From Terriglobia bacterium (GTDB lineage: Bacteria > Acidobacteriota > Terriglobia > 20CM-2-55-15), in contig CAXWPJ010000006.1 of assembly GCA_963664115.2 (NCBI GenBank), positions 1-64,000 on the forward strand: a stretch of 64,000 bases of DNA, read 5' to 3'. The translations under genes and the position numbers were made by a program. This document shows positions 1 to 64,000 of the stretch, piece by piece. The notes below the pieces were generated by a model. That model made no database searches and was not told the origin of the DNA. It worked only from the letters and a program-made list of their open reading frames with translations. Within the stretch, counting starts at the first letter, position 1; each line of letters begins with the position of its first letter.

Positions 1-1927
1 AAGACGCTGCTCTTCTGTCCCGCCCGGAACCGGTCGATTTCGAAGGTGTAAACGTTCGCAAGGGGAACGTTCTGAGCCAGATAGGGCTCCCACCGCAGGC
101 CGTAACTCACCGTAAGATTGGGCGTGGCCTGCCAGGCGTCCGCTCCGTAGAGGGAGAAGAAGTTCTGGTTAATGGAGAGCTCGGCCGGCGTGCCCATGAA
201 AAAATCGTCGGTTTGGCCCAAAAAGAAATCCGCCATCGAATCCATATCGACCTGGGCAGCGGAAGCGAAGTGATTCACCGAACCGAACTTGGCATAGGTG
301 TATCCGGTGCCGAACGAAAACTGGTGGCTGCCCCGGACCCAACTGACGTCGTCGCTGAACTGATAGGCCTGCGGGAAGTAGGTATTCTCGTCGTCGCCCG
401 ATCCGGTCGTTGCGCCGATCGTAAACGCCCCGCTGACCCGCAAACGGCCGATATGCGTCGGGTCATAGCCGCAGTACATCTTCACGCCAACGTCGCAGTA
501 GCTGAACCCCATCACGGAACCGACGCGGCGGTTGGCCGACCGATTGTACGCAAAGCGGAAAGAGTTTACGCTGTTGGCGCCGAGCAAATAGGTGGAGCCG
601 AATGCCCAAGACTGCGCCAGGTTGTCGTAGCCCGCGTCGTTAGACAGCAGTATGTTGTCGGGATCCTGTTCGTACGGATGGCCTATTTGGATGCCGCTGA
701 TCAGCATCCGGCCGAACAACGAATGGCTGGGTGTCACCTGATAGTCCACCTTGGCGATGTACTCCTGGCGGTCCTCCGGGACCCGGGCACCGTAGGTCAC
801 CTCACCACACTCGTCCTGCGGCGCTGGCGCATTGGCCAACAAACGGTTGGCGATGTTGACGGCCGCTGGCTGAACAGCGCGGGATCGATCTGATTGTCAA
901 CGAACGGCGCTCCCAGCGTCACCTGACGCCCCCCATTGCACGCTGGTGAGCTGAGGGCCCTGAAGTCCCCGGCCAGCACCGCCGCCGTCGGAATAAACTG
1001 CCGCTCGTCGCCCGGATCCTGGCGGATCGTCGTCCCCTGGTACCCTCCGAAAAAGAACAGCTTGTTCTGAATCACGGGTCCGCCGACCGTGCCACCGAAC
1101 TGGTTCCGTTTCAGGGTGCTGCCCACGGACGAAAAATAGTTCCGGGCATTGAACAGATCGTTGCGGACGAACCAGAAGACATCGCCGTGATACGCGTTCG
1201 TGCCCGACTTGGTCACCACTCCCACCGAGGCGGCCTTACCACGATCGGCAGTCAGGCCGCTCGACTCCACTTTGAACTCCTGTGTGGCGTTCGGAAACGG
1301 TGTCGGCATGCTGATGCCGGTGGCATAGTTCAGGTGCTGGGCGCCGTCCATCGTGTAGTCTACGCCGAATCCTTGCGGTGCTCCTCCGAGGGAGACGAAC
1401 CGCGACCCGGGGAAGAAGCGGTTGCCGCTGTCCCCCATATCGACGGCTGCACCGTTCAATGTGATCAGACTCTGAATGTTGCGCCCGTCCAGGGGCAGCG
1501 CCAGGATACGCTCGTTTTCGATAAGCTGCCCGATCGCGACGTTCCGTGTTTCGACCAGCGCGGCGTTGGCCTGCACTTCTATCGTCTGCGTTACCTGCCC
1601 CACTTCAAGCACGACATTGGACACGCGTCTGTCGTTGACCTGCAGGGTGCCGGTCTCCACGAATGTCTGGAAACCCGGCAATCCCCCTTCCAACCGATAG
1701 GGGCCGAGAGGCAGGTTTACCAGAACGTAGGCACCCGTCTCATTGCTCAGGACGGTTCGCCCGATACCCGTTTCGGTCTGCGTCACGGTGATCTCGACGC
1801 CAGGCAGGACCGCGCCCGTCGTGTCGGTGACCGATCCGTTGATCTGTGCCGAAGCCTGTGCCCAAAGGTTAGGGCCGCTGAGGAGCAGGCATGCTCCAAC
1901 AGACAGTGCAAGAATTGTTCGCTTCAT
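1..1927 (-). CDS. TonB-dependent receptor-like protein with N-terminal carboxypeptidase-regulatory-like domain; runs off the window; apparent frameshift near 867
   Basis: Signal peptide, GSVTDTTGAVLPGVEITV, TKSGTNAYHG and NQFGGTVGGP motifs. A shifted frame continues (…AAVNIANRLL…GLRWEPYL…) to position 1. Confidence 0.85.
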
Positions 1928-2159
1928 GAAAGTTGACCTCCACTCTTAGGGATTTGCTGCCGTCTTCAGCGGACGCAGCGCCCCCGAAAACCACATCCGC
2001 ATAGATTCTACAAGTGTTTGGAATCGATATACGGGTAGGCTAACATGCCGATTTCGCATGTCAATAGAATTGAAAGAGATGGTGGGTCTGATACAAACTT
2101 CCTCGGAGACTGGAAAACACAACCTTCATCCTGAAGGTATTTCAGTGAGAACCCACGTG

Positions 2160-2286
2160 GCAACGGATGCGGAACCAGGTCGCCGTGTGCCTTCGCTGTC
2201 TCGATCCATAAGGCGATGGCCTCCTTTGCGTGGCAAGAGCGGACTCTTGGGTCGGGCCGTGTGCCGTACACCCTGGGGCGGCTCAC
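2160..2286 (-). pseudogene. HicB-like antitoxin fragment
   Basis: Translated segment AKEAIALWIETAKAHGDLVPHP resembles the HicB domain; no intact start and no hicA partner seen. Confidence 0.5.
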
Positions 2287-2463
2287 ATCTGGTTATCCGT
2301 TTTTATTTTGCAAGTCGTCAGCTAAACATGTTTCAATGCACCGCATCCCGCGCGCTAAACCCCGAGGCGATATCGCCGCCCTTAGATATTGGGTCATCGC
2401 AAGAGAGCATTCAATGGGTCTGGCTACGGGAACTCTAATAAGGAACGCCAGGAGGGATACACT

Positions 2464-3493
2464 ATGACGCGCTTCAGGCTCTCAACCTTTATGGTGGTAT
2501 CCGTATTGGGGGGTCTGCTTCTAACGCACCTGCCTGCCGCGGCGAAGGAATCCTGGTCCTGGGCTCAAACTACGGCCCAATCTACAATAGAACCCTGGAC
2601 ATCATTCGAAACCCAGGAAAGCCTGGCTTCAACGGCCGACATCGACTGGAATCAAACGCCCGACTATCTTCATTACATGCGGGAAGAGGATGGAGTATTC
2701 CCGAAAGATACCGGCCCCCGGGACTTTAGTGGCGTATGGCGGGGGCAGCCCCCGCGCCAGGGCCTGGAAGACATGCGGCGCGGCCGGCCGGATGAAACGC
2801 CTGCCTCAGCCCAGCTAAAACCTGGCTCGAGCAGGAGACCCCTCTTCGCTGAGCAACATCCAGTCCGGCAGACCGGGTTCCAGCGGACTCGATGTGACCC
2901 CCGATCTGCTGCCGGGCGAGGAAATCGTTCTAACCCCACTTGGTGCCGAGTTATATCGAGAAGTTGTCGCTTCCTATGGGCCGAGATCGGATTGCATTCC
3001 ATACGGTCCCATCCGGCCGCTGAGTAACAATTCCCCAAAGGAATTCGTCATGACGGAGGATCAAATCGTGATCCTCGCCGAGATGCACACTGAGGTCGTG
3101 CGACAGATTTTCATGGATGGACGCCCCCACTCTGAACTTGGGGTGGCATTCGCCGCTTGGAATGGGCAATCCGTCGGCCGTTGGGAGGGAGATACGTTGG
3201 TTGTCGAAACCTTCGGCGTCAACGACCGCGTCTGGATCGACAGCGCAGGTCTGCCGGCCAGCAACCAGTTACACTTGATCGACCGTTTCCGCAAACTTGA
3301 CGACAACACGATGCTCTGGGCCGTCACAGTCAACGATCCGGTCTACTACCAGAAACCATGGACGTTCGAACGGTTTCTGTATCGGGACGAAGTGAACGAA
3401 CTCCGGCCGAAGATCTGCCATGATTTTGAAATGGGCGCCGAGACCCCGATGATCTGGGTGCCCCATCACCGCATCCAGCCAGTGATGCCGTGA
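2464..3493 (+). CDS. Secreted uncharacterised protein of the 'G.S.G.WEGDTLVV.T' family; frameshifted (ORFs 2389-3027 and 2894-3493)
   Basis: Signal peptide, PRDFSGVW, C.PYG and GQSVGRWEGDTLVVET motifs; paralogous to 4924-5881. Confidence 0.7.
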
Positions 3494-3686
3494 TGTTGAG
3501 GCAGCGGCCCCCGGCCCGGGGCTCGGTACAGGTTCCATCGGTCGCCGAGGAGAAACTCCCTCGGCTGTCCGTCAACAGGCCAGATCCCGGTGGTGTATAG
3601 ACTACATGTTCAGTCGCAATAGGCTCGGCCCTAAGGCATGAGACCGGGAAGCTTAGCAAAGCGAGCCGGCAACTGAACGGGTAAAT

Positions 3687-4169
3687 ATGGACCTACTGGT
3701 TTCGATCGAGTCCACGGCACTTGGAGTTTGGGTGCGCCAATCGCCCTCACTATTGGCTTTTCCAACGATTCTTGCACTGCACACGGTGGGATTGGCGTTT
3801 TTAGTGGGCGTTTCCGCAACCATCGATCTGCGGGTCCTGGGATTCGGATCTCGCAAACGTCCGGCTTCCATGGCATCCATGGAAGCCTACTACCCGATCA
3901 TGTGGGTTGGGTTTTGGATCAATGCGGCATCGGGAGTGTTGCTCACTATCGCCTTCGCTACCGTGAGGTTGACGGACCCATTCTTTTATCTCAAGCTCGT
4001 TTTCATCGCTTTGGCTGTAGTGGCTGTCTATCTGATCAGAAATAGATTGCGCGATCCGTCTCTCGATGAAATTTCTATGGTACCCACCAGGTTATTGGCC
4101 CTCGCTTCGTTGGTTTGTTGGACCGGCGCCATCGTCACCGGGCGCTTGCTCGCATACTTCGGTGGATAG
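3687..4169 (+). CDS. Four-TM membrane protein, DUF6644-like
   Basis: Motifs LHTVGLAFLVG…DLRVLG…SG…FYLKL…GRL. Confidence 0.75.
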   Translation: MDLLVSIESTALGVWVRQSPSLLAFPTILALHTVGLAFLVGVSATIDLRVLGFGSRKRPASMASMEAYYPIMWVGFWINAASGVLLTIAFATVRLTDPFFYLKLVFIALAVVAVYLIRNRLRDPSLDEISMVPTRLLALASLVCWTGAIVTGRLLAYFGG

Positions 4170-4223
4170 CACCCTCAGTAGACTGTGTGCCGAGTCACAG
4201 GTGATACTTAAGGAAGATCCGCC

Positions 4224-4709
4224 ATGGATTCTTTTCTGAGCATTGTCGAGCAAAGCGCGCTTTCGCAATTCCTGCGGGACAATCCGTGGTTTTGGCCAAC
4301 GTCGGAGATTCTCCATTTTATCGGATTAGCCCTCCTGGTCGGCGTGATCGGCACGTTCGATATGCGCATGTTGGGGCTCGGGAAGGCGGTCGACATCGGC
4401 TCGCTGCACGCCCTGATTCCGTGGGGGGTTTTGGGTTTCGCCGTGAATCTGATAACGGGCACGCTGTTTTTTGTCTGCCTGCCCCGCGCATACATCGGCA
4501 ATCCGGTGTTTCTCGCGAAGATGGGGTTCATCGCTCTTGCCGGTGCCAACGTGCTGCTGTTCTATGTCACGGGCGTGTTTCGTCGAGTTAAGGAACTGAA
4601 GCCGGGAGAGGATGCGCCCCCACCCGCGAAGCTGATTGCCGCGAGTTCGCTCGTACTCTGGATCGTGGTCATGTTCTGTGGCCGTTTGATGCCCTTCTTC
4701 GCAGAGTAG
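4224..4709 (+). CDS. Four-TM membrane protein, DUF6644-like (tandem paralog)
   Basis: Motifs EILHFIGLALLVG…DMRMLG…TG…FLAKM…GRL. Confidence 0.8.
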   Translation: MDSFLSIVEQSALSQFLRDNPWFWPTSEILHFIGLALLVGVIGTFDMRMLGLGKAVDIGSLHALIPWGVLGFAVNLITGTLFFVCLPRAYIGNPVFLAKMGFIALAGANVLLFYVTGVFRRVKELKPGEDAPPPAKLIAASSLVLWIVVMFCGRLMPFFAE

Positions 4710-4923
4710 TTCGGTCCGGCCTCTGTTGCCAGCCACTCGGCTCGATCCCCAAGGCCGAGTTCAGATCAAGGCTTCTGCCAAGTCGGGTCGTGCGTCCTGC
4801 CCCTCGCCAGCCCGCGTTCGGTCTCTGTAAAGTTGGAACCGGGAGAGGATGACCTTTTACGAACGAAGCCCTTTGGCGCTTCCTTCGATTCGCGCCCGAT
4901 TCGCGCCAAACAGGCCAGCGGAC

Positions 4924-5881
4924 TCAGCGGGAGTCGGGCATCGTGGGGGGAACGCGGTGGCGTATCGGCGGAGTAGGTTGCCGATGCGCAAAATCCGTTT
5001 CTCCGTCGTGACAGATTCCCGGCAGCAGCCGGGGCGCGTCGTCGGGATGCACCCGATAGAGAAATCGCTCGGCCGTGAACGGCTTCTGAAAATAGACCGG
5101 ATCCGTGACCGTTACCGCCCAGAGCAGCGTGTTGTCATCGAGCTTGCGGAGCCGTTCGACCAGGTGCAACTGGTTGCTGTTCTCCAAGCCGCCGAAGTCT
5201 ATCCACACCCGGTCATTGACACCGATGGTCTCGATCACCAGTGTGTTTTCCTCCCAGTGGCCAACCGAATGTCCCCACCAGGCTCGAAGATCAAAGCCTT
5301 CCGCGGGATGATCACGGCCATCCAGATGGATCTGTCGAAACGCGGCCTGCAGCTCGGTGAGCATCAACAACTGTTTATCGTTTTGGATATACTCCTTCGG
5401 GTCCGCCTGAAGCATGACTCTGACCGGACCATAGGGCAGGCAACGCATGGCCGGCCCCTCGGATATATCCATGTTTCTGTACCTTTCAGCGCCGTATTCG
5501 GTGAGCACGATTTCCTCACCCGGCAGCAGGCTGGCGGTAATGTCCGTCTGGAGACCACCGCCCCCCGCCGTCAAAGATGCCGATCTCTCTTCCTCGGCGC
5601 AGATCGCTGACGTCCCAGGGCCGCCCGCCCTGGCCTCTCCAAATGCCCCGAAAGTCTCGAGGACCCGTTTCCTTCGGGAAGACTCCATCCCACTCCTCCA
5701 TGTGATAGAGGTAGTCGGGAGTTTGATTCCAGTCAATATGGGTAGTCGAGGCAAGGCCGGCGTCAGCCTGGAACGATGACCAGGGTCTGACTTGAGCCGC
5801 GGTCGTCACTGGCGCCGCGATCAAAACGCCAAGTATGACCCCGACTGCAGATATCAGATTCAGGGGGGAGTGCTGTCCCAT
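4924..5881 (-). CDS. Secreted uncharacterised protein, paralog of 2464-3493; frameshifted near 5550
   Basis: Shares IDWNQTPDYL, GVFPK.TGPRDF.G.W, LLPGEEIVLT and GHSVGHWEENTLVIET, split across two ORFs. Confidence 0.7.
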
Positions 5882-5999
5882 AATTGGATCTCTCCTCAAG
5901 GCGTGCTGCAAGCGGATCTGCCGATTATGCGTCGGAATCGAGGAGAAACGCCCACCTGCAACCCGCCGCCTTCAGCCCAACGGAACCTGCGAAATTATC

Positions 6000-6431
6000 C
6001 TAATCGTTTCCCGACCCTGCGTAATCGGTCGCGGTTCCACTCAATACTTCTCGACCGTCGGCAAAAGTCACTGTGCCGCCGTCGATGCGCGCCGACCCGT
6101 CCCTCGACATATTCGCATCCGTGACCGTGACGCGGTCGCCCGGCTGCATGTCATCCGCCCGCCATCCGCGTCGAAATGCGACGTTCAGAGGAGAGCCTTG
6201 GACCGACCAGCTTGCGACCTGTCCATTCTCATCCACGACATTGATATCAAAGCGGATGTGCGGATTCCTGAACTCCACCCGCGTCACCGTCCCCGACAGC
6301 GTGATCTTCTTCGTGGGGTCGAAGCTCAGCCCGTGATAATGGTGGGCCAGAGCAGGGGTGACGGCGAAACAGAACACCGCAAACGCTAGAACCACCGCGA
6401 ACCGTAATGTGCGCGACATCAGTTCCTCCAT
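6000..6431 (-). CDS. DUF6152-like secreted protein
   Basis: Signal peptide ending AHH, then GTVTRVEFRNPH and W..GD.VTV. Confidence 0.8.
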   Translation of the reverse strand: MEELMSRTLRFAVVLAFAVFCFAVTPALAHHYHGLSFDPTKKITLSGTVTRVEFRNPHIRFDINVVDENGQVASWSVQGSPLNVAFRRGWRADDMQPGDRVTVTDANMSRDGSARIDGGTVTFADGREVLSGTATDYAGSGND

Positions 6432-6748
6432 AATTCTTGCTGGCGTTGGAAACTACTGTACTCGGGTGAAGCCTACGGGCGGCGTTCTGTGCTGTCAAGA
6501 AATTTTGCGGTGACCTGTAGTTATTCAATTTATCGTAAAAGGGGTTGAAGACACTTTTTGCTCTTCCATGGGCCAAACGAAAGAGAGACGCAGACGGATC
6601 CCTGGACGGAATCGAATCGAGTGGTGCAATCCAACAGGCATTCGTGCAATGCTCCCCACCATCGCCCCCATACATAATTGTTGTGGTGGGGTGGGTCTCT
6701 GCGCTTCGGCTGAGACAACGATGACACACCATTTCTGGAGGTGCTTCA

Positions 6749-7646
6749 ATGAGAACTCGCGTGGTGGTGCTGACCGCCCTGGTCCTTTGTACGGCTTTTT
6801 TCGCTCAAGACCAGGACGCCGCGGCCGAGAATCCGCAGAATTCGGGTCCACTTCCGGTCTTAGAGATCGCGGACGATTTCTACGTCATCCAGGGTGAGGG
6901 CAGCAACGTTTCCGTGTACGTGACCGATGAAGGCCTGATTCTGGTCGACGATAAGTTCGATCGCACTTACGACCAGCTTCAGGCGGCACTGCGATCCTTT
7001 ACGGGACCAGCCGGTGAAATACGTCATCAATACACACCCGCATGGGGACCACAGCGGCGGAAACGCAAGTATGCCCGCGTCGACCGTACTCGTCGCTCAT
7101 GAAAACGCAGCGGCGGCAATGGTCCGTAACAATCAACCGGGCCTGCCTGAAATGACCTATGCCGATCAGATGACGATCAACCTGGGCGGAAAAGAGGCGA
7201 TCGTTTACCATTTCGGGCCATGCCACACCGATGGTGACAGCTTCGTTTACTTTCCGGCCGTGAGGGTGCTTTCCAGTGGCGATTGCTTTAACACGGGGAA
7301 CGGGCGGGGTGAAAACACGACCGGGTCGCCCACCTTCGCATTCTATATTGACTACAATACTGGAGGGAGCTTCGCGGGTCGGGAGAAGGTGGGTGACTCT
7401 GCCCTGGGGCTGAATTTCGACACCGTGGTGCCAGGACACGGGCCCGTGACCGACCGCGAGGGCTTCACGCGGTGGCGAGCGCAGATCGCGTCGATACGAT
7501 GGCGAGTGACGCAGATGCTCCGTGACAACAAGACTAAAGAAGAGATCGTGGGAGTGCTGGAAAGCGACGAGTACGGCTGGCAGGAGGGGGGCCGAGCGAG
7601 CACGAACTCGATCGACGGGATGATCGACGAGTTGATGCCCGAGTGA
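6749..7646 (+). CDS. Metallo-beta-lactamase-fold hydrolase (cyclase-like); frameshift near 7005
   Basis: Motifs LILVDDK, NTHPHGDHSGGN, HTDGD, SGD and VPGHG, split across ORFs 6749-7102 and 7014-7646. Confidence 0.8.
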
Positions 7647-7733
7647 TCTCCCGCGGGGCGGACATGGGCGGCTGCGATTGCTGAGGATGCCGCCAATCCG
7701 TCTACGGTTTCCTTATCAATCCCTAACTGAAAA

Positions 7734-8318
7734 CTAATCGTCAAGAACCTCCTCTTTTTCGGCTTGCATAAGACGGAAGCGCTGGATCTTTCCATCCTCT
7801 CCATACTGCAGGAACACGGCTCCCACTTCCATAAACCTTCGACGATCCTCACGAACAGCATAGTCTGCGATGATAGGGAACGAAATACCCAGTCCGCCCC
7901 AAGGCAACACCTTGGAATAGACCATTCGTTCTCCTTCGACTTCCTTCTCGGTCTGACGTTTCAGATAGTAGCTGATCTCGACATTAGATCTCGCAAACTT
8001 ATCGGCCCATTGCCGCACCTGCCGGGTGCCGATAAGCATAACGGGTCCAATCTGTTTTTCATCGTGGGGCGGTACCTCCACAAGCACATCGGGATCTAAG
8101 GGCTCCATAAAAGCATCGACCACTTGGTCGATTCCTTCTTCCCTTCCATCCATAGTTATGTGCCAGTCGCCGAGCGCATTCAGTCGATCCACCCATTCCT
8201 GGCCCAGCAGGGTGGGGTCGAGCACAGGCTCGGCAGGTGGAGGTTCTGTTGAAGTCTGAGCCTGAGACCCAGATACGGAAAGGAGTGTGATCAATATTGA
8301 AACAATCACCCAACGCAT
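7734..8318 (-). CDS. Hypothetical secreted protein (possibly NTF2/SnoaL-like)
   Basis: Signal peptide; last gene of the 12.5-7.7 kb operon. Confidence 0.65.
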   Translation of the reverse strand: MRWVIVSILITLLSVSGSQAQTSTEPPPAEPVLDPTLLGQEWVDRLNALGDWHITMDGREEGIDQVVDAFMEPLDPDVLVEVPPHDEKQIGPVMLIGTRQVRQWADKFARSNVEISYYLKRQTEKEVEGERMVYSKVLPWGGLGISFPIIADYAVREDRRRFMEVGAVFLQYGEDGKIQRFRLMQAEKEEVLDD

Positions 8319-8352
8319 AACGCTACGTCCTGAGGTTTTTTGGTTGTTCTTC

Positions 8353-9153
8353 TTACTGTGCGCAGCGGAAGCCTATCGTGGAGCCACGGAGATCAGGATC
8401 ACTGAAGTTGCGGTAATAATTCGCCAACTTTGAGCCCCGGCCTTCCGCCCAACCACCGCCACGAGTGCTTTTGTATAGACCGTCGTCGGGTCCCTGTGGA
8501 TTGGTTTTCGGCATGAAAGCATAGTAACCGCGGTCATACCAGTCATTGGTCCATTCGATCACGTTACCGATCATGTCGTAGAGACCATAACCGTTGGGTG
8601 GATATGATCCGACGGCCGCGGCCTTGTTAAGGGAAACAGCTGCCGGCCCGCCGGCTTCGAAAGTTGGGCGATACTCGTCCGCAACGACGCCACCGTCCCA
8701 TGCGTAAATTTCCCGATCTCGCCCGCCTCGTACCCCCTTCTCCCATTCCGCTTCGGTGGGGAGACGTTTGCCTGCCGCCTGGCAGTAGGCGTCCGCCTCG
8801 AACCAGTTGACGTTGGAAACAGCTTGCCGTTCTTGACCCTCAGCGATTTCGCCTTCGGGCCAGTGCCACGGCGCCTGAGCGCCCGTCGCTTCCAGAAACC
8901 GGGCATAGTCCGCGTTTCCTACCTCGTATTGATCAATGTAGAAGGCGTCCAAATAAACCAGGTTGGCGGGCCTGTCATCCCGCCAGACCCGCGGCAAGTT
9001 ATCGTCCGCATCATTATCGATGGCGTGGGCACGGCCCATCCAGAACTCGCCGGCGGGAATCTGCACCATGCCTTCCGGTGCCCCCGTTTGCGCCGCGATT
9101 GGCAACGCGGCGCAAACGGAACACAGGATCGCGAACACTATCAGTCTGTTCAT
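8353..9153 (-). CDS. FGE-sulfatase (SUMF1) domain protein
   Basis: Motifs FYIDQYEV, RLPTEAEWEK, PNGYGLYDMIGNV.EW and GFRCA; start overlaps the upstream stop. Confidence 0.9.
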   Translation of the reverse strand: MNRLIVFAILCSVCAALPIAAQTGAPEGMVQIPAGEFWMGRAHAIDNDADDNLPRVWRDDRPANLVYLDAFYIDQYEVGNADYARFLEATGAQAPWHWPEGEIAEGQERQAVSNVNWFEADAYCQAAGKRLPTEAEWEKGVRGGRDREIYAWDGGVVADEYRPTFEAGGPAAVSLNKAAAVGSYPPNGYGLYDMIGNVIEWTNDWYDRGYYAFMPKTNPQGPDDGLYKSTRGGGWAEGRGSKLANYYRNFSDPDLRGSTIGFRCAQ

Positions 9154-10628
9154 ACAAACAACTCGTGGATCTCCGTCCGAGGAATAAACGCCGGACCCCC
9201 GAGCGGGGCGGTTTGCTGGAGTTCGAAGACGCGTCCCGATGGCGTGTCTTCGAATACCTTGCTGTAATCGATGCCCAAAGCCGAATAGATTGTCGACGTG
9301 ACGTGATCCATCATTGGTTGTTCTCGATGTTGCCAACCCGTTTCGATCAAATTCTCGCCGGTTCCGTCCGTCTTGCCGATCACCCGTCCCTCCTGGACGC
9401 CGCCTCCCAGAAACACATTCGTAAACAGGGGGCCGAAATGGTCACGGCCGCCGGCAGAGTTCATTTCTGGTGTGCGTCCGAATTCCTGGGTGACGACTAT
9501 CAGGGTTTCATCTAACATCGTCTTTCCAGGTTCATGGCCGGGCATGGCCAGAAGGTCTTCAACCAGGGCCGAGAACGCTAGATCAAACCTGGGGACGCTT
9601 GTATATATCGGTTGTGCCTGGGCTGATGCCGGGACGCCCCTCTTGTACAGGCCCGAATGGTTATCAAATACCCCGTTTCTGCCATTGTAGCCGTTGGCCA
9701 CCCACAGCATTCGCGTACCCGCATCGGCGGCCAGCAGATTCCGCGCCAGGAGCATTCCCAGGCCCAGCTTCGTGTTCCCGCCATCGACATCCACGCCGTA
9801 CCGCGTCTTCTCCTCATCGGTCAGGTTGAGTGCTGTCTTAAACCGTGGATCCAGTAAGACCTCGATGCCGTAGTCATAGGAGGCCTGGTATTCTTCGTTC
9901 TTCGGGCCAAACCGGTCGTTGCCCCCTGGGTTGGAAACCTCTGACCATCGGTTCAGCGCCTCCCAGCGTTCCGCCAACTTCGAATTGCTCTCCGGACCAT
10001 CGCCACCGAAGGCATCGAATACGCTGGTTGTGTTGAGGTCCAGTCCCGCAAAGCGAGGATGCAACATTCCAGATCCCAATGGCGCACACCGAATGTTCCA
10101 CAAGTCGAGACTGACAAACGTGGGAAACGTGTCGGACTCTCGACGCTCGGAATCGAGCTCACTCGCGACGACGCTGCCCAATGCCGGAACCTCCCGGACG
10201 ATTGCGGTGTTCAGTGCGCGACCGGCCTGTTGGTGGTACTGGGCCGGGAAGTGAACCAACGCGCCTCCCCTCATTGAACGAACAAAGGAGGCTCGTGGCG
10301 CCCAGGTTTCATGGGCACGGGGGAAGAGGGTTTTCGACAGAACGACTTCCGAATTTACCCGCTGAATATCCAGATCATCCGCCGTCCACTTCGTTTCCTT
10401 GAAGTCGAAGGTCTCCCACGGACTCGGGGCGCCTCCATTTTGAATCACAATACAATTGCGCGCCGACCCTCGTGGCGTCACCCTCGAACCTTGTGCGGCT
10501 CGAACCTTGCGCGGCGACGCGACTTGGCCAGCAAGCGACGCGCCCACGCCCACACCGAACAATTTCAGCAAATCGCGGCGGGTCAAATCCCCTATTCGTT
10601 TTCGCATTCCTTGTTCTCCTCGCTGCAA
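9150..10628 (-). CDS. DUF1501 family protein (Tat signal)
   Basis: Motifs TRRDLLK, GAPS..ETFD.K, EFGRTP..N..GGRDH. Confidence 0.9.
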   Translation of the reverse strand: MQRGEQGMRKRIGDLTRRDLLKLFGVGVGASLAGQVASPRKVRAAQGSRVTPRGSARNCIVIQNGGAPSPWETFDFKETKWTADDLDIQRVNSEVVLSKTLFPRAHETWAPRASFVRSMRGGALVHFPAQYHQQAGRALNTAIVREVPALGSVVASELDSERRESDTFPTFVSLDLWNIRCAPLGSGMLHPRFAGLDLNTTSVFDAFGGDGPESNSKLAERWEALNRWSEVSNPGGNDRFGPKNEEYQASYDYGIEVLLDPRFKTALNLTDEEKTRYGVDVDGGNTKLGLGMLLARNLLAADAGTRMLWVANGYNGRNGVFDNHSGLYKRGVPASAQAQPIYTSVPRFDLAFSALVEDLLAMPGHEPGKTMLDETLIVVTQEFGRTPEMNSAGGRDHFGPLFTNVFLGGGVQEGRVIGKTDGTGENLIETGWQHREQPMMDHVTSTIYSALGIDYSKVFEDTPSGRVFELQQTAPLGGPAFIPRTEIHELFV

Positions 10629-10640
10629 ACGTTAAATGCC

Positions 10641-12572
10641 TTAGTGATTCAGTAAGAACTCTGTACTATTCAGCAGCACCCACTGGATGGCCTCAACACC
10701 ATCGCGCCTGCCTTTCTCTGCAATAAAACGCTTCCCCAATACCAGCTCATCGACTGTGGGCAAGCGTGACATGCTCGACAGGACCAGTTCCTCGATGATT
10801 TCATCATCTGTTTTGTTGGAGTTCACCAGGCTGGCGACTCGCGTCTCCCCTCGGGCGTCCACCCGGCTGGTGATCACGGGCGAACCCATCATCATCATTG
10901 CCTGCACCGGACTGGCCCGACTCTTATCGGCCGGTGGCAGGGCGCGCTCGGTCTGGTAATACGCCTGCATGAACGCAAAGACTTCCCTATTTTCCGGATT
11001 CCGGTTGGTCCTCGTGTTTGCGGGATTGGTCAGCTCTTTGACGTACCTCTGGGACTCTCCATACTGCTCCATCTCGAACGTGGCCGACGTATCGGTGGCC
11101 TGTGCCACGATATCGACCGCCTCCGGGCCCGTCAAAATCCGAGCGAACTTGCGCGCATGATATGGGATATAGGCATCCACCCATTCCCCTTCAAAGCTCG
11201 TATCGAGTTGATAGGCGTTCGATTTCATAATGGTCCGGATCATGCGTTTCACGCTGAAGTTGTTCGTGCGGAAATCTTCGGCCAGCGCCTCCAGCAATTC
11301 AGGATTGGTCGGCTGAATGGTCCACGGCTCCGGTGGCGGATTGTTCGGATCCAGACGCAGCAAATCAAAACCATCGTAGGGCTCGACCAGACCCACCGCC
11401 ATCAACTTCTTCCAAATGATGTTGACCGCCGCGCGCGCGAATTGGATATGCTGGGGCGCTACCCTTCCGAAAAACTTACGGGGATTCTCACCGGGCGCTG
11501 GCGTTTCTCCAGTCAACAGGAAGGCCGGTTCGTAGGTTCTGCCATCACGCGGGAAACGCATCTCTGACGGGGTATAGTAAGCTCCGTCGTCCGCGGTGTT
11601 ATATCCCGGCGCCCCGTCGTCGAACGTGGGGGCACCATTCTGGAAGCCACCGGATGCCGTGAGCCGCAGATTTCCAAAGATGGCCGACTGCTGATGGAAG
11701 TCGGATCTCCTCTTGTCCGTCAACCAAAGATTCACGGTGTCGGTGTGACCCGCGCCGTTATGGCAGGAAATGCAGTCCACCGTAAGGCCAAGAAAAACGC
11801 GCGAAAGATCCGAGGTGACCTCATCCATCCAGTCCAGACGGTTAAAAGCTTTTTGATGGTCGCTATCGGTAATAAAGATGCAGCGAGTGTTCGTGTAGGT
11901 GGTGGGATCAAAGTACATCGCCGCCGGGAGCCCCCCCGCATACTTGGTGGTCGGCGTAACGATGTCATAAAAGACTTCGTTATAGGGCCGGTCGACCCTG
12001 AGCCATTGCTTTGTCCAAAGGTGAAAACGGGCGTCGTCCGTTCTGAACAGTTCCCCGTAATGATATGCCCACTGATCCGCGAATGCCTCTGTGTCGATCA
12101 GCGTGTCGATCAGCGCGTCGCGCTTATTCGGATCGGTGTTTGCTAGGAACGAACGGGCCTCATCTATCGTCGGCAAAAGGCCTGTCAGATCCAGGTACGC
12201 CCTTCGCAGAAACTTTGCATCACCCGCCAGAGGCGCATGTGGAACATTGTCGCGTTCCATCTTTCCGAAGACGAATTCGTCGACGAAATTATTTAGAGCT
12301 ATGGGCTCATAGGAAGCCCCTGTGTCCGGCAACGACGAAGCCACAGATTCCGTCAACCGGCCCGCATCCAGGGCCTCATCCTGACCGGAAAACAGCGGGG
12401 CGTGCGCCTCTTCAATGCGGTCCTGATCCACTTGCGGCGGGCTTGCGTCTTGCTGTGCAGTGGCGGCAAACGGCCAAGACAAAATCACCATGACCATTAC
12501 AGCCAGAATCATTACGGAGAATTGCGCGGGTTTCATGTTTAAATGTCCCTCCTGCACTTGCTCGGTTTTCAA
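10641..12572 (-). CDS. DUF1549/DUF1553 (PSCyt2/PSD1) protein with CxxCH
   Basis: Motifs FLRRAYLDLTGLLPT, CISCH, PTNPELLEALA, W.LLNS.EF..NH. Confidence 0.9.
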   Translation of the reverse strand: MKTEQVQEGHLNMKPAQFSVMILAVMVMVILSWPFAATAQQDASPPQVDQDRIEEAHAPLFSGQDEALDAGRLTESVASSLPDTGASYEPIALNNFVDEFVFGKMERDNVPHAPLAGDAKFLRRAYLDLTGLLPTIDEARSFLANTDPNKRDALIDTLIDTEAFADQWAYHYGELFRTDDARFHLWTKQWLRVDRPYNEVFYDIVTPTTKYAGGLPAAMYFDPTTYTNTRCIFITDSDHQKAFNRLDWMDEVTSDLSRVFLGLTVDCISCHNGAGHTDTVNLWLTDKRRSDFHQQSAIFGNLRLTASGGFQNGAPTFDDGAPGYNTADDGAYYTPSEMRFPRDGRTYEPAFLLTGETPAPGENPRKFFGRVAPQHIQFARAAVNIIWKKLMAVGLVEPYDGFDLLRLDPNNPPPEPWTIQPTNPELLEALAEDFRTNNFSVKRMIRTIMKSNAYQLDTSFEGEWVDAYIPYHARKFARILTGPEAVDIVAQATDTSATFEMEQYGESQRYVKELTNPANTRTNRNPENREVFAFMQAYYQTERALPPADKSRASPVQAMMMMGSPVITSRVDARGETRVASLVNSNKTDDEIIEELVLSSMSRLPTVDELVLGKRFIAEKGRRDGVEAIQWVLLNSTEFLLNH

Positions 12573-13278
12573 ATGGGCGAATTGGCCCTAATATACGGGT
12601 CAATTCGTTTAGCTTCAAGCACTTTTACCGTCAAGCAGTTTGTTAATGGGTTGGGGCCAGATGGCGATTTTTCGTTGAATGCTGGGAGGCGGCTGATATC
12701 AAGCCAGTCGCTAAGTCGCTATTCCATATGATGGTATACGGTATCGTTGACCTTGCGGAACGCAGGGAAACACAGTCTGGCACAGGCGTTCACCATCGCT
12801 TAGACGCTTCTGCTCGGCGCCACCACCGTGCACACCTGCCGGCTGAGGGCTAAACGTATCGCCGACGGCGTTGTGGAAATGGAGGGAAAGCCGAGCGGTG
12901 TTCTCGAGACGCTCCCAACGTTTTCACGCCGCGTGCCGCTCTTGCGGTTGTGGATCCAGTGGCACCAAGCCGGAGAAAATCTCCTTACCATAGATCGATC
13001 ACCGGCCCAATCGTGGTTCAGGAAGGATTCTAGACGGCATTTTTGCGACTTCGGGACCCGGTCGAGAAGTATCGTGCCTGGCTCGTTCCACACGCGACCA
13101 GGAACGAGACGCCTCAGGCTTGGCAGACCCTGGGCCGAGAATCCGCGCCGACAACGCACCCGTTGGCAAAGGAACGAATTGATTAGCGCAGATACTATCT
13201 TTGACCCGGCCGACACCCTCCGATTATGATCGTTTGGACGTTCTTCAAGAATCTATTTCGAACGATAAGGAGAGTGCC

Positions 13279-14376
13279 ATGAGAGGCTATCTGGCGCCTG
13301 CAGTGTGTGGCGTATTCCTGTGTGTGAGCGGGATCGTCACGGACGCCAACGCACAGGCCGGTGAGGTCGAAGTGCATGTGCCGGCGGCCAGGGCCGCGGT
13401 GCGGCCGGCCGTCGAAAATCCCTTACAGCCGTTTCACGTTTTCGACGGATTGTTCGACCAGATGTGCGCCGAACCCACACTGCCGGATCAGATCCGGCAG
13501 CAGGACCGGAGTGTGGAGATGTCGTGGTCGGAATGGTACCTACGGCCGGTGAGGCTTTTCGACAATCTCTATTCTATAGGCGCACAGGATTACCCGGTGT
13601 ATGCCGTCAACACCTCAGAAGGGGTCGTCGTTATCGACCCGGGCTTCGACTACAACAGCGAAGACTTGGTCCTGAACCTGCTCAGGTTCGGTGTCGAACC
13701 CGAGAACCTCAGGTACATCATCGTCTCGGATGCTCTCATCGACCGCTATTCCGGCGCGAGCGTTCTCCAGAGAGCTTACCCGTCGGCGCGTGTTGTGATG
13801 TCGGAGGCGGCCTGGGAGGTCGTGGCCGGCGACAACAATCCACAGGAGCTCAAGCCGACGAGGGACATGGTGGTCACCGACGGCCAGGCACTGACGCTGG
13901 GGGACGTCACGATCACGTTCTACGTGACTCCGGGGCAGACACCGGGCACGCTTTCGATGATTATCGAACCGCTGTGGAACAGGCGGAGTGTGACTTCGGA
14001 CGAGGACCGGCACGTGGCCGCCTTCTGGGGCGGCGCGGACATCTCGATCGGCCGGCAGGGAGTCCGGTATTTTCCGGACGGCGTGACTATGATGAACACC
14101 TGGGTGGATTCGACACGGCGGTTCAAGGAAATTGCCGCCGAGGCCGGAGCCGACACGATCCTCACGCCGACATACAGCCACGGGAACATTCAGGAGAAGG
14201 CGCGCGTGTGGAGAATCATGAATCCGACTGCAACGCGAGATGTAGAAGACACATATGGCGGCTTGTTCTTTGAATACGAGGGAGAGCCCCATTCGTTTGT
14301 CAACCGAGACGCTGTCGACCGTTTTTTCACCGTCCTGGTCGAGTGCTATCAAGCTCAACGGGACTTCCGAGAGTAG
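13279..14376 (+). CDS. Subclass-B3-like metallo-beta-lactamase-fold protein with degenerate metal ligands
   Basis: Similar to 57898-58920, but has SDALIDRYSG and TPGQTPG instead of SHGHxDH and TPGH. Confidence 0.8.
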   Translation: MRGYLAPAVCGVFLCVSGIVTDANAQAGEVEVHVPAARAAVRPAVENPLQPFHVFDGLFDQMCAEPTLPDQIRQQDRSVEMSWSEWYLRPVRLFDNLYSIGAQDYPVYAVNTSEGVVVIDPGFDYNSEDLVLNLLRFGVEPENLRYIIVSDALIDRYSGASVLQRAYPSARVVMSEAAWEVVAGDNNPQELKPTRDMVVTDGQALTLGDVTITFYVTPGQTPGTLSMIIEPLWNRRSVTSDEDRHVAAFWGGADISIGRQGVRYFPDGVTMMNTWVDSTRRFKEIAAEAGADTILTPTYSHGNIQEKARVWRIMNPTATRDVEDTYGGLFFEYEGEPHSFVNRDAVDRFFTVLVECYQAQRDFRE

Positions 14377-14665
14377 AAAAGGACTGGTTCAGGTATGGCT
14401 GCGCGACGACGGACAGCCGGCGGCCAACGCAACAATGCCGAAACCCGGTGAGAACAGCCGTTTTTGGAGGATCACGTCGGTCAATGACCCGCGAATCATG
14501 CAGGTTCGGTTTGAAGTACGCCATTTGAGACGGGCTCTGTCGACGCTTTGGCCTCCGGCCTGTAGGACGAGCGTGGAACAGGCCGGAGGGGTTCTCTAGA
14601 TGCTTGATCCTCGGATCTGAGGACGAGCGTTCTGAGCTGCGAATGAATCCGCGTGCTTTAGGAGG

Positions 14666-15514
14666 ATGCCAATGACAGGTGTCAGGAAGGCTAGAGTGAC
14701 TGGCCAGAACCGAGGATGGAACCAGATTGCGGTCGGCGGCTTCCTAACGTTGATGATTCTGTTTGGGCCTCCGGTTTTGGCCGCCCAGAGCGATGAGCAG
14801 TTCGACAAGTCCTTTTCGTTTATCGGGAGCTGGGGTACGGGGATCGGAAGGGGTGCCGAAGGTCCCGCCAGTGAGGACCGCGGCAACTGTGGCGGCCGTC
14901 TGGGAGACTATGGCGAAAAACTGTTGAACTGCGCGATGCCGGTCGACCAACTCCCGTTGAACAAACGCGGAGAGGCGTGGCTGGTGTTTGCGGACCACCG
15001 GGCGTCGCCGGTGCTGGCCGAGTGCGCGAATGTGAGCATTCCGACAGTGTTCGACAGTGGGGTGCATATATGGGGATATTTGGACAAGCTCGTGTTTCAA
15101 CATCCGGACCCGGCGGACCAGATTACCCGGGACATATGGATGGATGGACGCGGACACCCGCCGTCAAAATTCTTGTTTCAGCAGGGCCACTCGATCGGCC
15201 GGTTTGACGGGGACGACCTGGTTGTTGAAACGACCAACTTCACGTTCGATCCGGACGGCATGGACGATCATCTCCATATGGCGTCTTCGGTGCGGAAGAA
15301 GCTCACCGAGCGCTATCAAATCATCGATGACGACCACTTGAGGCTGATCGTTACTCTTGAAGACCCCACGTTCCTGACGCGGCCGTTCAAGTACTCGTTC
15401 CACTTGAGCCGCGAGGCGGGGGGGCCGAACCCGCGCTGGTATGACTGCGATCCTGACGTGGCCAGAAGGGAAGTCATATTCGCCTATCCGGGAGACAAGT
15501 ATCCGGAGGATTGA
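14666..15514 (+). CDS. Secreted uncharacterised protein, 'GHSIGRFDGDDLVVET' family
   Basis: Family motif plus LEDP..LTRP and a C-terminal YDC. Confidence 0.8.
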   Translation: MPMTGVRKARVTGQNRGWNQIAVGGFLTLMILFGPPVLAAQSDEQFDKSFSFIGSWGTGIGRGAEGPASEDRGNCGGRLGDYGEKLLNCAMPVDQLPLNKRGEAWLVFADHRASPVLAECANVSIPTVFDSGVHIWGYLDKLVFQHPDPADQITRDIWMDGRGHPPSKFLFQQGHSIGRFDGDDLVVETTNFTFDPDGMDDHLHMASSVRKKLTERYQIIDDDHLRLIVTLEDPTFLTRPFKYSFHLSREAGGPNPRWYDCDPDVARREVIFAYPGDKYPED

Positions 15515-15701
15515 GTTCGCACGATAAGCAGAAACGATTCAGGGGGCCTGCGACGAGAGCTATATAGCCGGACGGCATCGTGTCGCGCAGGGAGTTAACC
15601 TGACGATGCCCTCGCGATGAGCACAAATCCGGGCACAATGACGCTTTCGGAGCCTGTCCCTCCTGCCGAAATCCGTTCTAATCTGTTAGAATCAGTCGCA
15701 C

Positions 15702-15775
15702 GCGCCCATAGCTCAGCTGGATAGAGCGTCGGACTTCGAATCCGTAGGTCGGGGGTTCGAATCCCTCTGGGCGTA
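15702..15775 (+). tRNA. tRNA-Arg (anticodon UCG), CCA not encoded
   Basis: GCGCCCA/TGGGCGT acceptor stem, AGCTCAGCTGGATAGAGC D-arm, CTTCGAA anticodon loop, GGTTCGAATCC T-arm. Confidence 0.93.
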
Positions 15776-15823
15776 CTTGATAACAGACAACTTACGTAGG
15801 CGAGCGAACCCGCGACTATTCGC

Positions 15824-15845
15824 CTGTGGGGGGATCTGTGGGGAG
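15824..15845 (+). repeat. Tandem CTGTGGGG direct repeats, putative integrase arm-type sites
   Basis: CTGTGGGGGG at 15824 and CTGTGGGGAG at 15836, between the tRNA and the integrase 3' end. Confidence 0.45.
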
Positions 15846-15908
15846 TCCGATCTTTGGGGCGAGTAGGTTTCGAGCCGGACTCCCCGGCACTCACACTGTC
15901 CGACTGTT

Positions 15909-16462
15909 CTAAAAGTTCACCGCCCCGACATCGTCGAGCCGGTCCACGGCCTGCTTGTTGGTGCCCGGAATCAGATGGCCGTAAATATCCACGGTCATCT
16001 TAATGGATTCGTGCCCAAGCTGTTCCTTCACATACGCAAGAGATTCACCTTGTTGGAGTAACAGACTTGCAAAGGAATGCCTTAAGTCGTGGAAGCGAAC
16101 GCGCCGCAGACCTGCCGAGTCGAGCACCCGGTAGAAGATTCGATTCCTCAAATTGTTTTGATCAAGCGGTCGGCCTTCTCCGTTGATAAAGACCCACTCA
16201 GGCATGTCTTCGCCTAATTTAAAGTATTCCTCTTTCCTCCGGCGTTGCAGATCCATCAACGCCTTTACTAACTGGTTAGATAAGTCTACTCGACGAAGGT
16301 AGCCGCTTTTCGGCGTTCCAGTCCGCCCCCTTACGATATTTCGACGGACCTCAACGAATCGGGAGTCCAAATCTAGATCTGACCACTGAAGCCCGAATAG
16401 TTCTCCCATCCGTAGCCCAGTACGAACCGCGAAGAGGATTAGGGCATAAGTCTGAAACCCAA
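15909..16462 (-). pseudogene. Tyrosine integrase, C-terminal catalytic half only; truncated by IS256
   Basis: Motifs TGLRMGE, TPKSG, RFHDLRH, QLGH and Y; the ORF abuts the IS terminus at 16463. Confidence 0.9.
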
Positions 16463-17847
16463 GAGTTATTGTCAAAAGTGGTGTTTGGAAGATTGATTCA
16501 AGCGGCGGCCTGATCGACGTTTGTCACTTCGATTCCATCGTTGAATTTCACTCCAGTAATCACCTTGGCCAGATCATCGAACCCTCGTAATCGTCGCCAG
16601 TTCTTCTGGGCACATTGGCCGAGTTTGAACATCATGTGCAACATGCCGTCCCGTGTCAGGCACCCCCTGGATCGCTTGGTCCGGTGGCGAATGGTGGCAA
16701 AGGTCGACTCGATGGGATTCGTCGTTCGGATGCTCTGCCAGTGCTTGGCCGGGAAGTCGAAGAAGGCCAGCAGTTCTTCTCTGTCTTTCTGGAGGCAGAG
16801 AGTGGCTTTCGGATACTTCGGCTCATAGGTTTCAATGAACAGGTCGAATGCCTTCTCGGCGTCCGCCTTTGTCTCGGCCTGCCAGATCGAGTGCAAGGCC
16901 TGCTTTGCCTTCGGCTGGGCCGACTTGGGCAGGCAGTTGAGCACGTTCATGACTTTGTGCATCCAGCAGCGTTGTTGGCGTGTCTTGGGATAGATCTCTT
17001 CCAGTGCGGCCCAGAACCCCATCGCACCGTCACCGATGGCCAACTCCGGGATATTCATTCCACGTGACTTCAGCTTCAACAAGACCTCACGCCAACTCTG
17101 TGTCGATTCCCGGATACCATCCTCGATCGCCAGAAAACGCTTCTCTCCGCGTTCATTCACGCCGATCACGACCAATGCGCACAACTTGCTTTGTTCCGCC
17201 CGAAGTCCGCTGTAGATGCCGTCGGCCCAGACATAGACCCAGCGATCTGCATCCAAACGCTCCTCGCTTCCACGGCGGTACTGCTCGGCCCAGGACTGTT
17301 TCAACCGCGATACCGTGCTCGCCGACAGACCCTGCGCCTGGGGACCGACAAGAACTTTTAGGGCCTCACCCATCTCGCCGCTGGAAACGCCTTTCAAATA
17401 CAACCACGGCACCGCTGCTTCCAGCGACTTCGTCTTCCGAATGTACGGTGGTACCAGGGCCGATCGGAACGTCACAGCTTCGCCCGTCTTGGCACGGACC
17501 TTCGGGATTTGGACTGTTACCGGACCCAATCCCGTCTGCAGTTCGCGTTCCGGCAGATAACCGTTGCGTACCACCCCGGCGTTTCCTGTCTCAGTTCGCC
17601 GGCCACCGTGCTGGGATAGCAGTTCTGCCAATTCGGCTTCCACGGTCTGCTGGATCAGTTGCTGCGCTCCAACTCGTAATAGCTCGGTCACCGGATCTCC
17701 AATCGTTTCTCGACCTTCCGGTCCATTCACGTTACTCTTGCTCACAGCGGCGTATCTCCTTTGGTTGCTTTGAAGTTTTGTCACAACAAATCAACCAGAT
17801 ACGCCGCTTTTTCTCAATCCCTCAAACACCAGATTCGGTTATAACTC
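16463..17847 (-). mobile_element. IS256-family element (variant copy); transposase 16498-17784; no TSD
   Basis: 428-aa DDE transposase, GAGTTAT…ATAACTC termini, 1385 bp; the two flanks differ. Confidence 0.95.
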
Positions 17848-17856
17848 AATCACGGA

Positions 17857-18523
17857 CTTAGGAGATTGATTCAAGCGGCGGCCTGATCGACTTGTGTCGC
17901 TTCGTTGAATTTCACTCCGATGATTACCTTGCTCAGATCATCGAATCCTCGTAATCGTCGTTGGCCCTCATGTGCAGCATGCCATCCCGTGTCAGGCAAC
18001 CTCTGGACCTCTGATCTCTGCCGGTTGGCCGGAAAGTCGTAAAAGGCCAGCATTCAGAGTGTGGCTTTCGGATACTTCGGTTCATAGGTTTCAATGAACA
18101 AGTCGAATGCCTTCTCGGCGTCTGCCTTCGTCTCGGCCTGCCAGATCGAGTGTTACTCTTGCTCACAGCGGCGTATCTCCTCATCCCACGGGACTTCAGC
18201 TTCAATGGTCCCGTACACCGTCTTCGATGGCCAGGAAACGCTTCTTTGAACTTGGTTTGTTCCGCCCGTTTTGTCACAACAAATCAACCAGATGGACGCC
18301 GCTTCAAATTTCTTCGATGAACAGCTTCGCCCGTCTGGCTTCCCAATCAGGTTCGAGTGATCCGGCAGAACCTCAACCCCGGCAGATTCGGATAGCAGCT
18401 TTTAATCAGTTCTGTGCTCAATCTCGACCTTCCGAAAATCCATTCACGTTACTCTTCTCACAGTGGCGATCTCCTATGGTTGCGTCACAACCACCAGATA
18501 CGCCGAGGATTCGGTTATAACTC
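17857..18523 (-). mobile_element. Scrambled, collapsed IS256 copy flanked by AATCACGGA duplication
   Basis: Patchwork of IS256 pieces ending in GGTTATAACTC; AATCACGGA at 17848-17856 and 18524-18532. Confidence 0.75.
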
Positions 18524-19099
18524 AATCACGGAGGTGAAGAGTCTCCTAAGGAGATGGGGAGGACATAAAAAGCCGCGCCCCTCTTTCAGGTTTGACTCTA
18601 CGGGCCATGGGGGATGTCGTCAAGTAGACACTTTAGTTGGGCGGCGCTTCCATCTCGACGACGAGGAACAACTCTTACGATTTCAAAGCTATCGATGCGG
18701 CCTGGAGCTCGGAATGGCGGCCGTCATTTTTGGTTCCAGTATCCAGATGGGGAGAGACGCGAGATCGAAAAATTTTCATCAGGGACGACGCTTTCGACCG
18801 CCCCTCAGGTATCATCCTTTTCAGGACTTCGAGCAGATCATGGGGACCAGCCACTTCATAAACCCGGGTTCGATTTGGGCTTTGGAGCGGACGGCAGATC
18901 AGTCCTATTGCTACCTCCGGGCTGGCTCCAGCTCATCGACGATTCGAGCGTACAGTTTGACCTACGCAAGGAGGGTTAAGGATGTCGTCCGGCTCCACCT
19001 ATGCGGGGGTTCATGTCGTCGCTCCACCGAGTAGACACTTTAACGGCACGCGTTACACGTTCACGAAGGATATGCCTTGGGTTCCTATGCCAGAATGGT

Positions 19100-20484
19100 G
19101 AGTTATAACCGAATCTGGTGTTTGAGGGATTGAATAAGAGCGGCGTATCTGGTTGATTTGTTGTGACAAAACTTCAAAGCAACCATAGGAGATACGCCAC
19201 TGTGAGCAAGAGTAACGTGAATGGACCGGAAGGTCGAGAAACGATTGAGGATCCAGTAACAGAACTACTACGAGTTGGGGCACAGCAACTGATCCAACGC
19301 GCAGTGGAAGCCGAATTGGCAGAGCTGCTATCCCAGCACGGTGGCCGGCGAACTGAGACAGGAAACGCCGGGGTGGTACGCAACGGTTATCTGCCGGAAC
19401 GCGAACTGCAGACGGGATTGGGTCCGGTAACAGTCCAAATCCCGAAGGTCCGTGCCAAGACGGGCGAAGCTGTGACGTTCCGATCGGCCCTGGTACCACC
19501 GTACATTCGGAAGACGAAGTCGCTGGAAGCAGCGGTGCCGTGGTTGTATTTGAAAGGCGTTTCCAGCGGCGAGATGGGTGAGGCCCTAAAAGTTCTTGTC
19601 GGTCCCCAGGCGCAGGGTCTGTCGGCGAGCACGGTATCGCGGTTGAAACAGGTTTGGGGCGAACAGTACCGCCTCGGATGCGAGGAGCGTTTGGATGCAG
19701 ATCGCTGGGTCTATGTCTGGGCCGACGGCATCTACAGCGGACTTCGGGCGGAACAAACCAAGTTGTGTGCATTGGTCGTGATCGGCGTGAATGAACGCGG
19801 AGAGAAGCGTTTCCTGGCGATCGAAGACGGTGTACGGGAATCGACACAGAGTTGGCGCGAGGTCTTGTTGAAGCTGAAGTCCCGTGGGATGAATGTTCCG
19901 AAGTTGGCCATCGGTGACGGTGCGATGGGGTTCTGGGCCGCACTGGAGGAAATCTATCCCGAGACACGTCAACAACGTTGCTGGATGCACAAAGTCATGA
20001 ACGTCCTCAACTGCCTGCCCAAGTCGGTCCAGGCGAAGGCGAAACAGGCCCTGCACTCGATCTGGCAGGCCGAGACGAAGGCAGACGCCGAGAAGGCATT
20101 CGACTTGTTCATTGAAACCTATGAACCGAAGTATCCGAAAGCCACACTCTGCCTGCAGAAAGACAGAGAGGAACTGCTGGCCTTTTACGACTTTCCGGCC
20201 AAGCACTGGCAGAGCATCAGAACGACGAATCCCATTGAGTCGACCTTTGCCACCATTCGACACCGAACGAAGCGATCCAGAGGTTGCCTGACACGGGATG
20301 GCATGCTGCACATGATGTTCAAACTGGGCCAGTGCGCTGAGAACAATTGGCGACGATTACGAGGATTCGATGATCTGAGCAAGGTAATCATCGGAGTGAA
20401 ATTCAACGATGGTGTCGAAGCGACACAAGTCGATCAGGCCGCCGCTTGAATCAATCTCCTAAACACCACTTTTGACAATAACTC
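19100..20484 (+). mobile_element. IS256-family element; transposase 19163-20449; no TSD
   Basis: Protein identical to the copies at 24292 and 38180; the flanks do not match each other. Confidence 0.95.
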
Positions 20485-21120
20485 GCCGACCAACGAACCC
20501 ATGCTGTTCCCGAAGATGCAGTTGATCTCGATTCCCCGATCCTTCAACGCCTGAATTACACCAATATGAGCCAAGCCTTTCAGATCGCCGATGGAGAGCA
20601 CCAGAGCCGTCTCGCATGGCTCACCGGCCGTCGTGTCTTCTTGAAAGTCTGTTGTCACACTCGCAATTGATGGAGGGCCTACAAGAACTGCCAGATTCGC
20701 GGCTACAGTTTTCGTGGAAAAAATCGAAAAGGTATTGTCGAGAAGGACATAATACTGGCCTTCTTCTAGTGGTACGTCGAGATTGATCACACTTAGTTGG
20801 CCAGAATAATAGGTAGGGGCAAGCACTGGTCGCCCCGGTGCCCACTGGGCTCGTTCATCTTCAGAAAGGACCCACAGGCGAATGTCGTTACCTGCGCCTC
20901 CCTGTGCACTGACGCTACCCACGAGTCTCGCTCCGACATCTGAGCCAACCTCAAAGTTAAGCTCTACAAACGTCCCTGCTGCGATCTGACGTGACTCGTT
21001 CAGTAATGGATATTGAGTCTGAGCTGCCAATGCAGGTGTGATCGACAAATGCCAGATCAACACAAATGAAATGGCAGTTGGCCATATTCGGTCCACTTTG
21101 ACTTTCATCACCTTATTCAC
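20485..21120 (-). pseudogene. Secreted beta-domain plus patatin-like phospholipase N-terminus, truncated by IS256
   Basis: LVLS.GD.KGLAHIGV and GNSMG nucleophile motif, cut at the IS end. Confidence 0.7.
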
Positions 21121-21281
21121 GACTGTTCAGAATATCTTTTTGACGCACGTCCCCCTCCAAATTAAGAGCATTCCCCAACGCACTCTCCAAAGAAGACGTA
21201 TTTTCGGCGGGAATCCTTGCTGGCAGGGTATCACGGAGCGGTGGCATGAACGTGACGCAGACTACGCCTCTTGTCTAAAGC

Positions 21282-21370
21282 TCAACCCATTGTCTCGTTG
21301 TTCCGGTCAATAAACGCATCCAGATCCTGCCGGTCGATCAAGATCCGCCGAATGACGCGACCATCCTGTG
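21282..21370 (-). pseudogene. Excisionase/HTH-like C-terminal remnant
   Basis: RRILIDRQDLDAFID is typical of Xis/HTH_17 proteins. Confidence 0.45.
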
Positions 21371-21532
21371 CTCTCGGACACGGCGGCTTCACGCTGCTCA
21401 CCACAAGTAATGCCGGCGAAATCCCCTGACTTGTCCACCTGTCCGACAGAATGTTTGTTATCTGTCTGCAACGCTTCGCAGGCATGCCTCGGCGTACGTC
21501 GCCCGTGCGTGCAGCCGGGTCTGAGGTGGAGT

Positions 21533-22519
21533 GTGCCCCTAACACCCAAAGAATCGGTCGCTCTCGCTGCCATGGCGGAATTGCTGTATGACTTTCTGCC
21601 TGGCTCCGGCAATCGCAAATGGAAGAATCACGTCACGTTTGCCTCCGTTGCAGCCAAGGCTGGAGTTGGAGACAACTGGCCCGGTGGAAGCAAGACCGCG
21701 GCAATCGCTACTTTGATTAGACGTACGCTCGAAAATGATCGAGGTTACTTCCAGCGGCTCATCCTAGAAATTGTCAATCAAGGCATTGCCTATCGGCAAA
21801 AAAAGGGCAATCCGGTTAGATCAGAGGAAATTAAGTCACTAAACGGACTAATCCTCGAAGTTGGATTCAAGTTCCCAGAGCTTTGGGATCCCGATCTCCT
21901 CGTCTCGCTGTCATATGACTCTGGTGATCGAGCTAAGGAATTGTTTGAGGAAGCGATTCGCCGGGAGAAAACCCAAGCAACTGTGCGAGATCGGCGAAAC
22001 GAAGAGCTTGAACAGCTGAAGAACCAACTCTTAGAACTCTGCACGATGGTCGATAGAAATGCTGCAGGTTTCGAGTTAGAACGATTGCTCAACAAGCTTT
22101 TTGAAGCATCTGACCTCGCACCACGCAAGCCTTTTCGGGTCCTCGGTGAGCAGATAGATGGCTCATTTGAATTGGATCACGAAGTCTACATGCTTAAGGC
22201 AAAATGGGTACAACAACCGGTGCCAGAGTCAGAACTCCTAGTTTTCAGAGGAAAGATTGAAGGTAAGTCCGCGTACACTCGGGGACTGCTCATCGCACTG
22301 AATGGAATGAGCCAAGATGCTTCACAGGCCATCGTCCGTGGAAAACAGGCTACCTTCTTCGCCATGAGCGGACATGACTTGATGGTGATTCTGTCGGGAG
22401 AGATTCCACTCGTCGATTTTCTTCGCCTCAGGCGTCGATTGCTTGGCGAAGAGGGGGTATTCTCAGTTCCTTTCGGCGAGTTGAAGAGGGGTTCAAGAGC
22501 ACACAAGACGATTATGTGA
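21533..22519 (+). CDS. PD-(D/E)xK restriction endonuclease-like protein (Mrr-like C-terminal domain)
   Basis: Motifs GFELERLL, GEQIDGSF and YMLKAKW; GTG start after GAGGTGG. Confidence 0.75.
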   Translation: MPLTPKESVALAAMAELLYDFLPGSGNRKWKNHVTFASVAAKAGVGDNWPGGSKTAAIATLIRRTLENDRGYFQRLILEIVNQGIAYRQKKGNPVRSEEIKSLNGLILEVGFKFPELWDPDLLVSLSYDSGDRAKELFEEAIRREKTQATVRDRRNEELEQLKNQLLELCTMVDRNAAGFELERLLNKLFEASDLAPRKPFRVLGEQIDGSFELDHEVYMLKAKWVQQPVPESELLVFRGKIEGKSAYTRGLLIALNGMSQDASQAIVRGKQATFFAMSGHDLMVILSGEIPLVDFLRLRRRLLGEEGVFSVPFGELKRGSRAHKTIM

Positions 22520-22621
22520 AGATCGATTTTCATGGATTTCGTCGTCGAGCGTAATCTGCTTGGGCCGCTCGTTGGCTCGGTAGCCTGCGTAGGCATCGAC
22601 GTAGATCTGGAGGGGCATGCT

Positions 22622-23359
22622 TCAGATGGCGAGCTTCCTGAGCTTCCAGATGTTTTCAGCAGGCCACCGCTCGGCCCACGACCTCGGCACAAAATCCGAA
22701 TAGGTAGTTTCGGCATTATTCGGTGCTCGTAGTTCGACAAGATCCTCAACCTGAAGGGCGTGTTGACGAAACAGTCGAATCCACCCACCGTAGGGCAGCT
22801 GGTAGCACGTTTGGTCACCATCCTCTATGGCGTGCAGACCAAAGTAATCAGCAGCGAGTTGTGACGAAACTCTGTCCTCGTTCGCGTCCCAACAAATGTC
22901 GCGAATCGGACTCGACATGCTAAACGCGAAAATACCACTGGGCCTGAGCACCCGCGACGCCTCTGCAACTGTCAGTTCGGGCGGCGAAAAAGTTGTCGCG
23001 CCGTGATCACAGAAGACAATGTCGAATGATTCAGCGTTAAAAGGCAGAGACTCGGCACTACCTTGCACTAGGGGAATAACCTCCGAACTCTTTCGGGCAT
23101 GTTTCAGCTGTCGCTCCGAAAAGTCGATCCCTACAACTTGTGCACCGACTTCATCAAGAGCAATCGACCACTGAGCAGCTCCGCAACCAAGTTCAAGAAT
23201 ATCGACCCCTTTGACGGCTCCAAGAATCCCCAGTTCAGATTCAGGGATTCGCCACACACCCCAAGCCAACGCTGTTGCGGAGAGACTGTCCCCATGAGCA
23301 TCTTGGTAGCCATCGCTTGTGGCGTTCCAGTAGTCGCGGTTCGTTCTCTTCATTGACAC
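22622..23359 (-). CDS. Class I SAM-dependent methyltransferase
   Basis: Motifs ILELGCGAA, SFDIV and RVLRPSG. Confidence 0.9.
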   Translation of the reverse strand: MSMKRTNRDYWNATSDGYQDAHGDSLSATALAWGVWRIPESELGILGAVKGVDILELGCGAAQWSIALDEVGAQVVGIDFSERQLKHARKSSEVIPLVQGSAESLPFNAESFDIVFCDHGATTFSPPELTVAEASRVLRPSGIFAFSMSSPIRDICWDANEDRVSSQLAADYFGLHAIEDGDQTCYQLPYGGWIRLFRQHALQVEDLVELRAPNNAETTYSDFVPRSWAERWPAENIWKLRKLAI

Positions 23360-23640
23360 GTGCCCTTCTCAGACTCTGACCGTCATGCTAGCAGAGCCCA
23401 GCCAGCCTGAACCATAGGGCACACCCGATCTGCCTCAAGTGACCCAGTTGCCCTAACAATCTCTATCCCGGTGAAGTTCTGTAAGTAAATATAGAATGGA
23501 GTGGAAATGCTGGGTCAACTAGGGCGTCTGGGGCACCCTCTCGCGCCTGCCGATCCGACTAGTGCAAATGATTATGCCCCAACGCAAAGATCGGGTAACG
23601 TAGCCACAATTTACCAACCGCCGTCGAGGAGGGCCACGAC

Positions 23641-24063
23641 ATGAGTTCCATCAAAACAGGACGTGTTGTGCTGGGGGGATTACTGGCCGGTGTGATCGTA
23701 TTCGTTAGCACGGCTGCACGGATTCTAGTGCTGAGAGAACAGATCGTTGGATTTATTGAGAGCCATGGTCTACAGGGCCTTGGCCAGACGGAGGGGCTCG
23801 TTTTCTTGGCGGTCTACTCCGCAGCACTGGGCATATTGATCGTCTGGCTATACGCAGCGCTCCGTCCTCGATTCGGCGCGGGCTCAACGACGGCCATCCT
23901 TGGCGGAATGTTCTACTGGATCTCGATCGACCTTGTGCCTTATGCCGCTTTGCTCAGGTTCGACCTGATTCCTATCGGCGGTGTGCTGGTGCACTGGATC
24001 TGGACTGTCGTTGAAATACCAGTTGCATCGTTGGTTGGTGCGTGGGTCTATCAGGAAGAGTAA
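23641..24063 (+). CDS. Four-TM hypothetical membrane protein
   Basis: RBS GAGGAGG; motifs WLYAALRPRFG and GAWVYQE. Confidence 0.8.
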   Translation: MSSIKTGRVVLGGLLAGVIVFVSTAARILVLREQIVGFIESHGLQGLGQTEGLVFLAVYSAALGILIVWLYAALRPRFGAGSTTAILGGMFYWISIDLVPYAALLRFDLIPIGGVLVHWIWTVVEIPVASLVGAWVYQEE

Positions 24064-24228
24064 TGGCCGCGATGGGGACGTGCCACAGGCTGGTGAAACC
24101 ACCGACGCAACCGAGCCACACACCTCGTCCGCCTCGATAGCGACTCGCCCCACCGCCTCGGCTCTAAGTTGTTGGTTTTAGGGGATGACTCGACGGACTC
24201 GGTTGTTTCTGCCCGGCGCTGCCAATTC

Positions 24229-24262
24229 TCAACGTCCGAGAAGATGATTTCTCAGGACTTGA
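24229..24262 (-). repeat. 34-bp cassette-boundary site, copy 1
   Basis: TCAACGTCCGAGAA GATGAT TTCTCAGGACTTGA on the + strand. Confidence 0.95.
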
Positions 24263-24291
24263 GCGGTTAGATCATCTACCGTGCGGACTGA

Positions 24292-25676
24292 GAGTTATAA
24301 CCGAATCTGGTGTTTGAGGGATTGAATAAGAGCGGCGTATCTGGTTGATTTGTTGTGACAAAACTTCAAAGCAACCATAGGAGATACGCCACTGTGAGCA
24401 AGAGTAACGTGAATGGACCGGAAGGTCGAGAAACGATTGAGGATCCAGTAACAGAACTACTACGAGTTGGGGCACAGCAACTGATCCAACGCGCAGTGGA
24501 AGCCGAATTGGCAGAGCTGCTATCCCAGCACGGTGGCCGGCGAACTGAGACAGGAAACGCCGGGGTGGTACGCAACGGTTATCTGCCGGAACGCGAACTG
24601 CAGACGGGATTGGGTCCGGTAACAGTCCAAATCCCGAAGGTCCGTGCCAAGACGGGCGAAGCTGTGACGTTCCGATCGGCCCTGGTACCACCGTACATTC
24701 GGAAGACGAAGTCGCTGGAAGCAGCGGTGCCGTGGTTGTATTTGAAAGGCGTTTCCAGCGGCGAGATGGGTGAGGCCCTAAAAGTTCTTGTCGGTCCCCA
24801 GGCGCAGGGTCTGTCGGCGAGCACGGTATCGCGGTTGAAACAGGTTTGGGGCGAACAGTACCGCCTCGGATGCGAGGAGCGTTTGGATGCAGATCGCTGG
24901 GTCTATGTCTGGGCCGACGGCATCTACAGCGGACTTCGGGCGGAACAAACCAAGTTGTGTGCATTGGTCGTGATCGGCGTGAATGAACGCGGAGAGAAGC
25001 GTTTCCTGGCGATCGAAGACGGTGTACGGGAATCGACACAGAGTTGGCGCGAGGTCTTGTTGAAGCTGAAGTCCCGTGGGATGAATGTTCCGAAGTTGGC
25101 CATCGGTGACGGTGCGATGGGGTTCTGGGCCGCACTGGAGGAAATCTATCCCGAGACACGTCAACAACGTTGCTGGATGCACAAAGTCATGAACGTCCTC
25201 AACTGCCTGCCCAAGTCGGTCCAGGCGAAGGCGAAACAGGCCCTGCACTCGATCTGGCAGGCCGAGACGAAGGCAGACGCCGAGAAGGCATTCGACTTGT
25301 TCATTGAAACCTATGAACCGAAGTATCCGAAAGCCACACTCTGCCTGCAGAAAGACAGAGAGGAACTGCTGGCCTTTTACGACTTTCCGGCCAAGCACTG
25401 GCAGAGCATCAGAACGACGAATCCCATTGAGTCGACCTTTGCCACCATTCGACACCGAACGAAGCGATCCAGAGGTTGCCTGACACGGGATGGCATGCTG
25501 CACATGATGTTCAAACTGGGCCAGTGCGCTGAGAACAATTGGCGACGATTACGAGGATTCGATGATCTGAGCAAGGTAATCATCGGAGTGAAATTCAACG
25601 ATGGTGTCGAAGCGACACAAGTCGATCAGGCCGCCGCTTGAATCAATCTCCTAAACACCACTTTTGACAATAACTC
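24292..25676 (+). mobile_element. IS256-family element; transposase 24355-25641; 9-bp TSD GCGGACTGA
   Basis: Termini and TSD seen directly. Confidence 0.97.
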
Positions 25677-25718
25677 GCGGACTGACTTCCCGTAGTCTAG
25701 TTCTAGGAATTGTCTCGG

Positions 25719-26630
25719 TCACGACTCTATCGCGAAGTCCATCCCCAATAAGCTCTCGCGCAGGAGAGCAGTGTCGCCAATATCATCGCCATATAGGACA
25801 CCGATGACGGCGGCGTGGAGAGCACGAAATCGCGCTATGATTTGGATCGGCTTTTCGACGGCTCCATAGCTATCCCAAAATACTTCGCGACCCTCGGGTG
25901 GCAGAAAACCGAACGCAATAGCCAAATCCATACTGGGGCTTCCTAGGTGGATGTCGCCCCAGTCAATCACGCCGCTTGGCAGTCCAAAGTTGTCCACAAG
26001 GATATGCTCCGCTGAAAAATCGCCGTGTGACAATGTGTTCAACCGCGGTTGAAAGTCCGATGACATCTGTTCAACGATCCGTTCCCAAGGTGAAACGTCA
26101 GCAACCAATCCCTTTCCTCGAATCGTCAGAAGACTTGAGAGCAACTGTGGAATACGTTTTCCCATGTCAGCTCGGCCAAATTTATCTCCCGGAATTTCCA
26201 GATCTCCCGGATCAATGGCATGTAGAGTTGCTAAGAAATTCGCTAAGGGAGCAGCAAGTTCCTTCCTCTGCTCTCGCGTCAATCCAACACTCAGTGCCGT
26301 GGTGCCTGGAAGAAAGCGATAGCCCGCAAACGGCCAATCATACTCTTGTGTTGGCTTACCAACCCATCTTGGTACTGGGATAGGGAAAGGCAACTGAGCT
26401 GCAATTCGAGGAAGGACGCGAGTTTCCGTCTGCAGCAGTTCCACCGCTATCTCTCGGCGAGGAAACCGGAAAACCCAAGTCCTGTTCACTACGTAGGCCG
26501 TATTGTCCCAACCCTCACCTAGAAGTTGGATATGCGCAGGTCGAAGCTCCGGGAATTGGCTTTCGATCAGACGAACGGCCGCATCTGGCATCACGATATG
26601 CTCAGGTAGCCAAGGTTTACCGGTAGGCAT
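25719..26630 (-). CDS. Aminoglycoside phosphotransferase-family kinase
   Basis: Motifs GEGWDN, VFRFPR, HGD and VIDWGD. Confidence 0.88.
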   Translation of the reverse strand: MPTGKPWLPEHIVMPDAAVRLIESQFPELRPAHIQLLGEGWDNTAYVVNRTWVFRFPRREIAVELLQTETRVLPRIAAQLPFPIPVPRWVGKPTQEYDWPFAGYRFLPGTTALSVGLTREQRKELAAPLANFLATLHAIDPGDLEIPGDKFGRADMGKRIPQLLSSLLTIRGKGLVADVSPWERIVEQMSSDFQPRLNTLSHGDFSAEHILVDNFGLPSGVIDWGDIHLGSPSMDLAIAFGFLPPEGREVFWDSYGAVEKPIQIIARFRALHAAVIGVLYGDDIGDTALLRESLLGMDFAIES

Positions 26631-26656
26631 TACTGAAGAGAGTACCAGTCTGGAGT

Positions 26657-26690
26657 TCAACGTCCGAGAAGATGATTTCTCAGGACTTGA
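26657..26690 (-). repeat. 34-bp cassette-boundary site, copy 2
   Basis: Identical to copy 1. Confidence 0.95.
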
Positions 26691-26705
26691 GAACGGATTT
26701 CAGGG

Positions 26706-27068
26706 CTATTCGTTCTCGAAAAAGATCAATCGATTGCCAAACGGATCGGTGATCGTCATCTCTTTTGTGTTCCACGGTTTCTCTTCGACGCTTGGCTTCA
26801 CGTATCGATAGGCCTTGTCCAGTAGTTCTTGATTCAAAGCACCAACGTCATCAGTTTCGATGCGAATCGCGCTCCCTGGCGTCCCGTCGCCGTGGTGTTC
26901 GGAAAGATGAAGGACGCAGTTATCTTTGGACAGTTGCATGTACAGAGGGAACTCATCACCAAACCGATGCTCCCAGTCCACGGAAAACCCCAAGTAAGAG
27001 CCATAGAATTCCTTCGCTTTTGCTTCGTCGAAGATTCTAAGAATAGGGGTCGCGCTGGATAGGCTCAT
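26706..27068 (-). CDS. Glyoxalase/bleomycin-resistance (VOC) protein
   Basis: Motifs TPILRIFDE, LGFSVDWEHRF and DPFGNRLIF. Confidence 0.92.
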   Translation of the reverse strand: MSLSSATPILRIFDEAKAKEFYGSYLGFSVDWEHRFGDEFPLYMQLSKDNCVLHLSEHHGDGTPGSAIRIETDDVGALNQELLDKAYRYVKPSVEEKPWNTKEMTITDPFGNRLIFFENE

Positions 27069-27118
27069 ATGGTCACTAGCTGTGGTGATTGGTCCCGAAA
27101 AGTGGTGAAATCCAATTC

Positions 27119-27210
27119 TCAACGTCCGAGAAGATGATTTCTCAGGACTTGAGAATCGTTTTCACGGTCATCTGCGGAACCGGCACCCGTTCCTTCAGTT
27201 CTTCAAACGG
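27119..27210 (-). repeat. 34-bp site copy 3 (27119-27152) plus accessory motif B (27176-27210)
   Basis: Core identical to copies 1-2, followed by GGAACCGGCACCCGTTCCTTCAGTTCTTCAAAC. Confidence 0.95.
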
Positions 27211-27226
27211 GATAACTCGATGGCAC

Positions 27227-27664
27227 CTACGGTTCCGGCTCCCGCCTCCAACTTGCGCGAATTCCAGCCGACTCCCCGCCCGGTACCCAGATCACCAGAG
27301 TCTTGGTCGGCTGATCTCCCGGAACCTTGTGAACGACTTCGTCACCAGCATGGACGAAGCCTGCCATTCCCGGCGTTAGGATATGACTGATGCCGTTGAC
27401 TATGTGTTCGAGAACTCCCTCAACGACGTAGAAGATCTCCAATGAACCGTGGGCATGAGAGATCGATTCGGTTCCTGCCTGGAAGACCATCTCGCCGACT
27501 TCGATTTCACTCGTTCCAAGATTGCTTTCATCAAGCAGGACGCGCAGAACGGTGCCGCTGGGGGCAACATAAGTGGCACTGGGTGATGCCGACTGAGACA
27601 GTGCAGAGGAAACACAGAAAATCAGGGCGAGTGAGGACAGGATAATGGCGGTTCGATTTAGCAC
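27227..27664 (-). CDS. Secreted cupin-domain protein
   Basis: HAH…EIFYVVEG…H cupin motif. Confidence 0.85.
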   Translation of the reverse strand: MLNRTAIILSSLALIFCVSSALSQSASPSATYVAPSGTVLRVLLDESNLGTSEIEVGEMVFQAGTESISHAHGSLEIFYVVEGVLEHIVNGISHILTPGMAGFVHAGDEVVHKVPGDQPTKTLVIWVPGGESAGIRASWRREPEP

Positions 27665-27772
27665 AATTGACTCCTTCAGACTTAGCTCATCTCGTGAGGG
27701 GCGAGTATTCTTGCGATCACGGGACCGGCACCCATTGCTTCAGCTCTTTCATCGAAGCTGCCCACGCGCTAC

Positions 27773-28657
27773 TCATTCATCCGGTTCGATCAGTTGACTA
27801 CGTACACCTTCCACGTAGCCGGTCGTGTGCACATCAACGTAAAGATTCCCCTGAAGCAAGTCCTGGAGATCCTCTGCAGAGAGCTTAATCGTACCCGATG
27901 CGCCGGCTTCCCCTCTCCCTCCGAGTAGATGGATCATCGGACCGGGCTCATCAAGCGTGCCACGGTGAATGTGAGAACCCAAGACCTCCGCGTCAAGAAC
28001 TCCAGCAACCGACATTGAATACTCTAGGTTCAACGTATACCAGTCTAATGTGAAGCGACTTAGGGCACTCGGGCCGATTTCCGTGGGCGTTGTCTCCTCT
28101 GCTCTCGCTGTCTCCACTTCGAACGTTAAAGGTTCCGGCGGATGCACCAAGCTCGGTGTAGTGACCGGCGGACTTCGATGACGAGTCGCCTGCTCATACG
28201 CGTACGCCAGCGTTATTAACTTGGGTTCGGCGAACTCCCGCCCGAGCAACTCCAATCCGACAGGCATCCCATCTTCCGCGAATCCAGCCGGCACCGTGAG
28301 GGCGGGCAGCCCAGAGGTAGCACTCAGCCGACAGTTACTCCCTGCCTGCTGGGTACCAATAGGCGCAGCGGTTCGTCGAATCGTCGGGTAGACCAAGGCG
28401 TCCAGCGCGTGCTCGTCCATCAATTCGACTACGGCTTGGCGAACCTCATCCCGTTTCGCAATCGCTTCGCGGTACTCGTCAGTATCGAGACTCTCAACCT
28501 CCATCGTCAAGCGAAGCCCGTTTTCAAGCGAGTAATGATAAAGTCCCTTTTCCACGATCTCGTCCAGCGACTTCACAGGCGCTCCGGGTGTCTGCCTCAG
28601 ATAGTCGGTCAGATCGAACCCAAACTCTTGGCGAATAACCGAAAAACCGTCCTCTAG
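27773..28657 (-). pseudogene. Amidase C-terminal part fused to a CHRD domain; N-terminus lost at IS1380
   Basis: GLPALTVPAGF…GLELLG (amidase) and SHIHRG…GNLYVDVHT (CHRD). The frame beyond the IS hits a stop within about 50 bp. Confidence 0.8.
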
Positions 28658-30506
28658 TCCCAAAACAAGCGCATAACCAGTCCGCCGAGGCCCAGTTCGC
28701 GCCGATAGAATTCGAGGCATAGAATCCCGTTCCCGGATGGCCTGTTCCAGGTATCGAGTTTCTGTTGAATCTGTTTCAGTTCAGCCTCGCTGGTGTTGGA
28801 CGGTTGACAGAAACCGGGACCTCGATCGCCCGGGCTCAGAGTCATGATCGGGTCAACATCGCAGAGGCTGACGCAACACATCCACCCCGCGGAACAAGAC
28901 CGGCAACCACCGGTTCCAGGCCAGGATCCGGAACAGAATGCGCCGCCCGGTGCGCACGAGTTGGCACGGCACAAGCATGAAAGCGTTCAAGAAGGTTTTG
29001 AACTCCATGCGCAGCACGGTTTGCTTCTCAGCCTGATATTTTTGGCCCCAACGTCCGGTTTCGGGAAGCAGCAATGCAAACCACGCTTTCAGTGTCCAGG
29101 CCAGTGACGCGATCACCATGTAGGCCCAGTTGCTGGTCTGATCTCCGACCGGCATCCGCAACGCCTGAACGCCGTTCTTCAACTGCTCAATGAGATTCTC
29201 CTGATTGCACCGTTGATTGGCACGCATCACAATCTGGTCGGCCGGATCCGAACGGTTGGTAATGTAGAAGAAGTACCGGATGTCGTCAAACAACACCTGC
29301 TCTCCTTTGGCCACCGACAGATTCTTCCGCACCACGACGACACGGTAGTCCCGATCGCAGGCTCCGGGTCGATACCGAAACTCGGCCACATCCTCACCCT
29401 GCAAGCGGATATTGTCGAAACCGCGCTGCCGAACGATCTCTTCCTTCACGTTGTCGGGACGTTGGCGCGGTTCGGTCGCCACGTCGTATTTCGCGGGCCG
29501 TTCCAGGCGCTTCCACTGGCGCGGCTCCAGTTCATCGGCCCGGGCCTTCAGGTTCGCCATCGCGTCAATCCCGAATATGAAACCCACCTGCTGGTCGTCC
29601 CATCCGTCCAGATGCCGGGTCTGGCTGAAGTCCGTGTCCCCGCGCAGCAGGATCTGGCGAAACCCCGCATGCCGGCACAATGCGATGGCTTGGTCGAACC
29701 GGACCGCGGCTCCTTCATGCGACGGCCGGTTGCCGCTACGATTGACCAGATACAGCGGTTCGGCGGTGTTGGCCAGCGAGATCATCAGCGGGTGATATCC
29801 CCACGTCCCGTCGTAGGCCACGTCCATCCCTTGCTTGCATTCCCCCGTGGTTTCGGCCAGTGTCCCGTCCGCGTCCAACACCGCTTCTTCGAAAAACGCC
29901 GCCGGTTGCTGTCGCCAGACTCCGAGCCGGACTTGATTGGTTGCCTCCATCAGACACTCCACGTCGTCGGCCTCGAATCTCCGGCAGAAGTCTCCCGCCG
30001 TCGTCGGATCCGGAATCCGTTGCGCTCCCAGCGCATCCAGATACACCGCATCGTTGCGCCGCAGTTCGATGTCTTCCAGGCACGTTCCTCCGCTCAAGGC
30101 GTTGTAGGCGATGTTCAGCACGTGATCCGACTCGTGATACGGCAGGTGCCGCTTCAACACATGCACGCCCTTGTCGATGGCTTCGATCAGCCCGGTCCGC
30201 CGCGCCACCAGTTGCATCGTCCCGATACCACCAACCGATGTGCCCCGCGTCCGCTCTCCCATCTCGTACTGAATGTTGCTCGCCGAAAACATCGGCTCTA
30301 CCTGATCCGTCCAATGCCGGTCCCCAAGCCGACGTTCGATTCGCCGCTTGCGGTTCCTCATGTTCTTGCGCGTATAATCGTTCATCTGAAATGCCTCCTT
30401 TTCCGAAGAATCTGTTCAAGGTTTTTTTCGCACGGAGAGGGGGCATTTCGGGTACTTCCGCTCTTATTGCACTATCATTTCCTCGTCAATCACGCTTGTT
30501 CAGGGT
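28658..30506 (-). mobile_element. IS1380-family element; transposase 28853-30385; flanked by CTAG
   Basis: 510-aa DDE transposase (LDADGT, RGDTDF, QENLIEQLK); imperfect TIR CCCAAAACAAGCG/CGCTTGTTCAGGG. Confidence 0.9.
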
Positions 30507-30719
30507 CTAGCCAGGCAGGGGTATCACAGGAATACGTTGCAGCCTGGCCAAGAAGTCACCGTCGTTGGCCATCCTTCGAAATCAGGCGCGCCCGTTGGGC
30601 TTACGGTAGATGTCATACTTGCCGACGGGAGCAAAATACTCCAGAGGAGACAGGCGGGCGCTCCTCCTAGAAACTAAAAATTGAGGACGCGACGCAGAGA
30701 GTTGCGTAGGAGGATCAGA

Positions 30720-31583
30720 ATGCCGAATCTTTTCGTGGGCGTGCTGCTGTGGGTACTTTTTCTTCCGTCGCCAGCGTTCTCCGGCCACCCGGAGGAACAA
30801 GAACCGGGAACCGAGGGAGCTGCGAGTCAATTCGATCCACGTGATTTTTCGGGAATCTATATGCGGCGGGGCGGAGACCGTGGCCTTAGCGCGGATATTC
30901 CTCCCATGACGCCGGAAGGTGAGGCAAGGCTCGACGACAACAGACCTGCCCGCGGAATCCCATTAGGCGACCCGCTGAACGGGGAACATCCCGGCCGCGC
31001 GAGGGCCGTTGTACCTGCGCTTTCAAACGATCCCATGATGGAGTGTAATCCGCAGGGTTTTCCTCGCCTCCTTCTCGATCCGGAGCTCGTCGAATTCGCT
31101 CACCTTGAGAGGCGGCTTCTGCAAATCTTCAACTGGGAAAACAGGATGCGCGAAGTCTGGCTGGACGGGCGAGAAGTGCCTTCGGGTGAGAACCTTGATA
31201 ACCTGGGGCTGGCGTGGTACGGACTCTCGGTTGGCGAATGGCAGGGAGACACCCTGGTTGTCCACACGGTCGGTCTTGATGATAGAGCGTGGGTCGATAT
31301 CTTCGGTTTTCCGAAGAGCTCCGAAGCACGATTTGAAGAGCGCTACAGGAGGATCGACGCCGATACGATAGAGCTACAAATTACGATGTATGACCCGAAG
31401 TACTACACAGAGCCTTGGGTGTCCGACACGAAGATTTTCGAGCGGCAGCCTGCCGAGAGTTACACGTTCTTTGGGTGGTCGGGCTTGTTCTCCGGGATTA
31501 TAGACGGAATCTGCGCGCCGATGAACGAGGTCGATGACTTCAACTCCAGAGTTCGAGATCCTGCGGGCCTGGGTGCGCCGTGA
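30720..31583 (+). CDS. Secreted protein, 'GLSVGEWQGDTLVVHT' family
   Basis: PRDFSGIY, CNPQG, the family motif and DPKYYTEPW. Confidence 0.85.
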   Translation: MPNLFVGVLLWVLFLPSPAFSGHPEEQEPGTEGAASQFDPRDFSGIYMRRGGDRGLSADIPPMTPEGEARLDDNRPARGIPLGDPLNGEHPGRARAVVPALSNDPMMECNPQGFPRLLLDPELVEFAHLERRLLQIFNWENRMREVWLDGREVPSGENLDNLGLAWYGLSVGEWQGDTLVVHTVGLDDRAWVDIFGFPKSSEARFEERYRRIDADTIELQITMYDPKYYTEPWVSDTKIFERQPAESYTFFGWSGLFSGIIDGICAPMNEVDDFNSRVRDPAGLGAP

Positions 31584-31832
31584 TCGCGATAGAGACCAGA
31601 AGGGGTTGAGGAGACACGGGGAATTTCACCCCGAGTAACGGGTCGCCGGAAGCGATCCGCAAGATTGCCGACCTCCGGGCCTGCCGTCCCGCGCAACATC
31701 GTCCTGAACTGTTACGAAAATATGACGTAAGCCCTTTAGAATCAGTCCAGGCATTTCGGGGCTTCTTCAGCAGTATCGAGAGCGCGAAAATGCTTATTTT
31801 CATCATTCGGGGTGAGCCGCACTCATGAAGTC

Positions 31833-31914
31833 TGGTTTGAAGAACTGAAGGAACGGGTGCCGGTTCCCTGATTTGCGAGTTCAAGTCCTGAGAAATCATC
31901 TTGTCGGACGTTGA
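31833..31914 (+). repeat. Motif B (31833-31867) plus 34-bp site copy 4 (31881-31914)
   Basis: TGGTTTGAAGAACTGAAGGAACGGGTGCCGGTTCC … TCAAGTCCTGAGAA ATCATC TTGTCGGACGTTGA. Confidence 0.95.
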
Positions 31915-32197
31915 GAATTGGCAAAATCGCGTTGTCGTTGAGTTCTAGGTGATTGAAGTCGGGCAGCCAAAATGTGACCGATCAGCGGACCTCAGACCAA
32001 AGCGACTTCCTGTCGCAGCCCCTACCCCCGTCCGCCGCCGTCGTGGCCAGTCGGGAGGACTCCGGATCACCTGCACCGGACAGAGTCCGTTCCGTGGACA
32101 TGCGGGTCTCAAGCGTATATGCTGCCGACACTCGAAACGCACAACACGGTAACGGACGTTGCAGAGCGTCATTGGGCAAATGACGGAGGGAGATTTG

Positions 32198-32938
32198 ATG
32201 CGAAGAACAACCTATATCCTGCTTTCCGTGTTTCTTATGGGCGTAGCCGGGCTCACCTTCGCGCAGCCCGCGCAAGAGCCTGCAGCAGAGTCGCCAGAAT
32301 CAGTGAGGCTGCTTTTCCGGGAGGACTTCCAAGGGCAACAGCCGAACGACGTGGCGTCCCGGATTCCGCTTACAGAGCAGCACGGGACGAATGTCAATCT
32401 GGAGTTGAAACTGTACGGGCCCGGTGCGAAAGCGGCCCCCGACCATGAGTCCGGACTCCTCCTGCAGCAGGCGGAAGACGCAGCGCGACCGGGAGAGAGC
32501 GTCGGCTATGTTTGGTCGGGCGCCACGGAAGATCGTTGGGGCGTCATGCTGAGAGATCGCAACAATTATTTCGACCTGCGGGGACCCGCCAAGATTCGAT
32601 GGCGCACCCGGGCTAGGAACTTGCATCAGCTTCGCCTTGTCGTAAAGCTCGCCGACGGGACCATGTTGGCGGCAGACTATGTAGAGCCTGAAACGTCATA
32701 TTGGCGTGAAACTGAGTTCTACCTTGTCGACATCCCTCGCTGGCGGGCGCTGGATGAAACGCGGATGGCTGTATCTGGAGATTCCGCGTGGAAAATGAAT
32801 GTAGACTTAAGCCGTGTCGACGAGGTCGGCTTCACCGACTTGATGAGAGGGGCCGGTTTTGGGACGGGGGGAAACAGCGGCGTTGACTGGATCGAAGTTT
32901 CCGGGAACCTCGTAAGCCGCAGTACCTCCGGAAACTAG
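32198..32938 (+). CDS. Hypothetical secreted protein
   Basis: RBS GGAGGG, signal peptide, 246 aa. Confidence 0.75.
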   Translation: MRRTTYILLSVFLMGVAGLTFAQPAQEPAAESPESVRLLFREDFQGQQPNDVASRIPLTEQHGTNVNLELKLYGPGAKAAPDHESGLLLQQAEDAARPGESVGYVWSGATEDRWGVMLRDRNNYFDLRGPAKIRWRTRARNLHQLRLVVKLADGTMLAADYVEPETSYWRETEFYLVDIPRWRALDETRMAVSGDSAWKMNVDLSRVDEVGFTDLMRGAGFGTGGNSGVDWIEVSGNLVSRSTSGN

Positions 32939-33014
32939 TCGGTGCAGACAGGACAACGGTTCCTGGCTGACGGTTGACGAAGCTGTCCGGTTAGAGATCG
33001 TCGTCGTCCTGAAC

Positions 33015-33049
33015 TGGTTTGAAGAACTGAAGGAAAGGGTGCCGATTCC
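33015..33049 (+). repeat. Orphan accessory motif B without core site
   Basis: TGGTTTGAAGAACTGAAGGAAAGGGTGCCGATTCC. Confidence 0.85.
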
Positions 33050-33102
33050 ATAGGTTCCTTCTTCGGGATTCTCAGGGAACGATCCCGTTGTGGGATGAGG
33101 GG

Positions 33103-33468
33103 CTATCCACCGGCCTTCTTTCTACGAGCCCAAACGGCCTTCATCTTCTGCGACAGGGCTTTGCGCTGTGCCTCGCTCATCTTCTTTGCTGCCTTCTTCG
33201 CCGACGCGGCCTTCTTCTTAACGACCCTCGTCGCCTGCTTCGTTACAGCCGTCGCCTTTTTGGTGACCTCACGCTTCACACCCTTCATTGCGCGCTGCCG
33301 CTTCTTCTTAGCAGCCTTGCCCGCTCGGCGGGCACGCCGGCGGCTCCGTGGCGCGATCATGTCGGCAAGTCGAGCACGAAGCTTGGTAATCTGGGACTCA
33401 AGCAGGTCACGCTCCGCCGCAAGCCCCTTCAGGGCATATTCAAGGATATTACGATCGGTTGTCGCCAT
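33103..33468 (-). CDS. Small basic Lys/Ala-rich putative nucleoid/DNA-binding protein
   Basis: RBS GGAGGTGA; N-terminal coiled coil and KKAA-rich tail ending MKAVWARRKK. Confidence 0.75.
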   Translation of the reverse strand: MATTDRNILEYALKGLAAERDLLESQITKLRARLADMIAPRSRRRARRAGKAAKKKRQRAMKGVKREVTKKATAVTKQATRVVKKKAASAKKAAKKMSEAQRKALSQKMKAVWARRKKAGG

Positions 33469-33707
33469 CTCCGCTCACCTCCAAAGCACCACTGACTCTA
33501 CGCAGTACGGGGAACGAGCGCAAGGCGAAGTGGCAAACGAAGGACTGACGGGTCCAATTGCGTTCCAGGCAAGCGAAAATAAACGCATCGAATCTCACTG
33601 TCCGCCATCGTCGTTTATAAGGAATTGACCTTCTGATTGCCAACAAACCCCACCTCTAGTATCGTTTGCCGAGTTTTTCACGGTTCGTTTCGACGCACAC
33701 TAAAACG

Positions 33708-33779
33708 ATGGAATCAGGCACACAACTCGGCCACTACGAGATCCTGTCTGCCCTCGGTAAGGGTGGAATGGGAGAAGTG
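33708..33779 (+). pseudogene. N-terminal fragment of a Ser/Thr protein kinase
   Basis: MESGTQLGHYEILSALGKGGMGEV, after which similarity stops. Confidence 0.75.
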
Positions 33780-33970
33780 GGCGACGCGAACGGATTTCCC
33801 GGTGCTCTACGCCCTATAAAGCGAGCTTATAGCAAGCGACGGAATCGCCACACGCTCGCCCGAATCTTCCCTAATCTTCATTGCGAAAGTGCTCTTATTT
33901 TGCCTATTATCTGGAACCCCTTCCATGTTCGCACAAGGCGACATTGGGGGTTTGGACATACGGAGTTCTG

Positions 33971-36900
33971 ATGCAGAGACGCGCTTTACTCAAGACCGGT
34001 GGCCTTGCCGTGCTTGGCCTCAGTGTCGGCGGACCGGGGGGCCGCGCCTCGCGGCTGGTGCGCTTGCCGAGGCCCTATACCAACCTCATGCCGTTCATAG
34101 CACAAACGGCGAGCAGTGCCCTCGAAGGGGAGTGGGTGGGCGGCTTTCAGATTGGGGAAATCTCAGGCTATCTCCGTTTCGACGTTGTTGCTGAAGGAGA
34201 GCAACTTCAAATCGTCCTCGCCGCCGTAAACCCGGCGAGCCCGCAAGGCTCGGCCCTACGCGATCTGAACCACGACGAATCCGTGGTCCGCTTCGTTCTC
34301 ACGCTCGGCACCGAAGTATTCCCCTTTGAGGGACAGCTCCAGGGCGATTCTTTGGTCGGGATGGTCCGCTCGGGCGTTCAAGAAGGCTCTTTCGATCTTA
34401 CGCGGACCCGGTCTCAAGCCCAATACGATCCCGCCTTCTTCGGCCGCTATGAAGGAGCCTACGAGATTGCCCCGAACCAGCTTATCTTCGTGCGCAGGAA
34501 CGATTATCTGAGCCCTCAGGCGCCCTATGGATTCGACCGCACCCGGCTCTTCTATATGGACGAGTCTGGCAACAGTCGCTTCCTCTACCCTTCCTCCGAC
34601 AACACATTCTTCGCCGGCCCGACCACCTTCGTCCCCACCCCGATCGAACGGACCCTCGAATTCGTCAGCAACGCAGAAGCCGAAGTGATCGGCATACGCT
34701 GGCGCGACCGAGGCGAGCCGGAACGCTTTGTCCCCAGGGCCACCGTGTACCGCGACGAGGAAGTCCGCTTCCGAAATGGTGACGTTGACTTGGCCGGCCG
34801 CTTGACAGTTCCCGAAGGCAGAGGTCCCCACCCCGCCATCGTACTCGTCCATGGCTGGGGTAACCGTACTCGAAACGCCGATTACTTAATCGTGGCCGAC
34901 GTCTTCGCTCGCCACGGGATCGCTGCGCTGGTCTACGACAAGCGCGGGACGGGGGGATCGGAAGGTGACTGGCAGCAAACATCCATCTCCGACCACGCAG
35001 ACGACGCGCTCGCTGCCGTCCAGCTGCTCCAAGGTCGTAGCGACATCGACCCCGGCCAGGTTGGCATCTTTACCACGAGCTTCGGTGGCCTGGTGACCCC
35101 GCTTGCCGCTTCCCGCTCCAAGGATGTTGCTTTCCTCATTCTCACGGCTTCCCCGGCGATCTCGCAGGCGGAGCGAACTCCATACATCATGTTACCCATC
35201 CTGCGTGGCCTGCAATTCTCGGAAAACGAAATCGAGGAGGCAGTCGCCTTCATGAAACTCGAAGCCGAGTTCCTTATGACCCGCAACAATTGGTCCGTGC
35301 TCCGCGAAGCCATCGAGCGAGCGCGTGGGACGAGATGGTTTCCCGAAACTCAGATTGGAACCGCAGGTGCAACGACCGAGGATCATCCGTTCTGGGAGAG
35401 CGCGCAGGGCGATTCTACCTACGATCCTCGCCCGGCACTCCGGCAGCTCACTCGCCCCGTGCTCGCCATCTTCGGCGAGTTAGACGAGGCGGTAACCGTT
35501 GATCCCAATCGCTCAGTGCTCGAACAGATGTTACGTGAGGGCGAACACCCTGACTTTACGATCCGGGTCCTCCCGAACACTGGTCACGGGATGGGTTTCC
35601 AGGAGGGCAGCAGAGCCGCCCGTTCTAGGCCCAAAACAAGCGCATAACCAGTCCGCCGAGGCCCAGTTCGCGCCGATAGAATTCGAGGCATAGAATCCCG
35701 TTCCCGGATGGCCTGTTCCAGGTATCGAGTTTCTGTTGAATCTGTTTCAGTTCAGCCTCGCTGGTGTTGGACGGTTGACAGAAACCGGGACCTCGATCGC
35801 CCGGGCTCAGAGTCATGATCGGGTCAACATCGCAGAGGCTGACGCAACACATCCACCCCGCGGAACAAGACCGGCAACCACCGGTTCCAGGCCAGGATCC
35901 GGAACAGAATGCGCCGCCCGGTGCGCACGAGTTGGCACGGCACAAGCATGAAAGCGTTCAAGAAGGTTTTGAACTCCATGCGCAGCACGGTTTGCTTCTC
36001 AGCCTGATATTTTTGGCCCCAACGTCCGGTTTCGGGAAGCAGCAATGCAAACCACGCTTTCAGTGTCCAGGCCAGTGACGCGATCACCATGTAGGCCCAG
36101 TTGCTGGTCTGATCTCCGACCGGCATCCGCAACGCCTGAACGCCGTTCTTCAACTGCTCAATGAGATTCTCCTGATTGCACCGTTGATTGGCACGCATCA
36201 CAATCTGGTCGGCCGGATCCGAACGGTTGGTAATGTAGAAGAAGTACCGGATGTCGTCAAACAACACCTGCTCTCCTTTGGCCACCGACAGATTCTTCCG
36301 CACCACGACGACACGGTAGTCCCGATCGCAGGCTCCGGGTCGATACCGAAACTCGGCCACATCCTCACCCTGCAAGCGGATATTGTCGAAACCGCGCTGC
36401 CGAACGATCTCTTCCTTCACGTTGTCGGGACGTTGGCGCGGTTCGGTCGCCACGTCGTATTTCGCGGGCCGTTCCAGGCGCTTCCACTGGCGCGGCTCCA
36501 GTTCATCGGCCCGGGCCTTCAGGTTCGCCATCGCGTCAATCCCGAATATGAAACCCACCTGCTGGTCGTCCCATCCGTCCAGATGCCGGGTCTGGCTGAA
36601 GTCCGTGTCCCCGCGCAGCAGGATCTGGCGAAACCCCGCATGCCGGCACAATGCGATGGCTTGGTCGAACCGGACCGCGGCTCCTTCATGCGACGGCCGG
36701 TTGCCGCTACGATTGACCAGATACAGCGGTTCGGCGGTGTTGGCCAGCGAGATCATCAGCGGGTGATATCCCCACGTCCCGTCGTAGGCCACGTCCATCC
36801 CTTGCTTGCATTCCCCCGTGGTTTCGGCCAGTGTCCCGTCCGCGTCCAACACCGCTTCTTCGAAAAACGCCGCCGGTTGCTGTCGCCAGACTCCGAGCCG

Positions 36901-37548
36901 GACTTGATTGGTTGCCTCCATCAGACACTCCACGTCGTCGGCCTCGAATCTCCGGCAGAAGTCTCCCGCCGTCGTCGGATCCGGAATCCGTTGCGCTCCC
37001 AGCGCATCCAGATACACCGCATCGTTGCGCCGCAGTTCGATGTCTTCCAGGCACGTTCCTCCGCTCAAGGCGTTGTAGGCGATGTTCAGCACGTGATCCG
37101 ACTCGTGATACGGCAGGTGCCGCTTCAACACATGCACGCCCTTGTCGATGGCTTCGATCAGCCCGGTCCGCCGCGCCACCAGTTGCATCGTCCCGATACC
37201 ACCAACCGATGTGCCCCGCGTCCGCTCTCCCATCTCGTACTGAATGTTGCTCGCCGAAAACATCGGCTCTACCTGATCCGTCCAATGCCGGTCCCCAAGC
37301 CGACGTTCGATTCGCCGCTTGCGGTTCCTCATGTTCTTGCGCGTATAATCGTTCATCTGAAATGCCTCCTTTTCCGAAGAATCTGTTCAAGGTTTTTTTC
37401 GCACGGAGAGGGGGCATTTCGGGTACTTCCGCTCTTATTGCACTATCATTTCCTCGTCAATCACCCTTGTTCAGGGTCTAGGTACGCTCCGGACTATTTG
37501 GACACGATGATCTCTTGGCTGCTCGAGCGCGTGGAAGTCAACCGGTGA
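33971..37548 (+). pseudogene. Alpha/beta hydrolase (S9/S15-like) interrupted near its 3' end by IS1380
   Basis: Motifs HGWG, YDKRGTG, TSFGG, GELD and GH. Removing the IS restores …RSRYAPDYLDTMISWLLERVEVNR*. Confidence 0.85.
35629..37477 (-). mobile_element. IS1380-family element; transposase 35824-37356; CTAG TSD
   Basis: Protein identical to the 28853-30385 copy; 1849 bp. Confidence 0.92.
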
Positions 37549-37620
37549 TTGGAGCTCCCCTCTCGTTGATTCCACCGCCAGCGCCGCTGCTGCTTTACGC
37601 TCCCAAATCAACATCGACCC

Positions 37621-37702
37621 TGGTTTGAGGAACTGAAGGAACGGGTGCCGGTTCCCTGATTTTCAAGGTCAAGTCCTGATAAATCATCTTGTCGGAAGTT
37701 GA
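37621..37702 (+). repeat. Motif B (37621-37655) plus 34-bp site copy 5 (37669-37702)
   Basis: TCAAGTCCTGATAA ATCATC TTGTCGGAAGTTGA. Confidence 0.95.
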
Positions 37703-37756
37703 GAAAAAAGAAGGGAAAATTTCTTATCGAGTCCCAGATAATCGTAGTTAGGCCAG

Positions 37757-39654
37757 ATGAACTGCGAAACGATCAGACGAGCGTACAACTCTGATTCCGC
37801 ACGGATAATTTCGCTCATAGCCGACGTCTATCGAGAGTACGGCGACGAGATCTATCTAGAAGGAGCGGACAAGGATCTAGTTGATATTGAAGGATATTAC
37901 CGACAGGTAAGCGGGGATTTTGTCATATTGGAAAGGAATGACGAAATCGCAGGAACGCACGCCGTACTCCCGCTTGACCTAGCGAATCGCGTCATAACCT
38001 TCAGACGGCTGTACCTTCGGCAGGAGTTGCGTGGGTCGGGTTGCGGAAAGCGGTTGATGAAATGGGCAATCGATTGGTCGATGCGCGAAGGCTATCACTC
38101 AGTAGAGTTTTGGTCTGACATGCGATTCCAACGGGCACACAGGTTCTTTCAGCAATTAGGTTTCACGAAAGGGGATACTGAGTTATTGTCAAAAGTGGTG
38201 TTTAGGAGATTGATTCAAGCGGCGGCCTGATCGACTTGTGTCGCTTCGACACCATCGTTGAATTTCACTCCGATGATTACCTTGCTCAGATCATCGAATC
38301 CTCGTAATCGTCGCCAATTGTTCTCAGCGCACTGGCCCAGTTTGAACATCATGTGCAGCATGCCATCCCGTGTCAGGCAACCTCTGGATCGCTTCGTTCG
38401 GTGTCGAATGGTGGCAAAGGTCGACTCAATGGGATTCGTCGTTCTGATGCTCTGCCAGTGCTTGGCCGGAAAGTCGTAAAAGGCCAGCAGTTCCTCTCTG
38501 TCTTTCTGCAGGCAGAGTGTGGCTTTCGGATACTTCGGTTCATAGGTTTCAATGAACAAGTCGAATGCCTTCTCGGCGTCTGCCTTCGTCTCGGCCTGCC
38601 AGATCGAGTGCAGGGCCTGTTTCGCCTTCGCCTGGACCGACTTGGGCAGGCAGTTGAGGACGTTCATGACTTTGTGCATCCAGCAACGTTGTTGACGTGT
38701 CTCGGGATAGATTTCCTCCAGTGCGGCCCAGAACCCCATCGCACCGTCACCGATGGCCAACTTCGGAACATTCATCCCACGGGACTTCAGCTTCAACAAG
38801 ACCTCGCGCCAACTCTGTGTCGATTCCCGTACACCGTCTTCGATCGCCAGGAAACGCTTCTCTCCGCGTTCATTCACGCCGATCACGACCAATGCACACA
38901 ACTTGGTTTGTTCCGCCCGAAGTCCGCTGTAGATGCCGTCGGCCCAGACATAGACCCAGCGATCTGCATCCAAACGCTCCTCGCATCCGAGGCGGTACTG
39001 TTCGCCCCAAACCTGTTTCAACCGCGATACCGTGCTCGCCGACAGACCCTGCGCCTGGGGACCGACAAGAACTTTTAGGGCCTCACCCATCTCGCCGCTG
39101 GAAACGCCTTTCAAATACAACCACGGCACCGCTGCTTCCAGCGACTTCGTCTTCCGAATGTACGGTGGTACCAGGGCCGATCGGAACGTCACAGCTTCGC
39201 CCGTCTTGGCACGGACCTTCGGGATTTGGACTGTTACCGGACCCAATCCCGTCTGCAGTTCGCGTTCCGGCAGATAACCGTTGCGTACCACCCCGGCGTT
39301 TCCTGTCTCAGTTCGCCGGCCACCGTGCTGGGATAGCAGCTCTGCCAATTCGGCTTCCACTGCGCGTTGGATCAGTTGCTGTGCCCCAACTCGTAGTAGT
39401 TCTGTTACTGGATCCTCAATCGTTTCTCGACCTTCCGGTCCATTCACGTTACTCTTGCTCACAGTGGCGTATCTCCTATGGTTGCTTTGAAGTTTTGTCA
39501 CAACAAATCAACCAGATACGCCGCTCTTATTCAATCCCTCAAACACCAGATTCGGTTATAACTCGGGGATACTCGGAATATGACAGATGGAGCCATGCCC
39601 TACTCAGAGTATCGATTCTCAATGAACTTGTTTGGGCAAAATAATATTGCCTAA
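37757..39654 (+). pseudogene. GNAT acetyltransferase interrupted by IS256
   Basis: RRLYL..ELRGSG.GKRL motif; a 167-aa ORF is restored by removing the IS and one TSD. Confidence 0.88.
38180..39564 (-). mobile_element. IS256-family element; transposase 38215-39501; 9-bp TSD GGGGATACT
   Basis: Termini and TSD seen directly. Confidence 0.97.
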
Positions 39655-39776
39655 CACGGGATGCAGTGGACGGCCTTCCGCTGGCGCTCCAGGCTCCACG
39701 GGTGGTCGAGGTCCACGTTTGGGGCCTAACAAGCCGCTGCAGCTGGCGGGGCCGGCAAAAGAGGTGAAAATGATTC

Positions 39777-39810
39777 TCAAGTCCTGAGAAATCATCTTGT
39801 CGGACGTTGA
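39777..39810 (+). repeat. 34-bp site copy 6
   Basis: TCAAGTCCTGAGAA ATCATC TTGTCGGACGTTGA. Confidence 0.95.
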
Positions 39811-39841
39811 GAATTGCGCGATCCCCCAAAACCGTGTGCTT

Positions 39842-40063
39842 ATGCAGTTTTCCCGATTTCCAAAATCGACTGAGAAGCGATGGTACTTGAGTGTGCTTTG
39901 TGCGAAATGCCACTCGCCGATTTTGTTCGGTCTGGATCGAACCGAAGGACGCGGTCCGTTCGAGCCGCTGGCACAGCTGTTTCTCACCTGCAGCGAATCT
40001 GAATGCGGGCATCGCTCTGATTACAGTGCGGCGAAGGTATCTCCATACCAGAAGAATCCGTAA
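39842..40063 (+). CDS. Small Cys-rich (zinc-ribbon-like) hypothetical protein
   Basis: CAKC and C….CGH motifs; fills the 355-bp module between sites 6 and 7. Confidence 0.55.
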   Translation: MQFSRFPKSTEKRWYLSVLCAKCHSPILFGLDRTEGRGPFEPLAQLFLTCSESECGHRSDYSAAKVSPYQKNP

Positions 40064-40117
40064 TCTTCGAGGTGAGCGTTGGAGCTGCGAACGTGAACGT
40101 ATAAAACAGCCTGACGT

Positions 40118-40199
40118 TGGTTTGAAGAACTAAAAGAACGGGTGCCGATTCTCTGATTTTCGCGGTAAAGTCCTGATAAATCATCTTCTCGGACATTGA
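40118..40199 (+). repeat. Motif B (40118-40152) plus 34-bp site copy 7 (40166-40199)
   Basis: TAAAGTCCTGATAA ATCATC TTCTCGGACATTGA. Confidence 0.9.
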
Positions 40200-40329
40200 C
40201 CTTCGCGAAGAGCTGTTAAAGGCGCTCGGACTTTTCGTTTGCTGCTTCAACGGGTTCTCAGGACCCTCACGCTTCTCGCTCAACCTCCCCGGACAGTGTC
40301 CACAACATCCTCAGATTTGAAGTGCCCGC

Positions 40330-40585
40330 ACGGCCACACCAACCGACCCGACAACGGGAGCGACAGATGCGACGGTTCAAGTCGCCACGGCAGGCGCAAC
40401 TCTTCCTCTCAGTTCACGGTGTCGTTCTGAATCTTTTCCCGTTGGGAAGGCACAGACTAAAAGCGGTTCACCACCAGATGCTTCGGGCCCGTTCCTTTGC
40501 GACTTGGAATGCGGTCTCGGTAGGCTGATCGAGCGGCGCCGATCTGGCACAGGTTCGACCTTTGGACCCGTAAGTTGACAGTACC
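40330..40585 (+). mobile_element. IS6-family transposase 3' remnant with terminal repeat
   Basis: HQPTRQRERQMRRFKS..QAQ.FL motif; end AAGTTGACAGTACC. Confidence 0.75.
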
Positions 40586-40783
40586 TGGATGACCGTGCCT
40601 GATGCGATCGAGGCAATTTGGGTTGAGAACGGGCCATGGTCATGGGACTGATCTCGGCAAGGTCGGGACGAGGCTGATACACTTCGGACGGGACTCGATG
40701 GCCGTGCTAGGATCAACCTGTCAATGCCGGTCGCGGTTCTGCGGAGTGCCGTGTAGCAAGGAGTAGCAGGAGGGAGGGACGTC

Positions 40784-41830
40784 ATGCAGAAAATTCTAGG
40801 TTTCGTTGTCTTGTTGGCGATGCCCGTGGTTGTTGTTGGCGTATTGAGCGCCCAGAGCGAGCAATCGGCTAACGGCCAAGCATTGGTGCAGACTGAGCGA
40901 CCTGATTGGGCCTATGGCATCCCATTGGGGCCGCGTCCTCCCCGTCCGGAAGAGGATGGGACGGTCTTCAGCTTGCCCGATACTGACCGGACGTTCACGG
41001 CCACCCAGATTCGCGGTCGCTCTCCCGCCGACTGGTATCCCGACGACCATCCAACGCCGATGCCTGACATCGTTGCGAACGGTCGGACGGCAGAGGAGGG
41101 CGCTGTCGTGCGGGCGTGTGCGCTTTGTCACTACCCCAATGGGCAAGGGCGCCCGGAGAACGCTGGCGTCGCGGGCTTACCGGTTTCGTATTTCATCCAG
41201 CAGATGGACGATTTTCGCAACGATCTGAGGAATAGCTCAGAACCGAGAAAGAACAACGCTCGGACGATGACCCAAATCGCGAAGAACATGACCGAAGAGG
41301 AGATCGTTGCTGCTGCCGAGTACTTCGGCGCACAGCCTTGGAGGCCATGGGTCCGGGTCGTGGAGACCGACACCGTATTCGAGAGCTACACGCTGGGGGG
41401 CATTTATCTCCCAGTGGACTGTGAAATCGACATCTTCACGGAGTGCCAGGCTACTGCTGCTACGTCGGGCACTGAACCGATCGGGCTGCGTATCGTTGAA
41501 ACCCCGGAGAATATCGAGCACGCAGAGGTGCACCGTAATCCGAGGTCCGGCTGGATCGCTTATGTTCCGGTTGGTGCGGTCGAGAAGGGTAGGGCATTGG
41601 CCGAGGCCGGGCAGTGCAGTATCTGTCACGGTCCAGGTCTGAAGGGTCTCGGCCCCTTGCCTGGAATCGCGGGTCGGTCTGCCAGTTACCTCATGCGGGC
41701 GTTGTATGACATGCAGCAGGGCACGCGTAAGGGACTGTGGTCTGAGCTGATGACGCCGGTCGTTGCCGATCTCAGTACGGAAGACTTGCTGTACCTTGTT
41801 GCTTACGCGGCGTCCCTTGACCCGCAATAG
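40784..41830 (+). CDS. Di-heme c-type cytochrome (c4/c553-like)
   Basis: CALCH and CSICH, signal peptide. Confidence 0.9.
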   Translation: MQKILGFVVLLAMPVVVVGVLSAQSEQSANGQALVQTERPDWAYGIPLGPRPPRPEEDGTVFSLPDTDRTFTATQIRGRSPADWYPDDHPTPMPDIVANGRTAEEGAVVRACALCHYPNGQGRPENAGVAGLPVSYFIQQMDDFRNDLRNSSEPRKNNARTMTQIAKNMTEEEIVAAAEYFGAQPWRPWVRVVETDTVFESYTLGGIYLPVDCEIDIFTECQATAATSGTEPIGLRIVETPENIEHAEVHRNPRSGWIAYVPVGAVEKGRALAEAGQCSICHGPGLKGLGPLPGIAGRSASYLMRALYDMQQGTRKGLWSELMTPVVADLSTEDLLYLVAYAASLDPQ

Positions 41831-42224
41831 CTTCTGCTGGCATTGGCAAGTTGATCGATCGAGGATACTTTTTCACCAGAGTGCACATGTGCTTCCTGTC
41901 AGTCAGCAGACAGACGTCATCGCCACCCACTGGGCTGCGAAGCAGACGATGGTGAGCTGATCGAAGGTGTGGTCCGGCGTATGGGCTGACCGTTCATGCC
42001 CTTGCCCGCACGATGGCGTTGTACTCGTCGGTTGCCACCCGCAACGCCTCGTTGTCGGTGATGGGCGTCAGCGTGCCGTTGAACTCGGCGTACAGCCGGA
42101 ACGTGTTCAGCACGACCCGCCCCGCGTCCAGCCAGTTGGTGAACTTGCCCATGTTGAGCGGATAAGCGGAACAAGCGGGGTCTGACAACTATCAGAGCGC
42201 TGACGGTGTCGTAGATTTGCTTGG

Positions 42225-42258
42225 TCAAGTCCTGAGAAATCATCTTCTCGGACGTTGA
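42225..42258 (+). repeat. 34-bp site copy 8
   Basis: TCAAGTCCTGAGAA ATCATC TTCTCGGACGTTGA. Confidence 0.95.
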
Positions 42259-42587
42259 ACTTTTACAACCTAGGCCGGCATCAACCGAGCCTGCCGAGTC
42301 ATCCCCCAAAATCAACAACTTGGAACCGAGGCGGTGGGCGGAGTCGCTGTTGAGTTGCGTGAGGCGTGCTAAGATTTCTCCGAGGTGTGGCCAGTGGAAA
42401 GCATGCGTAAAGCCATAGTCGTTGTTTTGGGTTGCAGCTCTGCTCCTAAGTGCGTTCACAAGCCTCGATGTGGATTCTCTGTATGCCGTTCTAGCCCTCA
42501 CGTTCTGGCTGTACCTCACTGCCGTCACTCTCCGCTATAAACAAACCGAAGTCGAGGCGGCCAGTAAATGCTAGTAAGGAGAAGCGA

Positions 42588-43679
42588 ATGCGTAGCAGTA
42601 CGACAAGCGTGATTCTGGCGGTTTTGGTCGCAGCGCTGGTGCTCGCGTCAGGGGGCTTTGGCCAGACGCCTGAGTTGAGGCGTTCGTCGCCCACCGAGGC
42701 AACGCGATGGACGATTGAGCACATCGCCGGCGGCGTCTACAGGGCTATGAGCAACAACCACGGCACCGTCTTCCTGGTCACGCCGGAAGGCATCGTCTTG
42801 GCGGATCCGATCAACATTGAATTCTCGATGTGGCTGAAGGAGGAGTTCGCCGCTCGGTTCGGGGTCCCGGTCAGATACGTCGTCTACAGCCACTACCACT
42901 GGGACCATGCCTCCGGCGGGGACGTCTTCGCGGATACGGCCCGGTTTGTGGGTCATGCCAACATGCTCTCGTACCTGGCGATGCCGCCAGCGTCTACCAC
43001 GCTCTCGCAAGTCGTTGGGCAGTACGAGCCCGTGGCGGCGCTGGATACCAACGGCAACGGAGTGGTTGAGGAAAGTGAGACACCTGCGGACCTCCAGCGC
43101 TTCGCCGGCTCGAGCCAGAGCCAGTTCGAAGGATTCGACGCGAACGAGGACGGCGTGCTCAGCGGCGCGGAGGTTGTGCGCGGACCAATTAGCTTTGTGC
43201 GTCCTCCTGATATCACCTATACAGACGAGTTTCAGATCAACTTGGGCGGAAAACGGGTGAACCTGACCTGGGTTGGCGAGATGAATCACTCGAAGGACTC
43301 GAGCATGATCACCTTTCCAGACGACAGCGTGATGTTGATCGTCGACTATGTCTCGTTCGGGCGGCTTCCGAACAGGGAGATGGACTACGAACTCGGGATG
43401 TTCGAAGAGTGGATGGCTGCTATCAGTCAAACGGAGGAGCTAGCGGCAGACTTTGAGTTCGTTGCGACAGGCCACGGGCCGGTGGGCACCCGGGAAGACG
43501 TCAGAGCGTGGCGAGAGTACTTCGAAACACTCCGAGACGAGGTTGCCGCCGGCATCGCTTCGGGCCAGACACTGGAGGACATGCAACGAGACATCAAGAT
43601 GGAAGAGTACAGTCACTGGGGGGACTTCGATTGGGTCGACGAGAACGTCCTCGGCATGTATCACTTCCTGACCGATTGA
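42588..43679 (+). CDS. Metallo-beta-lactamase-fold protein with EF-hand-like insert
   Basis: SHYHWDH and TGHG; loops DTNGNGVVEESE and DANEDGVLSGAE. Confidence 0.85.
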   Translation: MRSSTTSVILAVLVAALVLASGGFGQTPELRRSSPTEATRWTIEHIAGGVYRAMSNNHGTVFLVTPEGIVLADPINIEFSMWLKEEFAARFGVPVRYVVYSHYHWDHASGGDVFADTARFVGHANMLSYLAMPPASTTLSQVVGQYEPVAALDTNGNGVVEESETPADLQRFAGSSQSQFEGFDANEDGVLSGAEVVRGPISFVRPPDITYTDEFQINLGGKRVNLTWVGEMNHSKDSSMITFPDDSVMLIVDYVSFGRLPNREMDYELGMFEEWMAAISQTEELAADFEFVATGHGPVGTREDVRAWREYFETLRDEVAAGIASGQTLEDMQRDIKMEEYSHWGDFDWVDENVLGMYHFLTD

Positions 43680-43766
43680 TGCTTCGGATATTCTCTAGCC
43701 TTCGGACACGCTACTGCCGGTGCCGTGAAGCGGCGTTCTATCCCCTCAAAAGCCTGAAATCTGTTT

Positions 43767-43800
43767 TCAAGTCCTGATAAATCATCTTCTCGGACCTTGA
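43767..43800 (+). repeat. 34-bp site copy 9
   Basis: TCAAGTCCTGATAA ATCATC TTCTCGGACCTTGA. Confidence 0.95.
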
Positions 43801-43859
43801 GAATTCTACAGGGGGTTAAGTGGCCCTCCTCACGAAGCCGTGACCTCAGCCCACCTCCA

Positions 43860-44960
43860 TCATTGATCCGTTTGACAATCGTAGATCGGAATCGAATCTC
43901 CAAGAGCCAGCCAATAACCCTCGATGGTTGCGGGTTCGGTGAAGGTTTGCGGGTCAGTTACTGTTATTTGGAAATCCAGGCGGCTCTGATCGTTGCTCAC
44001 GGTAAACCGTTCCACGATTTCGACTGCCTCGCTTTGTGGCGTACCGATGGTGTCGAAGAAGGGCCAGTTGATTCGACTGGTTCTAACGACCAGGGTTCCC
44101 TCTTGCCATTCTCCTACCGAGTAACCCAGCCTTGAAGCGGGTTCGTTGGGAGGGGGCTCGGATCGATTCAGATGGATCGTCCGCTCAATGTCGTAAAACT
44201 CGGTCCTCAGCGTAATCTGATCCCGATGATCGATGAACTCGAAAGGATGCGGATTGGTCATGATTCTCGGCATGCCTTCCGGTTCGCAACGGATCGCGAA
44301 ATTGTCGAACATGTCCCATGACTCCCTTGCAGCAATCGCGGATTCCTGAAAGGGCAGGTGGGTAACTACTCGACGAGCACGTCCACGTGGAACACTCCAG
44401 ACGCGAAAAATTCCCTCACCGTCGCCGTTCAGCCCACGTTCAGCCAACAAATCTCGACCGCCAAGTATCTCTTCCGACCATCGAGGCTGGGTTGGCCAGA
44501 GCAATACCTCACGCCCATCTGTAAACAAAATGTTGGTGGCGAGAAAGTCCAGCTCGTCGCGACTCGATCTCCTACCGGCCACCCTCACACGCTCGCCTAT
44601 TGTGAACAAGTCTTGGGTTATACCTTGGCGCTGCAAGTTATAAATAGAATTTCCATGCATGATCCGAATCTCTTCCTCACCGTTGGTATTCATCGTTTTT
44701 ACAGCGATTCTAATGTGTGGGTTTCTCCACTCTAAAGCCAGGAGTTCGCCTACCGCTTCAGTGATTTCGTCGACGTAACCAGCAACGGAATGGTGAGCGG
44801 ACACGACGACGGGCCAACTAAAGAAGACACCAGCCATCGCAAGGCCACCAAAGAGGAGCCTCCTTCTAACCCGTTTCCGTCGTGTCGCAATTCGGTCCAG
44901 CATGTCTTTCCCTCCGATTCCCTTGAGGTAGGTCACATGAAAACGAAGAATGTACTGCAT
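43860..44960 (-). CDS. Fusion of a DUF6152-like domain and a 'GYSVGEWQEGTLVV' domain (start uncertain)
   Basis: AHHS…WRNPH N-domain; CEPEG, the family motif and YDC in the C-domain. Confidence 0.85.
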   Translation of the reverse strand: MQYILRFHVTYLKGIGGKDMLDRIATRRKRVRRRLLFGGLAMAGVFFSWPVVVSAHHSVAGYVDEITEAVGELLALEWRNPHIRIAVKTMNTNGEEEIRIMHGNSIYNLQRQGITQDLFTIGERVRVAGRRSSRDELDFLATNILFTDGREVLLWPTQPRWSEEILGGRDLLAERGLNGDGEGIFRVWSVPRGRARRVVTHLPFQESAIAARESWDMFDNFAIRCEPEGMPRIMTNPHPFEFIDHRDQITLRTEFYDIERTIHLNRSEPPPNEPASRLGYSVGEWQEGTLVVRTSRINWPFFDTIGTPQSEAVEIVERFTVSNDQSRLDFQITVTDPQTFTEPATIEGYWLALGDSIPIYDCQTDQ

Positions 44961-45055
44961 GTCAATCTTTGTCTACGTCAACGCTGCATGGGCTCGTGAA
45001 TCATGCCATCCCAACAGAGTCGGATGGCAGACCTGTCCATCTCCGAAATCCATTC

Positions 45056-45089
45056 TCAAGTCCTGTTAAATCATCTTGTCGGACGTTGA
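45056..45089 (+). repeat. 34-bp site copy 10
   Basis: TCAAGTCCTGTTAA ATCATC TTGTCGGACGTTGA. Confidence 0.95.
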
Positions 45090-45275
45090 GAATTGGCATT
45101 TGCGGAATGTTCCGTTGCTATCGAGTTCTAGATCACTGTAGTTATGCCCCGCAGCGTATATCCGGCAATGTTGAAGGTCGCATTCGAACCAAAACGGATA
45201 GTCGAACTGAGGAGGTAGGCTCGTCAGAGCGCCCAGAGTGCACGCTCTACGAAAACTGAAAGAACACTGTGGCGA

Positions 45276-46835
45276 CTATTCCTGCATTACCCTCTCGTGC
45301 AACATTTCGACCGTCCTCCAGGCAGCTTGGATGGCGCCTTCGAGCCACGCCGGACGCGAACTGGCGCCCGCACATCCCATATAGATCCGACCATCGGCCT
45401 TGCTGAGTTGTTCCAGATGCGCTCCACGCGGGGTGCTGTGGTAGGCGCCCAGGCTGTACGGAACTTTTTCCCACCAAACACAGTATGCGCTCTCGAATTC
45501 TTCGCGCATCTGAGGATGCACCTTGCCCGCATAGGTAAGCACGTGATCAATTCGGGCCTCGAGAGGCATGTCCGCCAGATCCGCCATCTCGCCATTACCG
45601 TAAAAGCCGAGGAGAACGCCCTTTTGGGTAAAAAAGTCGTTCGAAGGGTAGGAAAACTCTCCGAGCTGGAGACTCCGTGTCCAAAGGTGCCCACCGAAGA
45701 TCCCCTCGTCCTCTTCCCAGAAGCGCCGCCTCATCTGCAATCCCATCTTGGCGCTCGTACTGTGACGGCTGTCATTCACGGCCTGGGTCATCTCGGCCGA
45801 CAGGTTCGCGTCGATTCCTTTCATGACGGCCATCGGCAGGCAGCAGACGCAGTAATCGGCGGTCTCCTCCCGCTCGGTGCCGGTTCTCGTCTCTCGGTAG
45901 ACTACTCGAACGCCATCGCCTGTCTGGCGAATCGTCTTCACTTCGGCTTCCAGTGTGATCCGGTCGCCGAGAGCACGCTGGAACGCCAGAGGGATCTCCA
46001 TCATGCCGCCCACGGGCTGAAATAGCGGGTCGGGTCCCCCGGTTCCGGCTTCGAGCGATCGGACGCGACTTCCAAACCCCGACTGGAGCAGCGCGCCGAG
46101 ATCGTAGGGATCCTGAGAGCCGCGGGAGTTGGGCGGCTGGTACACGTGATCTTCGGAATCCAGGTATCCCGCCCGGACCAGAAATTCAACCAGCAGATTC
46201 TTGTCTCCTTCCGTGAGCGGGAGGTCAATCGCACCCTGTTCCATCGCCTTCGTGAGCAACTCGGTCGTGGAGCCCCACAGGTCGGCCTTGACCTCCCGCA
46301 GGCGGACCCGCCTGCCCGACAGCGGTCCCCGTTCGGGGTCTTCTTCGTAAAAGTAGTTTGCATCGCTCGAGTTGACGAACAGTTCCAGTGGAACGCCGAG
46401 CTCCTTGCAGTAGCCCAAGATCCCCTTGTCGGCATTCGGAATGCGCCACGCGCCTGCGTTGAAGTACTGCCCCTCGTCGAATCGACAGACCTGCCGCTCC
46501 CCGCCGACTTCGGTGTGCCCCGATCCACGGCGGAGCGTCCACATGAGGCCGCCGACCCGATCACGGGCTTCGAGGATCCTGTAGTCGTATCCCAGCTTCC
46601 CCAGCTCGTAACCAACCGTCAGACCAGACAACCCCGCACCCAGGACAACAACCCGTGTCCCGGGCGGCCTCCCCTGCAAAAGCGGCCGAGGGCCGGAAGG
46701 AGCGCCCATCAGACCCCATGTATTCATGGTGCCCACGACCAGGGAGGAACCACCCACGGCGCCAAACCGCTCGAGAAGCTGACGCCGGGTCATCACTGAA
46801 GGATTCGTCCGTTTATCGTGTGGTTGATGGCTCAT
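45276..46835 (-). CDS. Flavin monoamine oxidase / L-amino-acid oxidase family protein
   Basis: Motifs GAGLSGL, EARDRVGG, NAGAWRIP and WLEGAI. Confidence 0.92.
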   Translation of the reverse strand: MSHQPHDKRTNPSVMTRRQLLERFGAVGGSSLVVGTMNTWGLMGAPSGPRPLLQGRPPGTRVVVLGAGLSGLTVGYELGKLGYDYRILEARDRVGGLMWTLRRGSGHTEVGGERQVCRFDEGQYFNAGAWRIPNADKGILGYCKELGVPLELFVNSSDANYFYEEDPERGPLSGRRVRLREVKADLWGSTTELLTKAMEQGAIDLPLTEGDKNLLVEFLVRAGYLDSEDHVYQPPNSRGSQDPYDLGALLQSGFGSRVRSLEAGTGGPDPLFQPVGGMMEIPLAFQRALGDRITLEAEVKTIRQTGDGVRVVYRETRTGTEREETADYCVCCLPMAVMKGIDANLSAEMTQAVNDSRHSTSAKMGLQMRRRFWEEDEGIFGGHLWTRSLQLGEFSYPSNDFFTQKGVLLGFYGNGEMADLADMPLEARIDHVLTYAGKVHPQMREEFESAYCVWWEKVPYSLGAYHSTPRGAHLEQLSKADGRIYMGCAGASSRPAWLEGAIQAAWRTVEMLHERVMQE

Positions 46836-46885
46836 GAGACTTAGTCCTCATTGGGATCCTGAAACGGAGCCGGCGGGCCCGACCT

Positions 46886-47899
46886 CTACGCGATTACCTG
46901 CTGATAGGCATCTACAATCTCACTCCCGGTTGGAAACCAGACACCATCGTGCTGCTGAAAGTGCGCAATCGCTCTTTCCAGGTAAGGCGTGCGACGAGGC
47001 TGTCCCGTCAGGAACGGATGGAGCGGAATCCCCATGACGCGGGCCGTTTTCTGGCTGTCGGCGTAAAGACTGTCAAACTGGTCCGTGAGTGCCTGAAAGT
47101 ATTGTTCCCCGGTATAGTTGTGGCGGAGGAGGAGCGACATGTCGTTGATTTCCATGCCGTAGGGAACAGCGAAGAGCTGGCCGGTATTCACCCTCATGGC
47201 GATTGGCTGATCGTCGATGTTCCAATCGCCGACGTAGACGACTCCTTCTTCAGCGAGAAGATCGGGGGTATTGAAAGTTTCCACGAGCCCCGGCCCTAGC
47301 CAGCCGCGCGGCCGCTTCCCGGTCGCCTGCTCGATGGTCCGCAGCGTTGTCCGGATCACTTCCCGTTCTTGCTCCAGGGGAAGGTTCGCCAGGTTCGAGC
47401 TATTCGTGATTCCGTGGCCCATGAACTCCCAGCCTCGGTTCTGCATCTCTTGAACCGCTGTGGGAAACACCTCGCAGACCATGGAATTCAACGCCACCGT
47501 TGCCCGGATTCCTGCCGCATCGAGCACATCCGCAATTCTCCACAGCCCTACCCGGATTCCATAATCTCGCCACGCATAGTTGATAACGTCGGGTACCCGG
47601 TTATTAGTATTGGGAGATATCGCCGCACCGGCCGGTGAGTCGAACTGCCACACTTCAACGTTGGGAATAATCCACACCGCGAGTGTCTTACCTCCCGGCC
47701 ACGTAAAAGGTCTACGCTCAAAAATGAACGAATCCTCATAGCGGTCTGCTCTTCGCATGATGGGGCTTCGTTGTTGCGCACTCGCGCCAAGTGGCCCTTG
47801 GAATCGAGAGGCGGCCAGCACGCCGGCCGCACCGGCCAGCGCCGACCCGACAAAGCAACGACGGTTCACACCCTTGGATTTCATTCTACGTCCCTCCAT
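46886..47899 (-). CDS. Polysaccharide deacetylase family protein (PuuE-like), Tat signal
   Basis: Motifs WRDYG.RVG, MGHG, PRGWLGP and PLHPF. Confidence 0.9.
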   Translation of the reverse strand: MEGRRMKSKGVNRRCFVGSALAGAAGVLAASRFQGPLGASAQQRSPIMRRADRYEDSFIFERRPFTWPGGKTLAVWIIPNVEVWQFDSPAGAAISPNTNNRVPDVINYAWRDYGIRVGLWRIADVLDAAGIRATVALNSMVCEVFPTAVQEMQNRGWEFMGHGITNSSNLANLPLEQEREVIRTTLRTIEQATGKRPRGWLGPGLVETFNTPDLLAEEGVVYVGDWNIDDQPIAMRVNTGQLFAVPYGMEINDMSLLLRHNYTGEQYFQALTDQFDSLYADSQKTARVMGIPLHPFLTGQPRRTPYLERAIAHFQQHDGVWFPTGSEIVDAYQQVIA

Positions 47900-48277
47900 T
47901 CTCTTCCGCGCCGCCCTGAAGCAAAACTAAGCTTGCCGTTTATTCAAAGACGGCGGGACAGTGTCCTTTCGAGCCCCTCGAACGACGCTCGGACGAAGCT
48001 CCGGCTTTTCCGCGTCGGGCAAAGCTCAGAGGAAAATCTGCCATTTCAAACACATTCGCACCGTGATGCCTTCGTGTCGCTACCACATCTGGAGGGCATT
48101 CTACTGCCTTCCATCCCCATTGCGGGAGCGAAAGCGACGTACACGCAACACCCGCTTCAGAGGAACGATCTTCGCTATGGACGGAGACAGCCCCGCCTCC
48201 CTTACTGAGAAACACTTGAAGAGCCGTCTGCCTGACGACACAGTATCCAAGTATTATCAGGAGCACCTTGTGCTGTT

Positions 48278-48380
48278 GAACTGAAGGAACGCTTGCCGGC
48301 GCCGCAAAGCCGCGTTCTATGGCCTCAACATCCTTGAAATCCATTCTCAAGTCCTGAGAAATCATCTTCTCGGACGTTGA
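48278..48380 (+). repeat. Degenerate motif B (to 48303) plus 34-bp site copy 11 (48347-48380)
   Basis: GAACTGAAGGAACGCTTGCCGGCGCC … TCAAGTCCTGAGAA ATCATC TTCTCGGACGTTGA. Confidence 0.93.
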
Positions 48381-48390
48381 GAAATCTAGA

Positions 48391-48539
48391 CTGCGAACAA
48401 ACTGCGAACAAGATACCGCCAAACACCCCGAATTAGCTGTATTGACCCCAAACCAGAACCCCTTAGAACCAACAACATAAGGTGTTTGTGAAGAATTCAC
48501 ACGCAGGAAGTCATCGGTTCAAGTCCGGTCGGTCCCATT
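48391..48539 (+). repeat. att-like unit 1: CTGCGAACAAA tandem arms plus tRNA-Val(CAC) 3' half (48496-48537)
   Basis: TTCACAC anticodon loop, ATCGG-TTCAAGT-CCGGT T-arm, no 5' half. Confidence 0.85.
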
Positions 48540-49088
48540 CCTAACCCCTGCATAGTCAATACCTTCTAATTGACGTGTTCGCGCCCCACCGCGGGATGCG
48601 AACAAGTTTCGATCGATCCACAGGGCTGTTGCACGAAGGCCCCAAAGGAAGCAGACTCGGTTCAGGCGGGGTGGCAAGTTTTCGGTAAGCCGTTATAGGG
48701 CCATCGGAACTCTTCCGAGTTGCTAGACAGCACCTTATGGTCGTTTGGAGCAGCCGTGTAAATCCACGGATTGGCGCTGTACCACGCAAGCGGCCTCGAC
48801 AGCGAGTCCAAGGAAGCGCTTTACTAAACACAAGGCGACTAGGGAGGAGTAATCGGGTGTTCTGCTTCGTGCCCCTCGACATAACACCCATACCGCGACA
48901 CTGTCCGCGCTCCGATCGTCTTCAGACCCTTCTTATTCCGCTTATCCGCCGTATTTTTTTGATTCGTTTATGATAAGGATCTTTCCCTTGCATTCGATAA
49001 ATGCCTTTGATGCAACAAAAAGTTCTTTTACCATGCACCTGTTGGAACTGGTGTGATTCTTAAAGGTTTTGTGCACAAATATTAAATA

Positions 49089-49604
49089 GTGAGGAATTTT
49101 TATTTTCTTATGAGAGGCATAGTTGCTGCAACGTTACTCACGGTTCTTATGGCAGGTACTGCAAGGGCGCAAGAGCCTGTTCCAGAGGATTTTTCTTTCT
49201 ATTATTCTGTAAGCAGCATGGGTTCCGAGCATAGCTACGATAGCAATGAAAATATGCGGAGAATTCCGTTGCCATGTTTTGAAGATTATTTTTTTTATGC
49301 GCGGTTAACGCCTGTGCAAAAAGGGGAGATTTATGACGCAATAATGAAAAATGACCTTTTGTCTGTGAGAAGAGATCTCACACAACCTCCTGATGGTTCT
49401 CCTGAAGGGGCTTTGGGATTGCCTTTGGCTACTGTTCAAGGTCAATTTGGGTTTAGGGCAGATGGAAGGAGGATTTTTCTCACCTTTAATGAAAAAACTC
49501 GTGATGATAAATGGAGTGATGTGCACCAAGTTGTTCGCGGCGTGTTACAGCAGGTAGATGATGCATATGAGTTTCCAGATGATGAGTGTTCAGGTGACCA
49601 GTAA
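49089..49604 (+). CDS. Hypothetical secreted protein in a low-GC segment
   Basis: 171-aa ORF with signal-like N-terminus; visibly AT-rich. Confidence 0.7.
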   Translation: MRNFYFLMRGIVAATLLTVLMAGTARAQEPVPEDFSFYYSVSSMGSEHSYDSNENMRRIPLPCFEDYFFYARLTPVQKGEIYDAIMKNDLLSVRRDLTQPPDGSPEGALGLPLATVQGQFGFRADGRRIFLTFNEKTRDDKWSDVHQVVRGVLQQVDDAYEFPDDECSGDQ

Positions 49605-49693
49605 TTCGCAAAATTTCTCTGAACGTTGCCAGTATCATTAATAGTGCAAACCCCAAGCGGTACTCTAATTACCGGACATTGCAGTCTAGCTGG

Positions 49694-49842
49694 CTGCGAA
49701 CAAACTGCGAACAAGATACTGCCGAACACCCCGAATTACCTGTATTGAGCCCAAACCAGAACCCCTTAGAACCAACAACATAAAGTGTTTGTGAAGAATT
49801 CACACGCAGGGGGTCATCGGTTCAAGTCCGGTCGGTCCCATT
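49694..49842 (+). repeat. att-like unit 2 with tRNA-Val(CAC) 3' half (49799-49840)
   Basis: Near-identical to 48391-48539. Confidence 0.88.
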
Positions 49843-49856
49843 AGCAGCCCCCGCCC

Positions 49857-51245
49857 GAGTTATAACCGAATCTGGGTTTAGGGATTGAATAAGAGCGGCG
49901 TATCTGCGTTGATTTGTTCGACAAAACTTCAAAGCAACCCTAGGAGATACGCCACTGTGAGCAAGAGTAACGTGACGTTCATGGACCGGAAGGTCGAGAA
50001 ACGTTGTTGAGTGATCCAGTAACAGAACTACTACGAGTTGGCGGCACAGCAACTGACCCCAACGCACGCAGTGGAAGCCGAATTGGCCACTTCGGAACTG
50101 CTATCCCAGACACAGGCCGGCGAACTAAGACAGGAAACGCCGGGGTGGTATTCCCGCAACGGTTATCTGCCGGAACGCGAACTGCAGACGGGATTGGGTC
50201 CGGTAACAGTCCAAATCCCGAACTTGGTCCGTGCCAAGACGGGCGAAGCTGTGACGTTCCGATCGGCCCTGGTACCACCGTACATTCGGAAGACGAAGTC
50301 GCTGGAAGCAGCGGTGCCGTGGTTCGTATTTGAAAGGCTGTTTCCAGCGGCGAGATGGGTGAGGCCCTAAAAGTTCTTGTCGGTCCTGGGGCGCAGGGTC
50401 TGTCGGCGAGCACGGTATCGCGGTTGAAACAGGTTTGGGGCGAACAGTACCGCCTCGGATGCGAGGAGCGTTTCCGGATGCAGATCGCTGGGTCTACCGC
50501 CTGGGCCGACGGCATCTACAGCGGACTTCGGGCGGAACAAACCAAGTTCGGTGCATTGGTCGTGATCGGCGTGAATGAACGCGGAGAGAAGCGTTTCCTG
50601 GCGATCGAAGACGGTGTACGGGAATCGACCACAGAGTTGGCCGAGGTCTTGTTGAAGCTGAAGTCCCGTGTGGGATACGAATGTTCCGAATTTGGCATCG
50701 GTGACGGTTGCGATGGGGTTCTGGGCCGCACTGGAGGAAATCTGTTACTGGACCGTCAACAACGTTGCTGGACCTTCCGGCACAAACGTCATGAACGTCC
50801 TCAAGTGGCCTGCCCAAGTTGTCCAGGCGAAGCCGAAACAGGCCCTGCACTCGATGGCAGGCCGAGACGATTCAGACGCCGAGCCCAAGGCACCAGATTG
50901 TTCATTGAAACCTATGAACCGAAGTATCCGAAAGCCGCACTCTGCCTGCAGAAAGACAGAAGGAACTGCTGGCCTTTTATGACTTTCCGGCCAAGTGTTC
51001 AGGTGACCAGAGCATTCAGAACGACGAATCCCATTGAGTCGACCGTTTGCCACCATTAACAGTGAACGAAGCGATCCAGAGGTTGCCGGACACGCTTTGG
51101 CATGCTGCACTGGATGTTCAAACACCAGTGCGCTGAGAACAATTGGCGACGATTCGGGATTCGAGCTGAGCAAGGTAATCATCGGAGTGAAATTCAACGA
51201 TGGTGTCGAAGCGACACAGTCGCAGGCCGCATCGGTCAATCTCCT
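49857..51245 (+). mobile_element. IS256 copy riddled with indels (probably low-coverage consensus)
   Basis: Colinear with the 19100 copy; flanked by the 20-bp duplication CCCATTAGCAGCCCCCGCCC. Confidence 0.85.
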
Positions 51246-51289
51246 CCCATTAGCAGCCCCCGCCCCTTGGGTGGGTCTAGTTCGACTTC

Positions 51290-52039
51290 CTAGCGGCTGC
51301 AGCCTTGCGCGGTTTCTGCGAACCCGTCGAACAGGCGACCCGCCTGGTCACCCCTCAGTGTTTCGATGCCGTGGGGCTGCCCCGTCTCGACGGTGTAACG
51401 GGCAAGGGTGCCTTTGGAACTCAGGTAGTTGGCTTCCCTCTCCATTTCGTTGTGCCACATGTACCGGTCGAATTCGCCCACGTACAAAAACACACACATA
51501 TTCGAAATCGCATCGAGCTTGGCGTTGCTGGGTCGCCACATGTATCCGGGAAAGGCTGTAACCGAAAGGAAGTAATTTGGATAGGCCGCTGCCACGTGGA
51601 ATGCCGCGATCCCGCCGTTGGACGGTCCCGCGATATGGAACTTCCGCTCTTGGATCCGATACTCGGCCATGATCAAATCGAGGAATTCCGGAATGAGACG
51701 CTCCCCGCCCTGGAAAAACAACTCCCCGTTCGGCGCGGCCGGCGCGACAACGATGTACCCCCGCTTCTCGGCCTCCGCGCGGAAGTTCCGATCGAGCGCG
51801 CGATCCACTGTGTTCATCGTCTGCGGCCCGCCGCCGAAGACGAGAATGCCGGGATACGCCAGAGCCGGATCGTAGCCGTTCGGCAGCACCACCTTGTAGC
51901 TCAGGGTTGTCCCCGCGATGGTCTTCGTCGCTTCCTTCACTTCGGCCACTTCGGCGTCGAGGGGCCCGACTGTGATGAAGATGCAGGCGGCGATTGCGAT
52001 CATCGGAGGCATCCACCTCGTTGAAATCGGTCGATTCAT
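51290..52039 (-). CDS. Secreted alpha/beta hydrolase (esterase-like)
   Basis: Motifs GPSNGG, GEFD and PH. Confidence 0.8.
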   Translation of the reverse strand: MNRPISTRWMPPMIAIAACIFITVGPLDAEVAEVKEATKTIAGTTLSYKVVLPNGYDPALAYPGILVFGGGPQTMNTVDRALDRNFRAEAEKRGYIVVAPAAPNGELFFQGGERLIPEFLDLIMAEYRIQERKFHIAGPSNGGIAAFHVAAAYPNYFLSVTAFPGYMWRPSNAKLDAISNMCVFLYVGEFDRYMWHNEMEREANYLSSKGTLARYTVETGQPHGIETLRGDQAGRLFDGFAETAQGCSR

Positions 52040-52297
52040 CTGATATCTCCTTACCTCAGGACAGTTGGGCTCGGCTTCCTGTTATCCGGTGTTTCTCGAG
52101 CTAAGGGCATTGGCTAAGAGTTGTCGGCGAGATTCTGGTTGGTTTGTGGGCGTGCCCTTAGCAGCGGCCAGCATCCTTTCGACGCCAACTGTTTTCGGTA
52201 ATTTAACAACGCTTGCGGTGAAAGTTGCTCGGCTCAACTCTCCAGATCTTTGACACGGCTCACCAGCACCTCACTGGCGGCGATTATAGCAAGCGCC

Positions 52298-52405
52298 CTG
52301 CGAACAAACTGCAAACAAAAAATTGCCGAACACACCGAATTAGAACCCATAAGCCCAATCAAGAACACCTTAGAACCAACAACATGAGGTGATTGTTAGG
52401 AATTC
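52298..52405 (+). repeat. att-like unit 3, diverged; stops just before the tRNA half. Further arm pair at 52551-52577
   Basis: CTGCGAACAAACTGCAAACAA…CCGAATTAG…CCTTAGAACCAACAACAT…GAATTC. Confidence 0.8.
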
Positions 52406-53053
52406 CGCGGATGCGTTCTTCGCAACCGATCTGCTTCAGGATGCCGCATAACTCGTCAAAGTCCGCATTCGCATCAGACGCGCCCCGGAGAATTCGGTCC
52501 AGGGCTTTTCGAAACGCGGTCATTGGCTCACTCTAGCGCAAAACGGCTGACTGCGAACTAACTGCGAACAAAAATTGATCATCGCAACAATTCTGGCGGG
52601 TCCAAACGGCCCGCCTTGTTCTATGTTCACACAGCGGTCCAGCACCACATACCGTGGATGCTCGTAATCAGCGTCGCCTCCATTCGAGATCACGATCACT
52701 GGCGCGACCGCTGAAATGCAGTCACCGCCGGCTCCTCCGAACCGATTCAGCGGCGCGCGGAGCGAATCGTTGAGTCCCGAAAACAATCCGTGCCATCCGA
52801 ATTGTTCGCCGGACGGGCGTCAGGAGCTTCTGTTTTCAGACCTTCTATGGAGTAAATCCATGGGGGCGTTGTTGCTCGGGTCGTACATTACTATTTCAGG
52901 GTCGAGAGTCGTCTCGTCAGCCCGCGTGTACGGTTCGATAAACCGAGACCGGCCAGGTGATTTGAAGCGTAAATTCTGTCGGCGCCCGGTTTCCCACATG
53001 CGAAAATTATTTGAATCGAAGACGAGATCTGGAGTAGGGTCTAAAGACAAGCG

Positions 53054-53395
53054 ATGTATAAATCCTTTTCATTGACGGGAGTGATATCCTTAGCCCTTTT
53101 GTCGGCGGCCATCTGTCAATGCAACATGGTGGCGATGATGGCGGCTACACCGGCGGATCACTGCGCGCCTGCCGAGGAAGGGGATGCGCCCGTTGAGCGG
53201 TGCTGTTTCACGCAAGCGGCCAAGGTCGAGTCCGTTGAGTTAACGGTCCCGACGCCTGCCGTACACACGGCCGTCTTGTGGGCAGAGTCTGTAGCAAGCT
53301 CGAAGATCGGTTCCCAACTATCTTCCGGAAAAATCCTCCAGTTGCCTCCTGGAAGAGAGAGTCTGACCCACCAGATCTGCGTCCTGTTGATCTGA
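53054..53395 (+). CDS. Small Cys/Met-rich protein leading the copper operon
   Basis: CQC, HC and CC motifs; position upstream of the copper genes. Confidence 0.6.
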   Translation: MYKSFSLTGVISLALLSAAICQCNMVAMMAATPADHCAPAEEGDAPVERCCFTQAAKVESVELTVPTPAVHTAVLWAESVASSKIGSQLSSGKILQLPPGRESLTHQICVLLI

Positions 53396-53615
53396 TCCCC
53401 TGTTGCACTGTCCGCTCGAACGGACACCTTTTCTATCCCTGCGCTGCGAACCAAAGCGAGGCTCCGACCATGTTCGTGCGCGTAAGGAAAACTGCCGACG
53501 AAGACATTTTGGTGAACGAATTCCGGATCATGGGATGGATCCTGCTGATCTTCCTGTCGATGCCCATCGCCTCACTAGCGGAGCGGCGGGGTCCGCATCC
53601 GCTGAGGAGAAACTA

Positions 53616-54062
53616 ATGAAAACGAACACAAGGTATCTAGCATTCGCAACAACGCTGGGAATCTTCTTTTTTGTAGCAAGCGCATTCGCTCACGTGACCA
53701 TTGCCCCGAGGGAGTCCTCCACCGGCGGGAGTGAAACCTACACGATGCGGGTTCCTACCGAACGAGACAGTGCCACGGTCCGGATCGAAGCCGAATTTCC
53801 TATGGGCATGACGGTCTCCGACTTCGAGTCCAAAACCGGCTGGACAATCGAACCGACAACAAACGCTGCGGGCGAAGTTGTCAGCGTAGTGTGGAGCGGT
53901 GGATCGATCGCTCCCGGCCAGGCTGAACAATTCAGCTTCACTGCGCGAAATCCTGGAGACGCCACCACTCTCATGTGGCAGGTCGTTCAAACCCATGCGG
54001 ATGGAAGCACCGCGGAATGGATGGGCGAAAGGGCGCCGACTGTAGTGATCAGCGGCGACTAG
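53616..54062 (+). CDS. YcnI/DUF1775 copper-binding protein
   Basis: Motifs AHVTI.P, MRVPTE and Q…DG…W. Confidence 0.85.
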   Translation: MKTNTRYLAFATTLGIFFFVASAFAHVTIAPRESSTGGSETYTMRVPTERDSATVRIEAEFPMGMTVSDFESKTGWTIEPTTNAAGEVVSVVWSGGSIAPGQAEQFSFTARNPGDATTLMWQVVQTHADGSTAEWMGERAPTVVISGD

Positions 54063-54096
54063 CGTTTTCTGAAGGACACAGCAAGAGGAGATTTTT

Positions 54097-54633
54097 ATGC
54101 AGAACATTCCGAGCACGTGGTTAGTTTTGACCCCCACAGTGACCCTCGCTCTCGTGATCTCTGGCTGTGTCTCGACAACCCTGCAGCTGGCCCCAAATCA
54201 CCCCGCTCGCATCGATGCCCCGAGCGGGCGAGTCGAGAGCGAACCCGCCGCCGTTTTGCGCCCTGTTTTGCGCCCTAACGTAGGGCTGTATCCACCGGGA
54301 GAACCGATCGCCACGGCTGAAGCGGAAAATCGCGAGATCGAACAACGTGACGATCCCGCGCCTGAGGGAACTCGTGAAGTGCCCTTCGAAGGACAGGGAG
54401 TGATACAGGCCGTGGCAGAAGGCCAACTGCAGATCCAGCATGGGATGATTCCGGGCTTTATGATGGCGATGACGATGACCTTCCCTGTGGCTCAGGAAGC
54501 GATGAACGATGCCCTCGAAGTCGGCGAAGAAGTCGTCTTCAAGATCGAACGTCTTCGGGAAGGCCGATTTCAGATCTTCAGCATCGAAGCCGTCGCGGAT
54601 GATCTGGACGAGGCTTCCGGCCCAACACGATAG
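54097..54633 (+). CDS. Lipoprotein with CusF-like copper-binding domain
   Basis: Lipobox ISGC; IQHGMIPGFMMAMTMTF. Confidence 0.8.
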   Translation: MQNIPSTWLVLTPTVTLALVISGCVSTTLQLAPNHPARIDAPSGRVESEPAAVLRPVLRPNVGLYPPGEPIATAEAENREIEQRDDPAPEGTREVPFEGQGVIQAVAEGQLQIQHGMIPGFMMAMTMTFPVAQEAMNDALEVGEEVVFKIERLREGRFQIFSIEAVADDLDEASGPTR

Positions 54634-54646
54634 TGAGGACACGACG

Positions 54647-56026
54647 ATGCGAAGATTTAGACCAGTGACGGGCTTGTTTCTTTTACTTGGGGCCCTCGCA
54701 GCCTGCGCTCCGCGTGATGCCGGATTTGGGTCTCTCGCGGTCCTGCTCCAACAGCGGGCGGGCCTCGATGCCGAGTGGCGGCAGCTTTCCCCCGATCCCG
54801 TAGCCGATCAAATCGTGACCGATCTGCTGGTGCAACCCATCGGCCCTGAACAGGCCGTTGATATCGCTATCATGAAGAACGCCGACCTGCAGGCGCGCTT
54901 CGAAGACCTTGGAATCGCGCGGGCCCAGCTTGTCGATGCCAGTCTTCCTCCCAACATCGAGTTCGATGGCGATATCGGTTCCTTTGCCGACAATCGCCGT
55001 TCGGATTTCGGCTTCGCCGCGACCCTCAACCTGACGAACCTGATGTTCCTACCACTACGCCGGGGCGTGGCTAGGGCCGGGCTGGACGCGGTTTGTATCG
55101 AAACCGGCGGCGCCGCGCTTGAGTTCGCATACGAAGTACGTAACGCATTTTATGACTACCAGGCGGCTGCACAGTTGCTGGAACTGGACCAGACAGTTCT
55201 CGACGTCGCGGCCGCGTCTTACGACGCCGCCCAACGCCTGTACGACGCGGGCAACATCACAGCTCTGGAACTGGCCAACGAGCGCGCTTTCTACGAGCAG
55301 GCTCGCAGCGAGGCCACTCTCGCGGAGGCTGGGGTACTGGGCCATCGTGAGGAACTCAACGTGTGGATGGGATTGTCGGGGACCGAAACGGACTGGCAAT
55401 TGGCGGGACGACTCGACGATCCGCAACCTGAAGTGGAGCTACCAACCGTTGAAACACTGGAAGGGCGGGCCATCGAAGACAGTCTGGACCTGCTCGGTCT
55501 CGAATACCGTTATACGGCCTCAGCGCGAATGGCCAACCTCGCCCGTGCAGAAGGACTTCTCCCTTCATTGCGGGCCGGGGCACGGGTCGGGCGAGAAGAT
55601 AGTGTTCGGCAGACCGGGCCGGTCATCTCCATCGAAGTGCCCCTCTTCGATCGGGGCCAGGGACGCGTCGATGAGGCGCGAGCCCAGATGCGGCAGCTGG
55701 AACAGCAATATCGGGCTCGTGCGGTGAGCATACGAGCGGGCGTCCGCCGATCACGAAACGAATTGCTGATCGCGACTCGCCGGGCCGAGCATTACCGGGA
55801 TGTCCTGTTGCCGTTGTGGGAGCAGATCGTCAGTGAGACTCAGAGGCAGTACAACGCAATGCAGAGTGGCGTGTTTCAGTTGCTCCTGGCGCGGCGTGAA
55901 CAGATCCGGACGGGACAGGAGTACGTCACAGCGCTACGAAGCTATTGGCGTGCCCGGTCGACGCTGGACCAGATTCTGGCAGGACGGCTGGTGGCAACGC
56001 GTGACGTTATCGGTATGTCTGACTGA
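54647..56026 (+). CDS. TolC-family outer-membrane efflux lipoprotein (copper resistance)
   Basis: Lipobox LAAC; PLFDRGQG and QYNAMQ.GVFQLL. Confidence 0.88.
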   Translation: MRRFRPVTGLFLLLGALAACAPRDAGFGSLAVLLQQRAGLDAEWRQLSPDPVADQIVTDLLVQPIGPEQAVDIAIMKNADLQARFEDLGIARAQLVDASLPPNIEFDGDIGSFADNRRSDFGFAATLNLTNLMFLPLRRGVARAGLDAVCIETGGAALEFAYEVRNAFYDYQAAAQLLELDQTVLDVAAASYDAAQRLYDAGNITALELANERAFYEQARSEATLAEAGVLGHREELNVWMGLSGTETDWQLAGRLDDPQPEVELPTVETLEGRAIEDSLDLLGLEYRYTASARMANLARAEGLLPSLRAGARVGREDSVRQTGPVISIEVPLFDRGQGRVDEARAQMRQLEQQYRARAVSIRAGVRRSRNELLIATRRAEHYRDVLLPLWEQIVSETQRQYNAMQSGVFQLLLARREQIRTGQEYVTALRSYWRARSTLDQILAGRLVATRDVIGMSD

Positions 56027-56051
56027 CGCTGGGGCACAAGGAGAACTCGAA

Positions 56052-57344
56052 ATGGTTTCGCGAAGAAGGTTTATGACAGGCTCAGCGATCGCGGGCGGCG
56101 CTCTTCTCGTCGTCCCCTCGAGCATCGCCGAAGCGCGAGCGCAGACGGCGGGAGCGACTGTTTCTTCCCTGGGCACGGGAGACGCCCCTTACAGGCCGGT
56201 CGTCACTCCCAACGGCACCTCTCTTCCTTACCGGCTGGTGGATGGCGTGAAAGTTTTCCACCTGAGGGCCGAGCCGGTGGAACATGAATTCGCTCCCGGA
56301 CTGAAAAGTCCGTGTTGGGGTTACAACGGCCGAACACCCGGACCGACGATCGAAGCCGTCGAGGGTGACCGGGTTCGCATTTACGTCACGAACCGCCTGC
56401 CGGAACCGACGACAGTCCACTGGCATGGTCTCGTTCTGCCCAACGGCATGGATGGCGTGGGCGGTCTGAATCAGCCGTATATCCGTCCGGGAGAGACTTT
56501 CAGGTATGAATTTCCGGTCTTGCATCCCGGAACGTTCATGTACCACCCGCACGTTGACGAGATGACGCAGATGGGCATGGGACTCATGGGCATGCTAGTC
56601 GTCCACGAACAGGATCCACCCTACGTCGTGGACCGCGACTTTGCCATCATGCTGAGTGAATGGTTCGTTCCGATCGGCGCCCGCCGTCCGGACCCACGCG
56701 AGATGACCGATTTCAACGTCTTGACCTTGAACAGCAAGGCTTTTCCGGCGACCGATCCGCTGGTTGTGGCTACGGGTCAGCGCATCCGTATCCGATTCGG
56801 CAACCTGAGCGCGATGGATAACCATCCGATCCACTTGCACGGCTACTCCTTCAACGTCACCCGAACCGACGGGGGCCGTATTGCGGACACGGCTCAGTGG
56901 CCGGAAACGACCGTCCTGGTACCCGTAGGCTCGACGCGGGACATCGAGTTCGTTGCCGACGCACCTGGGGACTGGGCGATGCACTGCCATTTCACGCACC
57001 ACATCATGAACCAGATGGGGCATGGAGGACCAAACGTCATCGGAATGGACCCCGACGGACTGGACACCCGCATCCGCTCGCTGTTGCCCGGATATATGAC
57101 AATGGGGCAGACCGGCATGGCCGGCATGGCCGAGATGGGGATGCCCGTACCCGACAACAGCATCGCGATGAAGGGCGTGCCTGGAAAACACGATCCCATC
57201 GACATGGGCGGTATGTTTACCGTTCTGAAGGTCCGGGACGGAATCTTGAGCTACGAAGATCCGGGCTGGTACGAAAATCCGCCGGGAACGTTGGCCCGGG
57301 AGGCCTCTGCCGAGGAGTTGACCTCGGACGGCATCGATTTGTAA
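56052..57344 (+). CDS. Multicopper oxidase (Tat-exported)
   Basis: Motifs HWHG, YHPH, HPIHLHG and HCHFTHH. Confidence 0.95.
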   Translation: MVSRRRFMTGSAIAGGALLVVPSSIAEARAQTAGATVSSLGTGDAPYRPVVTPNGTSLPYRLVDGVKVFHLRAEPVEHEFAPGLKSPCWGYNGRTPGPTIEAVEGDRVRIYVTNRLPEPTTVHWHGLVLPNGMDGVGGLNQPYIRPGETFRYEFPVLHPGTFMYHPHVDEMTQMGMGLMGMLVVHEQDPPYVVDRDFAIMLSEWFVPIGARRPDPREMTDFNVLTLNSKAFPATDPLVVATGQRIRIRFGNLSAMDNHPIHLHGYSFNVTRTDGGRIADTAQWPETTVLVPVGSTRDIEFVADAPGDWAMHCHFTHHIMNQMGHGGPNVIGMDPDGLDTRIRSLLPGYMTMGQTGMAGMAEMGMPVPDNSIAMKGVPGKHDPIDMGGMFTVLKVRDGILSYEDPGWYENPPGTLAREASAEELTSDGIDL

Positions 57345-57392
57345 TGACGATTTCAAGTATCGATTGATCAAACACCTTAAGGGAGCACTGAC

Positions 57393-57824
57393 GTGAAGAA
57401 ATTACTCTGGACCTCTTTCCTGATTGTGGCTTTCGCCACGATACCCGCGCTGGCCCAAGATCCGGGACCGGAACTTGTCCAGGCTGGCGTCACCGCGTAC
57501 AACAGCCACGACATGACCTATTTTGAACAGCATCTCGCCGATGACGTCGTGTGGCTGGACGAAGACGGTCACATCATGAACGGAAAGCGCACGATCCTCG
57601 GGTTCATCGGGGTCCTGTTCAACCAGACGCCGGTACGGACCATTAGCGTATCGAACGTGAGGATTGGCAACACCGCTGATGCAGCATGGGCAACTTACGA
57701 GTACACGCTCACGGGCGGTGAGGTGGAAATCATGGGCCTGAACACAACGGTCTTCAAGAGAGTTGGCAACGATTGGCAGATCGCAGTCGTCCATGGCGCT
57801 TTCAATGCGCCAGGACACCACTGA
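57393..57824 (+). CDS. NTF2/SnoaL-like (DUF4440) secreted protein
   Basis: LADDVVW and TTVFKR.G.DWQI..VH. Confidence 0.8.
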   Translation: MKKLLWTSFLIVAFATIPALAQDPGPELVQAGVTAYNSHDMTYFEQHLADDVVWLDEDGHIMNGKRTILGFIGVLFNQTPVRTISVSNVRIGNTADAAWATYEYTLTGGEVEIMGLNTTVFKRVGNDWQIAVVHGAFNAPGHH

Positions 57825-57897
57825 GCGTATGCTGGCCGAGGGTTTCAAGGGGCGCGCAAAGTAGAAGCATCTTGCGTTGAGCCTGGGAGACAAGAAG

Positions 57898-58920
57898 ATG
57901 AAGCGTGATGTGTGGACTCTTATCTGGACTGTCTTGCTCTTCTTCGGTGGCGGGGTCCCGGCTTTGGCCCAACGCGGAGAGGCTGGGCTCTTCCAGACTG
58001 AAAATGCCCGGTCCCACGCGGAGCTTGCTAGGGGGGCCGCCTATCGACCCGGACAGGATTTTACCTGGATCCACGACCTGATTTGCGTCGGCCCTCCACC
58101 TGCTCCCGCCGCGCCGGCCCCCGAGCGGGACGAGAGCGGTGCGCCAGCACGTTCGGTTTGGTATAGCGAGCCAGTGTACTACCTGCCGACCCGGACCCCC
58201 AGCGTGGCTGAAGGAGTAATCATCTGGGCGCTTACCACCTCAGATGGAATCATCCTCTACGACGCCGGTTTCGATTACAGCGTCGAAGAGATCGTCGACA
58301 ACGGGCTGAGAAAACTGGGCCTCGATCCGGCCGATATCCGCTACGTGATCGTTTCCCACGGCCACACCGATCACTATGGGGGCGCCCGCCATCTTCAGGA
58401 TGCGTACGGAGCGCGCATCGTCCTGTCCCAGACGGATTGGGATTTGATTAACGGGGATGGCAATGCCGACGCCATCAAACCCCGCCGGGACATCGTGGCC
58501 ACCGACGGCATGGAGATCACGCTCGGGGATACGACCGTCGAACTCCACCTCACGCCCGGCCATACCCGGGGTCCGATCTCGGTGCTGATCCCGCTCAGGG
58601 ACGGAGAACGGTGGCATCTGGGCGCCAGCTGGGGCGGTATGAATTTCAACGCTCGGTACTTCCGGGATGAGGCCGCTGCGCTCGGCGCCTATAGGGATGC
58701 GGCGATGGCTTACAGGGATGTCGTCGCCGAGGCGCGTGCCGATGTCGTGCTGGGCAGCCACTTCATGCAGGACATGACGCCAGAGAAGGTCAATGCCCTG
58801 AGGTTCCGCGCACCGGGCGACCCGCATCCGTTTGTGGATCCCGAGGGCCCCGTTCGCCATCTCACGGTCGTGGGTGAGTGCGCGGCGGCGCGATTATCAG
58901 CGGAGACAGAGTCCAACTGA
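57898..58920 (+). CDS. Subclass-B3-like metallo-beta-lactamase-fold hydrolase
   Basis: Motifs SHGHTDH, TPGHT and GSH. Confidence 0.88.
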   Translation: MKRDVWTLIWTVLLFFGGGVPALAQRGEAGLFQTENARSHAELARGAAYRPGQDFTWIHDLICVGPPPAPAAPAPERDESGAPARSVWYSEPVYYLPTRTPSVAEGVIIWALTTSDGIILYDAGFDYSVEEIVDNGLRKLGLDPADIRYVIVSHGHTDHYGGARHLQDAYGARIVLSQTDWDLINGDGNADAIKPRRDIVATDGMEITLGDTTVELHLTPGHTRGPISVLIPLRDGERWHLGASWGGMNFNARYFRDEAAALGAYRDAAMAYRDVVAEARADVVLGSHFMQDMTPEKVNALRFRAPGDPHPFVDPEGPVRHLTVVGECAAARLSAETESN

Positions 58921-59145
58921 TCAGGTCTCGGGTCGCTTCCGAATCCGGGGGAGGGCTTGATTTAATGTATCTGCGACTGGGACGAACGAAAGACGAGGTG
59001 ATCTCCTTTCGGAGTCAAGCGTTACAGCTATCGCTTGAGACCAACCTTCACGTCATTTTCATCTGGGCAGGGCCTCTCAAATTTGTTTATGCTCTGGGGG
59101 TAGAAAATTGGCAGCCCGTGACCGATTGAAACGGAGAGATGACTC

Positions 59146-60585
59146 ATGAATCGAAAAATGATTTCCATACTTGCTATCGTGGTTGTGACGCACCTGGCTC
59201 TGGAGGTTCAGCCTGCACCCGCTGCTCAGAACGATCTGAGCCACCGCCAGATCGAACAGAAAATTTGGTCGCTGCTCGATGATCCTGAAGCCGTGTACGT
59301 TTCACTACCCGATGCGGATTTCCGCGCACTCGGTCAAGGGTTCGACCTGCCCGACGGTGGCCAGGCTGTCACCGAACTTGCCCTCCAAGCTCCCGGTGGT
59401 GCGTTCGATCCACGGGATGTGGCCGAAATCCCCCCCGAACAACTCGGTTACAGGGCCGATTGGATTGTAGAGCGATACGAACGCTACAACCTGGAGTGGG
59501 ACATTAGCGGCTTCCGGCTGACGAGTCTTGATCCCGAGGCCCGGAGTTATCCCTGGCTCATCATCATGAACGGCGGCGCCGCGAACATGTATGAGTTCTA
59601 CGTCGATCTGAAGAACCGGCCCGGCTGGGCACAGTATCTGGCGCAGAAATTAAACGTGATGATCGTGACCATTCCCGGCAATTTTAAATACGGAGGATGG
59701 GACCAGGCGATCGAGGATATACGCCGTCAGCCGGCTTACTTGCTCGACCGGGATCTTCCCATGGAGGAATCCGAACTCCGCAACACCCTCCTGACGAACA
59801 GCCTGATCATGCAGGGCGTGAAAGCGCTTGTCATGAACCACACCGAAGGCGACATCCTGCTCATTGGCCATTCGACCTCGGGTGAAATTGCGATGCTTGC
59901 GAACGACGACCCGGAATTACGGGCGCGCCTCAAGGGGCGCCATCTGGGTTGGGGAAGCGGCGGACCCGCGCGACTCGATCGCGTTCGTGAAGCCCGGAAT
60001 CCTGACATCGTTGGAATAGCCGCTGTGGCGGACCAACCGAAACCGCTCCATATCCTTGACCGTCGCACCCCAGAGGTTTACAGCCGCGGCTACAGCGGGT
60101 TTCTGAATCCGCTGTATGAAGCCGGAATGTCTCATTATCAAATTGCGGAACGGTGGCTTGAGGTGGAGGGACGCCGGAGGGCCAACTTCAAGCAGCAGAT
60201 CCAGAACCTCGAGCACGGCGGGGGTATCGATCAGAAAGGCCGAATCGAGGTGGAGATCGAGAACCTGCTCAAGAAGACGGGTAATCCATGGGGCGTGAAT
60301 CTCGAGGACGTGAGCAAGGATCTCTTTTCCACTCATTACACGCGCATGGATGGCTACACGCAGATGGTGTGGACTGTCGCACACTATGACCGCAACCATT
60401 GGGTGCCTGAGGACCCCATGAAGAGTGTGGAAGTGTTCTTCGCGAACGAGTATCGCGCCAAGAACCCCGATGCAAAGATTCGTCTCATGGTCTGGGATCC
60501 TCTCATGACGCACTACGGCCATCTGGAGATGCCAAAGCAACTGGCCGCTGCGACCTACAGCGTCGTTCGTTGGTTCTTCAAGTAA
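59146..60585 (+). CDS. Secreted hypothetical protein, possible alpha/beta hydrolase
   Basis: Signal peptide, GHSTSG elbow, C-terminal H. Confidence 0.75.
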   Translation: MNRKMISILAIVVVTHLALEVQPAPAAQNDLSHRQIEQKIWSLLDDPEAVYVSLPDADFRALGQGFDLPDGGQAVTELALQAPGGAFDPRDVAEIPPEQLGYRADWIVERYERYNLEWDISGFRLTSLDPEARSYPWLIIMNGGAANMYEFYVDLKNRPGWAQYLAQKLNVMIVTIPGNFKYGGWDQAIEDIRRQPAYLLDRDLPMEESELRNTLLTNSLIMQGVKALVMNHTEGDILLIGHSTSGEIAMLANDDPELRARLKGRHLGWGSGGPARLDRVREARNPDIVGIAAVADQPKPLHILDRRTPEVYSRGYSGFLNPLYEAGMSHYQIAERWLEVEGRRRANFKQQIQNLEHGGGIDQKGRIEVEIENLLKKTGNPWGVNLEDVSKDLFSTHYTRMDGYTQMVWTVAHYDRNHWVPEDPMKSVEVFFANEYRAKNPDAKIRLMVWDPLMTHYGHLEMPKQLAAATYSVVRWFFK

Positions 60586-60803
60586 AGCGGCAGAGGCCGT
60601 CCGATGCAAAGATCAGCGAATGGAGGTCTGAGGAAACTGCCACATGCGTGGCTGGGGTGGGGCTGCGATCGCTTTGCTGCGGTCACAGGCAGTGCAGGCA
60701 CGCGATTAAACCCGTACCAGGGCGCCAGGCGGTTTGGTGCTGGTAAAAGACTGTTATTGACACCATGAATCGTGAGCGATTTCGATTGGTGGAGGACAAC
60801 TTA

Positions 60804-62558
60804 ATGACAAGATCACTGACTTCGGCATGCGTAGCCATCGTGATCGCAGCCACCATTACCCTGGCAGCGGCGATACCTGTCCAGGTGGGTCAAGCAATCG
60901 TGTTGTCTTCTGAGGTGGAAGCCACAACGCTGTTGATCCGGGGAGGCACACTGATTGATGGAACGGGCAACGCGGCGGTGCAAAATGCGAATGTCCTCAT
61001 TGATGGGAATCGGATCAGCAGAGTCTGGACCGGGGACCCCACGTCGGAGGATACGCCGACGGGCACAGAGGTCATCGACGCGCGCGGAAAGTTCATCATT
61101 CCCGGTTTGATTGATTCCCATGTCCACTACCGTGGATACATGGGCGAATTGTTTTTGGCCTACGGTGTGACTTCAGTCTACGACCTGGGGGATCCGCTTG
61201 CCTGGCTGACGGCGGTCAAGAAGGGCTTGAACGAAGGGAAGATTCGCGGACCGCGGTTCTATTTCTGTGGTCCGGCAAATTTCGTGGAAGGTGGTGCCGG
61301 CGAAACGAGCCCTGCGATCCGATCCCGGGGCGTTACCATCCTGCGGGGTCCCGAGGATGCCAGGCAGGCGGTTGCCGAGTTAAAAGAAAAATCGGACTGC
61401 GTGAAGCTGAGCGAGTTCATCACGGAGGACATTTTTACGCCGATCGCTCGCGAAGCCCGCACCGCCGGTATTTCTGTCATTTCCCACTCTTTGAATGCCT
61501 TCGAATCGGCCAGGTGGGGAATCAACGGAATGGAGCATATGACGGGCATAGCGCTTTCCACCATTCGAAGCCCGGAGGGCCTGAACGCAGTCGAGGGAAT
61601 GAACATCGAAGCGGGCCACAAGAACAGTTTGCTGTACCAGTGGATGGAGCCCGCCGTCTTTGACGAGCTGATCCAGTACCTGATTGAACGCAACGTATTC
61701 ATCAACCCGACCTTGCACTTCGAATGGAAAGCCCTGACCGAACATGCGCGCGAGCACGAGCTCGAAGACACGCGCCTCCTGAATCGACAGGACCTTCAGT
61801 ACGTACCCCTCAGCGAACGGCTGGTTTTTCTGGGACAGTACCACTGGGCGGACTCCCAGACCGCGATCGACAGGGATAAGTTTCTCAACGGCTACCGTAA
61901 AGTGCAGGAGTTCCTGAAGCGGTTTGTCCAGGCGGGCGGTAAGATCTATTCGGGGACCGACACAGCGGCCGCACTCACGCCGGGGCTTAGCCTGCACCAC
62001 GAAATGGAGCTGTTGGTGGACGCGGGTCTCACGCCGATGCAGGCCATCCAAAGCTCCACCGTTTGGGCAGCGGAAATTCTTGGGCTGGCCGACAGACTGG
62101 GAACCGTGGAGGAGAATAAACTCGCGGATCTGGTGATTCTGGGCAGCGATCCGCTCCAGAACATCCAAAATGCCAAGACCGTAGAGAGCGTAATCCGCGG
62201 TGGAGAAATCATGGACACCAGCTTCCACAGCGACTACCGGTTCCCGTTTCTGCGTTATGGGCCGGAATCCAAGCACCTGTATAACCCGGTACCCGCGCTA
62301 TCCGACGTCCAGCCGCCTGTGGCCGTGCAGGGGAGCGAAGTCACGCTGCGGATACTCGGTCAGAACTTTAATCCGAACTCGGTCGTACGCTGGGGTGAAT
62401 TGAGAGTACCCACTCAGTGGATAAGCTCGACCGAGCTTTCGGCAACGCTCCCCACCTCTCTTACTTCTGCGGTTGGAACGTTCCTGATCGCGGTGGAAAC
62501 GCCTTTGCCGGGCGGCGGAGTGACCGAAGCGCTGGAGTTCTATGTCACCTACCCTTGA
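60804..62558 (+). CDS. Amidohydrolase-family protein with C-terminal IPT/TIG-like domain
   Basis: Motifs PGLIDSHVH, GTD, KLADLV; G.NF….VV.W beta domain. Confidence 0.9.
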   Translation: MTRSLTSACVAIVIAATITLAAAIPVQVGQAIVLSSEVEATTLLIRGGTLIDGTGNAAVQNANVLIDGNRISRVWTGDPTSEDTPTGTEVIDARGKFIIPGLIDSHVHYRGYMGELFLAYGVTSVYDLGDPLAWLTAVKKGLNEGKIRGPRFYFCGPANFVEGGAGETSPAIRSRGVTILRGPEDARQAVAELKEKSDCVKLSEFITEDIFTPIAREARTAGISVISHSLNAFESARWGINGMEHMTGIALSTIRSPEGLNAVEGMNIEAGHKNSLLYQWMEPAVFDELIQYLIERNVFINPTLHFEWKALTEHAREHELEDTRLLNRQDLQYVPLSERLVFLGQYHWADSQTAIDRDKFLNGYRKVQEFLKRFVQAGGKIYSGTDTAAALTPGLSLHHEMELLVDAGLTPMQAIQSSTVWAAEILGLADRLGTVEENKLADLVILGSDPLQNIQNAKTVESVIRGGEIMDTSFHSDYRFPFLRYGPESKHLYNPVPALSDVQPPVAVQGSEVTLRILGQNFNPNSVVRWGELRVPTQWISSTELSATLPTSLTSAVGTFLIAVETPLPGGGVTEALEFYVTYP

Positions 62559-62676
62559 TGGTATTGGCCTCAGCCCGATGGGTGGATCATGTGAATCGTT
62601 ACGGGATAGTTTCCTGAAATCGGCACACGATCCGGAAGGGCGAGCGATCAGCGGAGCACCTCACAACTGAGGTCGG

Positions 62677-63927
62677 TTAGGGTGTCTTTATGCGGTACAA
62701 GTGGCTGTGGCTGCGAATGAAAAGTGAACCGCCTGCAATCGCCGTCGAGGCAAGCGTCCAACCATCGATCGTATTCGTTGCGAGCGAGCGAAACTCTTTC
62801 CCGGGTGCAATGACGGTCGTCACGCCCTCTTCGCTCAGGAAGTAAATTCGCCCGTCGGCATAGACCGGAGAAGCGGAATAATTACCCAAGACACGCTCTT
62901 GCCAGTATTGTTCTCCGGTGGTGGCATCGAGACAACTGATCACGCCGATATCACTGACGATGTAGAGTTCCTCGCCCACGAGGAGCGGCGAAGGTGTAAA
63001 CGGTACGGACCGCCGCCGCGTCCACTCGACGTGGGTTTCGCTGACGTCGCCGGTGCCGTCCACCCGCACCGCCATCAATGAGGGCTGCTGGAACCCGGTA
63101 ACGATATAGACGAGCCCATGGCCATAGACCGGACGTGGGACATTCGAAAACCCGTCGAGGGGATAAGCGATACGCCAGATCTCCTCTCCCGACTCCGGAT
63201 CGTAGGCCGCGGCCTGAAATGCACCGACGCTGACAATTTGATCCCGGTCTCCGACACGGATCACGAGAGGGGTCGAGTACGCCTGGCTGAATGGCTCCCG
63301 ACGCATCTTTTTCCAGCGGACCTCACCGGTATTCTTATCCACTGCCACGACAAAAGACTCGTCGTAGCCGTCACAGTTAATAATGAGCAGGTCCCCGTAC
63401 AGAATCGGGGATCCACCGTTACCATGCTGCGATATGTAGGGAAAGCGCGTCGTCCAGACAATGTCGCCAGACGTTGTGAGGGCGGCTGTGCCCTCGGCGC
63501 CGAAATGGACATAGACTCGATCGCCTTCCACGACGGGCGTAGGAGAAGCGTGGCTGTTCTTTAAATTCAGCAGAGTCGAATCCGTCATCCGGAATACTTC
63601 GGAGTTGACGACTTCCTTTCCGGTTTCGACGTCGAAGGCGATCGCTCGAAGCGATGCCGCTTCCTGATCGACGATCGCCGTTGTCACCCAGACACGTCCA
63701 TCGGCGACAACCGGGGAAGACCAACCTTGTCCTGGGACAGTGATCTTCCACCCCACGTTCTGCGTCTCGCTCCATTCCAACGGCAACGCGTTCTCTGAGG
63801 AGTGTCCCTGCCCCGCAGGACCGCGGAACTGGGGCCAATCCTGGCCGTGAGCTACAAGGGCGTTCAGGATCAGCAACGTTAGGAGGATGATTCGGCCCGA
63901 CATAGTTGACATCATTCTAATCGACAT
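62677..63927 (-). CDS. PQQ-like beta-propeller repeat protein
   Basis: DWPQFRGP, SSPVV and repeated D..TG…W motifs. Confidence 0.9.
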   Translation of the reverse strand: MSIRMMSTMSGRIILLTLLILNALVAHGQDWPQFRGPAGQGHSSENALPLEWSETQNVGWKITVPGQGWSSPVVADGRVWVTTAIVDQEAASLRAIAFDVETGKEVVNSEVFRMTDSTLLNLKNSHASPTPVVEGDRVYVHFGAEGTAALTTSGDIVWTTRFPYISQHGNGGSPILYGDLLIINCDGYDESFVVAVDKNTGEVRWKKMRREPFSQAYSTPLVIRVGDRDQIVSVGAFQAAAYDPESGEEIWRIAYPLDGFSNVPRPVYGHGLVYIVTGFQQPSLMAVRVDGTGDVSETHVEWTRRRSVPFTPSPLLVGEELYIVSDIGVISCLDATTGEQYWQERVLGNYSASPVYADGRIYFLSEEGVTTVIAPGKEFRSLATNTIDGWTLASTAIAGGSLFIRSHSHLYRIKTP

Positions 63928-64000
63928 TTCCGTAATATCGATCTCTCCTTACCACGACGCTCTCAATTGAAGCTCGATTCCTGATCAACCATATTGTTGA

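Follow-up and report, generated by a model that had tools for sequence, protein, structure and literature searches.

A lox-like 34-bp site at the joints of exchanged gene modules in a Terriglobia genome

The DNA analyzed here (the window: 64,000 nucleotides, positions 1 to 64,000 of contig CAXWPJ010000006.1 of a Terriglobia bacterium) contains an island in which copies of one imperfect palindrome lie between unrelated genes. This raises the question of what the sites are and how the modules between them came together. The initial annotation had described 11 dif-like sites with a single invariant spacer, not seen outside this island. All 11 were found again in place, with 0 to 2 substitutions relative to the consensus and the spacer ATCATC throughout (Table 1). 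However, only eight lie on the + strand, and those at 24229, 26657, and 27119 lie on the − strand; with the first three facing one way and the other eight the other, the island consists of two direct-repeat rows that face apart. A second spacer class had also been overlooked, and it supplies a twelfth window site at 33595. We refer to the two classes as A and B.

Table 1. Sites, modules, and neighboring features in the window
Feature	Position	Strand	Remark
tRNA-Arg and broken island integrase	15702..16475		Context, ~8 kb left of the array
A-type site (spacer ATCATC)	24229..24262	−	
IS256-type element	24292..25676	+	Later insertion; absent in contigs of 3/4 runs
APH-family module	25677..26656	−	99.5% copy at C12:558058-559074, ends at site
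A-type site (spacer ATCATC)	26657..26690	−	
Glyoxalase module	26691..27118	−	428 bp site-to-site
A-type site (spacer ATCATC)	27119..27152	−	Kinase 3' remnant upstream (27179)
DDE transposase element (PF13701)	28653..30510	−	Second copy 35624-37481
A-type site	31881..31914	+	After kinase 3' remnant (31842)
Degenerate B-type site (spacer ACGACG)	33595..33628	−	
Ser/Thr kinase family 5' remnant	33708..33779	+	80 bp from B-type site
A-type site	37669..37702	+	After kinase 3' remnant (37630)
GNAT module	37703..39776	+	Broken by IS256-type element (38180-39564)
A-type site (spacer ATCATC)	39777..39810	+	
355-bp module	39811..40165	.	Site-to-site copy C10:252898-252476 (95.5%)
A-type site	40166..40199	+	After kinase 3' remnant (40127)
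Cytochrome c module	40200..42224	+	
A-type site (spacer ATCATC)	42225..42258	+	
Metallo-beta-lactamase-fold module	42259..43766	+	
A-type site (spacer ATCATC)	43767..43800	+	
DUF6152 module	43801..45055	−	Site-to-site copy at C2:264297-265623
A-type site (spacer ATCATC)	45056..45089	+	
Amine oxidase and polysaccharide deacetylase module	45090..48346	−	Ends in kinase 3' remnant (48278, +)
A-type site (spacer ATCATC)	48347..48380	+	

Most of the cargo had been named correctly. Pfam supported APH, glyoxalase, GNAT, cytochrome c, metallo-beta-lactamase, DUF6152, amine oxidase, and deacetylase, but not the zinc ribbon proposed for the 355-bp module, in which the two ORFs tested had no Pfam match. 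As previously noted, the window holds no intact recombinase; the sole piece is a C-terminal integrase fragment (15909-16475) adjoining an IS256-type element.

Within the window the site is indeed confined to the island, but a scan of the genome returned 184 matches at ≤9 mismatches, 127 of them at ≤4, with the spacer ATCATC in 143 and ACGACA/ACGACC in 19. Neither the reversed window (≤8 mismatches) nor the reversed genome (≤9) gave a match. The intact copies number 168, comprising 145 A sites and 23 B sites (ACGAC followed by A or C), so that A sites are about six times commoner. We found 130 of the 168 in 19 clusters (uniform placement gave a mean of 58 and a maximum of 85 in 500 trials), located in IS-rich accessory regions; the island is thus one of many such rows and not a peculiarity of this locus. 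Neighboring A sites share one orientation in 95 of 101 pairs; of the 21 B sites with A sites in the same cluster, 19 oppose the nearest A. Clusters were associated with island integrases (7/19 versus 2.4 expected, p 0.007; the count takes in the C6/C11 duplicate and the C5 recombinase described below), and their association with tRNA genes was not significant (10/19 versus 7.2, p 0.13). Two relatives are also rich in sites, G002 with 80 and G003 with 33. Mobile elements are frequent companions: IS110-family elements target the sites, transposases found at sites interrupt broken copies as intruders, and IS91-type transposases with their own integrase lie in or near several sites.

The site is a 34-bp near-palindrome of geometry AA-N6-TT with 14-bp arms, which fits an 11-6-11 layout as well as the 13-8-13 layout of lox sites, and the palindrome is continued to the left and right of the spacer. 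Free variation is seen at arm positions 12, 23, and 30, while the spacer is nearly invariant in two discrete classes. We found no match for the site in Rfam and no exact match in viral contigs. The chromosomal dif was ruled out as its identity, as the genome has a separate dif at C2:108118, where the GC skew of C2 switches, with matches in 20 of 35 family genomes (a single match in 17). Mean identity of the site to this dif is 7.2/11 on the XerC side and 5.2/11 on the XerD side (left arm). By comparison, the consensus arms agree with VloxP of plasmid p0908 (NC_010113) at 22 of 26 positions, with mean arm identities of 11.2/14 and 11.7/14, and we therefore prefer “lox-like” to the earlier “dif-like.”

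The initial annotation had also missed that the sites keep company with a gene family. The site often comes just 3' of the genes of a Ser/Thr kinase family; of its 137 3' motifs, 95 lie no more than 80 bp from a left arm, and in 68 the distance is exactly 16 bp. Many sites share an extra 30 to 60 bp of kinase sequence. B sites lie 80 bp ahead of kinase start codons, and most A sites come after stop codons or gene remnants. A complete B-kinase-A layout occurs at C5:155678-158503, head-to-tail units are joined by A-B linkers of 24 bp or 114 bp, and at C10:248433-251283 an intact kinase is flanked by two same-facing A sites. The kinase 3' motifs are equally common in G048, G047, G007, and G004 (53, 27, 25, and 39), where sites number 0 to 5.

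Modules have been exchanged at these sites. Two window modules (355-bp and DUF6152) recur site-to-site elsewhere in the genome, and the copy of a third (APH) ends at a site; over 1255 bp, the DUF6152 copy shows 3 differences, and its neighbors are not the same. On a sister contig, at C11:55484, the left flank of site 39777 is fused to the right flank of site 27119, with a crossover that maps to a 27-bp stretch containing the spacer. Among low-copy repeat endpoints, a list containing a few reciprocal duplicates, 21 of 202 fall inside a site in both copies, compared with 0.2% of the genome. Comparing sites within this genome (G000), we found 23 pairs with one shared flank and 9 with both, the latter all from duplicated regions. 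In a comparison with 50 sites of the related species G002, one flank was shared in 8 pairs and both in none. Of 12 loci at which relatives carry homologous cargo, only 2 have kept a site at the shared border. Eight runs of assembled contigs, in which joints at sites with sides of <35 bases were left out, contained no excised circle, and contigs break at sites. In run X16 there was no cover over 45243-48212 while the neighboring module was covered; no contig spans this gap, so it was not counted as a loss.

Taken together, we believe that the sites are joints of copied and re-joined modules, probably produced by a tyrosine recombinase supplied in trans from beyond the window. Under this model, two A sites with the same spacer would recombine so that a module is excised or integrated into another row, facing sites would invert the intervening DNA, and B sites would recombine only among themselves because their spacer differs. 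The founding unit was likely a Ser/Thr kinase gene with a B site on one side and an A site on the other; most of the kinase would later have given way to other genes, leaving its ends beside the sites. The claim of a cassette array built by site-specific recombination holds for the module borders with re-joined DNA and for the tyrosine-recombinase geometry, but the arm variants are not linked to the module. Using 11 pairs with one shared flank of ≥97% (two pairs omitted, one IS-broken and one B-type), we found that the arm next to the shared flank was no better conserved than its distant counterpart (1.09 versus 0.64 differences; random, 1.3 to 1.7), and attached arms differ in 6 of the 11. 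This suggests that crossovers reach beyond the spacer or that arms are rewritten later, although the C11 junction would fit an exchange inside the spacer with each arm staying on its flank.

Since a simple spacer-only crossover predicts that arms move with their module, and they do not, homologous recombination stays a rival. Here, a dispersed repeat would have been carried along as a kinase family expanded, with ordinary homologous recombination or gene conversion over 35 to 90 bp (site plus kinase remnant) moving the modules. We judge this unlikely, albeit worth serious consideration. It would account for the unlinked arms, the additional kinase sequence common to many sites, the lack of a cognate recombinase among the genes found, and the border site missing from most cargo homologues of relatives; the C11 junction, which cannot be pinned to the spacer, sits in ~50 bp of near identity that may suffice. 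Against it stand a near-invariant spacer in two classes beside free positions 12, 23, and 30, and arms so close to VloxP. Flank sharing also stops at sites that have no kinase remnant, e.g., 43767 and 45056, and kinase 3' motifs abound in the four genomes named above with few or no sites.

The remaining alternatives give the palindrome another role. If B and A were the inverted ends of a nonautonomous, transposon-like element, loaded at first with the kinase and later with other cargo and moved by a transposase in trans, the B-kinase-A layout and the head-to-tail units with their short linkers would follow. We find this improbable given the A:B ratio of about 6:1, the direct rows of A sites, the intact kinase between two same-facing A sites, a palindrome that, unlike a terminal repeat, spans the spacer on both sides, and transposases that are intruders inside broken sites. 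Slightly more improbable is that the site works as a REP-like or attC-like hairpin in single-stranded DNA, with an HUH enzyme or the integron integrase cutting it. The site does fold, with bulges, at about −8 kcal/mol, IS91-type transposases occur at several sites, and the genome has an IntI gene, but Watson-Crick covariation was absent at the variable pair 12:23 (45/115 versus a shuffle mean of 49.5), leaving the hairpin/HUH alternative of the initial annotation without this support. Our own heuristic found no attC in window positions 23001-50000, in agreement with the earlier statement that the site is not attC, and did find attC-like matches at the IntI locus; a looser attC pattern was discarded as too noisy. 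The single IntI gene (C9:714590) has no site within 19 kb around it and was not found in G003, and we dismissed IntI as the enzyme for want of a link to the sites. In addition, cargo ORFs occupy both strands: relative to the site, the longest ORF is on the same strand in 49 and on the opposite strand in 23 of 80 modules. We consider it very improbable that the site is only an operator for a dimeric DNA-binding protein; a palindrome, with B sites ahead of kinase start codons, would suit this, but the position of most A sites behind stop codons or gene remnants and the ending of shared sequence at sites speak against it, and a fixed spacer would be unexpected.

Returning to a tyrosine recombinase, none was tied to the site among the candidates examined in G000, G002, and G003. 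The best single candidate, doubtful as it is, is the 316-residue recombinase at C5:52189-53139, flanked on either side by a full site at a distance of ~100 bp. The sole stretch between two inward-facing B sites encodes a tyrosine recombinase, a layout also seen in G002/G003, where a Cre-like gene is accompanied by sites of its own. In a comparison of 26 integrases, the C5 protein showed only weak similarity to VCre (E 6e-4). It was not found in G002 or G003, the site was absent at 56/56 loci of its soil relatives and at 8/8 in the family, and motif hints near these loci were weak and post hoc; we do not regard it as a proven partner. Host XerC and XerD, whose genes are both intact, and a Cre-type enzyme absent from the assembly are nearly as likely, the former about equally doubtful and the latter a shade more so. 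At the XerD recognition helix, genera with sites have RGG/RAG and those lacking sites have RMG, but this split follows kinship and is uninformative because kin share it. No VCre homologue was found in G000 (best E 0.29). A VCre-like gene of G002/G003, taken as a partner because it is found in both array-rich relatives, was ruled out since it has different sites of its own. Other recombinase-like matches in G002/G003 covered 20 regions with no full site in the retrieved stretch, and one match adjoining an A/B pair was discarded as a decayed fragment.

In its fullest form, which we offer tentatively and hold to be possible rather than probable, the model would describe a genome-wide cassette system that is neither an integron nor a dif module. 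A Cre-like recombinase, itself on a module between two B sites, would treat ~170 lox sites with a common spacer as equivalent insertion points. Such a system would amount to a SCRaMbLE occurring in nature, reshuffling ~7% of the chromosome, and would have driven the spread of a Ser/Thr kinase family in the lineage. The sites may provide a means by which acidobacterial Ser/Thr kinases expanded and, possibly, a new recombinase-site pair near VCre/VloxP. They also raise the question of how a cell tolerates many compatible sites without deleting its own DNA.

A literature search, with most subscription journals and bioRxiv supplements outside its scope, returned no description of this site. REP/REPIN elements with RAYT are short intergenic palindromes, confined to lineages and targeted by IS110-family elements. 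Our ~170 short intergenic palindromes in one lineage, also IS110 targets, resemble them, but differ in their single orientation, clustering in IS-rich regions, fixed spacer, lack of covariation, and exchange that stops at sites. Chromosomal integrons likewise have same-facing joints between one- or two-gene modules and share cassette-type cargo (APH, glyoxalase, and GNAT). Unlike them, the present system has no attC features or hairpin covariation, a fixed 34-bp length, cargo on both strands, and many separate rows, none beside IntI. Cre-type systems (VCre/VloxP, YR1/lox1, YR6/lox6, and SCre/SloxP) also use a 34-bp site, laid out 13-8-13 (PMC3082901, PMC10250229), and VloxP has the outer TCAA/TTGA in common with ours. 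VloxP, lox1, lox6, and SloxP adjoin their own recombinase gene, whereas here there are ~170 copies and no VCre homologue.

For Acinetobacter dif modules, site-bounded shuffling outside integrons is described in a system called unique to that genus (PMC13141974). The two systems have in common rows of unrelated accessory genes parted by 11-6-11 sites, shuffling at same-spacer sites, chromosomal islands, and insertion sequences that target the sites. If our reading is true, a second lineage with ~170 chromosomal same-facing sites would mean that building an accessory genome in this way arose more than once and works with direct repeats. The pdif sites come in alternating orientations, giving C and D modules, and are similar to the host dif (PMC13141974, PMC12907356, PMC10132070), whereas our sites have same-facing neighbors in 95 of 101 pairs, one dominant spacer, a poor XerD arm match to the host dif, ~170 chromosomal copies, and a tie to a kinase family. 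The system works like Acinetobacter dif modules, yet has neither the resemblance to dif nor the alternating orientation that define them.

Each of the 11 sites that the initial annotation had placed in the window, and had read as dif-like, carries the 34-bp element with zero to two substitutions and the spacer ATCATC (A sites). Sites one to three are on the minus strand and the remaining eight on the plus strand, which gives the island two rows facing away from each other. Reversed-sequence controls of window and genome gave zero site matches. Pfam agreed with the cargo previously named, excepting the zinc ribbon. IS256-type and DDE elements inside modules (the DNA between sites) are later arrivals, being absent from the contigs of three of the four runs. 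Positions 39727 to 39776, immediately before site 39777, resemble one half (the 5' half) of what we take to be an attC, a hint that modules have taken in integron cassettes.

The window opens contig C6 of the 4.89-Mb, 97% complete source genome. At up to nine mismatches this genome held 184 site matches, and its 168 intact sites split by spacer into 145 A and 23 B (ACGACA or ACGACC); some copy counts are about ten sites too high if contig C11, a sister of the window region that repeats most of positions 1 to 46165 in rearranged pieces at 99.8% identity, is a strain haplotype retained in the assembly, as it may be. Nineteen clusters of at least three sites contained 130 of the 168, where even scatter would give 58; over their total length of 367 kb, high-copy DNA makes up 19%, compared to 6.5% elsewhere. 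Neighboring A sites shared orientation in 95 of 101 cases (median spacing, 2.4 kb), while 19 of the 21 B sites clustered with A sites were oriented against the nearest A. The longest non-IS open reading frame of 80 modules ran along the site direction in 49 and opposite in 23, with none in 8. A strict pattern matched 6 of 41 genomes: the source genome with 120 copies, three members of its genus with 80, 33, and 9, and two genomes from another genus with one each. A shorter pattern was present in 10 of 35 family genomes. Searches of 400 further genomes of the phylum and of viral contigs gave zero matches; 11 metagenome contigs carried the site. A run labeled as sponge metagenome covered 25 of 30 bins of 39600 to 48500 at low depth with few differences.

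Coordinates of features in the window and elsewhere in the source genome or its relatives
Feature	Location	Strand	Remark
Degenerate twelfth site	window 33595-33628	minus	spacer ACGACG
tRNA-Arg and island integrase	window 15702-16475		integrase follows the tRNA gene; interrupted by IS256-type element
Family dif (L102)	C2:108118-108145		
Copy of DUF6152 module	C2:264297-265623		
316-aa recombinase	C5:52189-53139		
Split kinase	C5:155678-158503		between B and A
Intact kinase	C10:248433-251283		between two A sites
IntI locus (L098)	C9:705000-724000		integron integrase, a few attC-like sites; unrelated to arrays
Integrase/IS91 elements (also L099, L100, L101)	C1:92965; C12:570146; C3:2990		IntI-related integrase; six of eight identical
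Insertion, possibly a group II intron	C12:17026-20581		starts GTGTG straight after spacer; itself interrupted
VCre-like recombinase	L208:1346-2737 (G002:C2); L207 (G003:C11); L210		33% identity, 69% GC

Several copies point to movement between sites. The DUF6152 module recurs site to site on C2 with 3 differences in 1,255 bp and different neighbors, the 355-bp module does so on C10 at 95.5%, and one end of an APH module copy on C12 coincides with a site. At C11 site 55484, the left flank of site 39777 meets the right flank of site 27119, and the switch point falls in a 27-bp interval containing the spacer. Low-copy repeat endpoints fell inside a site in both copies in 21 of 202 cases (a few pairs were entered twice), and sites make up 0.2% of the genome. 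With 200-bp flanks, 23 site pairs within the source genome shared one flank; another 9, every one of them in duplicated regions, shared both. In a comparison with 50 of the 80 or more sites of relative G002, 8 pairs had one flank in common and none had both. Taken together, comparison of sequences shows the array to be real and DNA to have been exchanged at its sites.

Two results complicate this picture. Counting against exchange at the sites, homologous cargo in relatives keeps a site at the shared border in only 2 of 12 loci, so much of the cargo resembles ordinary genes captured in this lineage. In 11 pairs with a flank in common, the arm next to that flank is as divergent as the arm on the far side, contrary to what a clean crossover confined to the spacer would give; either junctions migrated through short homology, or arms were rewritten by later exchange, or the exchange was homologous. 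We consider site-specific recombination at the sites to be likely. As to the type of site, chromosomal dif was ruled out by a separate dif at the GC-skew switch, about 42 kb from xerD, whose pattern occurs in 20 of 35 family genomes (once in 17). Site arms matched the host dif at a mean of 7.2/11 (XerC side) and 5.2/11 (XerD side) and VloxP, the VCre site of plasmid p0908, at 8.8/11 (11.7/14) and 8.3/11 (11.2/14). Going by the supplement of PMC10250229, lox1 and lox6 are of this same type. An attC heuristic found none in the array and detected attC-like sites at the IntI locus, where no copy of the 34-bp site occurs; an Rfam search with the site gave no match. Positions 12 and 23, which would pair in a hairpin, are variable, with Watson-Crick pairs in 45 of 115 copies versus 49.5 when shuffled. 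The absence of covariation at this pair across the 115 copies favors a putative double-stranded protein-binding site.

Among 27 PF00589 matches in the source genome, XerC, XerD, and IntI passed NCBIfam cutoffs, and XerC and XerD were the sole recombinases found in all three array-rich genomes. Acidobacteriota dominate the clusters closest to XerC and account for 56 of 56 loci related to one integrase of this genome. The XerD recognition helix in the family reads RGG, RAG, or RMG; that of Escherichia coli XerD reads RQ. The 316-aa recombinase on C5 is flanked, at about 100 bp on either side, by B sites that face inward, and no other stretch of the genome lies between two B sites in this way. 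Searches of the site-rich relatives G002 and G003 did not recover this recombinase, and none of 64 loci of its relatives (51 to 68%) had the site. Directly downstream of some relatives (L010, L019, L026, L028, L030, L035, L214, and L217) lie AA-GCCCTG-TT or AA-GCCGAC-TT, motifs that are enriched but were chosen post hoc. No VCre homologue was found in the source genome. The VCre-like gene of G002 and G003 is flanked in the same manner but by its own, different sites, inverted 13-8-13 repeats, and was rejected as the enzyme; with them it is a ready candidate for a recombinase-site pair. A repeat-protein gene adjoins it, on the downstream side in G002 and on the upstream side in G003, and the junction falls at the 13-8-13 site. 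No recombinase was tied to the 34-bp site.

A Ser/Thr kinase with beta-propeller repeats (883 to 902 aa) is associated with both A and B sites. The left arm lay within 80 bp of a kinase 3'-end match in 95 of 137 cases, at exactly 16 bp in 68, and a kinase 3' end accompanies 5 of the 11 A sites in the window; for many B sites, a kinase start or its remnant follows about 80 bp downstream. We infer the order of events that would link kinase and sites. Related genera have many kinase ends and few sites, and in some, variant sites follow the kinase (L180, L173, L175, and L190; spacer GTCGCA or a different left arm). The site family may be wider than our search pattern. In G047 and G048, also of related genera, tandem kinases whose stop overlaps the next start (ATGA) occur without the site (L158, L159, L163, L165, and L166).

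Two IS110-family elements and an HTH_38/rve transposase element are inserted in spacers, in several copies each. Eight integrase-plus-IS91 elements lie mostly near sites, and three of their ends adjoin the spacer edge. They start GTT(A/T)GAAC and are inserted at GTT-like triplets, some at that edge. PMC10132070 describes pdif, the Acinetobacter dif-module sites, as targets of site-hunting insertion sequences.

Our literature search, of incomplete coverage, found no description of this site system, which we file as site-bounded module shuffling of a form without a published description found. The array is not an integron. As in Cre/lox, the sites are lox type, but no Cre-type gene adjoins them. 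In PMC13141974, Acinetobacter dif modules are defined by dif-like sites in alternating orientation, whereas the sites here are neither dif-like nor alternating. What the two share is their way of working, the shuffling of modules bounded by sites.
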